Part shown: one piece after another, positions 1 to 64,000 of the stretch | How the letters are laid out: each line of letters begins with the position of its first letter | How positions within the stretch are numbered: position 1 is the first letter of the stretch | Source of the DNA: Stegostoma tigrinum | Lineage: Eukaryota | Assembly (NCBI RefSeq): GCF_030684315.1 | Contig: NC_081399.1 | Location: forward strand, 9,534,113 to 9,598,112 | Length of the DNA stretch: 64,000 nucleotides | Reading direction: 5' to 3' | Program-made: the position numbers and the translations under genes | Notes under the pieces: generated by a model | The model's database searches: none | What the model was told of the DNA's origin: nothing | Seen by the model: the letters and a program-made list of their open reading frames with translations, nothing else

Positions 1-2363
1 ATTTAGCACGGCCAACCCACCCTAACCCGCACATCCCTGGGCACTACCGGACAATTTAGCACGGCCAATCCACCTAACCTGCACATCCCTGGGCACTATG
101 GGACAATTTAGCACGGCCAACCCACCCTAACCCGCACATCCCTGGGCACTACGGACAATTTAGCACGGCCAACCCACCCTAACCTGCACATCCCTGGGCA
201 CTATGGGGACAATTTAGCACGGCCAGTCCACCCCAACCCGCACATCCCTGGGCACTATGGGACAATTTAGCACGGCCAACCCACCCTAACCCACACATCC
301 CTGGACACTATGGGACAATTTAGCACGGCCAACCCACCCTAACCCGCACATCCCTGGACACTATGGGACAATTTAGCACGGCCAACCCACCCTAACCTGC
401 ACATCCCTGGGCACTATGGGACAATTTAGCACGGCTAATCCACCCTAACCCGCACATCCCTGGGCACTATGGGACAATTTAGCACGGCCAACCCACCCTA
501 ACCTGCACATCCCTGGGCACTATGGACAATTTAGCACGGCCAGTCCACCCCAACCCGCACATCCCTGAGCACTACGGGACAATTTAGCACGGCCAATCCA
601 CCCTAACCTGCACATCCCTGGGCACTATGGACAATTTAGCACGGCCAATCCACCCTAACCTGCACATCCCTGGGCACTATGGGACAATTTAGCACGGCCA
701 ATCCATCCTAACCCGCACATCCCTGGGCACTATGGGACAATTTAGCACGGCCAATCCACCCTAACCTGCACATCCCTGGGCACTATGGGACAATTTATAC
801 GGCCAATCCACCCTAACCTGCACATCCCTGGGCACTATGGGACAATTTAGCACGGCCAACCCACCCTAACCCCGCACATCCCTGGGCACTACGGGACAAT
901 TTAGCACGGCCAACCCACCCTAACCCACACATCCCTGGGCACTATGGGACAATTTAGCACGGCCAACCCACCCTAACCCACACATCCCTGGGCACTACGG
1001 GACAATTTAGCACGGCCAACCCACCCTAACCCACACATCCTGGGCACTATGTGACAATTTAGCACGGCCACCCCACCCTAACCTGCACATCCCTGGGCAC
1101 TACGGGACAATTTAGCACGGCCAATCCACCCTAACCCACACATCCCTGGGCACTACGGGACAATTTAGCACGGCCAACCCACCCTAACCCACACATCCCT
1201 GGGCACTATGGGACAATTTAGCACGGCCAACCCACCCTAACCCACACATCCCTGGGCACTACGGGACAATTTAGCACGGCCAACCCACACTAACCTGCAC
1301 ATCCCTGGGCACTATGGGACAATTTACCACGGCCAATCCCACCCTAACCCGCACATCCCTGGACACTACGGGACAATTTAGCACGGCCAACCCACCCTAA
1401 CCCGCACATCCCTGGGCACTATGGGACAATTTAGCACGGCCAACCCACCCTAACCCACACATCCCTGGACACTACGGGACAATTTAGCACGGCCAACCCA
1501 CACTAACCTGCACATCCCTGGGCACTATGGGACAATTTAGCACGGCCAATCCCACCCTAACCCGCACATCCCTGGACACTACGGGACAATTTAGCACGGC
1601 CAACCCACCCTAACGTGCACATCCCTGGACACTACGGGACAATTTAGCACGGCCAACCCACACTAACCTGCACATCCCTGGACACTACGGACAATTTAGC
1701 ACGGCCAACCCACCCTAACCCGCACATCCCTGGACACTACGGGACAATTTAGCACGGCCAACCCACCCTAACGTGCACATCCCTGGACACTACGGGACAA
1801 TTTAGCACGGCCAACCCTCACTAACCTGCACATCCCTGGACACTACGGGACAATTTAGCACGGCCCAACCCACCCTAACCTGCACATCCCTGGGCACTAT
1901 GGGGCAATTTAGCACGGCCAACCCACCCTAACCCGCACATCCCTGGGAACTATGGGACAATTTAGCACGGCCAATCCACCCTAACCCGCACATCCCTGGG
2001 AACTATGGGACAATTTAGCACGGCCAACCCACCCTAACCCGCACATCCCTGGGAACTATGGGACAATTTAGCACGGCCAACCCACCCTAACCCGCACATC
2101 CCTGGGAACTATGGGACAATTTAGCACGGCCAACCCACCCTAACCCGCACATCCCTGGGCACTACGGGACAATTTAGCACGGCCAACCCACCCTAACCTG
2201 CACATCCCTGGGCACTATGTGACAATTTAGCACGGCCAATCCACCCTAACCTGCATATCCCTGGGCACTATGGGACAATTTAGCACGGCCAACCCACCCC
2301 AACCTGCACATCCCTGGCACTATGGGACAATTTAGCATGGCCAACCCACCCTAACCCGCACAT
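1..2363 (-). repeat. 53-bp minisatellite (~44 units, open at left edge), an internal expansion of an HE1-type SINE
   Basis: Unit ATTTAGCACGGCCAACCCACCCTAACCCGCACATCCCTGGGCACTATGGGACA recurs every ~53 nt and runs directly into the SINE 5' half at ~2364-2500. Confidence 0.93.
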
Positions 2364-2500
2364 CTTTGGATTGTGGGAGGAAACCGGAGCACCTGGTGAA
2401 ACCTGGGGAGACACGGGGAGAATGTGCAAACTCCACACAGACAGTTGCCCGAGGGTGCGATCAAACCTCGGTCCCTGGTGCCGTGAGGCTGCAGCGCAAT
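2364..2500 (-). mobile_element. HE1-type (V-SINE) tRNA-derived SINE, 5' half
   Basis: Matches the SINE copies at 28128 and 60100 (gtgtggagtttgcacattctccccgtgtct, degenerate B box). Confidence 0.85.
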
Positions 2501-2644
2501 CCCTATGCACGCCAAATACACACCTATGAAGGGAGACAGTTCTGAAGCCATGAGGCCCTCTGAGAAAAAGGTTTCTGTAGTTGCTGTCCTAAAAATGGTG
2601 ATCCCTAATTTTTAAAAATATCCCATAGAGATAATACCGGGGAG

Positions 2645-2768
2645 CAAAAAAGGTCCTGACCGAAACCGTTGGCTTTTCTGCTCCTCTGCTGCTGCCTGGC
2701 CTGCTGTGTTCCTCCAGCTCCATATTTTGTTATCTCAGACTCTAGCATCTACAGTTCGTACTATCTGA
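2645..2768 (+). mobile_element. Short Penelope-like terminal-repeat fragment
   Basis: ...cctgaccgaaac...gctgcctggcctgctgtgttcctccagctcc...ttatctcagactctagcatct, homologous to 33745-33870. Confidence 0.6.
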
Positions 2769-3339
2769 TAGATGTGTGGGATTTGCTCACAGGAGGAAAC
2801 ATCCTTAAGACCATCCAGAAACTTCAAACACGTTACCCTGGGCTGTGATGATTCCAGAAGCCTATCCAACCTATCCCCATAAAACAAGCATCAGTCAAGT
2901 TAACATCATCTAATCACCCTCCAATGCATTTCCGTCCTTCGTTAAATTAGGAGATCAAAACTAGATGCTGCATTACTGTATATGGCCTCTCCAGTTCCCT
3001 GTGTACCTGAGCATTGCACCTTACTTTTGTTTTTAAATGATAGCAGTAAGGTGGTGAAAAAAATCAGCAGGTCTGATGGTGGTGCCTGTGGGGAGAGAAA
3101 ACAGTTGAGTCCAATATGACTTCGTCAGAGCACCAGATACCGTCTGACCCGCTGAGCTTTCTCCAGAATATCCAGCTTTAAAGTTTCTTTCTCAGTACAG
3201 GATAGCATTCCATTAGTGACCTTAATCATTTGCTGTATCTGCACGCCGTCCTCGTGCACAAGAGCTGTCTGCCTCAGAATTCTGCACAAGATCTCCATTT
3301 CAGTATTACCGCACCAAAATTAAACTATCTACATCAGTT

Positions 3340-4477
3340 TAGGTTCCATCAGGGCCATTCGGCTCCTGGCCTCATTACAGCCTTGGTTCAAACACGGTCA
3401 AAATAGCTGAATTCCAGAGGTACGGGAGATTGACAGCCCTTGATGTCAAGGCTGCGTTTGACAGTCTGTGGCATCAGGGAGCCCTGACAAAACTGGAATC
3501 AATGGGTATCGGGGCAAACTCTCTGGTGGTTGGAGTCATACCTGACCCATAGAAAGATGGTCATAGTTATTGGAGGTCAGACATCTCCACTTCAGGATAT
3601 CTCTGCAGGAGTCCCTCAGGGTAGTATCCTAGGCCCAACCATCTTCAGCTGCTTCATCAATGACCTTCCCTCCTTCATAAGGTCAGACGTGGGAAGAAAA
3701 ACAGAAGTTGCTGGAAAAGCTCAGCAGGTCCAGCAGCACCTATGTACAAAACAACCAGTTAACATTTCTGGTCTGGTGACCCTTCTTCAGAAGTGGGGAT
3801 ATTTGCTGATGATGGCACAATGTTTCAGCACCATCCATGACTCCTCGGATACTAAAGCAGTCCATGTCCAAATGCAACAAGATCTGGGAAAATCCAGGCT
3901 TGGGCTGACAACTGACACATCGTGCCACACAAATGCCAGGCTATGCCCATCACCAATAAGAGACAATCTAACCACTGCCCATTGACATTCAATGGTGTTC
4001 CCATCACTGAATCCCCCCAGTATCAACATCCTGGGGGTTACCATTGACCAGAAACTCAACTGAACCCACCACATAAACACAGCGGCTACAAGAGCAGGTC
4101 AGAAGCTGGGAATCCTGCAGTGAGTAACTCCTCTCCTGACTCCCCAAAGCCTGCCCAACATCTATAAGGCACCACATCCAGAAACATCCCACTCCCTGCC
4201 CCCACCGACGCTCAGTCACAGCTGTGTGTACCATCTACAAGACGCTCTGCAGAGATTCACCAAAGATCCTCAGGGAGCACCTTCCAAACCCACGACCCAC
4301 TTCCATCCAGAAGGACAAGGGGCAGCAGGTACATGGGACCCCCACTCCCTGCAAGTTCCACGCCCCATCCTGACCTGGAAATATATCCTTCTTCCTTCAG
4401 TGTTGCTGGGTCAGAATTGTGGGTCAGTCGACAGCACATGGACGGCAGTGGGTCAAGAAGACAACTCCTCTCCCCCC

Positions 4478-4554
<77 letters not shown>

Positions 4555-4625
4555 CCTTCTCAAGGGCATCTAGGGACAAGAGCAATAAACACTGGCCAGC
4601 CAGCAATGCCCACGTCCCACAAATG
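3340..4625 (+). mobile_element. Decayed CR1-group LINE (family B), RT and 3' end
   Basis: RT motifs ALDVKAAFDSLWH, GVPQGSILGPTIFSCFINDL and IFADD; 3' tail gcaataaacactggccagccagcaatgcccacgtcccacaaatgaa; interrupted by an insert at ~3694-3786 and a polyC/(CA)n tract. Confidence 0.85.
3683..3797 (-). mobile_element. Short Penelope-like insert with hammerhead-like core, nested in LINE RT
   Basis: Flanked by tcagacgtggg (3683-3693) and tcagaagtggg (3787-3797); minus strand reads CTGAAGA-agggtcaccagacca-GAAAtgtt. Confidence 0.65.
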
Positions 4626-5009
4626 AACTTTTTTTTAAAAAAGCCTGCATCCTGCTTCATAACATAACTTCAACCTATCTTTCTGTCATTTGCAAATTTA
4701 ATTATGATGCCTTTGATTCCCCTCATCATGTGTCACACCCTGTCAACCTGAAAAAGACTCATCTAATGCATTCTCTCTTTTCTCTCAACAAGCCAATCTT
4801 CTATCCACAGTTCTGCATCCCTACAGTGAGTTCACACTTGGCACAAAAGCCTTTTATGTTGAACCTTATCGAGTACCTTCTAGAAATCCAATTGCAATGT
4901 ATCAATGCCCCCCCCCCCCACCTTATCCAAGCGCATTTAACTCCTTCAAAGTTCCAATAAATTGCTTAAGCCCCACGATCTCCCTTTCACTAAATTACTT
5001 TGGGGTTTC

Positions 5010-5510
5010 ACAAGTCACAGAGTTGGACAGCAACAGACCCTTTGGTCCACGCCGACCCAATATCCTAAATTAATCTGGTCCCATGTGCCAGCATTTGGCC
5101 CATGTCCCTCTAAACCCTTCCTATCCATGTCCCCATCCTGATCCCTTTAAATGCTGTAACTGTACCAGCCCCCACCACTTCCTCTGGCAGCTCATTCCAT
5201 ACACGCACCACCCTCTGTGTGGGAAGAAGTTGCCCCTCAGGTCCATTTATATCTTTTCCCCTCTCCCCTTAAACCAATATGCTCTAGTTTTGGACACCTG
5301 TACCCTGGGTAAAATTGGCTGTTCACCCTATCCATGCCCCTCATGATTTTATAACCCTCTATAAGGTCACCCCTCAGCCTCCCAGGGGAAATAGCCCCAG
5401 TGTATCAGCCTCTCTCTGTATCTCAGACCCTCCAACCCTGGCAACAACATTGTAAATCTTTCAAGTGTAACAACATCTTTCCTGTAGCCGGGAGACCAGA
5501 ATTGAATGCC
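5010..5510 (-). mobile_element. CR1/HER1 LINE 3' fragment
   Basis: Reverse complement of the CR1 ORF2 C-terminus and 3' UTR seen at 10100-10560. Confidence 0.85.
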
Positions 5511-6087
5511 CGGTTATTACCCGTTCACTAGTTGACTCTAATCACTTCTTCATGACAATTGCCAAGATAATGGGGCTGTAATCCCTGCTTCCCTTGAGTG
5601 AGTGTTTATTTGCAATTTTTTTCGAGTCTGAGAGATTCTGGAAGGTTCTGACAAATTGTGTTAAATTAGCACCAGTGAACTGACTACCTCATTACCCCCT
5701 CTTTTCAGCCTAGGATGAAGTCTAAAAAGACTTTACAATTTACCAGGCCGCAGTTTGCTTGCATTAGTTCCCTGAATGATTGTAATTAGAGATTGTTATT
5801 TCACTACGTCCCTGATTTCCTTCAACCTCCTGACGTACAGCTATTACTCAGCTAGAACAAAGAGCGCAGGAACAGGCCCTTTGGCCCATCTAGATTGTGC
5901 CGGCACATGATGCCTTTCTAATCAGAAAACCTTTTGCCTCTATGTAGCCTGTATCCCCCTCCATACCCTCCCTATTGACGTTTATGTCTTTAAACATTGC
6001 CGGTTTACGTCCCTCTGGCAGTGGATGTCTGGCACTTAGCACCTGCTGTGCCAAAATAAACTGCCTCTGCATCTTCTTTTAACTTGG

Positions 6088-6357
6088 AGGTGGCTCAGTG
6101 GTTACCTCACAGCGGCCAGGGACCCGGGTTCGATTCCAGCCTCAGGCGACCGTCGGTGTGGAGTTTGCACGTTCTCCCTGTGTCTGCGTGGGTTTCCTTC
6201 CACGTGTTTCAAAGATGTGCAGGTTAGGGTGGATTGTCCGTGGAAGATGCAGGGTTGCGGGGACAGGGAAGGCGGCTGGGTCTGGATGGCTGATCTTTTG
6301 GAAAGTAAGGATGGACTTGATGGGTTGAATGGCCTGCTTCCACACTGTGGGGCTTCT
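6088..6357 (+). mobile_element. HE1-type SINE (inserted in a CR1 3' fragment, ~5860-6470)
   Basis: A box TGGCTCAGTGG, B box GGTTCGATTCC, 3' tail ggcctgcttccacactgtggggcttct. Confidence 0.85.
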
Positions 6358-6804
6358 GTGGTAACCCCTTTACCTTTAAACCTATGCCCCCTAACAATCA
6401 ACACTTCTACCCTGGAAAAAGGACTATGATTATATATGACCCTCATAACTTTATACTTTTCTCTATAGAGGGTGTAAAAACCCGAAGTAAAATATTTATC
6501 CATTAGAGTTGTCATTTCTCGCCGTCTAGAGGCCAAACACACTCTTCACTCTTTTACTCGAATGTATGTTGTCGGAGTGCTCTGCAATATCCCTCTAAAT
6601 GTTTCGCGTTACATTTGTAATCTGTCCCTGGTCTAATATCCCAATCCACATCAGCAAACTCTACCTATGTACTCACATGGTTGTCTTTATTTAACAAGTC
6701 TTAGGCCCACTCCTCTGTCTCTCAAACAATGTAAAATACAAACAAATTGTAATCGCTGCTATCTAGAGCTTAGTTTACGTGATTATGAATGTCTTGATTG
6801 TTCA

Positions 6805-7650
6805 AACAATATCCAGGCTCAGGCTGACAAGTGGTAACTAACATTGGCATCGCAAAAATGCCAGGCAATGACCATCTACAATAAGAGACAATCTAACCAC
6901 TGCCTCTTGACATTCAATGCTGTTCCCATCACTGACTTCCCCCGCTGTCAACATCCTGGAGGTTACCATTGACCAGAAACTCGATTAGACTTACCACATA
7001 AACAGTAGCTACAGGAGCAGGTCAGAAGCTAGGAATCCTGCAGTGAGTAACTCCCGTCCTGACTCTTTCCCCCCGCCCCCAAAAAAATCCTGTCCCACCA
7101 TCTACAAGGCACAAGTCAGGAGTGGGATGGGATACTCCCCACTTGCCCCTGGATGGGGGCAGCTCCAACAACACTCAAGGAGCTCGACACCATCCAGGAC
7201 AGAGCAGCCCCTGCTCGATCAACACCACATCCACAAACATCCCACTCCCCCCCCCCGCCCCCCCCCCCCGACGCAGCAGTGTGTCCCATCTACAAGACGT
7301 TCTGCAGAGATTCACCAAAGACCCTCAGGCAGCACCTTCCAAACCCCACGACCCACTTCCATCCAGAAGGACAAGGGGCAGCAGGTACATGGGACCCCCA
7401 CCCCCTGCAAGTTCCCCTCCGAGCCACTCCTCATCCACACTAGAGAATATATCCCTGTTCCTTCAGTGTAACTGGGCCAGAATTCCTGGAATTCCCTCCC
7501 TAAGGGACACTGTGGGTCAACCCACAGCACATGAACTGCAGGGGTTCAAGAAGGCAGCTGCCCCCCCACCTTCTCTGCATGGCAACTAGGGACAGGGGGC
7601 AATAAACGCTGGGCCCAGACAGCGACACCCACGTCCCAGAAATGAATAAA
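6805..7650 (+). mobile_element. CR1-group LINE family B, 3' fragment
   Basis: TIYKAQVRSGMGYSPL motif and the same 3' tail as 3340-4625. Confidence 0.85.
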
Positions 7651-8384
7651 ACTTTTTCTTACTTTTAAAAAACAGTCATTTCTGGACCTCTCTGACCTTC
7701 ATTACTATTTTTGTCTCTTGCCTCAGCTCCATTTGTTACGGTGACTCAAGATTGAAGCCCACTTTGTCCAGATTAATTCCACTTCCCTGGTTAAATATCT
7801 CCTGACAATGCCCCAGCACAGTCCAGGTGTAGACCATCCCACAGTACAGTTTCTAATCCCCCCCACCCCCACCTTAACCCAGGGGTTCCAGTGCCTCATG
7901 GACAGGGATTCAGAATCTCCCACGCCCAGCCACGCTTTCACTTCTTCGTCCTGTTTACTTGAAGTGCAGCTCAGGCTGTCACCCACAGTTCCTCATCCTT
8001 TTGAGCTTCTCCATTTTAGATTAGCCTCGATCTGTCTCTGCAAAAATCACTTTCCCAGTTCGACCTGTCATTGCTACTGACAACTGGATCCTCCTGTTCC
8101 AACTGCAGGTTCCTCCCCAGCTCAGCGGCTATCGCAGTTCACTGACACTGGGCAGACTGCACAGCTACCTGGGTTCGAACCCTCTGCAGCAGGGAACAGT
8201 ATCAATCCCCGGCCCTCCCACGTTCGACTAACCCCCAGTGCTGCACTTTTTCGCCCTCGAATGGCTTCCTGCACCAGGGAGCTGTGGTCTGTTGGCTCTT
8301 CCACCCCCTCCCAGCCTCCCTCTTTACAAAAGTCTCTGGCTTCCCCCTCTGTCTCTCCCCACATCCTAATCCCCACTGAACACA

Positions 8385-8830
8385 ACAACCAGGAGCCAGA
8401 GGAGGCCATCTGGCCCATCGAGCCTGCTCCACTCTTCAGTAAGATCGTGGCTGAGCTTTTCATGGACTCAGGTCCACTTACCGTCCTGCTCACCGTAACC
8501 CTAAATTCCTTTACTGTTCAAAAATTCATCTTTGCCTTTAAAAACATGCAGTGTCACTGGGCAGGGAATTCCACAGATTCACAACCCATTGGCTGAAGAA
8601 TTTCTTCCTCAACTCAGTCCTAAATCTGCTCTCCCCTGCCTTATTTTGAGGCTATGCCGTATGTTGTTGTTCTAGTTTCTGTATGTTGTTCTAGTTTCAC
8701 CTGCCAGTGGGAACAGCACCCCCTGCCCCTGACTTCTGCATTGTCTGTTCCCTTTCTAATTATATATGTTTGTCTATGATTCCAATGAGTGTAGTCCTAA
8801 CTCTCTTCAGTCTCTCCTTGTAAGCCAAGT
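8385..8830 (-). mobile_element. CR1 LINE 3' fragment
   Basis: CR1-type 3' UTR (ggccatctggcccatcgagcctgctcc) followed by degenerate ORF2 C-terminus on the minus strand. Confidence 0.7.
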
Positions 8831-9239
8831 CGGGAGCTGGAGATTTTGAGTGGCTAGATTGCTATGTGGAGGACCAGCACGGCCTCAGCGGGCAGAGTGG
8901 TACTCTGCGAAAGTCACTCTATGCCCACTTCCTGTGTGCTGGGTGTGAAGTTTGCAGAATCATTTCCTCTGTGCTTGAGTAATACATTGGAGAGTTTCTG
9001 CTTACCCAGAGTGGGGCACATGAGACTCGGCTGTCCTAGATGAGACATGGAGGAGGGGGGGGCAACCCCAGAGTTGGGAGGTGGGAGAGGCTGGGAAAAC
9101 TTTGATGGGATTAGGCCAACCTTTCAAAAGCTAATTGGGAGAGTCACAGGGAGAGGGATGGTTGGAAACTGGGAGGCCTGCAGAGCTCATGTGTGCCCAA
9201 AGGCAGCATGCGCCTCTAAAGTACAGGCTGGTAAGTTCA

Positions 9240-10570
9240 GGGAATACTGGAGTGGCTGGAGAAACTGTGAATAAGGAGGAGGCACGTTTTAGGTATAGGC
9301 AGCTGGGATCTAGTGAATCCCTCGGAGTGTAAGGTCAGCTGGAAGACACTTGAGGGGAATCGGGAAGGTTAGAACTTTGTGGGAAGCCAGGGAAGTGATC
9401 ACTGGGCCACTCGCTGAGGTGTTTGTATCATCGATAGCCACAGGTGAGCTGCTAGAAGACTAGGGGTCAGCTAATGTGCTGTTATTTAAGAAAGGCGATA
9501 AAGAAAAGCCAGTGAACTATAGATCGATGAGCCTGATATCAGCGGTGGGCAAGCAGTCGGGGGGAATCCTGAGGGAAGGGATTGACATGTATTTGGAGAC
9601 AGATTAGGGATGGCCAGCATGGATTTGTGCGTGGGAAATTCTGTCTCACTAAATTGATGGAGTTATTTGAAGAGGTGACGAAGAAGTTCGAAGGCAGATG
9701 GACATGGTCTTATATAGACTTTAGCAAGGTTAGATCACACAATCCCGGAAGAGCTAGCCATTTGGATGCAAAAGTGGCACAAAGGTAGGAGTCAGAGGGT
9801 GGCGGTGAAGACCTGTGACCAGCGGTGTGCCACAAAGACTTGTACGCTTAATGAGAAAGTCCTGGGGAGTGTGGCTGAACAAAGACACCTGGGGGGACAG
9901 GTTCATAGCTCCCTGAGAGTGGAGTCACAGGTAGACAGGGCGGTGAGGGAGGTGTTTGGGACACGGTCCTTTATTGGTCAGTGCATTGAGTACAGGGAGC
10001 TGGGAGGGTCATGTTGCGGCTGTACAGGACATTGGTTAGGGCCACTTCTGGAATACTGTGTGTAATCCCGGTCTCCCTGCTACAGGAAGGATGTTGTGAA
10101 ACTTGAAAGGGTCAGAACAGATTTACAAGGATGTTGCCAGGGTCGGAGGGTGTGAGCTACAGGGAGAGGCTGGGGCTACTTTCCCCGGAGCGTCAGAGGC
10201 TGAGGGGGGAACCTTATAGAGGTTTATAAAAGCAGGAGGGGCATGGATAGGGGGAAGAGACAAGGTCTTTTCCCCCAGGGGTGGGGGGAGTCTGAAACTA
10301 GAGGGGCATAGGTTTAAGGTGAGAGGGGAAAGGGAGCTGAGGGGTAACTATTTCACACAGAGGGTGGTGTGTGTATGGAATGAGCTGCCAGAGGAAGTGG
10401 TGGGGGCTGGTACAGTTACAGCATTTAAAAGGCATCTGGATGGGGACATGGATAGGAAGGGATTAGAGGGATATGGGCCAAATGCTGGCAAATGGGACTA
10501 GATTAATGTAGGATAGTGGGTCAGCAGGGACGGGTTGGACCGAAGGGTCTGTTTCTGTACTGTGTAACTA
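9240..10570 (+). mobile_element. CR1/HER1 LINE, internally deleted
   Basis: QHGFVRGKFCLTKL, IDFSK, LLEYCV*, YFTQRVV..WNELPEEVV motifs and 3' UTR. Confidence 0.9.
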
Positions 10571-10713
10571 CACTTGACCAAGCAGGGTGGCGTTGTCAGC
10601 GCAGTGCTCCCTGACTCTTCATGTCCTGCCTTAAGCCCTCACTGATCTGTGTAACACCACGTTGGGTTGAACTAACCGCTCTCTCATTCTCTCTCTGTCT
10701 GTTTGGTAATAAG

Positions 10714-10771
10714 GCTGGGCTTGATCGTATGGCAGATGGACACATGCTGGCTGACGTCGTAGCAATAATCG
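10714..10771 (+). CDS. NDUFS2: NADH:ubiquinone oxidoreductase core subunit S2, penultimate coding exon
   Basis: aag|GCTGGG...ATCG|gtgggt; 58 nt encoding [20 protein letters not shown], matching the conserved 49-kDa subunit C-terminus (human [20 protein letters not shown]). Confidence 0.96.
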
Positions 10772-11144
10772 GTGGGTAATGGGCTGTGGGCTGCTGTTGT
10801 TATGGGGGGGGGGAGGTGTGATGTGAAATGGATGGGAGGGCTTGGAGCAGAATCATATCAGACTCGCCTGGAACTGGGAACCGCCCAGTCCGGATACTGC
10901 ATGAGAGCTGGGTCTGGAATTGGATTTCAGTGCCTCGTCATTCCCTGCTGAGCCAGCACAGCGAGGTGGGGAGTGCGAGGGTCGGTGCACCCACTGCCTT
11001 ATCCAGCTCATGGTCAGGAGGAATAAGATCAATTCAACTCTGCAGCATATTACAGCGCCCTGTTTCCCCCCCCCCCCCCCCCCCCCCAGCCTCAAACCGG
11101 GTTAGACGCCGTTCCATTGTGGACGGGGATGACTGTGAAAACCC

Positions 11145-11430
11145 CTATCTCTGGGGGTGTTTGGGGGCACAGTGTAGAGGGAGCTTTACTCTGTATCTGA
11201 CCCCGTGCTATCCCTGCCCTGGGAAGTGTTTGATGTGGGGGACAGTGTAGAGGAAGGTTTACTCTGTATCTCACCCTGTGCTGTCCCTGTCCTGGGAGTG
11301 TTTGTTGAGGGACAATGTAGAGGGAGCTTTATTCTGTATCTAACCCCATGCTGTCTGTGTCCTTGGGAGTGTTTGATCAGGGGCGGGGGGGGGTGCACAG
11401 TGTAGAGGAAGCTTTACTCTGTATCTAGCC
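11145..11430 (+). repeat. ~71-bp minisatellite, ~4 units, in NDUFS2 last intron
   Basis: Unit gggagtgtttgatgggggacagtgtagagggagctttactctgtatctaaccccgtgctgtccctg, also at 17675, 37448 and 43532. Confidence 0.85.
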
Positions 11431-11743
11431 CCTTGAGTTCGACCCTGGAATGGAATCTTTTGGTTAATATTTACTCCATGAAACCTCTTGTTATTTTCAG
11501 AAAGAGGAACTAGCTGTGACCATGTACTGTCCTGGTGTCGTTGACTCAATTTCCTTTTGTTCATTTGATGTGACTGACCTGATCTCTCCGCAGGAGTTGC
11601 TCAGAAACCCAGGGTCACGCGGAGTCTGAGGTTTTGCTGAGTGAGAATGTTTGAGTTCACTTCTTAGCCGCTTGTTTATTTCAGTCTCTCTCTCTTCCCC
11701 CCCAACCCCCACTCTGACACCCTCCTGCCCCCATTCACCGCAG

Positions 11744-11781
11744 GTACCCAGGACATTGTGTTTGGCGAAGTGGACCGATAG
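11744..11781 (+). CDS. NDUFS2: NDUFS2 last coding exon
   Basis: ccgcag|GT ACC CAG GAC ATT GTG TTT GGC GAA GTG GAC CGA TAG = (G)TQDIVFGEVDR*, the canonical NDUFS2 C-terminus; phase matches the previous exon. Confidence 0.97.
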
Positions 11782-11953
11782 CCCATCGTTGGATCGCCCT
11801 CACTCACTGTCCCTGTGATCTGGCTCTCGCTCCACCGTGCAGCCAGCCTCCTCCATCTCTGCACTTGCCTGGGTCCCGTTTCTGTGTGTGTGTGTGTGTG
11901 TGTTGTGTGTGTGTGTGTCTTTCTCGCCAGTTCAGCTATTTGCCCTAGTTGGT

Positions 11954-11959
11954 AATAAA
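11954..11959 (+). terminator. Probable NDUFS2 polyadenylation signal
   Basis: First AATAAA after the stop (~170 nt downstream), followed by GT/T-rich sequence. Confidence 0.7.
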
Positions 11960-12485
11960 TGGCAAGAACCTTATGACATGTTTCCCTCGTTTGTGCCAGA
12001 AGCTGTCATGTTGTTTTGCCTGCCGGCAGTTTGGGGAAGCTTCCTTACCCTGTTTGCTGAGGAATGATGTCTTGGGAAGGGGGAAGCTGTCTGTGTGTGC
12101 ACACATGTGCCCTCTCTGTGTCTCTGTGCTGTGAATGGCGAATAGGTCTGGGGTTGGAGTACAGTGGGTTCAGTGCTGGGTTGACTGTCAACACTGAGGG
12201 AGCTGTGAGGTTTGTTGGCACCATATGGACCAGGATCTTGCTGTGCCTCTACGTTTCTTTGTCCTTACCAACGACCCCCCCCCACGTTTCTTTGTCCTTA
12301 CCAACGCCCCCCCCCCCCCCCCCCCCCCCGCTGGTCTGTCTCTCTCTCCCTGTGTGCACTCCCCAGCCTGCTCCCTTCTCTTCCCCATCACCACCCAAGC
12401 CTGCTCCCTCACCCCGCTCTCTTCTCTCCCCACCCCCCCCCCCCCCCCCCAAGCACCCACTCCTGCCTCTCTGTACTCCCCCACC

Positions 12486-12551
12486 CACTTCCTGTTTACT
12501 GTCTGGCCACATGCCGACTGGTCAGTTCCACTGCCTGTTGAAGGACTTCCT
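12486..12551 (+). promoter_or_regulatory. Putative FCER1G proximal promoter with two ETS motifs
   Basis: CACTTCCTG (12486-12494) and ACTTCCT (12545-12551) lie 105-170 nt before the ATG; no TATA box seen. Confidence 0.5.
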
Positions 12552-12655
12552 TCTGTGTTCACACAAGGCAGCCTGCAGCCCACTGTACACAGACCGGAGC
12601 AGATTGTCCGCTCTCTGTGAAACCGTGCATTAGGATTCTGCGAAACCCGTCTGCC

Positions 12656-12704
12656 ATGCAGCTCCTCCTGGCCTTCGTGCTTCTGTTGCAGCTTGTTCCT
12701 GCAG
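12656..12704 (+). CDS. FCER1G: Fc receptor common gamma chain, exon 1 (signal peptide)
   Basis: gccATG context; MQLLLAFVLLLQLVPA + G|gtcagt; 49 coding nt, phase 1, joins exon 2 as GAA (E). Confidence 0.88.
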
Positions 12705-12738
12705 GTCAGTGATCCAGTTCCATGTTTCCCCAACCCCA

Positions 12739-13029
12739 NNNNNNNNNNNNNNNNNNNNNNNNNNNNNNNNNNNNNNNNNNNNNNNNNNNNNNNNNNNNNN
12801 NNNNNNNNNNNNNNNNNNNNNNNNNNNNNNNNNNNNNNNNNNNNNNNNNNNNNNNNNNNNNNNNNNNNNNNNNNNNNNNNNNNNNNNNNNNNNNNNNNNN
12901 NNNNNNNNNNNNNNNNNNNNNNNNNNNNNNNNNNNNNNNNNNNNNNNNNNNNNNNNNNNNNNNNNNNNNNNNNNNNNNNNNNNNNNNNNNNNNNNNNNNN
13001 NNNNNNNNNNNNNNNNNNNNNNNNNNNNN
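12739..13029. other. Assembly gap
   Basis: Run of N. Confidence 0.99.
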
Positions 13030-14349
13030 TCCTGTCTCCCTCTGCTCAGTTGATTTAAAGTGTTATCATTGTGCGTGGGGTTGATCTGATAAGCCTTAAG
13101 ACAGACAGACAGTGGCTTTAACAGGAATGGTGCTGGGCACAGGAAATGTGGGTGAGATAACCCACCTTAGTTGGCGGAAACTTCACTGCCCACACCGCCT
13201 CTGACCGATATCAGCTCCCCATTCACAGCGCCTCAACTTTAAAATGTTTTTCCTTATTTTGAGGCCTGTACAGACTTCCCTATCACTGCAATCTCTTCCA
13301 GCAGCTACACCCCCTCCCTATCTCTGTTCCTTTCTTTGTCTGGCTCTGATGTAACTCTGTAAAAGCTGTTCCAGCCGTGGTCTTATGAAGTGATTTGAAA
13401 GCCACCTACACAAATCCGAGATGATGTGGGGAAAATTGAGAGGACAGGGCTTCAGTGGCCTCCGAGCAGACAAGGCTATAGGGGGCATTGGATTGATTCA
13501 ATCAAAACAAGGGAGGGATTTTGAAAGAGTCATTGAGGGGGAACGGAGCGGTAGGAGGATTGGGAGCTGGAGCAGGGTCCAAAGGCCGGTGGGAGAGATG
13601 GGGATGGGGGTGGAATGTTTTGATGCAGTGTGATCCCAAACATGCTGCTGGTGGTGGGACGGCAGCGCAAGCAGGCATCTTCCAAAAATCAAGGGAATTG
13701 TCTGAGAAGGGATTAGCCAAATGGCGGGAGTGCAGTGTGGGTGGTGTTCTGGCAATGGGCTCGCGCTGGCCGAATGGTCTCTTTCCCCCTGTCGGCTTTC
13801 CAAAATTCAAGGTCTTCACTTGTGCAGACTGGGGTTGAAAGGAGCCAGAATTGAAAGTTTCACACTGGACCCAGCTCAAGCCCGCTCAGCACGCGCACGC
13901 TCGTTATGTTATAAGAACTGATGCTTTGAGTTTGGAACAGAAATGCCTATGACTCTTTTTTTTTCTTGTGCTGGGCGCTGGTCACTTGCAACATGCAGAA
14001 GCTAGGCCTGAAAACTGGGCCGAAGAGCCGCAGTGGAGCGGCATGTGGGGAGAATTTTGTCTAATAAACGCTCCTCGCACTTTCCTGTCAGTTTTGTGTC
14101 CAATTTCAGCAGAGTCCGTACCTCCCTGCCTGGTGACCAGGCCAGGGGTCGGCCTGCGACCCTCTGGGACGTTTTAAGTCTCACCTGCCCATACAAGTAT
14201 GCTTGAAATCAAACCCCATGCTAAAGATTCTCGAATAAGTATGTGCTCTCCAATTCACCTTTTTTTAGGCCCGGTTTCGCAGAAACAATGAGCCAGATCA
14301 CGACGTCTGTTTATCTTCCGATCAATCTATTCGAGAGATGTTATCACGC

Positions 14350-16380
14350 TACAAACAGGAACGGGCCCTCAGCCGACAATGTTGTGCTGACCATGATGCC
14401 AGATTAACCAATCCCTTCTGCCTGTCTTTTGGTCCATAGCCCTCCATCCCTCGTGTATTCATGTGCTTAGTTTTAAAAAAAACCCTAAACACCCCTATTG
14501 TATCTGCCCCCACCACCACCCCTTGGCACCGTGTTCCAGACTCCTACCACTGTCTGTAAAATAACTCTTTTTTCCCCCCCCCCCCCACCCCATCTCCTTT
14601 GAACTTTCCCCCTCTCACCTTCAATACATACCCACCCCAGTATTAGTCACTTCAACTTTCAGGGGGCTGGGAGGGGAAAAAGGGTTCTGACTCTCAACCC
14701 GATCTTATGCATCTCATACTTTTATACACTTCTTTAGGGTCCCCCCTCAACAGCCACCTAGATTCCCCTTACAGCTCCGACCTGTAATCCGGCAGCGTCC
14801 TGGTAACCTCTTCTGCACCCTGTCCAAAGCCTCCACATCCTTCCTGTAATGGGGCGACCAGAATTGAACACAATACTCTAAGTGCGGCCTGAGCAAAATC
14901 TTAGAAAACTGAAAAATGACATCCTGTCTCTTGTACTCAATTCCCTGACCAATAAAAGCAAACCCAATACCTTCTTGACCACCCCATGGACTTGTGTGGC
15001 CACTTTTGGGGAGCTATGGACTTGAACCCCAAGTTCCCTCTGGACATCAATGCTGTTCAGGGTCCTGCCATTAACTCTATGCCTTTCCTGAATATTTGGT
15101 CTCCCGAAGTGCATCACCTCACACTTACCCAGATTAAACTCCATCCTGCCCATTCCTGCTCCGATCCACATCCCGCTCTTATCCTTTGACAACCTGCACT
15201 TTCCACAGCTTCACCGATCTTGGCATCGCCTGCAAACTTCCTAACCTACCCATCCACATTTTCATCCAAGTCATTTATACACCTCACAAACAGCCGCCGT
15301 CCCAGTACGGATCCCTGTGGGACATCACTTATCACAACCCTCCAGCCTGAAAAACACTCTTCCACCACTACCCTCTGCCTTCTATAGACGAGCCAGATCT
15401 GAATCCAAGCAGCCAAGTCACTGTGGATCCCCTGCATTTTAATCTCCTGGATGGGACTAACATGAGGGACCTTGCGAAAGCCTTCCTGAAATCCATGTCA
15501 ACAACATCCATTGTCACTCTCATTTATCACCTCCTGAAAAAAAAATCAAGTCAGTAAGACATCTGCCCTGCATAAAGCCATATTTTTCCAAATGTGTGTC
15601 AATCCGATCCCCAAGAATTCTATCTGGGAGCTTCCCAGCCACCAAGGTGAGACTCACCAGTCTAGAGTTTCCTGGCTTATCCCTATTTCCCCTCTTGAAT
15701 AGCGGAAACAGCAATGGCCAGTCGCCAGTCTTCCAGGACTTTGTGTGGCTCGTGAGGATATAAACATTGTGGTCAATCCCTTCTTTTGCCTCTCACACTA
15801 ACCTGGGGCTAGATCCCATCGGGCCCTGGGGACTTAGCCACCTTAATGCTCTTCAAGAGACTCAACACCATTTCTTTCTGGATCTCAAAATGCCCTGGCA
15901 TATTCGCAAGCTCCCACACAAATTGCACTAACCTCCATATCCTTCTCCCAGGTGAAGAGTGATACAAAGCACTTATTGAGGATCTCATCCACATCCTCTG
16001 CATCCAAGCACAAGTCCCCTTCTTTATTCTCGTGTGTTCCTACCTTCTCGCTAGTTATCCTCTTGTTTATAATGTATCTACAGAATGCCTTGGAATTGTC
16101 TTTAACCCAATTTGTCAAGGTCATTTCATTGCCTTTTCTTGCTCTCCTAATTCCCTGCTTGAATTCTTTCCTACTCCTTTGTATTCTTCACTGTCTAACT
16201 TTAGTTCCCTAAATCTTACATATGCCTTCCTCTTCCACCTCCCTCTTTTTTTGACTAAATTCACAACTTCCCTCATTATCCAGGGGTCCCATACCTTGCC
16301 ATCCTTATCCCTCTTCCTTACTGGAACATGTCAATCCTGAACTTTCATCAGCACACCTTTGAACAGTTCCCACATGTTAA
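14350..16380 (-). mobile_element. Long decayed CR1 LINE (ORF2 tether, RT and 3' end)
   Basis: KSPGPDGI, LFKRGNRDKPGNSRLVSLT, DVPQGSVLG, MEFNLGKCEVMHFGR across frameshifts. Confidence 0.92.
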
Positions 16381-18399
16381 ATATGGACAAATTAAAACTC
16401 TAACCTCTGTATCCATTTGGCTTAGAGACTCAGGGGGAATATATAGCTTAAGCCAAAGGAAGATTGGTTGGGCTATTCTTTGGTTCCCAATCTCACATTG
16501 TTGAGATGATCCTCGTGTTGTTCTGAATTTTGCACCTCAGTTGTTCTTCTCCAGATGCTTCCACTGGCTTGCAAGAGGTGCAGGGTGGCTGGTTTTCTTG
16601 TGACAGCTCACTTTCTTGTCAGTGAAAAGTCAGAGTTTGCAGCACCTGCTGGAGGGAAAAAAGTGTACTGTTTTAAATCAGATTTGAAATGGACAGGAGT
16701 GACTGGAGAGGTTCAGCAGATCTGGAAGCTGCTGTGGTGAGAGAAACAGATATTTTGAGTCCAGCATGGCTTCTTCCAGACTTCTGTCCTGAACTATTTC
16801 ACCAAGAGCATGCAGATTGTGCTTCAGTCCTGTGGACTTGCTTCATGTGAACAAATAAAACACAATTAATTCCACCCGTGATTGACGGCAAAATGTTTTA
16901 TTTAAGTCTTACCCACCTGCAGTCAAATCAGCGCCGCGCTGTCGGAGGGTCAGCGCCGAAGGAGTGCCACGTGGTCAGAAGGATAATGTTGAGGAGGGGT
17001 TTGAGCTATTTTTTGTGGATCCCCAGCCTCTCCCTACACTTCAAACTCTCCAACCTGAGGAGGAAAGTGGAGGCTTTGAATATATTTTAAGGCAGCGAGC
17101 GAGAGAATGTTTTTAAAGAAGGTGGCGAGAGGTGGGACTGTGGCGTTGTCAGAGATTCCTCACCTCATCAAATGGAGAATCAGGCTCAAGGAATGGAGGG
17201 AAAATACTCATTCTTTTGGTATTCGTGAATCCACAAGTGAGGTGATGGTTTGGAGGTCAGCGATTTCAGAGGCAGGGTGAAGAGCTGTGTTGAGAATCGG
17301 GATGGTTGTGGGGTTTGGAGTGAGCGGAGTTTGAGGAAGTGAGATAATAGAGGTACTGAGGAGGAGAAATTGGGATATGGGGAAAAGGATGAGCCAGAGG
17401 AAGGTGACCGTTTCAAAATGCCTCTCAATGGTATCAGTTTCAGAACTTTGTAGGCTCTGACCAGACCCTCTTATCTGCTACAAAATGGCAGATGCTGGAA
17501 AAAGCAAAAATGGGTCACACTGGGTTCACAGCCTCCTGTCTGTCTCTGCAGTATATTACAGCTCCGTCCTCCGCCAATGTGAGTTTTTGGCGCAATGCTC
17601 CGTCTAGCTAATAACTGTGAGACCACAGTATGCTGTCGACCCAGTGTTCTCAGCAATGGAGCAGGTTCGGATACACTGTAAAGCTCTCTCTACACCGTCC
17701 CCCATCAAACACTCCCAGGGATAGGGACAGCACGGGGTTAGATGCAGAGTAAAGCTTCCATTTTTAAACTGAAAATAAAGGGAACGTAATGGCAGGATAG
17801 GTAGTGCGGCACTAGAGCAAATTTGAATTCATGGACAGCGAGATCGGGGAGGATGTTTAGCCTGTGTGAGTAATATTTGCCTGAATAAGTCCGAGGCTGA
17901 GTGAGTATGCCTAGCACCTGAACAGAAGTTACTGGAAAAGCTCAGCAGGGCCTGGCAGCGTCTGTGAAGGAGAAAAACCAAAGATAACATTTCGGGTGCG
18001 GGGACCCTTCCTCACAGCCGTTCACAGTATCTGCAGTCCTTTCGGTTTTTATTGAGTATATCTGGCGATTTCAAAGTAAGAGGAACGTTTGTCAAGGTCT
18101 TTTTCGAGTTCCATTGTAGTTTGAAGCTAAGAGTCTGACCACAAACTAACAGCCTTTTTGCACATTAAAATAGCCCTCCTTAAACTTGCAGCTGGTCCAT
18201 CGTGACCTTACCTATAAATAACATGAAACCCTCGCGTGAAATTGCTTCCAGCACAAAGCCAAACTGAAAAGTGGCTCCTCCTCGCAGCTTGGCGAATAAA
18301 GGGGTTTTTAACTTCTGGTGTAGGGGAGTCTTTTCCTGGATGAGAGACCTGGGAATTTAGTTCAACGTGGAAATTTAAGGGTGACCTGAGCAAGGGTTA

Positions 18400-18695
18400 C
18401 TGCAATGGTGTATCTCAAGGGTATTAACCCAGAAATATTCCGAGGGACCTAGTTTTGAACCCCACAGTGGCAGATGGTGGAATTTGAACTGGACCAAAAA
18501 TTTGGAAGCATCGTGATTGCTGGGAGAGCTTACCTGGTTCGCTGATGTGATTTAGGGAAGGAATTCTGTTTGCCCTGTCCTGGTCTGGCCTTACGTTTGA
18601 CCCCAGGGACTATGCAATTACTTTGACTGCCCTCTGAGCAATTAGGGAGGGGCAGTAACTGCTGAGCCTAGCCACATCCCCTGAGTGAATTTAAA
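18400..18695 (+). mobile_element. Second SINE family (3' tail shared with LINE family B), degenerate
   Basis: Homologous to 24775-25115 in reverse (ggcagatggtggaatttgaa, ggttcgctgatg..ttagggaagga). Confidence 0.65.
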
Positions 18696-19204
18696 AGCAG
18701 GCAGCGCAGTGCAGTGTTTGAAGTGTACATGTGGGAGTGACACTTTTTTACAATAATTTCATTGCTGGGCGATGGATGTTCACGATTGTCTTAAAAGTTG
18801 GTGCAAATCAGAAAAGTCTCTTGTTTGGAAAGATGTCGCTATTCTTGGATTTAACTGAGAAACACCGAGAATGAGGAAAAGTCAATCCCAGCGGGTAATG
18901 AAACTCGTCTGAGGCAGACTCCTTTGGAAGGGGACGGAAAAGCAAGTGATGGTAGCACAGCTCAGCGAAGTGGTGCCGGTGGCCCGTCATATGAGGGGAA
19001 ATTGAGGACCTGACTGAGGGAAGGAAGAGAGAAAAGAGCAATAATCATCGGGGGCTGGGGGGAAACAGACTATCCTGTGGCCCATTCGCATGACCAAGAA
19101 GGGCATGCTCTCCCCCTGGGAGCGCGATGTCATAGGGAGACTAAGGGAGGGTGATCAGCCAGTTATGGAGTACCAATGACTTGGAATGTGATCCATAAGG
19201 GAAA

Positions 19205-19650
19205 GGAACTCATGAGTAGGCCATTCAGCCCCTCAAGCCTGCTCCACCATTCAATAGGATCATGGCCAATTTGGCACTTAGAAACATAGAATTTTACAGT
19301 ACAGCCATTCGACAAAACATGTCCATACAAGCTCGCAAAAGATCTACCCAGCCAGCCCTGTCTCCGTAGCCCTCTCAATCCATCACTTCCAAATATACTT
19401 GCAGCTCTCTTCTGAAACCTCGAATGGAATCTGCCTCCACGACTCTCCCAGGCAGTGCATCCCAAATACAAACACCACGTTGTTGAGGCCGCTTCTGGAA
19501 TACTGCGTGTAATCCCGGTCTCCCTGCTACAGGAAGGATGTTGTGAAACGTGAAAGGGTTCAGAAAAGATTTACGAGGATGTTAGAGGGCTTGAGCTACA
19601 GGGAGAGGCTGAGGCTATTTTCCCTGGAACGCCGGGGGCTGAGGAGGCAT
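19205..19650. mobile_element. Adjacent CR1 fragments (minus-strand 3' ends, then plus-strand LEYCV*...ERVQKRFTRML)
   Basis: CR1 3' UTR motifs and ORF2 C-terminal translation. Confidence 0.75.
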
Positions 19651-19810
19651 GTAATAGGGTGGAAAAGGCGTGCAAGCATATGGGGCAAAGGGAAAAGACT
19701 GAACATAGATATGATGCTCAGTTCGAAAGCTGTTGCACACGCAGTGGGTTCAATAAGCTCGATGAGCATTGAAACGATTCTGTAAAATTAAAATCACAAA
19801 GTTTAGACCG

Positions 19811-19985
19811 TCAGTACTTACTGACCCTCTGACAGTGCGGGGCTCCCTCAGTACTGACCCTCCAACAGTGCCCACTCCCTCAGCACTGACCCTCCGACAG
19901 TGCCCACTCCCTCAGCGCTGACCCTCCGACAGTGCCCATTCCCTCAGCACTGACCCTCCGACAGTGCCCGCTCCCTCAGTTCTGA
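19811..19985 (+). repeat. 32-bp minisatellite, ~5 units
   Basis: actgaccctccgacagtgcccactccctcagc, same unit as 47517-50786. Confidence 0.9.
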
Positions 19986-20400
19986 TTCACGTTTAATTTT
20001 CATTGAATTTTGCTGTTTGCATTTTCCAGTGAATGTGACGATATCTGTCCCAAACATGTTGCAGAGAAGTCCATGTTTATCACAACATTTGTTTCACCAT
20101 AGTTCCTCTTGAGAAATTCCCTGCTGGTGTTTTGTCATATCGTGCAGAGCCTCTCAAACTATGGCTGAGCTTTAAATCCCAATAGAACCGGTCTCAGCTG
20201 TCAGGAAAGTGAGCTGGTTTTCATCTGTTAAAAATAGTCCCTGTGGTGTTGATGAACAGATGGAATTTACCATGTCATAAATCCAATACTGGACTCAGCG
20301 TCTCTTTCTCCACCATACTTACGCTGCCCCCAGATGTGTTTTGCGTGATAAATAATCTGTCCAATCTCCATCCGTTCGCCCTGTTACAAAAGCCCGGCAA

Positions 20401-20630
20401 CACCATTTATTGCAGCATCTGTGAAGGGAAAAGCAGAATTAACATTTCGGGTGTTGTGACCCGTCCTCATGACTGTTCTGAGGAAGAGTCACCCCGGACC
20501 CAAAACGCTAACTCTGTTTTCTCTTCCACAGATGCTGCCAGACCTGCTGAGCTTTTCCAGCAACTTCTGTTTTTGTTCTTGATTTCCAGCATCCGCAGTT
20601 CTTTTAGTTTTTATCACCATTTATTGCAGC
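20401..20630. mobile_element. Fold-back Penelope-like short element with 16-bp TSD
   Basis: caccatttattgcagc at 20401-20416 and 20615-20630; imperfect inverted arms each with a degenerate hammerhead-like core. Confidence 0.75.
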
Positions 20631-20909
20631 TCACCACATTACCAGAAGGATGTGGATGCTTTGTTTGGTTATTTATTTATTTATTATTCATTTGTTGCAT
20701 GTACGATGCAGAGGAATACATAAAAACGGAGAAACTGGGCAGCGTTTTCACTCACTGGCACCCACTTGGTTACAAAAGCCATCATTAGATGGTTGTGGCA
20801 GAGCCAAAAGGTGAGCAAGAAAAAGAGGGAACTCCAGTTCTCAGGGCCCCAAGTCCCATCTCCGCAGCAGTGCAAGCACCGCTCCATTCACTGGGACACC
20901 CGTGGGGGC

Positions 20910-21395
20910 TCTCACCATCACCGTCTTCCCTCTCACCATCACCACCCTAACCATCACCCTCCTCACAGTCACCCCCTCACCTCACCCCCCCTCACAGTCA
21001 CCCCCCTCACCGTCACCCCCCTCACCGTCACCCCCCCCTCGCCGTCACCCCCCCTCACCGTCACCCCCCTCACCGTCACCCCCCTCACCGTCACCCCCCT
21101 CACCGTCACCGCCCTCACAGTCACCCCCCTCACCGTCACCCCCCCCTCGCCGTCACCCCCCCCTCGCCGTCACCCCCTCACAATCACCCACCCTCACTCT
21201 CACCCCTCACCCCACCCCCTCACCTCACCCCCCCTCACAGTCACCCCCCCCTCACTGTCACCCCCCCACCCCCTCACCATCACCGTCTGCACCGTCACCC
21301 CCGCTCACTGTCACCCTCTTTCACCGTCACCCTCACCATCACCCCCCTCACCGTCACCGCCCGCACCGGTGAGCCCCCCCCCCCCCCCCCCCCAC
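20910..21395 (+). repeat. C-rich (tcaccccc/tcaccg) degenerate simple repeat
   Basis: Visible ~15-bp periodicity ccgtcacccccctca. Confidence 0.9.
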
Positions 21396-21679
21396 TGTTG
21401 ATCCCCTGCTGACCCTTCAGCCCACGTTTGATCTGCTGTCACTACAGGGCACAGTGCTTGCATTCAGCTCTCTCCCACATGGCTCCCAGTCACGGGCCAA
21501 CTCCTGAGGCCGGTGTATATAAAGGCAGGATATGTGGGGGCGGGGGGGTGTGGAATAGACCTACTGCAGAGAGGAATGAGATGAAGAAGAGAAAAAGAGA
21601 GGAAAGGGGAAAGGGAACTGGGGTGCAGAGAGGAGCTCCAAATGGACCGACCCATCCTGCTGCCATCTTGCTTTGGACA

Positions 21680-22135
21680 GGGTACAGAAAAGGTTCACCA
21701 GGATGATGCCTGGTGTGGGGGGGATTTTCGCGATGATAGGCTGGGTTTATTTTTCCTGGAACGCAGGAGGTTGAGGGGCGGCCTGATGGGGGTTTATAAG
21801 ATCGTGAATCGCATGGACAGAGTCGAAAGCATAAGGCTTTTTCCCAGGGTGGAAGGGTCAGTTACGAGGGGACACAGGCTTGAGGTTAGTGGGGGGTGGG
21901 GGGGGTGGCTGGGGGATGTTTTTCACACAAAGTGGGGTGAGTGCCTGGAACGCACTGCCAAAGGAGGTGTTGGAAGCAGGATTCAAGAAACACTTGGACA
22001 AATGCTCAAATAGGAAGCGAACACAGGGATATGGATCCTGTAAGTGAAGACAGTTTTCGTATGGAAGGGCAAAATGTGTCGGCACAGGCTTAGAGGGGCT
22101 GAAAGGCCTGTCGCTGTGCTGTATTGATCTTTGTT
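21680..22135 (+). mobile_element. CR1 LINE 3' fragment
   Basis: RLGLFFLERRRLRGGLMGVYKI, RLFPRVEGSVTRGH. Confidence 0.85.
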
Positions 22136-23329
22136 CTATCTAAAGCCAGTTTAAATGTTTGTCATAGCTTTCTGCTGGCAGGTAATAGTCAGAGAAGTAA
22201 GATGACATCGCCATGTTTCTGCTCTCTCATTAGAGAGACTGAGACATTATTGGAGAGGAAGGGAACTGTGGTGGTTTAAACTGACGGTCACCACGCCTTA
22301 GGTGAGACAAAGATGGAGAAGCCAGAACTTAGAGGTAACTTCTGCCAGCGTCATTACTACCCTGTAATTGTGGAATCTGATAAAGCTCTGTCATTGTCAC
22401 CACGCTGACCTTGCGATAAATCCATTGGCAGTCAGTGTTTTAGACACAATCACAATAGGGTGAGCGCTAATTATTTCAATAATACAATTGTCAATTGGGA
22501 GCCTAAATTCTTCCTTCAGTTCCACTAATTTCCTTGGGTTGAGTCTGTAATGATGTTGATTTATGGGTAAAGCATCTCCTATATTAACATCTTACGCAGT
22601 CCACATTGTATTTACCTTGAAGCATGAGGATTTCTCCTGTCTTATTTATGATTCTATAACAGCTTTTATAAGTCTGTGCTGGGAGATAGCATAATATTTC
22701 AAGCTCCTCTATGTTGTACAATTTGATCATGGGAGGGTTGACTTTTAAATTTTCAATTTCTGATTTTGTTTCTCATCATACTGATGTTTTCATTTTACAT
22801 CCATTTACGTCAGCACTAAAACAGACTATTTCACTGTCCCCCCCCCCCCCCCCCCACCCCCTTAGTATTTCTCCCATCCATTAACATTGCACACCTACTG
22901 AATTATCCTTCCGTCTGGAGAACTCACCACGTACTTCACATTGTGGAGTTTCTTTTTGATTTTCTAAATTGCAGCGAACATTGTTTTTAATGGATCCTCA
23001 AGAGACAGGAAACAACACACAAGCCTTTGCAACAAAAACATAATTTTGCACATTGGCCTTTTTATCAGCTCTAGCTTTCATCGTTTGATGAACATTTTTC
23101 AAATTCATTTTGACCAGCTCCTACTTTGGTTGGCTTTTACTTCTGAAACTGACACATAGTTTGAAAGTATAGTCTCTGAGCTTTGATTTGTAACTTTTTC
23201 TTCAATCAATTTAAGGTTTCCTTGCAACTCATGTCCATATTATTAGTTGAAATGGACTGATCTGTGGACTCATTAGGTGCATCCCTAATGGCAAACAGTA
23301 ACAAGGGTATTCCTTAAGTCCAATCGTCA

Positions 23330-24485
23330 AGATGTGGCTGGCGATAACTTCCAGTCACGTTCTTTTAAGGTTTCAAGGATGCTTTCCTGACTGGAGGCCT
23401 GTGATCAGCGGTGTTCCTCAAGGATCAGTGGAACTCCCGTTGTTTGTAATAAACATGAATGATTCGGCTGAAAATGTAGGCAGTCAATTAGTAATTTTGC
23501 AGACAGCATAAACAGTGGTGGGTTTTGTGGATTGTAAAGAAGGACATCAAAGGATACAGCAGGATATAAATCAGTTGGGAAGTTGGGTGGAAAAATGGCA
23601 GATGGAGTTTAATCCAGACAAGTGTGCGGTGATAAGGTGTGGAGCTGGAGGAACACAGCAGGCCAGGCAGCATCAGAGGAGCAGGAAAGCTGACGTTTTG
23701 GTCTGGACCCTTCTTCAGAAATGGGGGAGGGGAAGGAATACATTCTTGGAGGTCAAACGCAGGAGGGAAGTATACAGTAAATAGCAGGGACCCTGAGGAG
23801 CATTGATATACAGAGGGGTCTTGGGGTGCAAGCGATTAGCTCCCTGCACGTGGATCGGGTGGTAAAAAAGGCTTATGGCGTGCATGCTTTCATCGGTTGG
23901 GGCACTGAGTATAAATGTTAGCAAGTCATATTGCAGATGTATAAAACTTTTATTAAGGCTGTATTTGGAGTATTGTGCGCAGTCCTCGTCACCACGCTAT
24001 TGGAAGGATGTGGAGGCTCTGGAGAGGGTGCAGAAGAGGTTTACGAGGATGTTGCCTGGATGGGGATGTATTAGCTACAAGGAGAGAGGGTGGACAATCT
24101 TGGACTGTTTTCGCTGGAGACTGAGGGGCGACCTGGTAGAAGTGTATAAAATTATAAGAGGTATGAATGGATGCAACTTTTCCCGGGGTGGGCATGTCAA
24201 ATACTTGGGGGCAAAAGTTTAAGGTGAGAGCAGGAAAGTTTAAGGGAGGTGTGTGAGGCTAGTGTTTTTACACAGTGGGTGGTAGGCGTCTGGAGTGCAC
24301 TGTGGGAGAAGGTGGTAGAAGCAGATGCAATAGCAATGTTTAAGAGGCATTTACTCAGACACACATGAAGAGGCAGGGAATAGGGGGACATGGATCATGT
24401 GAAGGCAGATGGGATTAGTTTAGAATGGCATCATGGTCAGCACAGACATGGTGGGCCGAAGGACCTGTTCCTCTGCTCCCGTCCT
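23330..24485 (+). mobile_element. Decayed CR1 LINE with a nested Penelope-like insert (~23632-23738)
   Basis: GVPQGS, WQMEFNPDKC, LEYCAQ...ALERVQKRFTRMLPG; the insert splits the KCAVI / HxGG-like motif. Confidence 0.9.
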
Positions 24486-24774
24486 CTGTTTTCAAATTCC
24501 TTGAGATTGCAGACAGGAGGCCAAAGAGGTACATTGTCACATTTTCTAATAACTTATCTTTTTTACAAATACTTCTGACATAAGATTTGAACCTTGATCT
24601 GATTGTATTTCTCTGGGTAATTCATATCTTGATTCAACATTTTGTGAGTCTCTTATAAAATTACATCGCATCACTTAGAGGAACTACCAATTGATTAGGT
24701 TGCGTTGCATAAAATTCTCGATCCGGGATCCATCAGTTGCCTTTCTATTTCGGAAGATGAGCTGAATACTTTCT

Positions 24775-25115
24775 TATTGTTCATTTATGGGATGAGCGTG
24801 TTGCTGGCCAGGGTAGCATTTATTACCCGTTCCCTAATTGCCCAGGGGGCAGATGAGAGTCAACCACATTGCTGTGGGTCTGGAGTCACATGTAGGCCAG
24901 ACCAGGTAAGGATGGCAGTTTCCTTCCCTAAAGGGCATCAGTGAACCAGGTGGGTTTTTCCCAACAATCGACAATAGATTCACGGTCACCATTAGATTAA
25001 TTCCAGATATTTTATTGAATTCAGATTCCACCATCTGCCGCGGCAGGATTCGAAAGGCCTGTAGAATGTTATCTGGGTCTCTGGGTTGGCAGTCCAGTGA
25101 TAATGCCACAGGCTA
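24775..25115 (-). mobile_element. Second SINE family, near full length
   Basis: B-box-like ttcgaatcc on the minus strand; 3' end ...gtaataaatgctaccctggccagcaacacgctcatcccataaatgaa resembles the LINE family B tail. Confidence 0.7.
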
Positions 25116-25146
25116 TTGCTTTGTGTACTATGTATCATTTTTGCCT

Positions 25147-26317
25147 TTGGTGGCTCGGTGGTTAGCACCGCAGCCTTGTGGCTCCAGGGGCCCAGGTTCA
25201 ATTCCAGCCTCAGGTAACTGCCTGTATGGAGTTTGTGCATTCTCCCTGTGCCTGTGTGAGCTTCACTCGGGTGTTCCTCCCACAGTCCGAGGATGCGCAA
25301 AACTGGCCACGCTACATTACTCGGGATGTGTAGGAATTGGTGCGTTAGCCGTGGAAATTGCAGGGTGGAGTGTGGATGGAATACTAACGTATAGTGACGA
25401 AGGATGCTATAGGTTGCAGAGAGACATAGATAAGCTGCAGAGATGGGCCGAGAGGTGGCAAATGGAGTTTAATGCGGACGAGTGTGAGGTGATGCACTTT
25501 GGTAGGAGTAACCGGAAGGCAAAGTACAGGGCTAATGGTAAGATTCTTGGTAGTGTAGATGAGCAGAGAGATCTCGGTGTCCATGTACACAGATCCTTGA
25601 AAGTTGCCACCCAGGTTGACAGGGGTGTTAAGAAGGAATACAGTGTTTTAGCTTTTATTAATAGAGGGATCGAGTTCCGGAACCAAGAGGTTATGGTGAA
25701 GCTATACAAAACTCTGGTGCGGCCGCACTTGGAGTATTGCGTACAGTTCTGGTCACCGCATTATAAGAAGGATGTGGAAGCTTTGGAAAGGGTGCAGAGG
25801 AGATTTACTAGGATGTTGCCTAGTATGGAGGGAAGGTCTTACGAGGAAAGGCTGAGGGACTTGAGGCTGTTTTCGTTAGAGAGAAGAAGGTTGAGAGGTG
25901 ACTTAATTGAAACATATAAAATAATCAGAGGGTTAGATAGGGTGGATAGGGAGACCGTTTTTCCTAGGATGGTGATGGCAAGCACGAGGAGGCATAGCTT
26001 TAAATTGAGGGGTGAAAGATATAGGACAGATGTCAGAGGTGGTTTCTTTACTCAGAGAGTAGTAAGGGAATGGAACGCTTTGCCTGCAACGGTAGTAGAT
26101 TCGCCAACTTTAAGTACATTTAAGTCGTCATTGGACAAGCATATGGACGTACATGGAATAGTGTAGGTTAGATGGGCTTGAGATCGGTATGACAGGTCGG
26201 CACAACATCGAGGGCCGAAGGGCCTGTACTGTGCTGTAATGTTCTATTCTATAACTCTATAATACTGTTTGGACGATCAGTGTGGCCGAGCGTTCGTCCA
26301 CACTGTAGGGCTTCTAT
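25147..26317 (+). mobile_element. HE1-type SINE split by a young CR1 insertion
   Basis: SINE head at 25147-25385 (A and B boxes); SINE 3' part resumes at 26261-26317. Confidence 0.8.
25386..26260 (+). mobile_element. Young 5'-truncated CR1/HER1 LINE with uninterrupted ORF2 C-terminus
   Basis: ~260 open codons to the stop at 26166 (WQMEFNADECEVMHFG, LVRPHLEYCVQFWSP, FFTQRVVREWNALP); tail ttctat/ctctat; TSD AATACT at 25380-25385 and 26261-26266. Confidence 0.93.
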
Positions 26318-26564
26318 ACCAAAAACATCAGTGACTGACTTCATTGCATTCCCTCCCAGAAGAGTAAGGAAATAAAATGTTTCGAATTCTCTTTGTTAAT
26401 ACACATAGCTGACTTTTCTTGATTGTCCTAAACTATCTCATCCTTCATCATTGAGAAAATACAAGCCATCTATATCACTGCCAACAGTTTTCATATCCTT
26501 CCAGTTTTCTGATGCCTCTTTTGCTGAGGAATTGTTACAATTGCTTCAGGGATAGCAGCAGCTA

Positions 26565-26718
26565 CAGATACTGGAGAATCTGAGACAACAAGGTGTAGAG
26601 CTGGATGAACACAGCAGGTCAAGCAGCATCACAGGAGCAGGGTCGAGGCCCGAAACATCAGCTCCTCTGATGCCGCTTGGCCTGCTGCGTTCATCCATCT
26701 TTACACCTTGTTATCTCT
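26565..26718. mobile_element. Fold-back Penelope-like short element
   Basis: acaaggtgtagagctggatgaacacagcagg ... cctgctgcgttcatccatctttacaccttgt inverted arms; central ggcccgaaacatc. Confidence 0.7.
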
Positions 26719-27334
26719 ATTACTGTTGCTGTCGGTTTTCCATTTATCTTCCAACAACCAGCTACAGTATACCCAATTCTATTGCAATGTTATTTTTTTT
26801 CTACAACGTTTTGGATTCTAGCCTTTCTCCTTTGTTAGTTTGCAATCCTTCTAACTACTCCCTAAAAATGATACCTTCTACGGTCCGGATCTTGCTGGAT
26901 TTCCATGTGACTATTTTTCCCCATCTCCGTAACAATGTGGAGTTTCATGGGTGTCTCACAGAACATGGTCCTGTGCTCCCCTCACTTTTTAATTTCTTCT
27001 GCCCCCGTTTACATTGCTCCTTTCGTTTCTGACTCAAGAGATTTTGTTTTCAGAGCACGCACTTTCTCTTTTGAGACTTGATGTCGATCTAAGTAAATCT
27101 TGTAGTTAGCTGGAATTCTATTTCTGACTTATTTCACAATCCCAGTTTCCCTGACGTCTGCAAAATTTGCTTCTGTCGTCAGTGGTCAGAAACACTGATC
27201 CCATAGCACTTCTCTTTCTCCTTTGCACACACTGCAAAATCCCTGCTAAAATTTCTTTCTTAAAGTCCTACATTGTAATCGATAATCTTCAAGGCCGAGC
27301 TCAAGCATTGACTATCATCATTAACTGTTTCAAA

Positions 27335-28120
27335 GAATAAAGAACAAAGAGCAGTACAGCTCAGGAACAGGCCCTTCAGCCCCTCCAAGCCTGCGCTGAC
27401 ACATCTCGTCCTTCCATAGTAAAACTGTCTTCACTTACAGGATCCCTCTGTTCCCTTCTCAGTCACGTATTTGTCCGAGTGTTTCCTGAGTGCTGCTATT
27501 GCGCCTGATTCCGTCACCTCCTTTGGCACCGCATTCCAGGTGTTCACCACCCCTTTGTGTGAAAAACATGTCTCACATGTCTCTTTTAAACACCACCCCC
27601 CCCACCTCCTCCCACCTCAAACCTGTGTCCCCTTGTAACTTTTCCCCCTGGGAAGAAGCCTCATACTTTCCACTCTATCCATGCCATTCACAATCCTATA
27701 AACTTCGATCAGGTCGCCCCTCAACCTCCTACATTGCAGTGAAAACAAACCCATTCCATCCAATCTTTCTTCATAGATAAAATCCCCCAGACCAGGCAAC
27801 ATCCTGGTAAACCCTCTCTGTACCCTCTCTGAAGTATCCACATCCTCCTGGTAGTGTGGTGACCAGAACTGCACACAATATTCCAAATGTGGCCAAACTA
27901 AAGTTCTGCAAAGCTGCAGCGTTACTCGTCTCTCCTTATATTCAATGCCCCTTCCGTTGAAGGCAAGCCTGCCAGGGGCATGTTTCACTGCCTCATCTAC
28001 CTGCACAGCCACCTTCAGGAATGTGTGGACCTGCACACCCAGATCCCTCTGCGTATCAAAACTCCGAAGGGTTCTACTATATAATTTCCATCTGTACTTG
28101 ACCTTCCAAAATGCACCATC
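27335..28120 (-). mobile_element. CR1 LINE 3' fragment
   Basis: ORF 27617..28132: LVWPHLEYCVQFWSPHY, RRLRGDLIEVY. Confidence 0.92.
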
Positions 28121-28127
28121 AGACATC

Positions 28128-28995
28128 GGCACAGTGGCTCAGTGGTTAGCACTGCAGCCTCACAGCGCCAGGGACCAGGGTTCGATTCCAGCCTCGGGTA
28201 ACTGTCTGTGCAGAGCTTGCGTATTCTCTTTGCGTGGGTTTCCTCCGGGCGCTCCAGTTTCATCCCACAGTCCAAAGATGTGCAGGCTAGGGTGGATTGG
28301 CCAGGTTAAATTGTCCCATATTCCTCAGGAATGTGTGGGTTAGGGTGGGTTGGCCGTGCTAAATTGTCCCATAGTGCCCAGGGATGTGCGGGTTAGGGTG
28401 GGTTGGCCGTGCTAAATTGTCCCATAGTGCCCAGGGATGTGCGGGTTAGGGTGGGTTGGCCGTGCTAAATTGTCCCATAGTGCCCAGGGATGTGCAGGTT
28501 AGGGTGGATTGGCCGTGCTAAATTGTCCCATAGTGTCCAGGGATGTGCGGGTTAGGGTGGGTTGGCCGTGCTAAATTGTCCCATAGTGCCCAGGGATGTG
28601 CAGGTTAGGGTGGGTTGGCCGTGCTAAATTGTCCCATAGTGCCCAGGGATGTGCGGGTTAGGGTGGGTTGGCCGTGCTAAATGATCCCATATTGCCCAGG
28701 GATGTGCAGGTTAGGGTGGATTGGCCGTGCTAAATGATCCCATAGTGCCCAGGGATGTGCAGGTTAGGGTGGGTTGGCCGTGCTAAATTGTCCCATAGTG
28801 CCCAGGGATGTGCAGGTTAGGGTGGATTGGCCATGCTAAATTGTCCCATAGTGCCCGGGGATGTGCGGGTTGGTTGCATTAGCTATGGGAAATCCAGAGA
28901 TTGGGTTACGGGATGGGTTTGGGTGGGATGGTCTTTAGAAGGTCAGTGTGGACTTTTTTGGGGCCGAATGGCCTGTTTCCACACTGTGGGGATTC
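28128..28995 (+). mobile_element. Complete HE1-type SINE containing ~11 tandem 53-bp units (~28277-28860)
   Basis: A box 28135-28145, B box 28179-28189, internal array identical to the reverse complement of 1-2363, normal 3' tail. Confidence 0.92.
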
Positions 28996-29394
28996 AACTA
29001 AATGTCTCTGGCATGTTACCATCCTTCCTTAAATAAGGTGTCCAGAACCGAACACAATGCTTCAAATGTAGTCTGACCAGGATTTGTAGAGGTAGAGCAT
29101 CACTTTCTTGCTTTTATTCTCTATAATTCGGTTTATAAATCCAAGGGTCCTGTAAACTTTCTCAACAACTGTTTCAATTTGCCACCCTCAGAGAATCATG
29201 CACATGCACCACAAGGTCCCTCTGCTCCTGTACACCCATCAAAGTTGCTTTATTGAGCCTACATTGTCTCTCTCGCCAAAATGCATTATCTCACATTTCT
29301 CTGCATTGAAATTCAAAATGAGGCAAAATATCTTTCACCTATATTCTCTGTAGTTTTTAGGCACAGAAGGTAGATTTCTAATTAAAGCAAATAG

Positions 29395-30185
29395 ATGGAG
29401 ATGAATTTAGATAAATGTGAATTGGAAAGGCACATCAGGGCAGGACTTATACACTTAATGGGAAGGTCCTGGGGAGTGTTACTGAACAAAGAGACCTGGT
29501 GGGAGGCAGGTTCATAGCTCCCTGAGAGTGGAGTCGCAGGTAGACAGGGCGGTGAGGGAGGTGTTTGGGACACTGGCCTTTATTGGTCAGTGCATTGAGT
29601 ACAGGGAGCTGGGAGGGTCATGTTGCGGCTGTACAGGACATTGGTTAGGGCCACTTCTGGAATACTGCGTGTAATCCCGGTCTCCCCGCTACAGGAAGGA
29701 TGTTGTGAAACTTGAACGGGTTCAGAACAGATTTACGAAGATGTTGCCAGGGTCGGAGGGTGTGAGCTACAGGGAGAGGCTGGGGCTACTTTCCCCGGAG
29801 CGTCGGAGGCTGAGGGGGTGACCTTATAGAGGTTTATAAAAGCAGGAGGGGCATGGATAGGGTGAATAGACAAGGTGTTTCCCCAGGGTAGGGGGAGTCC
29901 AAAACTAGAGGGGCATAGGTTAAAGGTGAGAGGGGAAAGGGAGCTGAGGGGTAACTATTTCACACAGAGGGTGGTGCGTGTATGGAATGAGCTGCCAGGG
30001 GAAGTGGTGGGGGCTGGTACAGTTACAGCATTTAAAAGGCAGCTGGATGGGGACATGGATAGGAAGGGGTTAGAGGGACATGGGCCAAATGCTGGCGAAT
30101 GGGACCAGATTAATGTAGGATATCGGGTCAGTATTGGCAAGTTGAGCCGAAGAGTCTGTTTCTGTGCTGTACATCTCTATGACTC
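29395..30185 (+). mobile_element. CR1/HER1 3' fragment (subfamily with shared lesions)
   Basis: Nearly identical to 9845-10560 and 56193-56900; tail ctctatgactct. Confidence 0.9.
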
Positions 30186-31639
30186 TGGCTCTAAATTCCA
30201 CATGGGAATAAAAATCATCGTCAATTTATTTGTTCTCCTGTTAGGCCTCCTCACTGGTCAAGTCAAGTGGTCCAACTTTGTTTTCTTTTCCTAATTCAGG
30301 ACGTTTACATCCTATTTCCTTGTCTCTCTCCAGTTTTGCAATCTCTTGCATCTGTTTCAAGTTTTCCTCCTTTCAGCACTAAATATTGGATAATGATTTC
30401 ATCCTTATGAGAAGCTGCTTTTATTTTCACCTTCACAGCATCTCGCAAATTTTGAAATGTGCTTGCCATTGAATAAATTCAGTGAGTGACCACACAAGAG
30501 GCTGCCAGCGTACTCTCAACCACAGAACATAAGTTTATTGCACAAACGAAACAAAACCAACAAAAGCTGTGTGACAGCATGGGACTATCTTGTCATAAAC
30601 CGCAAAATGACAGTTTCAACGCACAGTTTCCCCTTCAACATCCTTAACGCATACTCAACCCCAGTGGATATCACTCCTTGCTTCACTCGTTAATTTCTTA
30701 GCTGATGAGCGCACAAACGTTTCCTTACAGAGCATGGACCAAATGTGATTCTCCTCACCCCCCTCCCAGAGACGCAGGGGGCTGAATCGTTATGAAATTC
30801 AGCTGGGAGTGTTATTTTTGGAGCGTTTTGTGAAAGATTTCCCACTTCGGTTTTAGTGAATTTTCCCATGCACTGTTATACAGTTTCATAATTCTGACAA
30901 ACACATACATAGCTGCATGCATCAGGGCACGCTAACATTTCAATCACACTTGGTTACAGAAGTACCCTCCTCTGCCAGGACTTGATTGTGCCAATGTCTC
31001 GGGTGATATATTGAGCCCCCAGCATGTCAAATCATGCCAGCCTGGTGTGACATAGCCACGCAGGCTGTCCCCACAAGTATCACAAGAAGGCTAATGCCAT
31101 TCTGTGCTCCACAAGTTAAATGCCAGCCCTTTCTCTCTGCCAGCTCACACACACTCCATCTGTGCCGTTGTGCCCACTTCCAACCAAAAGTTGAAACCCC
31201 ACTACTGCTTGCTGTACCCACCCTCACTGGCTCTCACTCACACCACCCCCTCCCGAACCTTCCTCCCTCCTGCACTCCCTCCTCACTCACTCACTCATTC
31301 CTGACCAGACCTCCACCTGACTGCCCACAGTCTCCACGGGCTGCCCCCTTCGGACCTTCAGATACAGCCATTGGGCTGAAGCGCGGGCCGTGTGTTTGCC
31401 CGTGGGCCATTGCTGTTGGATATAAGTTTGACATCGAAGGAGCTAATTTCACAATAAAGCCCATTGCACTACCCACAAACCCTTCCCACACAACCACCTC
31501 TGGTTGTCCCTCCTCCACCCACTCTCCACCACTAACTGTACATTGCCAGTCACCAACTGTTATTTGGTCTTTAATCTGCTTGGAATTATACAACCATCAG
31601 CGAAATCCCCTTCTGGATGTAGGAAGATTTCCTAAACAG

Positions 31640-32270
31640 GGAAATCTGAAGCACAAAGGGATCTGGGGAGTCCTAGCTCAGGATTCTTTCGCAGTTAATG
31701 TACAGGTTCAGTTGCATGTTAGGAAGGCAAATACAATGTTAGCATTCATTTCAAAGGGAGTGCGAGAGCAGAGATTTCCTGCTTAGGCTCTGTTCAGGCA
31801 GCATTGGGAATATTGCGAGCAGTTTTAGGCTCTGTATCGAAGGAAGGACATGCTGGCCTTGGAGGGAAGTTTATGGGAATAATCCCAGGGATGAAGGGCT
31901 CGGCATACAAGCAAAGGTTGAGGGCCCTGGGTCTGTACTTGATGGAGTTTAGACGGATGTGTGGGTGGATTTGTTCGAAACTTATAGAGTACTGAGAGTC
32001 CTGGGTAGAGTGGATGCTTCCACCAGGAGCAGAGACTAGGATCTGAGGGCACAGCCTGAGAGTGAAGGGATAACGGTGAGATGAGGGGGGTGGGGAATCT
32101 GTGGAAGTCTATCACAGAGGGCTGTGAACACCAAGCCATTGTGCGTATTTAAGATCGAGGTAGATAGGTTCTTGATTAGAAAGGGGACCAAGGGTTACGA
32201 GGACAAGGCAAGAGAATTAGGTTGAGAAACATGATGGAGCAGACCCGATGGGCTGAATGGCCACTCCCTT
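31640..32270 (+). mobile_element. Old CR1 3' fragment
   Basis: VRKANTMLAFISKG, RLRALGLY, CR1-type 3' UTR. Confidence 0.8.
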
Positions 32271-32539
32271 GAAGATGCCCAGCTTCCTCGAAGAAAAGCT
32301 CCAGAACCAGAACAATCCATATTCCGTCCCCAGTTGGAGTGAAGTGGATTTGCAAACATCGCTTTTGGGTGAATCTTTGATTTTGCAATGGGCCGCGAGC
32401 AAAGAATAGATTAGTCACGCTCCCAGCCAGCTTCTTGCAGTTTCCCACTCCTGCAGCTTTCATGATATTTTTATACAGCGGGTTCCTCTCTGAGTCGGAA
32501 ACGGTGGCGCGTTCCAAATGCAACCCCCAACTTGAGAGT

Positions 32540-33130
32540 GAGAGACACGACACTCAGGGAGAGACAGAGAGGGAGGGAGAGAATGGCAGACGGAGAGATA
32601 GAGGGAGAGAGAAATTGGAAGGGATAAGAGGCCGAGAGAAGGAACGAGGCAGGCAGAGCAGGGGTGAACAAAACTGGGATGAAGACAAAGAGAGATGTAC
32701 ATCAAGATGAACAAAGATGTGCAGAAGTGGAGAGCGAGGGGAGGGGGTGGGGAGAGAGATGACTGAGAGAGGGATAAAGATAAGGAAGAAGAGGGAATGG
32801 GGTTAAACACTTGAGATAAGGAGGGAGAAAGGACGCTGGGAGATACAGGGGAAAAGGGGCATGGGGAGATCACGAGTGGGAGAGGATGGGAGAAACTGTG
32901 AGATAGATAAAGTTGGAGAGGATGGGGGAACACTTTGAGATAAGGGGAAAGAGAGAGAGAGAGAGAGAGGACAGTAGAGTTAAGGAGAGCGAGTGTTGGA
33001 CAACTGGGGAGACTGTGAGCTAATGAGAGAGAAAGAAGGCTGGGGGTTGCGAGACTGTGAGATAAGGATAGAGGACAGGCGAAAGCCAAAGATAAGGAAA
33101 GAGAGAAATAGAGATAGAGAGGACAGAGGG
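32540..33130 (+). repeat. GA-rich low-complexity tract
   Basis: Purine-rich degenerate (GA)n. Confidence 0.85.
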
Positions 33131-33234
33131 ACACTCTGATAAGAAGATCAAAACTGCACACAATACTCCAGATAATAAAATGTGAGGCTGGACGAACACA
33201 GCAGGCCAAGCAGCATCTCAGGAGCACAAAAGCT

Positions 33235-33262
33235 GACGTTTCGGGCCTAGACCCTTCATCAG
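33235..33262 (-). ncRNA. Minimal hammerhead ribozyme core (left-arm copy)
   Basis: Reverse complement reads CTGATGA-a-GGGTC-TA-GGCCC-GAAAC-GTC. Confidence 0.6.
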
Positions 33263-33744
33263 AGAGGGGGATGGGGGGAGGGAACTGGAATAAATAGGGA
33301 GAGAGGGGGAGGCGGACCGAAGATGGAGAGTAAAGAAGATAGGTGGAGAGAGTGTAGGTGGGGAGGTAGGGAGGGGATAGGTCAGTCCAGGGAAGACGGA
33401 CAGGTCAAGGAGGTGGGATGAGGTTAGTAGGTAGCGGGGGGTGCGGCTTGGGGTGGGAGGAAGGGATGGGTGAGAGGAAGAACCGGTTAGGGAGGCAGAG
33501 ACAGGTTTCTGCCTCCCTAACCGGTTCTTCCTCTCACCCATCCCTTCCTCCCACCCCAAGCCGCACCCCCCGCTACCTACTAACCTCATCCCACCTCCTT
33601 GACCTGTCCGTCTTCCCTGGACTGACCTATCCCCTCCCTACCTCCCCACCTACACTCTCTCCACCTATCTTCTTTACTCTCCATCTTCGGTCCGCCTCCC
33701 CCTCTCTCCCTATTTATTCCAGTTCCCTCCCCCCATCCCCCTCT

Positions 33745-33772
33745 CTGATGAAGGGTCTAGGCCCGAAACGTC
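33745..33772 (+). ncRNA. Minimal hammerhead ribozyme core (right-arm copy)
   Basis: CUGAUGA box, GGGUC/GGCCC helix II, GAAA box, palindromic ACGU in place of helix III, GUC cleavage triplet. Confidence 0.6.
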
Positions 33773-33939
33773 AGCTTTTGTGCTCCTGAGATGCTGCTTG
33801 GCCTGCTGTGTTCGTCCAGCCTCACATTTTATTATCTTGGAATCTCCAGCATCTGCAGTTCCCATTATCTCTGACACAATACTCCAGATATGGTCTCACC
33901 TGGGTCCCTGGACAATTGCATCAAGATTTAGCAGATAGA

Positions 33940-34072
33940 CTCAGAGATAGTAGGAACTGCAGATGCTAGAGTCTGAGATAATACTTTGTAGAGCTGGATG
34001 AACACAGCAGGCCAAGCAGCATCAGAGAAGCAGGAAGGCTGACGTTTCGGGTCAGGACCTTTCTCCAGAAAT
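33940..34072 (-). mobile_element. Penelope-like terminal fragment
   Basis: Homologous to 33745-33873 in reverse, with core CTGGAGA...cccGAAACGTC. Confidence 0.7.
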
Positions 34073-34559
34073 GAAAATAGACTGTTGCCTTTTATGCCTC
34101 TCCAGGGCACGACGATCGTAGCTCTATGGCTTTTGTGATCAGACCTGACACAAAGACCTTTCCCTGTTCCAACGTTTGCAAAACACACCTCAAAAAGTGT
34201 GAAATTCCAGCAGGATGGGGTCTTTCCCTCCGTCAACGTCCTTCTCAACATCTCCCCGAGAGGCATGGTGACCCTCAGGTTAAACTCACCACATTATCTC
34301 TCTCTAATGAGAGAGCAGCTCTATGGTCTTGTGGGAGCATGACAATGTAACCTCTATTAGTGACATTACACACCATGAGTCCATATTCCAAAGAAAAGTT
34401 CAATTCGTTAATAAGGTTCGGAATGAAAAGCCACTCCCAGGGGTGATAACTGGTTACTGTTTATGAATATAACATCTGTCTGGGTTCACTGAAGCCTCTA
34501 AGGGAGGTACATCTGTGGATCTCGCCCAATCGAACCTCCAGACACACAGTGATAAATTG

Positions 34560-35285
34560 GATTATCATTTATTCACTAGTGGATGTGGGCGTCTCTGGCT
34601 GGCCCCAACATTTATTGCCTCCTGTCCCTACTTGCGCCCCCTTAAGAAGCAGTGGGGAGCTGCCTTCTTGAACCCCTGCAGTCCATCTGCCGTAGGTTGC
34701 CCCACAGTGTCCCCTTAGGAACGGAATTCCGGGGATCCTGATCCAGCGGCACTGTAGGAACGGGGATATATTTCCGAGTCAGAATGGGGACGGGCTCGGA
34801 GGGGAACATGCAGGGGGTGGGGGTCCCATGTACCTGCTGCCCCTTGTCCTTCTGGATGGAAGTGGGTCGTGGGGTTTGGAAGGTGCTCCCTGAGGGTCTT
34901 TGGTGAGTCTCTGCAGAGCGTCTTGTAGATGGTACACAGTGCTGCGACTGAGCGTCGGTGGGGTGGGGGGGGGGGGGGGGGGTGGAGGAAGTGGGATATT
35001 TGTGGATGTGGTGCCAATCGAGCGGGGGCTGCTTTGTCCTGGATGGTGTCGAGCTTCTTGAGTGTTGTTGGAGCTGCCCCCATCCAGGGGCAAGTGGGGG
35101 GGGGCGGTATTCCATCCCACTCCTGCCTTGTGCCGTGTAGATGGTGGGGCAGGATTCTGGACGGGAGTCACTCGCTGCAGGGTTCCCAGCCTCTGACCTG
35201 CTCCTATAGCTGCTGTGTTTATGTGGTGGGTCCATTTAAAAGAGCAGATCAGAGGCTTGGAATCCCGCAGTGAGTAACTCACCTT
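34560..35285 (-). mobile_element. CR1-group LINE family B, 3' fragment
   Basis: Reverse complement of the 6990-7650 segment. Confidence 0.87.
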
Positions 35286-35450
35286 CCTCACAGTTTGGTG
35301 TCATGAGAAATTGACGAGTCAGTCAATTACTGGCAGAGGAGGTGGAGTCTCCCTCAGGGAAGGGAGAGGAATCAGCGTTACCCACACTGTAAATGTAGCT
35401 GCTCTTGCAAAAGAGGCTGACTTCATCTCCCTCCCTTTCTCTTCATTTAG

Positions 35451-35542
35451 AAGCGCTGCAGCCTCCAGAAATCTGTTATGTGTTGGACGCTGTTCTCTTT
35501 GTCTATGGAATTGTGCTAACAGCTCTCTACTGCCGTCTTAAG
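35451..35542 (+). CDS. FCER1G: FcR gamma chain exon 2 (ectodomain and transmembrane helix)
   Basis: tttag|AA...AAG|gtgagg; (E)[30 protein letters not shown] versus human [30 protein letters not shown]. Confidence 0.97.
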
Positions 35543-35564
35543 GTGAGGTCCAGAGGAGGGTGGT

Positions 35565-35830
35565 CAGTGTGAGGGAGCTGGGTTAACATCAGCACAGATA
35601 CAGTCAGTAACACAGGGCGCTGGGGGGGAGAGGGGTTACTGAGTGACAGTGTGAGGGAGAGGGATTAACATCAGTAGGGATACAGTCAGTAACACAGGGC
35701 GCTGGGGGGGAGAGGGGCTACTGAGTGACAGTGTGAGGGAGAGGGATTAACATCAGTAGGGATACAGTCAGTAACACAGGGCGCTGGGTTGGGGGTGAGG
35801 GGTTACTGAGTGACAGTGTGAGGGAGCTGG
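35565..35830 (+). repeat. 82-bp tandem repeat, ~3 units, filling FCER1G intron 2
   Basis: aacatcag recurs at 35585, 35667 and 35749. Confidence 0.9.
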
Positions 35831-35895
35831 GAATGAGTCTGAGGCGTCCGCATGAAGTAAGTTTATTAAATCTCTGACTCTTTTACTGGATGCAG

Positions 35896-35940
35896 CTACA
35901 GATGCGCAAAAAGGAAACAGCCACAGGATCGGAATATGAG
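35896..35940 (+). CDS. FCER1G: FcR gamma chain exon 3
   Basis: tgcag|CTA...GAG|gtaagg; LQMRKKETATGSEYE (human IQVRKAAITSYE). Confidence 0.9.
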
Positions 35941-35964
35941 GTAAGGAACGTGTGAGGTATGGAT

Positions 35965-36237
35965 CATAGAATCCCTACAGTGTGGAAGCAGGCCCTTCAG
36001 CCCTACAAGTCCACATCAGCCCTCACAGAATCCCACCCAGACCCATCCCCCATAACCCACCTAATCTACACATCCCTGAACACTATGGACAATTTAGCCT
36101 GGCCAATCCACCCAGCCTGCACATCTTTGGACTGTGGGAGGAAACCCACGCAGACATGGAGAACATGCAAACTCCACACACAGTCACCCAAGGGTGGAAT
36201 TGAACACAGGTCCCAAGTAACCACTGAGCCACGATGC
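35965..36237 (-). mobile_element. HE1-type SINE
   Basis: Homologous to 60100-60420; single copy of the 53-bp segment. Confidence 0.85.
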
Positions 36238-36996
36238 TGGCCCTCTACCCAACAGTTATGCTATTGCCATTTTAAAGCATTCCACTCCCCCTCTAACTGT
36301 CTCTGTTCTCTCCATTTCCAAGTACTTAGTTTAACACACAAGAACCTGTTCCTTTGGACCATCTCTCACCATCCCTGCCCTGCCAACACACAAGACTCAA
36401 TGACCTTTCCTACCCTAGATTCCCTCCATAATCTAGCCATCCTGCCAGGGACTCCCTGCACCCTTGATCAGCTTTCATACCCTAGACTACATGCTACCCT
36501 ATCTAGTTTCTCACCCTCAGATTCCCAGTCTTCTTCAGTAAGCCTTCCTCCCTCGACTTGCTGCCTTCCTCAATAAGCCTCCTCCCCTTGACTTCACTGC
36601 CTCCTTTGGCTAGACTACCTGCCCTCCCTTGGCCAGCCTCCTAGTCCCAGTCTCACTGACTTGGATTCCCTCCATTTCTCAGTCAACTGCTCTGTCTCCC
36701 CTCTCTTGCATCATTAAGTAATGTTTCCCCAGGAAGAAGAAAGAATAGTAGCTATTCAATTGAACAAGTATGTTGGATCTGTTCCTGGACTGGGTCAGGG
36801 TGACCAGGAAAAGACATACAGGCAGGATGACAGGATAGAAACAGGCGAACACACACAACATGGGAAATGTGTCCGCCTCCACAAGGCAATCAACAAACAG
36901 ATTCCGACATTAGCCCACCATGTTCACACGAAAATAGGCTGTACAGTCAGTCAGCACAAACACTCTCCTACCCACCCCCCCGCCAAACAGATAGCA

Positions 36997-37312
36997 TGTG
37001 AGGGGGTAAATCCGGTGTGTGTAAATGGGGAGGGGGTGTGTGAGGGGGTTAATCCCCCTCCGATAGGGGAACAGACTGCCCAGTGTGTGTAAATGGGGAG
37101 GGGGTGTGTGAGGGGGTTAATCCCCCTCCGATAGGGGAACAGGCTGCCCGTTGTGTGTAAATGGGGAGGGGGTGTGTGAGGGGGTTAATCCCCCTCCGAT
37201 AGGGGAACAGACTGCCCGGTGTGTGTAAATGGGGAGGGGGTGTGTGAGGGGGTTAATCCCGCTCCGATAGGGGAACAGGCTGTCTGGTGTGTGTAAATGG
37301 GGAGGGGGTTAA
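36997..37312 (+). repeat. 68-bp G-rich tandem repeat, ~4.5 units
   Basis: gtgtgtaaatggggagggggtgtgtgagggggttaatccccctccgataggggaacag. Confidence 0.9.
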
Positions 37313-37447
37313 TGTGTAAATTTGTTTCGATGTGACAGGAAATCCGTGGCCCTCGGAAGGACATTTATCATGAAATAAAGCCGGGGAAAATGGAATCTCA
37401 GAAGGAAATGCCAGTGAGTCGAAATTTCAGTTTCAATGTGTACTTTC

Positions 37448-38022
37448 TCTGTCCCTGCCCTGGGAGTGTTTGATGGGACGGTGTAGAGGGAGCTTTACTC
37501 TGTACCTAACCCCGTGCTGCCCCTGTCGCTGGGAGGGTTTGATTGGGTGACAGTGTAGAGGGAGCTTTACTCTGTATCTAACCCTGTGCTGCCCCTGTCG
37601 CTGGGAGCGTTTGATGGGGGACAGTGTAGCGGAAGCTTTACTCTGTACCTAACCCCGTGCTGTCCCTGCATGTATTTGATGGTGGACAGTGTAGAAGGAG
37701 CTTTACTCTGTATCTAACCCCATGCTGTCCCTGCCCTGGGAGTGTTTGATGGGGGGACAGTGTAGAGGGAGCTTTACTCTGTATCTAACCCCGTGCTGCC
37801 CCTGTCGCTGGGAGTGTTTGATGGGGGGCAGTGTAGAGGGAGCTTTACTCTGTATCTAACCCTGTGCTGTCCCTGTCCCTGGGAGTGTTTGATGGGGGGG
37901 ACAGTGTAGAAGGAGCTTTACTCTGTATCTAACCCCGTGCTGCCCCTGTCGCTGGGAGGGTTTGATGGGGGACAGTGTAGAGAGAGCTTTACAGTGTACC
38001 TAACCCTGTGCTGTCCCTGTCG
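37448..38022 (+). repeat. ~71-bp minisatellite, ~8 units
   Basis: Same unit as 11145-11430. Confidence 0.92.
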
Positions 38023-38092
38023 GGGCTGCAGTAAGCCTGTGATGTTGATACCACTCTGTAATGTGGACCTCCCTCATTCTCTCCCCACGCAG

Positions 38093-38113
38093 AAAGAAGA
38101 AGGAATCTACACA
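38093..38113 (+). CDS. FCER1G: FcR gamma chain exon 4 (21-nt microexon, first ITAM tyrosine)
   Basis: cgcag|AAAGAAGAAGGAATCTACACA|gtaaga = KEEGIYT (human KSDGVYT). Confidence 0.93.
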
Positions 38114-38138
38114 GTAAGAGTTCTCACTTTGTCTCTGT

Positions 38139-38282
38139 NNNNNNNNNNNNNNNNNNNNNNNNNNNNNNNNNNNNNNNNNNNNNNNNNNNNNNNNNNNNNN
38201 NNNNNNNNNNNNNNNNNNNNNNNNNNNNNNNNNNNNNNNNNNNNNNNNNNNNNNNNNNNNNNNNNNNNNNNNNNNNNNNNNN
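38139..38282. other. Assembly gap
   Basis: Run of N. Confidence 0.99.
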
Positions 38283-38589
38283 ATTTCCCCTCTCTATATC
38301 GCTGTCTGTGTGTGCCGGACTGTATCTGTCTGCCTCCGTCAGTCTGTATTTCTCATGTCTGTCTGTCTGTCAACCTGTCACTTTGTGTCAGTCTTTCTCT
38401 CTGTGCGCCTGTCACTCTCCGTCTCTCTCTCTCTCTCTCTAACACTCACTCTAACCTCTCTCTCTCCCTCTCTCTCTGTAACACTCACTCTAACCTCCCT
38501 CCCTCTCTCTCTAACACTTACTCTAACCTCGCTCTCTCTCTCTCTAACACTCACTCTAACCTCTCTCTCTCCCTCCCTCTGTAACACTC

Positions 38590-38970
38590 NNNNNNNNNNN
38601 NNNNNNNNNNNNNNNNNNNNNNNNNNNNNNNNNNNNNNNNNNNNNNNNNNNNNNNNNNNNNNNNNNNNNNNNNNNNNNNNNNNNNNNNNNNNNNNNNNNN
38701 NNNNNNNNNNNNNNNNNNNNNNNNNNNNNNNNNNNNNNNNNNNNNNNNNNNNNNNNNNNNNNNNNNNNNNNNNNNNNNNNNNNNNNNNNNNNNNNNNNNN
38801 NNNNNNNNNNNNNNNNNNNNNNNNNNNNNNNNNNNNNNNNNNNNNNNNNNNNNNNNNNNNNNNNNNNNNNNNNNNNNNNNNNNNNNNNNNNNNNNNNNNN
38901 NNNNNNNNNNNNNNNNNNNNNNNNNNNNNNNNNNNNNNNNNNNNNNNNNNNNNNNNNNNNNNNNNNNNNN
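38590..38970. other. Assembly gap within a CT-rich (ctctctaacactcactctaac) repeat
   Basis: Run of N flanked on both sides by the same repeat. Confidence 0.98.
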
Positions 38971-39045
38971 CTTTCTCTCTGTCCCTCCCTCTCTCTCTAA
39001 CACTCACTCTAACCTTTCTCTCTCTCTTCCCCCTCCCCTACACAG

Positions 39046-39111
39046 GGTCTGCACGGCCAGCAGATGGAAACCTATGAGTCCCTGCAGCCTCAGAAGTTTC
39101 AGAAGTCGTAG
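39046..39111 (+). CDS. FCER1G: FcR gamma chain exon 5 (ITAM completion and stop)
   Basis: cacag|GGT...TAG = GLHGQQMETYESLQPQKFQKS*; yields YTGL-x7-YESL. Confidence 0.95.
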   Translation, partial: GLHGQQMETYESLQPQKFQKS

Positions 39112-39580
39112 GGAGTCCCCTGGCCCCCCACCCTCCCGGGGCGATCGCGGAGCGGACTCTCAGGGGGCTCCCGCCGAATTGGCCAAACGTATTAATGCCA
39201 AGGCTACAGTTTCCTACACATTCCCTCAACCCAGCTTTTCAGTTTATGACGTTTCCACAGCTGCTGCAACATTTCCTTCAGCGATTGAGGCCTCGGCCTC
39301 CACAGGAACAGGCCATTCAGCCCCTCCTTCTCCAGCCTGGCCCACAGGGACAGAATCTCCTCAATGTCTGCCTTGAATAATTTGTACTGAAATGCCTTTC
39401 AACACGCTTTTGTGTGCCTTGTGTATGGGGTCGGTGGAGTTGGGGGTGCGGGGAGGTAAGGGGGAAGAGGTGTGTGGAAGCGCGGATGGTGAGGCTCACC
39501 CAGTCAAACAGCTCGGTGCTCCACAGGCTCTCTGTCTCCCTCGTTTCCTTCCCAAACGGACCCTGGGCTCTTCCTTTCGC

Positions 39581-39586
39581 AATAAA
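39581..39586 (+). terminator. Probable FCER1G polyadenylation signal
   Basis: First AATAAA after the stop (~470 nt), followed by GT-rich sequence. Confidence 0.6.
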
Positions 39587-40096
39587 CTCGACTCGAGGTG
39601 CACCAGCGTCGGCGAGTGTTCTGTCGGGATGGGCTCCTGTGCGCGGCTACAGCCCCCTCACCTCCCGGGCCTTCATGTTGCACACGAGTCCCAGGGTTTG
39701 AGGCCAAGCCCAGAAGGAGAAGCCAGGGCACAGCCATCCATCACACAGGCGGGTGAACTGGGAACAGGAGTAGGCCAGTCGGCCCCTCAAGCCTGCCCTT
39801 ACCCCATGACTCCCATCACAGGCCAAAGCTCCGCAGCGGTCTCTGCCCTTTCGAGCCCCCACAGGACCGTAGACATGTGTTAACCGGGGGCTCTTTCGTT
39901 CTTTTCAGACACTGCACAGTTACCGGCCACGCTGTGTGGGAGCTGAAAGGGTTAATTCCGCTGCAATGATTCGGGGGGGGGAGTGGGTGTGGGGGGCAGC
40001 GAGTGTAGGGCACAGGTATCGCCCTCAGACACTGGTCACTGGTCACTTTCAAAAATAGCTTCAGCGACAAACACAAGATCAACAGGACCCTTCCAG

Positions 40097-41620
40097 ACAC
40101 CCACACACACCCGCTCACAGACCACCCCCTACCCCCCTCCCCCACACACACCCGCTCACAGACCACCCCCTACCCCCCTCCCCCACACACACCCGCTCAC
40201 AGACCACCCCCCACCCCCCTCCCCCACACACACCCGCTCACAGACCACCCCCTACCCCCCTCCCCCACACACACCCGCTCACAGACCACCCCCTACCCCC
40301 CTCCCCCACACACACCCGCTCACAGACCACCCCCTACCCCCCTCCCCCACACACACCCGCTCACAGACCACCCCCCACCCCCCTCCCCCACACACACCCG
40401 CTCACAGACCACCCCCTACCCTCCTCCCCCACACACACCCGCTCACAGACCACCCCCTACCCCCCTCCCCAACACACACCCGCTCACAGACCCCCCCCTA
40501 CCCCCCTCTCCCACACACACCCGCTCACAGACCACCCCCTACCCCCCTCCCCCACACACACACCCGCTCACAGACCACCCCCTACCCCCCTCCCCCACAC
40601 ACACCCGCTCACAGACCACCCCCTACCCCCCTCCCCCACACACACCCGCTCACAGACCACCCCCTACCCCCCTCTCCCACACACACCCGCTCACAGACCA
40701 CCCCCTACCCCCCTCCCCCACACACACACCCGCTCACAGACCACCCCCTACCCCCCTCCCCCACACACACCCGCTCACAGACCACCCCCTACCCCCCTCC
40801 CCCACACACACCCGCTCACAGACCACCCCCTACCCCCCTCTCCCACACACACCCGCTCACAGACCACCCCCTACCCCCCTCCCCCACACACACCCGCTCA
40901 CAGACCACCCCCTACCCCCCTCCCCCACACACACCCGCTCACAGACCACCCCCTACCCCCCTCCCCCACACACACCCGCTCACAGACCACCCCCTACCCC
41001 CCTCTCCCACACACACCCGCTCACAGACCACCCCCTACCCCCCCTCCCCCACACACACCCGCTCACAGACCACCCCCTACCCCCCCTCTCCCACACACAC
41101 CCGCTCACAGACTACCCCCCTCCCCCACACACACCCGCTCACAGACCACCCCCTACCCCCCTCCCCCACACACACCCGCTCACAGACCTCCCCCTACCCC
41201 CCTCCCCAACACACACCCGCTCACAGACCTCCCCCTACCCCCCTCTCCCACACACACACCCACTCACAGACCTCCCCCTACCCCCCTCTCCCACACACAC
41301 CCGCTCACAGACCTCCCCCTACCCCCTCTCACACACACCCCCTCTCACACACACCCACTCACAGACCTCCCCCTACCCCCATCTCTCATACTCACACGCT
41401 CACAGACCTCCCCCTACCCCCCTCCCACACACACCCACTCACAGACCTCCCCCTACCCCCCTCCCACACACACCCACTCACAGACCTCCCCCCACCCCCC
41501 TCCCACACACACCCACTCACAGACCTCCCCCCACCCCCTCTCCCACACACACCCACGCACAGGCCTCCCCCTACCCCTCACTCCCACACACCCACACCCA
41601 CTCACAGACCTCCCCCACCA

Positions 41621-41660
<40 letters not shown>

Positions 41661-41946
41661 CCTCCCCCTACCCCTCTATCCCACACACACACTCACACAT
41701 ACACAGACCTCCCTCACCCCTCTATCCCACACGCAACACTCACACATACACAGACCTCCCCCACCCCTCTATCCCACACACACACTCACACATACACAGA
41801 CCTCCCCCACCCCTCTCTCCCACACACACACTCACACATACACAGACCTCCCCCACCCCTCTCTCCCACACGCACACACACACACGCACACACACACACA
41901 CGCACACGCACACGCACACACAGACACACAGACACACACACACACA
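40097..41946 (+). repeat. 41-bp C-rich minisatellite decaying into (CA)n
   Basis: Unit cacacacacccgctcacagaccaccccctacccccctcccc. Confidence 0.95.
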
Positions 41947-41989
41947 GATTAAATCACTCCTTAACCTTCTTAATTCTAGAGAATAAAGG

Positions 41990-42695
41990 CCCAGTTATCT
42001 AATTTAACCGCTGAAGTTCAGGTAATATCCTTGTAAACCTGTGTTGAACACCTTCCACGCCCATTGTATCCTTCCCAAGGTGTGGTGCCCAGTTCCGCTC
42101 ACAGTACTTAGTGAGATCCAGCTAGAGTTTTGTATAATTGCAAAATAACTTCTGCATCCCTATACCCCAGCCCTTTAGACGTGAAGGCCGGCATTCCATT
42201 AGCCTCCTTTACAACATTCTGTGCCTATTTGTGGTACTTTAAAGAGCAGTGCATCTGAACGCTCACAAATCCAGTTGGATATCCACAATATTTAACTTTG
42301 TGCCTTCTAAGAAATACCCTGATCTATCCTTTTCTCAGAGTTGCTTATATTAAAATCCATCTGCCGCAGCTTTACCCATTCACCTCATCTATCAATTTCC
42401 TGTTGTAATGTTTTGCTGTTGCCAGCGCAGTCTATTTCGTGTTGTCGGCAAGTTTGGATATTTGCCTTTTTATGTCTTTATCCAAGTCGTTAATGGGTAC
42501 TGTGAATTAATTGAGGCCCCAATACAGATTCTTGTGGACATCACTAGCCAGTTTGAGGACCTACCCATTAATCCAACTCTGTTTCCTGCCACTGAACCGA
42601 TTTCCTATCCAAGTCAGTGATTCACCTTCAGTTTCGTGGGTTTCCACCTGAGCTAGCACCCTCTTGTGTGAGGCTTTATCGAAAGCCCTGACGCA
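41990..42695 (-). mobile_element. Old CR1 LINE fragment
   Basis: Degenerate KFADD-, LEYCxQ- and KAFDK-like motifs on the minus strand. Confidence 0.65.
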
Positions 42696-43531
42696 TACCA
42701 TGAAGAGGAGGAGCTGGGAGGGTTCTCGGCCATTGGCCCTGAAGTTACGGGATGGGGTTGGAACTGATGGCCAGGCTTTACGAGCAAGTCCCTGGTCCCA
42801 GTTATCAGCACCTCACTCCCGGAGCTACAGATCTGCTGCCTGACGACCAGCTGCAAAAGAGTCGGGCCTACAGCCAATGCTGTGCCTTTCGAGCCTCACA
42901 GTGTGAGCCTGAATCCCAAATTACAGCCAGGGCTTCCTTTTATGGCCTAATCCTGAAGGAGAGCAGCTCGTGACTGCCTGTTCAATCTGGAGTCAGAGGG
43001 TGTGCCCGGGAAATGGAGGCCCAGGACCTGCAACTCCAGGGGCCTAAACTGCAATTAGCAAAACACAAACAATTACGGTCCCCCAGGCTTTGCGGCCTAC
43101 CAGAGGAGGCAGCCTGCCAGGTTTGAGGCCTAAAGGTGGAGGCGACGCTCCAGAACGTGCAACTTCATCTGGGCCTAGATCCTCAGGGCCAGCAGCTCAA
43201 CTCTGCAGGCCCAGGGCGCGTTCGCGACCTGACGGCAGCAGGCCAGCCTGGTGTGGAGGCCTCAGGAACATCTCAAATGTAGGCATGAAGCAAGGCAGCA
43301 ATAGAAGAAGTTGATGTACATGATGTTCAGCAAAGAAAGAATATTTTATGGAAAAAAGAATCTGCAGGCGACAGGGAAGTAAAAATAAACCCACATTCTC
43401 TACAAAGTACTTCATCTCTTATCACTGGCCTTTGAGGCTGAGCCAACAGGGAGATGATCTCAGGTTAACACACACAGAGTGCACGAACCTGCTTACAGTC
43501 AACTGATAGAGAGGGAACCTCCTTTCCAAGC

Positions 43532-44030
43532 ATCAAACACCCCCAGGACAGGGACAGCATGGGGTTAGATACAGAGTAAAGCTCCCGCTACACTGTCCCC
43601 CATCAAACACCCCCAGGACAGGGACAGCACGGGGTTAGATACAGAGTAAAGCTCCCTCTACACTCTCCCCCATCAAACGCTCCCAGCGACAGGGACAGCA
43701 CGGGGCTAAATACAGAGTAAAGCTTCCTCTACACTGTCCCCCTCCCCTCCGTCAAACACCTCCAGGGACAGGGACAGCACGGGGTTAAATACAGAGTAAA
43801 GCTCCTTCTACACTGTCCCCACCCATCAAACACCCCCAGGACAAGGACAGCACAGGGTCAAATACAGAGTAAAGGTCCCTCTACACTGTCCCATCAAACA
43901 CTCCCAGGGACAGGGACAGCACCGGGTTAGATACAGGGTAAAGCTCCCTCTACACTGTCCCCCCCCGCCCCGGATCAAACACACCCAGGGACAGGGACAG
44001 CACGGGGTTAGATACAGGGTAAAGCTCCCC
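43532..44030 (-). repeat. ~71-bp minisatellite, ~7 units, inverted
   Basis: Reverse complement of the unit at 37448-38022. Confidence 0.92.
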
Positions 44031-44204
44031 CTGATAGATGTTCTGTTGCTGATTGCAGTTCCCATGAAGCCAGTTGCAGTAACCGATAGCCTCCCCTTTT
44101 AAAGGGGAATCGTTTCGCTGTCGCCACAGTGTGCCTCCTCTTGTTTAATGCTTATCCGTTCCCAGCATTCCTTTCGCCTGCCCCATCGCTTGCCCAGCTG
44201 TCAC

Positions 44205-44640
44205 GTGAAGTGGGATGTTTGTGGATGAGGTGCCCATTGAGCGGGGGGCTGCTTTGTCCTGGATGGTGTCGACCTCCTTGAGTGTTTTTGGAGCTGCCTC
44301 CATCCAGGGGCAAGTGGGGTGTATCCCATCCCACTCCTGCCTTGTGCCGTGTAGATGGTGGGACAGGATTTGGGGGGAGACAGGGCGGGAGTTACTCGCT
44401 GCAGGATTCCCAGCCTCTGACCTGCCCTTGTAGCCGCTGTGTTCATGTGGTGGGTCCAGTGGAGTTTCTGGTCAATGGTAACCTCCAGGATGTTGACGGT
44501 GGGGGGATTTGGTGATGGTAACGCCATTGAATGTCAAGGGGCAGTGGTTAGATTGTCTCTTATTGGTGATGGGCACAGCCTGGCATTTGAGTGGCACTTG
44601 TCAGCCCAAACCTGGATATTACCCAGACCTTGTTGCATTT
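44205..44640 (-). mobile_element. CR1-group LINE family B fragment
   Basis: VNILEVTIDQKLHW..H, TIYTAQGRSGM. Confidence 0.85.
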
Positions 44641-44689
44641 GTACACAGTGCTCCAGATGGAGTCTCCCCAGTGTCCTCTATAACTGAAG

Positions 44690-45610
44690 TATGACCTCTC
44701 TATTCTTGTATTTAATCCCCCTCGTGATAAACAACAGTATTCCGTTAGCTTTACTGATCACTTGCTGTAACTGCATACTAACTTTTTGCAATCTATATTT
44801 GGGTCCATCACCCCCACCTCCTGACCCAGACCTCTCTGTATCTCTGAGCTCTGGAGCCTCTCACTAGTTAGATAATATGCTTGTTTTGTTTTAATCCTCT
44901 CTGCTAATTTCCCACTTTCCCATATTGTACTGCATTTGTCAGATCATTGCCCACTCACCGAACCCATCTCTGTCCATTTCAAGATTCCCTACGACCCCTT
45001 CACAGCTCACTTTCCCACCACGCTTTGTGTCGTCGGCAAATTTCACTTTCGTCATACCGTACGTCCAAATAATGATGTAAATTGTACAGAGTTGATGTTC
45101 CCAGCTTTGGACCCTGCCTACCTGAAAAAGCCCCACTCATCCCTACTCTCTGTTTTCTGTTGGCCAACCAATCCTCCATCAATGCCAGTCTGCTACCTGC
45201 ACGATGAGCTTTTATTCTCTGCAATAATACTTGATGTGACACCTTATCAAATGCCTTCTGGAAATCTAAATACAGTATGTACCCTGGTCCCTTTTTATCT
45301 ATAGTAGTATTTAATTCTTCAAATAATTCCAACAAATTAGTTGAACATTATTTCCCTTTCGCAAATCTATTGCCTGCTCACTAAGTATTTTGTTCTAATG
45401 TTTTTAAAAATAGATGTTACACTAATTGGCCTGTCCTTTCCTGCTCCCTGCCTCCCTCCTTTATAGAATAAAGGGATTGTGTTATTTTCCAATCTACAGG
45501 AACCTTCTCCGAATCTGATGTGGAAAATTAAAACCAACACATCAACTATTTCATGAGCTCCTTAATTTAGAACCCAAAGTAGACTTTCATCAGGACCTGG
45601 GGGTCATGTT
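44690..45610 (-). mobile_element. Old CR1 RT fragment
   Basis: LYLDFQKAFDKVSH, WLANRKQRV, KFADDTK. Confidence 0.88.
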
Positions 45611-45734
45611 AACACACAATCCCAGTCATTTACTTGATACGCATTCTGGTACTCCTGATAATTGTAATTTTCTTGACTTCTTGTCTCCCTTTCAATTCCA
45701 GATTACAGCTAGTTTTGGGATGTTACTGATATCA

Positions 45735-46332
45735 TAGTCATAGAGTCACAGAGATATACAACACAGAATCAGAACCTTTGGTAAAATTCACCCACGCTGA
45801 CCAGAAATCCTAAATTAATTTACTCCCATTTGCCAGTAATTAGCACCTACCCTTCCAGTTCATGGACCCATCCAGAATTTGGATACAAAATTGGTTCGAA
45901 AGTAAAGGACAGAGGGTGGTGGGGGAGGGTTGCTTTTCAGACTAGAGGCCTGTGACCAGCTGGGTCCACTGCTTTCTGTCATTTATGTAAATGATCTGGA
46001 TGGGAAGATAGGAGGGATGGTTAGTAATTTGCAGATGGCAGTGAGATTGGTGTTATAGTGGGCAGCGAAGAAGGTTACCCTCAGAGTACAACAGGACCTC
46101 GATCAGATGGGCCAATGGGCCGAGGGGTGGCAGATGGAGATTAATTTAGATAAATGTAAGGGACTTTAGGGAAGGACTTATACACTTAATGGGAAGGTCC
46201 TGGGGAGTGTTACTGAACAAAGAGACCTTGTGGGGGCAGGTACATAGCTCCCTGAGAGTGGAGTCGCAGGTAGACAGGGCGGTGAGGGAGGTGTTTGGGT
46301 CACTGGCCTTTATTGGTCAGTGCATTGAGTAA
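45735..46332. mobile_element. CR1 3' UTR (minus) joined to a CR1 RT fragment (plus)
   Basis: (catagt/agagt) tail at 45732-45750; plus-strand RVVGEGCFSD, YVNDLD, QQDLDQMGQWAE. Confidence 0.8.
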
Positions 46333-47516
46333 ATATCTGAAGAAATTTTCCCATCTGATTTCATATTCTTTTGGCTAACACACGCGCTATTGTTTTCTTT
46401 CTAATTAATCTTTAGGAATTTCTTTGCAGTTTTGTTTCAATTCTGTCCAATATTCTGAACTATCACTGAAATTTGCAGAATGATACGCCTTTCCTTTGAG
46501 GTTGAGACTATCTTTGACGTTTTTGTTAAGCGCAGGTGAAGGATCCATCATTTGTTTTTCACATTTGTAAGAGTGCATCTGCCCAGTCGTTCCAGGAATA
46601 TACATCTCGAAATGCACTCAAATAAGAGCTGTGGATGCTGGAGGTCTCAAACAGAAGCAAGAATTGCTGGAGAGACTCAACAGGTCGGGCAGCATCTGTG
46701 GAGAGAAAGCAGAGTTAAGGTCTCCAAACTGGCGACACTCATCAGAGCTGTTAGACACTCAGATGAATTTATGCTGAAGTTGGAGGATGGTGAGGAGTGT
46801 GGTTGGGAAGGGGTTAGCAGATTAGTGAAGATGGACCCAAGACAGAGAAAGAGAGAGAGACAAAAGGGATAGATAAAGAACGAGATAATACATACAGGGA
46901 GGTGACAGAATTAAAGTTTACTAAGTGATAATAAGGGTAAATAGTGCGAAAATGGAGTAGCTGTGCTGAATGAAATCCATCAGGACTTGGAGTATGTGCC
47001 AATGAAATGAAGAGCAGAAGAAATAGGAGCGGGAGGAGGGTGCCTGGCTTCTCGAGACTGCCCTACCATTTGCAGTTTTCGACTCTGCATTCTGTCTTCC
47101 CAAACGTCCAGGAGACCACTTTGCGAGCAGAAAATAGAGTAGACCGGGTCGGCGCTGAGGGAGCACCGCACTGTCGGCTGATTCCATGTCTATACTTTAA
47201 TGATGCACGATTCTTAAAGCTCCACTTTTTCAGTGTCTGAGCCCTCATTGGACTGTTTTCAAGATGTAAAAAGCAACCAAAGGTTGGGTTATGACCTTGT
47301 GGCGCACATTTTGAAATTGTTGGGTGGAATGTGATAACTTAAACAAACAATGATTTGTTTGTCATCACATGGAATTTTTCCTCTGCAAACAGGTCAGACC
47401 CGTTATGCTGGGAATAACATACAGAACCACAGAGATGGGCCATCAGCCAAAGCTCATGATTAACTTCTCTCATCAGACATTGGGTTTCACACGGGGTGAG
47501 ATACAGTCAGTCTCCG

Positions 47517-50500
47517 CAGTGCTGTCCCTCCGACAGTGCCCACTCCATCAGCATTGTCCCTCCGACAGTGCCCACTCCATCAGCACTGTCCCTCCGACAA
47601 TGCCCGCTCCCTCAGCATTGTCCCTCCGACAGTGCCCACTCCATCAGCACTGACCCTCCGACAGTGCCTGCTCCCTCAGCACTGACCCTCCGACAGTGCC
47701 CACTCCCTCAGCACTGACGCTCCGACAGTGCCCACTCCATCAGCACTGACCCTCAGACAGTGCCCGCTCCCTCAGCACTGACCCTCTGACAGTGCCCGCT
47801 CCCTCAGTACTGACCCTCCGACAGTGCCCGCTCCCTCAGAACTGACCCTCCGACAGTGCCCGCTCTCTCAGCACTGACCCTCCGACAATGCCCGCTCCCT
47901 CAGCACTGACCCTCCGACAGTGTCCACTCCCTCAGCACAGACCCTCTGACAGTGCCCATTCCCTCAGCACTGACGCTCGACAGTGCCCACTCCATCAGCA
48001 CTGACCCTCCAACAGTGCGGCACTCCCTCAGCACTGACACTCCGACAGTGCCCACTCCCTCAGCACTGACACTCCAACAGTGCCCACTCCCTCAGCACAG
48101 ATCCTCCGACAGTGCCCATTCCCTCAGCACTGACACTCCGACAGTGCCCACTCCCTTAGCACTGACGCTCCGACAGTGCCCACTCCATCAGCACTGACAC
48201 TCGGACAGTGCCCGCTCTCTCAGCACTGACCCTCCAACAGTGCCCGCTCCCTCAGCACTGACCCTCCGACAGTGCCCGCTCCCTCAGCACTGACCCTCCG
48301 ACAGTGCCCACTCCATAAGCATTGTCCCTCCGACAGTGCCCACTCCCTCAGTACTGACCCTCCGACAATGCCCACTCCATCAGTACTGACCCTCCGACAA
48401 TGCCCACTCCATCAGCACTGACCCTGCAACAGTGCCCACTCCCTCAGCATTGACCCTCCAACAGTGCCCACTCCCTCAGCACAGACCCTCCGACAGTGCC
48501 CACTCCCTCAGCATTGACGCTCCAACAGTGCCGACTCCATCAACACTGACCCTCCAACAGTGCGGCATTCCCTCAGCACTGACACACCGACAGTGACCAC
48601 TCCCTCAGCACAGACCCTCCAACAGTGCCCACTCCCTCAGCACTGACACTCCGACAGTGCCCACTCCATCAGCACTGACCCGCCGACAGTGCCTGCTCCC
48701 TCAGCACTGACCCACCGACAGTGCCCGCTCCCTCAGTACTGACCCTCCGACAGTGCCCGCTCCCTCAGCACTGACCCTCCGACAATGCCCGCTCCCTCAG
48801 CACTGACCCTCCGACAATGCCCACTCCCTCAGCACTGACCCTCCGACAGTGCCCGCTCCCTCAGCACTGACCCTCCGACAGTGCCCGCTCCGTCAGCACT
48901 GACCCTCCGACAGTGCTCACTCCCTCAGCACTGACCCTCTGACAGTGCCACGCTGCCTCAGCACAGACCCTCTGACAGTGCCCATTCCCTCAGCACTGAC
49001 ACTCCGACAGTGCCCACTCCCTCAGCACAGACCCTCTGACAGTGCCCACTGCCTCAGCACTGACGCTCCGACAGTGCCCACTCCATCAGCACTGACCCTC
49101 CAACAGTGCGGCACTCCCTCAGCACTGACACTCCGACAGTGCCCACTCCCTCAGCACTGATCCTCCAACAGTGCCCACTCCCTCAGCACAGACCCTCCAA
49201 CAGTGCCCACTCCCTCAGCACTGACACTCCGACAGTGCCCACTCCCTCAGCACTGACCCTCCGACAGTGCCCACTCCCTCAGCACTGACGCTCCGACAGT
49301 GCCCACTCCCTCAGCACAGACCCTCTGACAGTGCCCATTCCCTCAGCACTGACACTCCGACAGTGCCCACTCCCTCAGCACAGACCCTCTGACAGTGCCC
49401 ATTCCCTCAGCACCGACACTCCGACAGTGCCCGCTCCCTCAGCACTGACCCTCCGACAATGCCCGCTCCCTCAGCACTGACCCTCCGACAATGCCCGCTC
49501 CCTCAGCACTGACCCTCCGACAGTGCCCACTCCCTCAGCACTGACCCTCCGACAGTGCCCGCTCCGTCAGCACTGACCCTCCGACAGTGCTCACTCCCTC
49601 AGCACTGACCCTCTGACAGTGCCACGCTGCCTCAGCACAGACCCTCTGACAGTGCCCATTCCCTCAGCACTGACACTCCGACAGTGCCCACTCCCTCAGC
49701 ACAGACCCTCTGACAGTGCCCACTGCCTCAGCACTGACGCTCCGACAGTGCCCACTCCATCAGCACTGACCCTCCAACAGTGCGGCACTCCCTCAGCACT
49801 GACCCTCCGACAGTGCCCACTCCCTCAGCACTGACCCTCCGACAGTGCCCGCTCCGTCAGCACTGACCCTCCGACAGTGCCCACTCCCTCAGCACAGACC
49901 CTCCAACAGTGCCCACTCCCTCAGCACTGACACTCCGACAGTGCCCACTCCCTCAGCACTGACCCTCCGACAGTGCCCACTCCCTCAGCACTGACGCTCC
50001 GACAGTGCCCACTCCCTCAGCACAGACCCTCTGACAGTGCCCATTCCCTCAGCACTGACACTCCGACAGTGCCCACTCCCTCAGCACAGACCCTCTGACA
50101 GTGCCCATTCCCTCAGCACTGACACTCCGACAGTGCCCACTCCCTCAGCACTGACGCTCCGACAGTGCCCACTCCATCAGCACTGACCCTCCAACAGTGC
50201 CCACTCCCTCAGCACTGACGCTCCACGCTCCAACAGTGCCCGCTCACTTAGCACTGACACTCCGACAGTGCCCACTCCCTCAGCACTGACGCTCCGACAG
50301 CGCGGCGATCCCTCAGCACTGACCGTCCGACAGTGCCCAGTCCCTCAGCACTGACCCTCCGACAGTGCCCGCTCCCTCAGCACTGACCCTCCGACAGTGC
50401 CTGCTCCCTCAGTACTGACCCTCCGACAGTGCCCGCTCCTTCAGCACTGACCCTCCAACAGTGCGACGCTCCCTCAGCACTGAACCTCCGACAGTGCCCA

Positions 50501-50786
50501 CTCTCTCAGCACTGACCCTCCAACAGTGCCCGCTCCCTCAGCAATGACCCTCGGACAGTGCCCGCTCCCTCAAGACTGACCCTCCGACCGTGCCCACTCC
50601 CTCAGCACTGACCCTTCGACAGTGCCCACTCCCTCAGGACTGACCCTCTGACACTGCCCACTCCCTCAGCACTGACCCTCCGACAGTGACACATCCCTCA
50701 GCACTGACCCTCTGACAGTGCCCACTCCCTCACTACTGACCCTCTGACAGTGCCCACTCCCTCAGCACTGACACTCCGATAGTGCG
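47517..50786 (+). repeat. 32-bp satellite, ~100 units
   Basis: Unit actgaccctccgacagtgcccactccctcagc. Confidence 0.97.
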
Positions 50787-50787
50787 G

Positions 50788-53700
50788 ACTGTGCACGGAG
50801 CTCCGAGTGTGGGTATAACTGAGGGATACAGAGACTGGAACTGTGCAGGGTTCTCCGAGTGTGGGTCTGACTGAGGGATACGGGGACTGGAACTGTGTAT
50901 GGTGCTCCGAGTGTGGGTCTAACTGAGGGATACAGGGACCGGAACTGTGCACGGTGCTCCGAGTGTGGGTCTGACTGATGGATACGGGGACTGGAACTGT
51001 GCACGGTGCTCCGGGTGTGGGTCTAACTGAGGGATACGGGGACCGGAACTGTGCGCGGTGCTCCGAGTGTGGGTCTAACTGACGGGTACGGGGACCAGAA
51101 CTGTGCACGGTGCCCCGAGAGTGGGTCTGACTGAGGGATACGGGGACCGGAACTGTGCATGATGCTCCGGGTTTGGGTCTAACTGAGGGATACAGGGACC
51201 AGAACTGTGCACGGAGCACCGAGTGTGGGTCTGACTGAGGGATACGGGGACCGGAACTGTGCACGGTGCTCCAAGTGTGGGTCTAACTGAGGGATATGGG
51301 GATCGGAACTGTGCACGGTGCTCCGAGTGTGGGCCTGACTGAGGGATACGGGGACCGGCATTGTGCATGATGCTCCGGGTGTGGGTCTAACTGAGGGATA
51401 CAGGGACCAGAACTGTGCACGGTGCTCCGAGTGTGGGTCTAACTGAGGGATACGGGGACCGGAACTGTGCACGGTGCTCCGAGTGTGGGTCTAACTGAGG
51501 GATATGGGGATCGGAACCGTGCACGGTGCTCTGAGTGTGGGCCTGACTGAGGGATACAGGGAACGGAACTGTGCACGGTGCTCGGAGTGTGGGTCCAACT
51601 GAGGGATACGGGGACCAGAACTGTGCACGGTGCTCTGAGTGTGGGTCTCACTCAGGGATCCGGGGAACGGAACTGTGCATGATGCTCCGGGTGTGGGTCT
51701 AACTGAGGGATACGGGGACCAGAACTGTGCACGGTGCTCCGAGTGTGGGTCTAACTGAGGGATACAGGGACCAGAACTGTGCATGGTGCTGCGAGTGTGG
51801 GTCTAACTGAGGGAAACAGGGACCAGACCTGTGCACGGTGCTCCGAGTGTGGGTCTGACTGAGGGAAACGGGGAGCAGAACTGTGCACGATGCTCCGGGT
51901 GTGGGTCTAACTGAGGGATACGGGGTCCGGAACTGTGCACGGTGCTCCGAGAGTGGGTCTGACTGAGGGACACGGGGACCGAAACTGTGCATGATGCTCC
52001 GGGTATGGGTGTAATTGAGGGATACGGGGACCAGAACTGTGCACGGTGCTCCGAGTGTGGGTCTCACTGAGGGAAACGGGGGGCAGAACTCTGCACGGTG
52101 CTCCAAGTGTGGGTCTAACTGAGGGATACGGGGACGAGCACTGTGCACGGTGCTGCGAGTGTGGGTCTAACTGGGGGATACAGGGACCTGAACTGTGCAC
52201 GGTGCTCCGAGTGTGGGTCTAACTGAGGGATACGGGGACCGGGACTGTGCACGGTGCTCCGGCTGTGGGTCTAACTGAAGGATACAGGGACCAGAACTGT
52301 GCACGGTGCTCCGAGTGTGGGTCTAACTGAGGGATACAGGGACCGGGACTGTGCAGGATGCTCCGAGTGTGGGTCTGACTGAGGGATACGGGGACCAGAA
52401 CTGTGCACGGAGCTCCGAGTGTGGATCTAACTGAGGGATACAGGGACCGGGACTGTGCACGGTGCTCCGAGTGTGGGTCTGACTGAGGGATACGAGGACC
52501 GGAACTGTGCAGGATGCTCCGAGTGCCGGTCTGACTGAGGGATACGGGGACCAGAAATGTGCACGGTGCTCCGAGTGTGGGTCTGACTGAGGGATACGGG
52601 GACCAGAACTGTGCACGGTGCTGCGAGTGTGGGTCTAACTGAGGGATACAGGGACCAGAACCATGCACGGTGCTCTGAGTGTGGGTCTGACTGAGGGAAA
52701 CGGGGAGCAGAACTGTGCACGATGCTCCGGGTGTGGGTCTAACTGAGGGATACGGGGACCACAACTGTGCATTGTGCTCCGAGTGTGTGTCTAACTGAGG
52801 GGTACAGGGACCAGAACTGTGCACGGTGCTCCGAAGGTGGGTCTGACTGAGGGATACGTGGACCACAACTGTGCATTGTGCTCCGAGTGTGTGTCTAGCT
52901 GAGGGGTACAGGGACCAGAACTGTGCACGATGCTCCGAGTGTGGGTCTGATTGAGGGATATTGGGACCGGAACTGTGCACGGTGCTCCGAGTGTGGGTCT
53001 GACTGTGGGATATGGGGACCGCAACTGTGCACGGTGCTCCGAGTGTCGGTCTCACTGAGGGATACTGGGACCGTAACTGTGCACGGTGCTCCGAGTGTGA
53101 GTCTCACTGAGGGATACAGGGACCGGAAGTGTGCACGGTGCTGCAAGTTTGGATTTAACTGAGGGATACAGGGACCAGAACTGTGCACGGTGCTCCGAGT
53201 GTGGGTCTGACTGATGGATACGGGTACCGGAACTGTGCGCGGTGCTCCGAGTGTCGGTCTCACTGAGGGATACGGGGACCAGAACCGTGCACGGTGCTCC
53301 GAGTGTGGGTCTAACTGAGGGATACGGGGACCAGAACTGTGCACGGTGCTCCGAGTGTGGGTCTGACTGAGGGATACGGGGAACACAAATGTGCACGGTG
53401 CTCCGAGTGTGGGTCTGACTGAGAGATACGGGGAGCAGAACTGTGCACGATGCTCCGAGTGTGGGTCTAACTGAGGGACACAGGGACCGGAACTGTGCAC
53501 GGTGCTCTGAGTGTGGGTCTAACTGTGGGATACAGGGACCAGAACTGTGCATGGTGCTCCGAGTGTGGGTTGAACTGATGGATACGGGGACCAGAACTGT
53601 GCACAGTGCTCTAAGTGTGGGTCTGACTGAGGGATACAGGGACCGGAACTGTGCACGGTGCTGCGAGTGTGGGTCTCACTGAGGGATACAGGGACCGGAA

Positions 53701-54662
53701 GTGTGCATGGTGCTGCAAGTTTGGATTTAACTGAGGGATACAGTGACCAGAACTGTGCACGGTGCTCCGAGTGTGGATCTGACTGATGGATACGGGGACT
53801 GGAACTGTGCACGGTGCTCCGAGTGTGGGTCTGACTGAGGGATACGGGGACCAGAACTGTGCACGGTGCTCCGAGTGTGGATCTGACTGATGGATACGGG
53901 GACTGGAACTGTGCACGGTGCTCCGAGTGTGGGTCTGACTGAGGGATACGGGGACCAGAACTGTGCACGGTGCTCCGAGTGTGTCTGACTGAGGGATACG
54001 GGGACCGGAACTGTGCACGGTGCTCCGAGTGTGGGTCTAACTGAGGGATACAGGGACCAGAACTGTGCACGGTGCTCCGAGTGTGGGTCTGACTGAGGGA
54101 TACAGGGACCGGAACTGTGCACGGTGCTGCGAGTGTGGGTCTCACTGAGGGATACAGGGACCGGAAGTGTGCATGGTGCTGCAAGTTTGGATTTAACTGA
54201 GGGATACAGTGACCAGAACTGTGCACGGTGCTCCGAGTGTGGATCTGACTGATGGATACGGGGACTGGAACTGTGCACGGTGCTCCGAGTGTGGGTCTGA
54301 CTGAGGGATACGGGGACCAGAACTGTGCACGGTGCTCCGAGTGTGGATCTGACTGATGGATACGGGGACTGGAACTGTGCACGGTGCTCCGAGTGTGGGT
54401 CTGACTGAGGGATACGGGGACCAGAACTGTGCACGGTGCTCCGAGTGTGGGTCTAACTGAGGGATACAGGGACCAGAACTGTGCACGGTGCTCCGAGTGT
54501 GGTTCTGACTGAGGGATACGGGGACCGGAACTGTGCACGGTGCTCCCAGTGTGGGTCTAACTGAGGGATACAGGGACCAGAACTGTGCACGGTGCTCCGA
54601 GTGTGGGTCTGACTGAGGGATACGGGGAGCAGAACTGTGCACGGTGCTCCGAGTGTGGGTGT
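50788..54662 (-). repeat. 52-bp satellite, ~74 units, derived from CR1 ORF2
   Basis: Plus-strand unit ctgtgcacggtgctccgagtgtgggtctaactgagggatacggggaccagaa; minus-strand translation gives PHSEHRAQFWSPY / PHLEHCAQFWSPY. Confidence 0.95.
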
Positions 54663-54714
54663 AACATCAGAACTTCAGGGTAACAGAACAGTGTGCAGGA
54701 TGTCGTGTTAAAGC

Positions 54715-55280
54715 AGACAAAGATCAACTCTGACAGTCATAAGCCTGGAAACAGCATGGATGAAGCTGTTGTTGAATCTGTTGTTGCATGTTTTCAATCT
54801 TTGATACCTCGTGTCTGAATTGAAGAGTGTGTGAGACAGTAGAGCTGGGATGGGAGGACTCTTTGATGGTGTCAGTTGCTGTTCTGAGGTAGCGGGATGT
54901 ATCGACTGAGTGACTGGATGGAAGTCTGTGATGGACTGGCATGTGTTCACATCTTTCTGCAGTTCCTTGCGGACTTAGGCTGCGCAGTTGCCTCACCGGG
55001 CTGTTACGTCCCCAGATTGGATGCTCTCTATCTTTCTCGAACTGGTCAGGCTCTTGATGAAAATGCTGGGTTTCCTTAGCCTCCTGAGGAAGGAGAGATG
55101 TTGCTGGCACTTTCTTGTCTGTCACATTGACGTGCATTGGCGAGGGCAGACTGTTAATGGTCATCTCTCCCAGGAAGTTGACCCACCTCCCCCTCAGCTT
55201 ATTGAGGCCATTCCCTCCACTCTGCTTCTTGAAGCCGGCGACCAGCTCCTTCGTTTCGCTGATGTTGTGCGAGAGATTGG
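54715..55280 (-). mobile_element. Rex1/Babar-type LINE 3' fragment
   Basis: QQHLSFLRRLRK and RYQRLKTCNNRFNNSFIHAVSRLM resemble the Rex/Babar ORF C-terminus (QRLYFLRRL; RxxNSFFPxAIRL). Confidence 0.7.
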
Positions 55281-56192
55281 TGCCCTTATACTGCCCAATG
55301 TCCGCGACCCGCTAGCTGGTGTAGACTACCAGAGGAACGTGTTGATTTGGTCCCAGGAGGGGGTGGTCGGGTGGGAGCGTGAGCACCCATGGCATTCTGA
55401 ATCGCTTCACTTCCCGCCACCGCACCCCCCCCCACCCCCCGCTCCTTCACGGTGTCAGGTCAGCATAAGCCAGTGCCCACCTTACCCCTGTGTGTAGAGC
55501 CTTCCCTGAGACTATATCGGAGTTGGGTGGGGGGGCATGCTCTTTCCAGAGCCATGGTCCATTTGGGCAATGCCCAGTGTGCTTCCCGTCATGGCGTCTT
55601 TGAGCTGTGCCAATTCAGATCCAAAACCCCCAGACCAAAGGATGCTCCCCTTCGCTCCTGCAGGGCCTCCCACTCTTTGCCAACTCCTCAAAAGACACAT
55701 GACTTGCCATTGGCTGCCAAACGCATGTCTGCTTTGGGAACATTTTGGCGTGTCAGGATTCACAGAGACAGATCTCTTCCCTCGCTCCATCCGTGTCATT
55801 TGCTCACCATCTGTAGGCTCGGAGCTTTGTTCCTGATTAAAGCCACGTTTCTCTCCATGGCCCCTCCCTGTGACCACAAACTCCCAGTCTCTGGGGAGAG
55901 CAGAGTCTCTGGAATTCACTCTCGTTTGATGCTTGCGGTCACCATCTCATTCTCACAGCTTTTCCTGCTCTCTTCACCAGCATTTTCCTTGGCTCCAGTC
56001 CCATTCTCTTCCCACAGTTATCCCGACTTACAGAACCTCAGAGTACAATGGGTACTTGATCAGATCAGGGTTATATCTAGATTTATTGACAGTTATATTC
56101 ATTCTGACACTTATGCTGGCCTATGGCTATCCACACCAAAGGAAGTCTCAACAAATATCACCTCTTGGTATTCATTGATGTTACCATCACTC

Positions 56193-56902
56193 AACAAAGA
56201 GACCTTGGGGGAGGCGGACAGGTTCATAGCTCCCTGAGAGTGGAGTCGCAGGTAGACAGGGCGGTGAGGGAGGTGTTTGGGACACTGGCCTTTATGGGTC
56301 AGTGCATTGAGTACAGGGAGCTGGGAGGGTCATGTTGCGGCTGTACAGGACATTGGTTAGGGCCACTTCTGGAATACTGTGTGTAATCCCAGTCTCCCTG
56401 CTACAGGAAGGATGTTGTGAAACTTGAAAGGGGTCAGAACAGATTTACAAGGATGTTGCCAGGGTCGGAGGGTGTGAGCTACAGGGAGAGGCTGGGGCTA
56501 TTTTCCCTGGAGCGTCGGAGGCTGAGGGGATGACCTTATAGAGGCTTATAAAACCATGAGGGGCATGGATAGGGTGAATAGACAAGGTGTTTCCCCCAGG
56601 GGCAGGGGAGTCCAAAACTAGAGGGGCATAGGTTAAAGGTGAGAGGGGGAAGGGAACTGAGGGGTAACTTTTTCACACAGAGGGTGGTGCGTGTATGGAA
56701 TGAGCTGCCAGAGGAAGTGGTGGGGGCTGGTACAGTTACAGCATTTAAAAGGCATCTGGATGGGGACATGGATAGGAAGGGTTTAGAGGGACATGGGCCA
56801 AATGCTGGCGAATGGGACCAGATTAATTTAAGACATCGGGTTGGCGGGGATGATTTGGACTGAAGGGTGTTTCTATGCTGTACATCTCTATGACTCTATG
56901 AA
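56193..56902 (+). mobile_element. CR1/HER1 3' fragment (subfamily with shared lesions)
   Basis: Near-identical to 29484-30185; tail ctctatgactctatgaatctatg. Confidence 0.9.
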
Positions 56903-57287
56903 TCTATGCCCTGAACAGCTGAAATGTTGTGAGCAACGTCGTCACAGACTTGAGCAGGTATCAAGAGGCTGGTGGGGTGGGCAGAGAAGTAGCAGTTCTA
57001 GCTCAGGTTGGAAAAAACACAACATGTTGCGATCAAAGCAAGGAGAGATTACTTAACCTGAAAGGTACAATTCTGAAGCGGGCTGTGAGGTGTGCAAGGA
57101 GCAGAGGGACCTGTGTGTCTCACTGTGGGTGGCAGGACCAGTTGATAGATCAGATTATTGAAGATTGAGAATGCAGGTAATGAAAGAATATGACATCTGA
57201 GCTTTCTGTACTGAGGTGCAAGGTACCTGAAGGGTACCTCACTGGCTGGGCCAAGCTGGAGTATTGTGTCCAGTTATATTGCCACAC

Positions 57288-57835
57288 TCATGCCAGACTA
57301 TGACCATCATTACCAAGGGAGGTCACATCAAAATCACCTCTTGACATTCAACGTTGTTTCCATCACCAAATCCCCCCACTATCAACATCCTGGGGGTTAC
57401 CATTGACCAGAAACTCAGCTGGACCCACCACATAAACACAGCAGCTACAAGAGCAGGTCAGAGATTAGAAATACTGTGGTGAGTAACTCCTCTCCTGACT
57501 ACCCCCCAAATCCTGCCCCACCATCTACAAGGCACAAGTCAGGAGCAGGATGGGATGCTCCCCACTTGCCCCTGGATGGGGACAGCCCTGACGACAACCA
57601 AGAAGCTCGACACCATCCAGGAAAAAGCAGCCCCCACATCCACAAACATCCCACTCCCTCCCCCTACCGATGCTCAGTCACAGCAGTGTGTACCATCCTC
57701 AAGATGCTCTGCAAAGATCCTCAGGCAGCACCTTCCAAATCCCACGGCCCACTTCCATCCAGAAGGACAGGGGGCAGCAGGTACATGGGACCCCCACCCC
57801 CTGCAAGTTCCCCTCTGAGCCCCTCCCCATCCTGT
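57288..57835 (+). mobile_element. CR1-group LINE family B fragment
   Basis: Homologous to 6860-7430. Confidence 0.85.
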
Positions 57836-58599
57836 AAAGGTGGCATGTTTTTGCTTTTTTTCTGCATTTTCAATGGCAGACTGAAATGAGAAAGGGACAA
57901 TTTTAAAAGCCAGGGATTGCTAAATGTTTTAAAAGTGAGTAACTTGGCAAGCACTGTTTACACAGCTGCTGCTTCAAGCCTTGGTGTAAGTGTAGTTTGC
58001 AGATGAGCTGGAGCCAAAGGATTGCGCACAAAATGGAGATTCAGCCAGCAACAATTAGCTGATTGGTCTGTGCACTAGGCTTCAGTTATCGATGGCAAAG
58101 GCATCCTGCTTGGCAGCAGCTATGTGGTTGACTGTGACTTTCAAATAATAAGTTGGAGACCTTTTTTTTCGCTGCAAGGTGGGAAAAAGCATCCAGCGAA
58201 GGATGACTGCAAAGCAGCGGATGGCCGGAACAAAACTTATCTTAGCAGATGCTGCGAACACGAAGCTGCTTTAGATCATAACCCCTGTGTTGCCTCGTTG
58301 GTGTCTGCGTGTGGAAGGGCCAGTTTTTAAGGGGATGAGAGATTTAATTTGTGGCATTAAGCGCCAATACGTTATAATTGTTTATCTGCAGCTAGAGTCT
58401 GATTACTCGTGAAAAATGGTGACTTTTTTAAAAAAAATTCAAATATTGAGACCTGGTCTATGCTTTCTGTCAACCTGGGTCTGAAAATCAGGTCAATGTT
58501 TACACATTTCTATAGAATCTTTCATTTCAGTGATGAATCCAGAATTGAATGTGAAGTGCACTCACTGTTCCTTCAGTGTCGCTGGGTCCATAAGGCATA

Positions 58600-59287
58600 G
58601 GGACAGAATGGATCAATTCAGGACATCAAGTCAGCTGAATAGTGGCTGATCTGCTTCTCGGCACCATTCTCCTGCCTTTTCCTCATAACTCTTGAACCTC
58701 TTATCAGTCAAGAAGTTATCTATCGCTGTCTTAAACAGACTCAAAACTTGCCCTCCACAGCCCTCTGTGGCAATGGGTCCCATAGATTCTCCACCCTCTG
58801 GCTGAAGAAATTCCTCCTCATCTCAGTTCCAAAGGGTGGTTCCATCACTCTGAGGCTGTGTCCTCGCGTTCCAGTCTCCCCTCCTGGTGGAAACATCTTC
58901 CCTCACCTCCACTCTATCCAGGCCTTGATGGGTCTAGGCCCGAAACGTCAGCTTCCCTGCTCCTAAGATGCTGTTTGGCCGGCTGTGTTCATCCAGCTCC
59001 ACACCTTGTTATCTCAGATTCTCCAGCATCTGTAAGTTTCTACTCTCTTTTAGTATCCTGTAAGTTTCAATCAGATCCATCCCCTCATCCCTCTGAACTC
59101 CATCGAGTACAGACCCAAAGTCCTCAACCGTCCCTCATATGACAAGCCCTTCATCCCCGGGATCATTGTTGCAAACCTCCTCTGGACCCCCTCCAACACC
59201 AGCACATCCTGCCTTAGATACTGGGCCCTAGAAATGCTCACAATATTCCAAATGAGATCTGACCAGAGTCTTATACAGTCTCAGCAC
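58600..59287 (-). mobile_element. CR1 3' fragment with a nested Penelope-like insert (~58926-59045)
   Basis: Minus-strand LVRSHLEYCE motif; insert contains gggtctaggcccgaaacgtcagc. Confidence 0.8.
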
Positions 59288-59436
59288 TTCATCACCAAAA
59301 GGCGTAGAGACCTACCCTGAGTGATTTTTTTCCTGTCAGCGCTGTGGCGATGTCCGACTGTCTGGTCGTAGGGCTGATTCAGACTCAGTCTTTCATGGAA
59401 CCACAAGGTCCATGCAGCTTCCTCCTACCTGGCTAC

Positions 59437-59872
59437 TGTCAGGACAAATAGCAAAGTGGAGTCAAGTCTGGAGACCCTTAGTGCAAGCAATCTTTATTCA
59501 GAGCTCTGTTAGCGCATATGTGGGAGGGAGCAGAGACCACTCTGAATGGGCCGCTGTTGTCCTCTTAATACAGCTCAGATTGGAGTCAATGACGCTCTGA
59601 GTTCCCAAGCGAAATACAACATTTTCAAACCCTTCGTGTTATAATTATTCCATGCAATGTTGATGTCAGTGTTAGCCATACTCCCCACGATCTTATACTT
59701 TCAATCCTCTAAAGATCAATGATGGGCAACTCTCTAATCAGCTCTAGGCCATCCCATAATTACATGATGTCTACGAGATACCTCTGTCAACCATCTTTGG
59801 GACCTTACAATGTTTCTGACAGTTTTAGTCCTTCTGAGACATGTGCCAGCTGGACTGCATTATTTTCCAACA
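59437..59872 (-). mobile_element. Possible solo LTR
   Basis: Minus strand TGTTGG...CCAAT...TATTAA...AATAAA...ACA in LTR order; no matching TSD found. Confidence 0.35.
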
Positions 59873-60099
59873 ACCTAAAAACTTGCTTTTCACTGAGAAC
59901 ATTTCCAAATTCTGTCCTGACTTTAGTGTAGCAGATTAGGAAGGATATTAATTCCTGCTGATTGTTGTAAGGGCTTTAAAAACAACTCTCGCATAAAATT
60001 CCTGTGAGACAGCTGACAAATTGAGAACAGCCCCTCTCTCATTCTAGCCCAAGAGACCAAACAAACAGCATTCTGACTTGGCAAGATCTGCAGATGCTG

Positions 60100-60420
60100 G
60101 ATTGGATTAGATTAGATTACCTACAGTGTGGAAACAGGCCCTTCGGCCCAACAAGTCCACACTGCCCATTGAAGCATCCCACCCAGACCCATCCCCCTAT
60201 AACCCACACACCCCTGAACACTATGGGCAATTTAGCATGGCCGATCCACCTAGCCTGCACATCTTTGGACTGTGGGAGGAAACCGGAGCACCCGGAGGAA
60301 ACCCACGCAGACATGGGGAGAATGTGCAAACTCCAAACACATAGTTACCTGAGCCTGGAATTGAACCCAAGTCCCTGGTGCTGTGAGGCTGCAGTGCTAA
60401 CCACTGAGCCACCGTGCCGC
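60100..60420 (-). mobile_element. Full-length HE1-type SINE
   Basis: ggcggcacggtggctcagtggttagc head, GGTTCAATTCC B box, (aatct)n tail. Confidence 0.92.
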
Positions 60421-60794
60421 CCAAAAAGTCAGAAACAATACAGTGTGGAGCTGGAGCAACGCAAGCAGGAAGGGCCCAGACCCGAAGCCTCAACTTTTGT
60501 GCTCCCCTGAAGCTGCCTGGCCTGCTGTGTTCCTCCAGCTCCACACTGTGTTATCTTGTCTCCTGGCCTGCAGCTATAGTTCACAACTCCTGTGATTTAC
60601 ATGCTGTAAGTCAACTGTAAACTAAAGTTTTGTTTTGAAGTAAATCTTTACTGGTTCCACTCTAAACTGTTTCCATTGCTGATTAGCTTTTCTTAGTAAA
60701 AGCATTTATTAGAATTCCACTCATGAAATTCAACTACTTTACAACTTTACCAAGCCATGAAACAAATCCACAAACAACTCGGGCATCACAACCA

Positions 60795-61010
60795 AACAAA
60801 AACAAAAAGAACTGTGGATCGTGTAAATCAGAAACAAAAGCAGAAGCTGCCAGAAAAGCTCAGCAGGTCTGGCAGCATATGTAAGGAGAAATCAAAATTA
60901 ACGTTTTGGGCCTGCGTTCTGAGGAAGGGTTGTTTGATCCGAAATGTGAACTCCATAGTCCACGGGTACTGCCAGGCCTGCTGAGCTTTTCCAGCAATTT
61001 CTATTTTCGT
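60795..61010. mobile_element. Fold-back Penelope-like short element (a second lies at ~60430-60575)
   Basis: aaaagctcagcaggtctggcag ... ctgccaggcctgctgagcttttcc inverted arms; CTGAGGA...ccGAAAtgt core. Confidence 0.7.
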
Positions 61011-61254
61011 TAACTTCTCTAATGTTTCTTTCCACAGAGAATCTCATCATATCCAATTTAGATCTACATGGAGGCTATAAATCCAGCCGTGGACATTTGC
61101 TGTACGTAACTGTCGGCCATCTTGTCATCTTGTCATGGGCTGCTACAATACTTGCCGTTCTCTTTTAGGATTCTAAGCAAGCTGTTTCTATTTTATTTTC
61201 ATCATTCTGTTTGCCACAGTATTCACAGCTCGCTCATCCCTATCACCCTGCCTC

Positions 61255-61980
61255 GTTGTGCTGTTTTTCTTTCTTTATCTCTCTTTCTTCCTGCCTTTGT
61301 CTCTCTTTCCCACCCACTCTGTCGCTCCCTTTTTTCTCTTTTTCACTCTCTGTCTCCTGCCATCTCCCATCATTGCCATCATCTCCCTGTCTCTTACCTT
61401 CTCTTTCTTTCTCTCTGTCCCTCCCTCCCTCTCTCTTTCCCCCACTTTCTCTCTTTTTGCTTCTCTTCCTTCTTCTCACCCTATTTCTCTCATTTTCTCT
61501 CTTTCTTACCCTCAGTCCATCTATCCTTCTGTCTCTTTGTCTCTCTCTCTCTATCGTTATACTGTCTTTTCACCGTGTCTTTATCTCCCTTTCTCTGTCC
61601 CTCTCTCCTTCTATCGCTATCTCTGTCTCTTTCCCTGTGCTCTCTTTCTGCTTCTCCATCTGTTGCTATCTCTGTCTCTCTCCACCTCTCCTTCGTTTAC
61701 TATCTGTCTCTTACTGTCACTGTCTTTCCCTCTGTTGATAGCTCCCTCCCTCTTTCTCTCTCTCTCTCTCTTTTCCGTTCTTGCTATCTCTCCGTGTCTG
61801 ACTGTCTCTCTCACACATTCTCTTTCTCCACCGCCCTCCCTCTGCTGGTTTCTCTGTCTCTCTTTCTCCCATTCTCACTCTCTCACCGTCTCTGTCTCCC
61901 TCTCTCCTATCTTTTATGGTCTCTGTTGGCGTCTCTCTCTCTCTCTCTCCGAGCCCCTTTCTCTCTCTGTCCCGCTCCCT
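61255..61980 (+). repeat. CT-rich low-complexity tract
   Basis: Degenerate (CT)n. Confidence 0.9.
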
Positions 61981-63399
61981 ATCGTTCTGGGCCAAATTTT
62001 ACTGTTTGTTTGCTAAGTACAAGTTGTGTCAGGATTATTTTCAGTGGAATTCTCTCTGTGTGGGGCCCAGCAAGATTTCTTGCCAAACCTGAGCAAAGCT
62101 ACCTCATTGACCACTTCCCCTGTCCTTGTGGCATTCCTTGATTCCAATTTATTCTGATCCTACTATTCCCGAATAATTCCCCACTCTGCTGCTGCTGAAA
62201 GACCGCCGTCCCCTGCGCCCGCACCACATTCGTGCCCCCCCCCACCAACCCACCACCACCACCCTGGGGCTGCCCTGCATGTGGCAGATAAGGGCTTCAT
62301 TGATGTCCAGCTGTGTTGATAAGGGTCTCCTGATTCTGGGGGTTTTGTGGAGGGGAGGGGTAATTGATGCAGACAGGAACTGCTCTCTTACCCCAAGACC
62401 GGCTGGAGGAATGCCTGGCATCGTGATCAGAAGGATAGTGACTGTCCCTGTTCTGCCAAGGTCAGTGCCCACCCTCGCTCTAGCCCTGCTGCTGCGCCCA
62501 CCTCCCACCAAGGCTCACGCTCTATGGTGCCATCACTAGCGCCCACATTGCACTCACCCTCACCTAACCACCTCAGCACTGCCTGCTCACCATCCCCCTC
62601 AGGCACATTCCCACCTGCGCTAACAGTAGTAGATGTGCCACCCAGCTTCCAAGTCCCTTATACCTCCCCGTTCGGGAGCGGAAAGTGCCCACAATTGGGT
62701 AGAAAGAGGACAGAGTGCCACACTGCCTGGCATTCTGCTCCTAACGTTCCTGAGCCACTCCCCTTCGGTGGCAAAAGCAGGAAGGTAGATTCTAGTCTGA
62801 AACGTGGCGGGTTAGGAAAAGGTAAGGCGTAAGGAGACCTGGTTGTCACAGTTTGGAGAGAAAGCAGGAGTGGGATACATGATCAGCCATGATAGTAGTG
62901 AATGGTGGCGCCGGCTCAAAGGGCCGAATGGCCTACTCCTGCACACATTTTCGATGTTACAATATCCTGAGGGTGGGACTCTGGCCTGGTGCTGGGGGCT
63001 GCTGTTGAGTGACCGTGAGGGGACGCCCCATCCTTGACAGCAGGCTTTAGCCTGCCTGAGGCCTTCGACCAATGGGCTTCGTGGCTTTGCATCTGTGTGA
63101 AACGGCACGGCGAGGGTGGGGGGCCGTGGCGGGGGTGGGGGGGTGCAAAAGAGGCCAGGTGAAACTGTGAGTATCCACGGGAGGTTCTGAGTGAGAGAGA
63201 GGAGCCCAGAGATCCAGCCAGGCCCAATCCCGCGAGCTGGGTGTGTGTCTCTGAGCGACCGTGCTGCGGTGTTGCAAAGAGAATTACTGGGCCTGCCCCC
63301 GAGGCGTTGTAATGAAGGGAACAGTGTGTTGTGGATGTGCCATAACAGGGGCTCTCTGAGGTTGGCGTATGCTTGAACGCCAAAATCCGTGGATACCGC

Positions 63400-63810
63400 C
63401 ACAGAGCCGTCCAGCGCAGGGATGTTCCCTTTGGCCCAACTCGTCCAGATTTCCCAAACTGAACTATACTTGTCTGCGTTTAGCCCATATCCCTTCAAAC
63501 CTTTCTTATTCATGTAGAGGGGTCCCGACCCGAAATGTCAGCTTTCCTGCTCCCCTGATGCTGCTTGGCACGCTGTGTCCATCCAGCTTCACACCACTTC
63601 ACACCAGATTTATATGCAGCTTGTTTTTAAAAGTGGCCTCACCAACATCTTCTACATTACCCTCCCAACTCCTATACTTGACCAACGAAGGCAAGTGTGC
63701 CAGACACCTCCCTCACCGCCCTGTCTACCTGCAACTCAACTTTCATGGAACAATGAACCTGCCCCCACCCAGGTCTCTTTGTTCAGCCAGGGCCTTCCCA
63801 TGAAGTGTAC
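63400..63810 (-). mobile_element. CR1 fragments with a Penelope-like insert (~63517-63597)
   Basis: MNKKGLKGYG and AEQRDLG motifs; insert ggggtcccgacccgaaatgtcagc. Confidence 0.7.
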
Positions 63811-64000
63811 AAATCCTGTGCTGTGGGGGGAGTGTCAGCTCGACGTCCACAGACAGTGCCCTGAGATACTGATTCCTAGTGTCCAATGTGGAGGTGGTTT
63901 GAAACAAGAGTGCTACCACGAACGAGCCATGGATGTTTTCAGAGGTTGGCACATATTGGGCGCCAACATTCGGGAATGTTGTCGGAGAGTTCCCTGAGAT

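Follow-up and report, generated by a model that had tools for sequence, protein, structure and literature searches.

Hammerhead-bearing Penelope-like inserts in Stegostoma tigrinum as probable truncated 3' ends of Neptune-type elements

Known systems

EN+ Penelope-like elements (PLEs) of the Neptune and Nematis type are described, in the accessible parts of the sources, as leaving 5'-truncated insertions with a pseudo-LTR (pLTR), an inverted 5' copy and a tail (PMC8557442, PMC3846280), and minimal type I hammerheads are on record for metazoan PLEs (Cervera and de la Pena 2014, PMC4209133). For Poseidon_Ac of Anolis, the accessible part of the report describes a tail set by two adjacent reverse transcriptase (RT) start sites, an uncleaved RNA template, and cutting and extension of both target strands in vitro (Frangieh et al. 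2024, PMC11167929). The defining traits of non-LTR retrozymes are a tandem arrangement of units, ribozymes that are complete and for the most part canonical, and circular RNA (PMC7229834; bioRxiv 10.64898/2026.07.22.740005). Expansion of PLEs in sharks has been reported (10.1101/443036), and our literature search, which reached its sources in part, returned no hammerheads from shark PLEs.

The inserts in the 64-kb window of S. tigrinum DNA (the whole stretch analysed) are very probably 5'-truncated 3' ends of autonomous Neptune-type Penelope elements, likely left by target-primed reverse transcription that stopped early. Their structural features match the published anatomy of EN+ Neptune/Nematis PLEs with no difference in kind; truncated, inverted, hammerhead-bearing PLE ends are an already described class, and what we report is mostly known. 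What sets the window apart is the high density of the inserts (15 loci occupying about 4.8 % of it), together with an asymmetry between tail and 5' reach and a 5' hot spot, neither of which is described in the accessible parts of PMC8557442 and PMC3846280. The likeness to Poseidon_Ac would lie in the two RT start sites with the tail, the uncleaved RNA template and the two-strand cutting, although that element belongs to another clade (Poseidon) and the main text of its report, in its accessible part, does not address how fold-backs form (PMC11167929). With non-LTR retrozymes the inserts share a type I hammerhead, an origin from a PLE pLTR and a short unit without an ORF, but they are solo or inverted and their cores are minimal and decayed.

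Families and loci

The 13 loci listed in the earlier note each hold a member of family A or B (13/13), and two extra weak copies (3048-3200 and 16653-16782) bring the number to 15. At least two subfamilies had been claimed; two related families were recovered and cover all 15 loci, with median pairwise identities of 83 % in family A (28 pairs) and 78 % in family B (21 pairs). Arm positions are given relative to C3 of the hammerhead core.

The young family A copy at 33158-33890 has a tail-bearing arm (33508..33873, + strand) composed of 237 bp of PLE 3' UTR, a minimal hammerhead with its core complete (C3 at 33745; cleavage predicted after 33772), the pLTR and a tail of about 36 bp, and an inverted tail-less arm (33170..33507, - strand) with a second complete core. 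The arms are identical at 330/330 positions, the tail-less arm reaching 8 nt further 5', and the element is flanked by a perfect 17-bp TSD (left copy 33158..33174, + strand; right copy 33874-33890), of which the last 5 nt of the left copy overlap the end of the tail-less arm. Among the other family A loci, 2645..2766 (+, about +6 to +125) has a tail, a decayed core and no detected TSD; 23632..23740 (-, -22 to +87) is without a tail and, by an empty-site match, lies within an older LINE; the older copy 33940..34074 (-, about -1 to +129) has a tail and a 7-bp TSD; 58926..59048 (+, about +1 to +125) has a tail and lies inside an older repeat, an empty copy of which is present at 31917-32064; and 63517..63600 (+, about +5 to +81) is tail-less, with LINE remnants on either side and no detected TSD. 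Fold-backs are found at 26546..26717, where a tail arm (-, +36 to +129) is joined to a tail-less arm (+, +7 to +92) and a possible decayed TSD is equalled by 11 % of controls, and at 60424..60585, where a short (-) arm (+57 to about +90) accompanies a (+) arm (+5 to +119) with a probable partial tail.

In family B, the tail-less copy at 3694..3793 (-, -2 to +100) lies in a LINE RT frame and has an 11-bp TSD with one mismatch. At 17920..18053 an inverted body (-, +1 to +93) is joined to a tail-only arm (+, +106 to +136), with a decayed TSD of 14 bp. The fold-back at 20417..20614 has a tail-less (-) arm (about -5 to +61), a tail arm (+, -4 to +136) and a perfect 16-bp TSD, the last 5 nt of which match the element; that at 60795..61011 has a tail arm (-, about +13 to +134) and a tail-less arm (+, -3 to +99). 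The long old copy at 46621..47160 (-) retains the tail, the pLTR, a diverged core, a pyrimidine-rich 3' UTR and a GIY-YIG remnant. The extra copies are old and family B-like: 3048..3200 is a fold-back of a tail-less (-) arm (-4 to +91) and a weak tail arm (+, from +51) with a decayed 12-bp TSD, and 16653..16782 (-) has a decayed core and tail.

Link to an autonomous Penelope element

Translation of 33508-33786 gives 86 of 93 aa identical to the read-through C-terminus of P0049 (E 2e-35), a S. tigrinum RefSeq model with a PLE RT motif and a GIY-YIG region, and the stretch matching P0049 ends in the hammerhead. The CX2-5CxxC linker and CCHH motif by which EN+ PLEs are defined in the accessible part of PMC8557442 are present by eye in the partner protein P0047, the last linker Cys being lost in P0049; the label Neptune-type is motif-based and does not tell Neptune from Nematis. 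In genomic run X22, 8,457 reads run on upstream of 33508 and share a single consensus at an agreement of 0.94; this consensus fits the residues that precede the match in P0049, and read depth over the 3' UTR is about 20,000. These reads represent the young A subfamily only, at 85 % likeness. Long family A copies are very abundant in the genome, and the young subfamily alone probably numbers tens of thousands of copies. Depth across the hammerhead region was left out as a truncation profile because bisulfite conversion lowers mapping there. A loose end behind 33746 proved to be core sequence altered by bisulfite conversion and was discarded. The strand-switch joints 33746-33756 and 33746-33762 were set aside because they carry no direction and can themselves arise from conversion.

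The earlier note stated that none of the inserts has an ORF; the 46625 copy, however, extends upstream for some 400 bp and there includes, near 47085-47160, a weak and interrupted remnant of a GIY-YIG region. Picked by eye before scoring, the remnant reached 7.1 bits, a value equalled by 0/200 control stretches, with an E-value of about 0.4 window-wide; it was unrecognised by Pfam, the ESM Atlas and a profile built from more distant, mostly unnamed PLE proteins. Pfam gave no match in the six frames of 54660-64000 and 38971-40100, the rest of the window being scanned with custom PLE profiles only. There is no full-length copy with direct pLTRs (a partial tandem) in the 64-kb window, and the full-length element was not met as DNA in the window or the read data.

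Sequence comparison shows continuity with an RT+GIY-YIG element, strongly for family A (P0049) and weakly for family B. This bears out the second option of the earlier note, extreme 3' truncation of PLEs, family A being the 3' UTR and hammerhead of such an element. Target-primed reverse transcription would stop early and leave short 3' ends; the hammerhead would ride along because it is part of the element's normal pseudo-LTR, and would then decay.

Hammerhead core

Under a strict definition, the core is complete in 1/15 loci (both arms of 33158) and partial or decayed in the others, so the statement that most inserts retain all or part of it was too strong. The 33158 arms have the features of the minimal type I hammerhead, namely the extra nucleotide, G10.1-C11.1 and palindromic 15.2-16.2. 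They differ from the minimal type I hammerheads of metazoan PLEs in that helix I in young family A is only 2 bp long and the predicted lowest-energy fold would pair the catalytic core with the cleavage-site strand in an inactive hairpin. In an alignment of helix II (16 rows, two of them out of register and one cut short), helix II is 81 % paired, 0/4 pairs show two-sided change and the covariation score is 0.085, against 0.092 after shuffling. No hammerhead is among the 58 Rfam matches at E<=1 in the window, which are miRNA models on palindromes, all below the gathering score.

Ends of the inserts

The 5' ends range from +7 to beyond -400, indicating frequent 5' truncation, yet they pile up at the 5' edge of the ribozyme rather than at the cleavage site: starts lie between -5 and +8 of C3 in 12/15 loci (11/15 with the aligner's own start of -19 for 58926). 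The cleavage site itself is the start of 0/22 arms, which is what an uncleaved RNA template would give. The genome-wide data agree, with 720 contigs of run X1 beginning at 33744 with unrelated flanks, and the start hot spot among the loose ends listed is at 33744, not 33773. A candidate explanation in which a hairpin of the nascent cDNA on its own 3' end sets the 5' ends was not supported, as the pairing peaks missed the observed ends in four copies. The 3' ends fall at one of two positions separated by about 36 bp (+87 to +100 or +119 to +136), near 33837 and 33872-80 in reads of young family A, the difference being an optional tail of about 36 bp, within the 30-40 bp looked for at one end. 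The element endonuclease would nick both target strands. With uncleaved RNA as its template, RT would prime at either the distal (tail) site or the proximal one and stop most often at the 5' edge of the ribozyme.

TSDs of 11-17 bp had been proposed for several inserts. Allowing mismatches, TSDs of 7-17 bp beat 95 % of 400 random controls in 6/14 tested loci, the other 8/14 being not above chance, but an exact TSD of at least 10 bp is present in only 2/15 (16 and 17 bp). That inserts interrupt older repeats is confirmed by empty-site matches spanning the junction in 2/14 tested loci (23632 and 58926) and by a LINE RT frame that resumes across the 3694 insert.

Alternative origins of the short copies

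It could be argued that a DNA transposon gave rise to the fold-backs as its MITEs, their hammerhead likeness being incidental, since 7/15 loci are inverted repeats, some with flanking direct repeats. This can be dismissed with near certainty: both arms derive from a single retroelement end but are unequal, their junction points vary, 8/15 loci are single-armed, the TSDs vary from 7 to 17 bp instead of having the fixed short length that the earlier note had named as the mark of a MITE, and there is sequence continuity with an RT+GIY-YIG ORF, which refutes the idea for family A through the P0049 match. The headline interpretation of that note, a non-autonomous retrozyme-like system, is not supported either, given the decayed cores, the 5' ends off the cleavage site, the members that extend upstream and the lack of tandem arrays in the window. 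We do not apply the term retrozyme because the complete core is confined to 1/15 loci, 0/4 helix II pairs show two-sided change and 0/15 loci are tandem; arrays of at least two units with complete hammerheads were found at 0/15 loci, and units bounded by the cleavage site in 0/22 arms.

A version in which some or all short copies are non-autonomous pLTR monomers with transcripts of about 130 nt, mobilised in trans by PLE proteins, would account for the clustering of 5' ends near the edge of the ribozyme, a dedicated short family being likewise expected to have a fixed 5' end, and for short head-to-tail joints of 124-133 bp in 8, 10 and 12 X1 contigs; there are moreover reports of PLE-derived retrozymes from one chondrichthyan and of non-autonomous PLEs with pLTRs from algae. 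We nevertheless regard it as improbable in view of the same absence of tandem loci and of cleavage-site starts, the single locus with a complete core, the upstream extension of the old members 23632 (A) and 46625 (B), and the derivation of the young copy from a long element, of which it is a fragment. Some of the short copies may form a minor subset that amplifies itself, given the clustering of 5' ends and the few short joints in head-to-tail order found genome-wide.

Formation of the fold-backs

Several fold-backs had been claimed, and 7/15 loci are of this kind, all head-to-head: five appear in an inverted-repeat scan (20417, 26565, 33158, 60430 and 60795) and the others are 17920, with its tail-only second arm, and 3134, with a weak second arm. 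In 6/7 (one nearly tied) the arm without a tail has the longer 5' reach of the two, 60430 being the exception with the opposite asymmetry, and this lopsided shape hints at how such hairpins form. It would be compatible with priming from both target nicks on a single RNA; both nicked ends would prime, one per site, and the two cDNA ends would then be joined into a fold-back. We give an origin from two primers on one RNA nearly an even chance. A specific form, read-through twin priming on one uncleaved RNA with head-to-head joining, is put forward more tentatively: the leading RT would start from the proximal site, and the trailing RT, from the tail site, would displace the first cDNA, yielding identical arms, a tail on one arm, a tail-less arm that extends further 5' and the usual stop at the ribozyme's 5' edge. 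A literature search of partly accessible sources, with subscription papers (Arkhipova 2006), Repbase and Dfam beyond its reach, returned no twin-priming model for PLEs.

The inserts may be PLE ends whose fold-backs arose instead when an antisense template allowed self-priming or when the cDNA snapped back, an alternative that differs in one step, its probability overlapping that of the main reading, and that we rate a real possibility somewhat short of even. Self-priming is the published reading of head-to-head PLE palindromes in the accessible part of PMC3846280; identical arms are expected from self-copying, a 3-bp mini-hairpin is possible at the 33158 junction, and 60430 shows the opposite asymmetry. 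With snap-back of a tail-bearing cDNA, however, the tail arm should have the longer 5' reach, the opposite of what 6/7 loci show. In addition, a tail-only arm (17920; joint 33741-33843 in 8 X1 contigs) would need a loop of about 100 nt, and the last 5 nt of both perfect TSDs (33158 and 20417) match the end of the tail-less arm. Taken alone, the published self-priming on an antisense template appears somewhat less likely than two primers on one RNA, and some other route is unlikely. Read-through twin priming, if true, would replace the antisense self-priming explanation and tie the two RT start sites and the two-strand cutting in vitro to genomic hairpins. We note that these inserts offer a test bed, since the probable copy number of the young subfamily makes arm asymmetry and the 5' stop at the ribozyme edge countable genome-wide, and such a count would discriminate between models of PLE inverted-repeat and pLTR-boundary formation.

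Hammerheads in other sequences

Hammerhead pattern scans of viral contigs, genome contigs and a first metagenome set gave no match, and a scan of a second metagenome set gave one locus. In favour of the reading as truncated PLE ends, the hammerhead variant of the inserts is also present in an unrelated metagenome contig (L001), about 160 bp behind a GIY-YIG ORF.

Census and insertion sites

Two related short repeat families occupy all 13 coordinates at which the earlier note had placed inserts of at least two subfamilies, and that claim stands. Profile searches of the window add two weak copies (3048-3200 and 16653-16782), bringing the total to 15 loci with 22 arms, which together cover about 3.1 kb (4.8 % of the window); eight loci belong to family A and seven, including two B-like outliers, to family B. 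On the hammerhead strand the copies extend from a full or partial core to one of two ends, proximal near +90 or distal near +130 (C3 of the core being 0). The two additional copies seem to be a third subfamily; we note by eye an A-T pair in helix II at 3108-3146 and 16752-16790, against G-C in the others, which the alignment did not register.

Some copies interrupt older repeats and LINEs, as had been claimed: empty-site matches place 23632 and 58926 within older repeats (2 of 14 loci), and a LINE RT frame picks up again beyond the 3694 insert. The host repeat names used for the window (CR1, L2, SINE) are presumed from sequence resemblance. Target site duplications (TSDs), also claimed for several copies, are exact over at least 10 bp at only two of the 15 loci, but with mismatches allowed six of 14 loci (46625 was left out) carry duplications of 7-17 bp that are better than 95 % of 400 controls.

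The hammerhead core

The core that most inserts were said to retain in whole or in part is complete in both arms of the 33158 fold-back (33170-33507, minus strand; 33508-33873, plus strand), but the strict pattern matches nowhere else among the 15 loci and no hammerhead is among the 58 Rfam matches in the window. The 33158 core shares the features listed for metazoan PLE (Penelope-like element) minimal hammerheads by Cervera and de la Pena (PMC4209133), namely G10.1-C11.1, a palindromic 15.2-16.2, one additional nucleotide ahead of helix II and absence of helix III. By eye, helix I is 2 bp long in young family A and 3-4 bp in family B. In the predicted lowest-energy fold of the 33158 core (-11.4 kcal/mol, z -0.43) the cleavage-site strand pairs with the catalytic core, a pairing that would be inactive. 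In helix II, 81 % of the alignment cells are paired; none of the changes is two-sided, and the covariation score equals that of shuffles. Two rows of this alignment are misregistered and a third is truncated.

Relationship to autonomous Penelope elements

A degenerate core pattern search found the hammerhead variant of the window inserts on one metagenome contig (L001), where it follows a GIY-YIG ORF at a distance of about 160 bp, and searching with the protein of that ORF brought up proteins of sharks and rays. The RT YIDD motif is present in the Stegostoma tigrinum RefSeq model P0049, together with a GIY-YIG region that Pfam places under its curated cut-off (E 0.0019). In its whale shark relative P0047 GIY-YIG lies above the Pfam cut-off, an RVT_1 match lies below it, and the CX2-5CxxC linker is present, a mark of Neptune/Nematis PLEs (PMC8557442). 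P0049 reads on into sequence identical at 86 of 93 residues to translated 33508-33786 (E 2e-35) and stops within the hammerhead, and because of this read-through family A is, judged by sequence, the 3′ UTR and pseudo-LTR of a PLE. The same identity makes a carpet shark the probable host. The option that the inserts are PLE ends linked to a Penelope ORF is borne out by the read-through for family A; for family B the link is a weak remnant. Copy 46625 leads to a pyrimidine-rich stretch and then a GIY-YIG-like remnant, first picked by eye and scored afterwards, which is the window's top match in a profile search, at E 0.4, and scores 7.1 bits, where the highest of 200 control stretches reaches 2.5; it went unrecognised by Pfam, the ESM Atlas and a profile built from more distant proteins. 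In two further RefSeq models, P0057 and P0048 (Heptranchias and Leucoraja), a GIY-YIG piece of a PLE is joined to domains of host genes; these fusions may be artefacts of annotation, or PLE fragments that have been exonised.

Truncation, TSDs of variable length, an inverted copy alongside and a tail of 30-40 bp on one side are standard PLE features (PMC8557442, PMC8969392), and the inserts have them too. Retrozymes, in contrast, are defined in bioRxiv 10.64898/2026.07.22.740005 and PMC7229834 by tandem units, complete ribozymes and circular RNA; the inserts do not fit that definition, and we do not retain the proposal of a retrozyme-like system. Short head-to-tail joints of 124-133 bp do count against reading the inserts as truncated PLE ends; among the 15 joints listed for contig run X1 they occur in at least 8, at least 10 and at least 12 of 203,232 contigs. 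Also among the joints listed are recurrent opposite-strand joints of 33835-33837 with 33869-33876 (at least 12-31 contigs each), which read as tail-to-tail, proximal end fused to distal end, and are possibly elements inserted in their own ends or fold-back units in chains. A PLE expansion is reported for the whale shark in 10.1101/443036; a literature search, with subscription papers and repeat databases outside it, found no description of shark PLE hammerheads. The inserts are real and of a mostly known kind, with members that are new or little-described.

Abundance of the young subfamily

Four runs were aligned to 33496-33900; their coverage describes the young subfamily at 85 % likeness, under which older short copies mostly fall. 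In X22, a raw bisulfite run of 1,938 million letters, depth across the 3′ UTR is 19,000-21,000 on one strand, and upstream of 33508 8,457 reads continue with a single consensus (agreement 0.94) matching the P0049 residues that immediately precede the read-through match. Roughly 60,000-90,000 young copies would extend well upstream of the ribozyme, if a genome of 3-4.5 Gb is assumed. Among the loose ends listed, 33744 is the starting point of at least 720 X1 contigs, whose flanks are unrelated (agreement 0.37); 3′ ends lie at 33837 and 33872-33880. About 42 % of X22 reads show the CpG guanines 33610 and 33694 as converted, compared with some 98 % for non-CpG positions, and mutation seen in X1 accounts for 14-19 %; the young family looks mostly methylated.

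5′ ends and fold-backs

Two countable regularities, the 5′ starts and an arm asymmetry, bear on how PLE insertions form. Starts fall between -5 and +8 in 12 of 15 loci by alignment and flanks read by eye, or in 11 if the aligner's -19 is used for 58926; its +31 for 46625 is an effect of the diverged core. No arm begins at the cleavage site, and 5′ ends away from it fit uncleaved RNA as the main template (PMC11167929). The cluster could represent run-off at the transcript start. A cDNA hairpin as cause of an RT stop near -5 to +8 failed its test.

Seven loci are head-to-head, in agreement with the earlier note that several copies are fold-backs. The 5′ reach of the tail-less and tail arms, respectively, is -245 and -237 in 33158, +7 and +36 in 26565, -3 and +13 in 60795, +1 and +106 in 17920, -4 and +51 in 3134 (weak arm), about -5 and -4 in 20417 (a near tie) and, in the opposite direction, +57 and +5 in 60430. 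The tail-less arm thus reaches further 5′ in six of seven fold-backs or, leaving out the tie, in five of six; with so few loci the excess is not significant. If a tail-bearing cDNA simply snapped back, the reverse would be expected, a tail arm reaching further 5′. The asymmetry observed is instead what would be predicted if two target primers acted on one RNA and the trailing RT displaced the leading cDNA. Self-priming on an antisense template, the published alternative (PMC3846280), may still account for the fold-backs. A literature search, key subscription papers lying outside it, found no twin-priming model for PLE fold-backs. Both perfect TSDs finish in 5 nt that match the tail-less arm end, and 17920 looks like a classic product of twin priming, a process known from L1; PLEs are not known to have RNase H. 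The arms of 33158 are identical (330/330) and have family-minority alleles in common (at 33814, for example, they differ from about 89 % of X1 depth), which suggests a single template or conversion afterwards. A LINE remnant unrelated to the Penelope family (35165-35280) has its own inverted duplication, with 44-nt arms 82 % alike and 28 nt apart.

Other repeats

Arrays of a 53-bp tandem unit, apparently SINE-derived, lie in opposite orientation at 1-2364 and 28277-28871, 26 kb apart and about 94 % alike. Two satellites abut at 47522-54665, with 102 copies of a 32-bp unit, also found at 19820-19979, and 75 of a 52-bp unit. With these satellites, 71-bp arrays at 11161, 37449 and 43531 and a G+C content of 50.6 %, the window resembles a chromosome region that is dense in repeats and GC-rich.

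Follow-up and report, generated by a model that had tools for sequence, protein, structure and literature searches.

Background

Endonuclease-bearing Penelope-like elements (PLEs) leave insertions of a characteristic form. In the parts of Craig et al. (2021, PMC8557442) that deal with insertion structure, the usual features are an inverted, 5'-truncated copy and a tail of 30–40 bp on one end. The corresponding parts of Arkhipova et al. (2013, PMC3846280) describe head-to-head pLTRs in rotifers with a 31-bp tail, a target site duplication (TSD) of 8–10 bp and palindromes at the junctions. For the Anolis Poseidon element PAc, it was reported that the Penelope protein of this lizard cuts and extends both target strands, that reverse transcription begins at two sites bounding the tail, and that hammerhead cleavage occurs only with the element's protein and is dispensable for insertion in vitro; the steps after the start of reverse transcription are stated there as unvalidated (Frangieh et al. 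2024, PMC11167929). For metazoan PLEs, Cervera and de la Pena (2014, PMC4209133) describe minimal hammerheads, among them that of D. virilis Penelope, which has a 2-bp helix I and a palindromic loop 3; in S. mansoni such motifs stand on opposite strands 100–700 bp apart, and monomers are reported to be inactive and dimers of low activity. Animal non-LTR retrozymes, as presented in bioRxiv 10.64898/2026.07.22.740005, are related to PLE pLTRs, are reported in a cartilaginous fish among other animals, and have as their defining trait a head-to-tail tandem arrangement, through which a dimer can cleave. In titles and abstract starts of the literature on Penelope in sharks, the family described below was not named (Repbase and Dfam lay outside the scope of this search), and no paper on twin priming with Penelope was found by title or abstract start. 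Excerpts of PMC12910113 and PMC6155905 held nothing on inverted insertions.

The present analysis concerns a palindromic insertion in a 64,000-nt stretch of Stegostoma tigrinum DNA (hereafter the window). The palindrome is very probably composed of the 3' ends of a Penelope-like retroelement. It probably represents two truncated copies placed head to head by one insertion event into a presumed CR1 remnant, with both cut target strands priming reverse transcription. Taken by itself the locus is of little consequence, being a clear case of an insertion form already known for Penelope. What value remains lies in the family, where young copies record TSD length, the choice of start site and the geometry of the centre.

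Architecture of the insertion

The two arms of the palindrome (33170–33499 and 33508–33837, 330 bp each) are exact reverse complements with 0 differences and are separated by an 8-nt spacer (GACAGGTT, 33500–33507), for a total of 668 bp. A 17-bp direct repeat (33158–33174 and 33874–33890, + strand) stands at the two sides; the chance of such a repeat near both palindrome ends was estimated at 3e-8, which is a rough figure. On the right side only, the arm is extended by exactly 36 nt (33838–33873, + strand; hereafter the tail). The initial annotation had described the 668-bp palindrome with its arms and spacer, a 17-bp TSD duplicating part of a 'LEYCVQF' remnant and about 36 extra bases on the right, and all three were borne out. 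At the outer edge of the left arm, 5 nt (33170–33174) double as the final 5 nt of the left TSD copy, and since these bases are common to arm and TSD the insert proper was taken as 33175–33873 (699 bp). The left junction has a microhomology of 5 matching bases, or 8 of 9 if one bulge is allowed.

Minus-strand translation yields VRPYLEYC for the right flank and YLEYCVQF* for the left one; these two peptides align to consecutive, overlapping parts of a longer LINE-type frame at 25711–25768. Because the flanks match consecutive parts of this frame, the 17-bp repeat is a true TSD within a decayed LINE, a fragment which we take to be of CR1 type.

Between the TSD copies lie an inverted, 5'-truncated, tail-less left copy of the element 3' end (33170–33507, minus strand) and a direct, 5'-truncated right copy (33508–33873, plus strand) of 366 nt including the tail. 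The tail runs from an inner 3' end (33837) to an outer 3' end (33873), and the motif ATTATCT precedes both ends (33831–33837 and 33864–33870). In 2 contigs of sequencing run X9, which comes from another organism, the sequence leading up to 33508 closes with the spacer in reverse complement (agreement 1), and the spacer (minus strand) is most likely upstream sequence of the element itself that only the left copy carries. If the spacer belongs to the left copy, that copy would extend past the 5' limit of the right copy by 8 nt, and the junction would fall at 33507/33508 with no shared letters. Just outside the insertion lies an older, tailed solo copy of the same family (33942–34069, minus strand; 80% identical), bordered by a 7-bp direct repeat (33935–33941 and 34077–34083).

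Related copies in the window and in public runs

In contigs of public sequencing runs the arm proved to belong to a very abundant repeat, of which it forms the 3' end. A query of 33465–34400, which holds one full arm, matched 180,483 of 16.6 million contigs in run X1 and 234,911 of 23.7 million in run X3, and in two further runs it matched 4,338 contigs (X5) and 1,721 contigs (X9, the other organism). At least 99% identity was seen in 29,036 of the matching X1 contigs. Summed X1 depth reached 1e6–2e7 on the arm, as against 5–17 in bins of the unique flank (34105–34232), a measure that is not copy number. Most of the unique flank is left uncovered by runs X5 and X9; in X5 the element is present with almost none of the unique flank. 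Loose ends at 33987 were found in 1,117 X1 contigs, whose consensus tracks the element to the inner end and is mixed thereafter. Among contigs of other copies, 6 of the 12 rows listed hold antisense-to-sense joins near the hammerhead, at differing places.

BLAST and local alignment, with two loci chosen by eye from a motif scan, gave ten older related loci in the window, approximately 70–85% identical and mostly confined to the last 80–130 nt. Four of the ten are head-to-head pairs (at 20.4, 26.5, 60.4 and 60.8 kb), in which both strands scored above all 30 shuffles; the arm identities of these pairs are 54/72, 50/57, 34/42 and 35/43, and their 5' ends are offset by about 2, 15, 29 and 52 nt. 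By the same local alignment with 30 shuffles, a second arm above the shuffles was not found at the other six loci. The 2.6-kb locus appeared pair-like by eye and was rejected as a fifth inverted pair, its second arm reaching 22 against 26 for the shuffles. The 20.4-kb locus carries a 16-bp TSD (20401–20416 and 20615–20630), the end of which overlaps the start of the inverted arm. The pair in the stretch 20401–20630 belongs to a sister subfamily, is older than the focal insertion and has a near-symmetric centre; other decayed pairs occupy 26547–26716, 60427–60561 and 60830–61011, and in the first of these the tail is on one arm and the other arm ends at the inner site.

Fourteen significant alignments of older copies were compared at their 3' ends: 6 end at 33832–33838, 4 at 33870–33873 and 4 elsewhere. 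Because 10 of the 14 fall at these two places, the left and right ends of the focal insert correspond to the two usual ends of the family. Seven of the 14 alignments begin at 33744–33752, the start of the hammerhead core, and mixed loose ends were seen just before 33744 in 410 and 368 contigs. Starts at this place, which precedes the predicted cleavage site by approximately 28 nt, may reflect a stop of the reverse transcriptase or a short non-autonomous form. In the comparison of window copies the best-conserved block was 33781–33821 (plus strand), which lies downstream of the hammerhead, is conserved across subfamilies better than the hammerhead itself and is predicted to contain a short stem; it is a candidate site for binding of the protein of the element.

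Flanking direct repeats vary among loci (17, 16, 7 and 5 bp). The clear paired insertions have TSDs of 17 and 16 bp, the solo copy (33935–34083) has 7 bp and the locus at 2625–2772 has 5 bp, too few cases for a rule on TSD length in paired and solo insertions.

Probable assignment to Penelope-like elements

The assignment to Penelope-like elements is most likely correct on the basis of architecture. In common with the endonuclease-bearing units treated in parts of PMC8557442 and PMC3846280, the focal insert has an inverted, 5'-truncated copy lying head to head with the direct copy and adjacent at its 5' side, a one-ended tail (36 nt here, between two preferred 3' ends; 30–40 bp in those units), a TSD around the whole unit (17 bp, and 16 bp at the 20.4-kb locus) and, close to the 3' end, a terminal hammerhead motif of type I. 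It differs from those units in that it has neither an open reading frame (ORF) nor a direct tandem of pLTRs, in that no more than 8 nt separate the points at which its two copies stop, which makes the whole insert one palindrome, and in its TSD, which is 17 bp as opposed to 8–10 bp in the rotifer cases (PMC3846280). A reading of the palindrome as unusual is not supported, since the form is published as standard for Penelope-like elements and four of the ten older window loci share it. The focal insert is a non-coding stump in this already described insertion form.

An ORF for reverse transcriptase (RT) or GIY-YIG endonuclease linked to the focal repeat was not found by Pfam searches of 134 stop-free frames of the window (133 of 223 candidate frames and one short arm frame), and the insert itself is too short for such an ORF. 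Only three weak RVT_1 matches were obtained, all below the curated cut-off and far from the focal locus; these lie at 3488–3982, 15249–15497 and 45003–45347 and are probably LINE remnants. A crude scan of the window for what we take to be characteristic RT and GIY-YIG motifs returned only unconvincing matches. Exact-pattern scans of metagenome, viral and genome contigs for a source element with an ORF gave 0 loci.

Hammerhead motifs

Each arm carries one 28-nt motif of the minimal type I hammerhead kind, at 33745–33772 on the plus strand in the right copy and at 33262–33235 on the minus strand in the left copy. With up to 3 mismatches allowed, the window yielded no match beyond these 2, and 0 of 100 shuffles gave any. 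The right-copy motif was indexed against the relevant part of PMC4209133: positions C3 to A9 correspond to 33745–33751, followed by an extra A (33752), helix II (33753–33764) and G12 to A14 (33765–33767). Helix III is one A–U pair around CG, forming the palindromic ACGU (33768–33771), and cleavage is predicted after C33772. Helix I has just 2 contiguous pairs. The initial annotation had reported both the twin minimal cores and the weak pairing of helix I, and on these points the full indexing agreed with it.

All of the features by which minimal PLE hammerheads are recognized were present, namely C3–A9, G12–A14, A15.1–U16.1 and H17, together with an extra base after A9, G10.1–C11.1 and a palindromic loop 3. 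The closest described form is the D. virilis variant (PMC4209133, in part), with which the focal motif shares the intact core, the extra base between 9 and 10.1, G10.1–C11.1, the 2-nt palindromic loop 3 and the 2-bp helix I. The two focal motifs also stand on opposite strands, as do the pairs reported in S. mansoni. Helix II is 4–5 bp in the focal motif, a putative ribozyme, and 6–8 bp in the motifs of that work.

A search of the window against Rfam gave no hit at the gathering score, and on 33508–33900 no hammerhead family matched at E values of up to 10; one lncRNA match on that interval (E 3.1) was at chance level and was rejected. In a table of 13 window rows, two of which were the focal arms, 89.6% of 77 cells in the hammerhead helices were paired, against at most 53.2% when the pattern was slid. 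The hammerhead pair measures were reached by 128–491 of 500 shuffles and covariation by 213 of 500, so that none of them surpasses the shuffle control.

Folding predictions disfavour the hammerhead in the monomer (-3.6 vs -12.8 kcal/mol, z-scores -0.6 to +1.0). When two motifs were cofolded, an alternative duplex was predicted at -40.0 kcal/mol, against -13.3 kcal/mol for a partial ACGU-dimer form from which helix I was omitted. Whichever strand is read through, the RNA is predicted to have 28 of 28 core nucleotides paired with the other arm (lowest probability 0.997), within a 330-bp duplex of about -805 kcal/mol. Because the two motifs are on opposite strands and the core would be buried in this duplex, they are predicted to be unable to act as a dimer in cis. 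An RNA starting inside the palindrome would be the only way to leave one motif free, and the hammerhead fold of that RNA is itself disfavoured in the model. The two motifs are thus best regarded as predicted passengers, with no active ribozyme expected in read-through RNA, and the proposal made at annotation that a transcript of either strand carries a usable ribozyme is not upheld, given the paired core and the opposite strands, which bar a tandem dimer. Twin-hammerhead palindromes of this kind are to be read as Penelope stumps and not as two-way ribozyme devices. The predicted read-through duplex would be a likely silencing substrate. Long perfect palindromes like this one would also be expected to give rise to double-stranded RNA and to make the DNA around them unstable.

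Mechanism of insertion and alternative origins

In L1 twin priming, the second target strand primes internally on the RNA by microhomology, producing an inverted segment inside the TSD. The inverted piece is there a different, upstream part of the RNA, whereas the focal inversion duplicates the same 330 nt. Two-strand priming at the element's two start sites would fit the focal insert. The endonuclease would nick the two target strands 17 nt apart; the bottom-strand end would prime at the outer start site and give the tailed right copy, and the top-strand end would prime at the inner site, aided by the 5 matching bases, and give the tail-less left copy. The left cDNA end could then fold back on 2–3 weak pairs, and its extension would meet the right cDNA, leaving a near-symmetric centre. 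Plain end-joining, or a perfect centre that was trimmed afterwards, would be indistinguishable from this, and one locus cannot separate fold-back, end-joining and trimming. On balance we favour two-strand priming as the origin of the focal insert, and regard sealing of its centre by fold-back as a possibility that we would somewhat doubt. More tentative again is a coupled reaction on site, in which a stagger of 16–17 nt exposes two primers, each primer takes one motif-marked start and the tail-less cDNA folds back on 2–3 bp; if this were so, the unsolved late steps of Penelope integration could be read from thousands of junctions.

The layout agrees with that of PAc (PMC11167929) in that two preferred 3' ends bound the tail, extension from both target strands fits the arrangement of the copies, and the hammerhead lies upstream of the start sites in both. 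Some points stand against the proposal. PAc starts in an AC-rich stem-loop and primes without target homology, whereas in the focal insert ATTATCT precedes both ends and microhomology marks the left junction. The 17-bp TSD exceeds the 8–10 bp given in PMC3846280.

The main rival retains the same kind of element but has one antisense strand prime itself and so form the palindrome, either ahead of integration or separately from it, with resolution by the endonuclease then leaving the one-sided tail. Self-priming on an antisense template was proposed for head-to-head junction palindromes in a part of PMC3846280, and a part of PMC8557442 ascribes the tail to endonuclease resolution. The identical arms ending 8 nt apart suit this account, as do the spacer ends, which are able to pair G–T, A–T and C–G. 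Pairing as good as this was found at 8.6% of 313 hypothetical ends along the arm, and folding of the left cDNA end predicted no hairpin there; the signal for fold-back is weak. Against self-priming, the spacer appears to lie in the tail-less copy, a strand that could not have templated the tail, and fold-back of the tailed strand would have put the spacer on the other copy. The 5' offsets of the four older pairs exceed what a small loop predicts, and PMC11167929 ties the tail to two reverse transcription start sites. We therefore keep self-priming as an unlikely alternative to two-strand priming. An origin by fold-back or template switching had been suggested at annotation; that some such step took part during insertion stands, while a single fold-back fails for the whole pattern because the strand that seems to own the spacer lacks the tail, so that both the tail and the side of the spacer are left unexplained.

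That the palindrome is an artefact, either a fold-back chimera or a pair of arms made identical by collapse or polishing, is considered highly improbable. The window contains three N gaps, as expected of a scaffolded assembly, such structures are said to trouble assemblies in a part of PMC8557442, and among the contig joints listed for 33465–34400 none spans the junction of the focal copy and none represents an empty site. However, the mirror symmetry excludes the unique flank and stops at the inner 3' end of the family, the TSD restores a continuous frame of presumed CR1 type across the insertion, the spacer matches element sequence in the 2 contigs of another organism, and the layout is repeated, with a 16-bp TSD, at an older locus whose arms are 75% identical. 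In addition, 74–78% of the words of 32400–34700 were recovered in four runs of two samples, one of which may be the source; no RNA run was among those listed for this interval. Polishing could still hide a few differences between the arms.

Similarly improbable is a non-autonomous, MITE-like or retrozyme-like palindromic element moving as a fixed hairpin unit with two ribozymes, for which the perfect arms, the TSD and the very abundant sequence would speak, but which is contradicted by the unequal ends, the centres differing between loci, the 6 of 10 older loci without a significant second arm, the flanking repeats of 17, 16, 7 and 5 bp, the lack of a head-to-tail tandem and the core predicted to be fully paired in read-through RNA. 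A MITE or foldback DNA transposon was rejected on the 36 extra nt at one end and the varying repeats (17, 16, 7 and 5 bp) and centres. A non-LTR retrozyme was rejected on the motifs being on opposite strands with no third match in the window; as described in the excerpt of bioRxiv 10.64898/2026.07.22.740005, retrozymes are like the focal insert in being non-coding and in carrying a type I hammerhead, but they form head-to-tail tandems, whereas the focal insert is one head-to-head pair.

Age of the insertion

The arms of a palindrome can be homogenised. With 0 differences in 330 bp, divergence between the focal arms is bounded to 0.9%, which corresponds to approximately 6 million generations at the shark mutation rate of 7e-10 per generation given in PMC10587355, a rate that applies if the host is shark-like. 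At four CpG sites of the repeat, the deaminated letter made up 12–25% of summed X1 depth, and the focal arms keep these sites and hold 9 CpGs each. The focal copy is accordingly younger than the family average, because its CpG sites are kept. The insertion had been called very recent; a young copy is upheld, and 'very recent' goes further than the evidence, since identical arms bound the divergence only to 0.9%. Run X5 showed less CpG decay than X1 at the same four sites (0.2–6.5% vs 12–25%).

Other features of the window

A tandem repeat with a period of approximately 53 bp occurs at 1–2360 and 28330–28860 in opposite orientation. Long tandem-repeat arrays with long stop-free frames were found at 39956–42002 and 50698–54666, and by eye the latter recalls a LEYCVQF-like LINE segment repeated many times.
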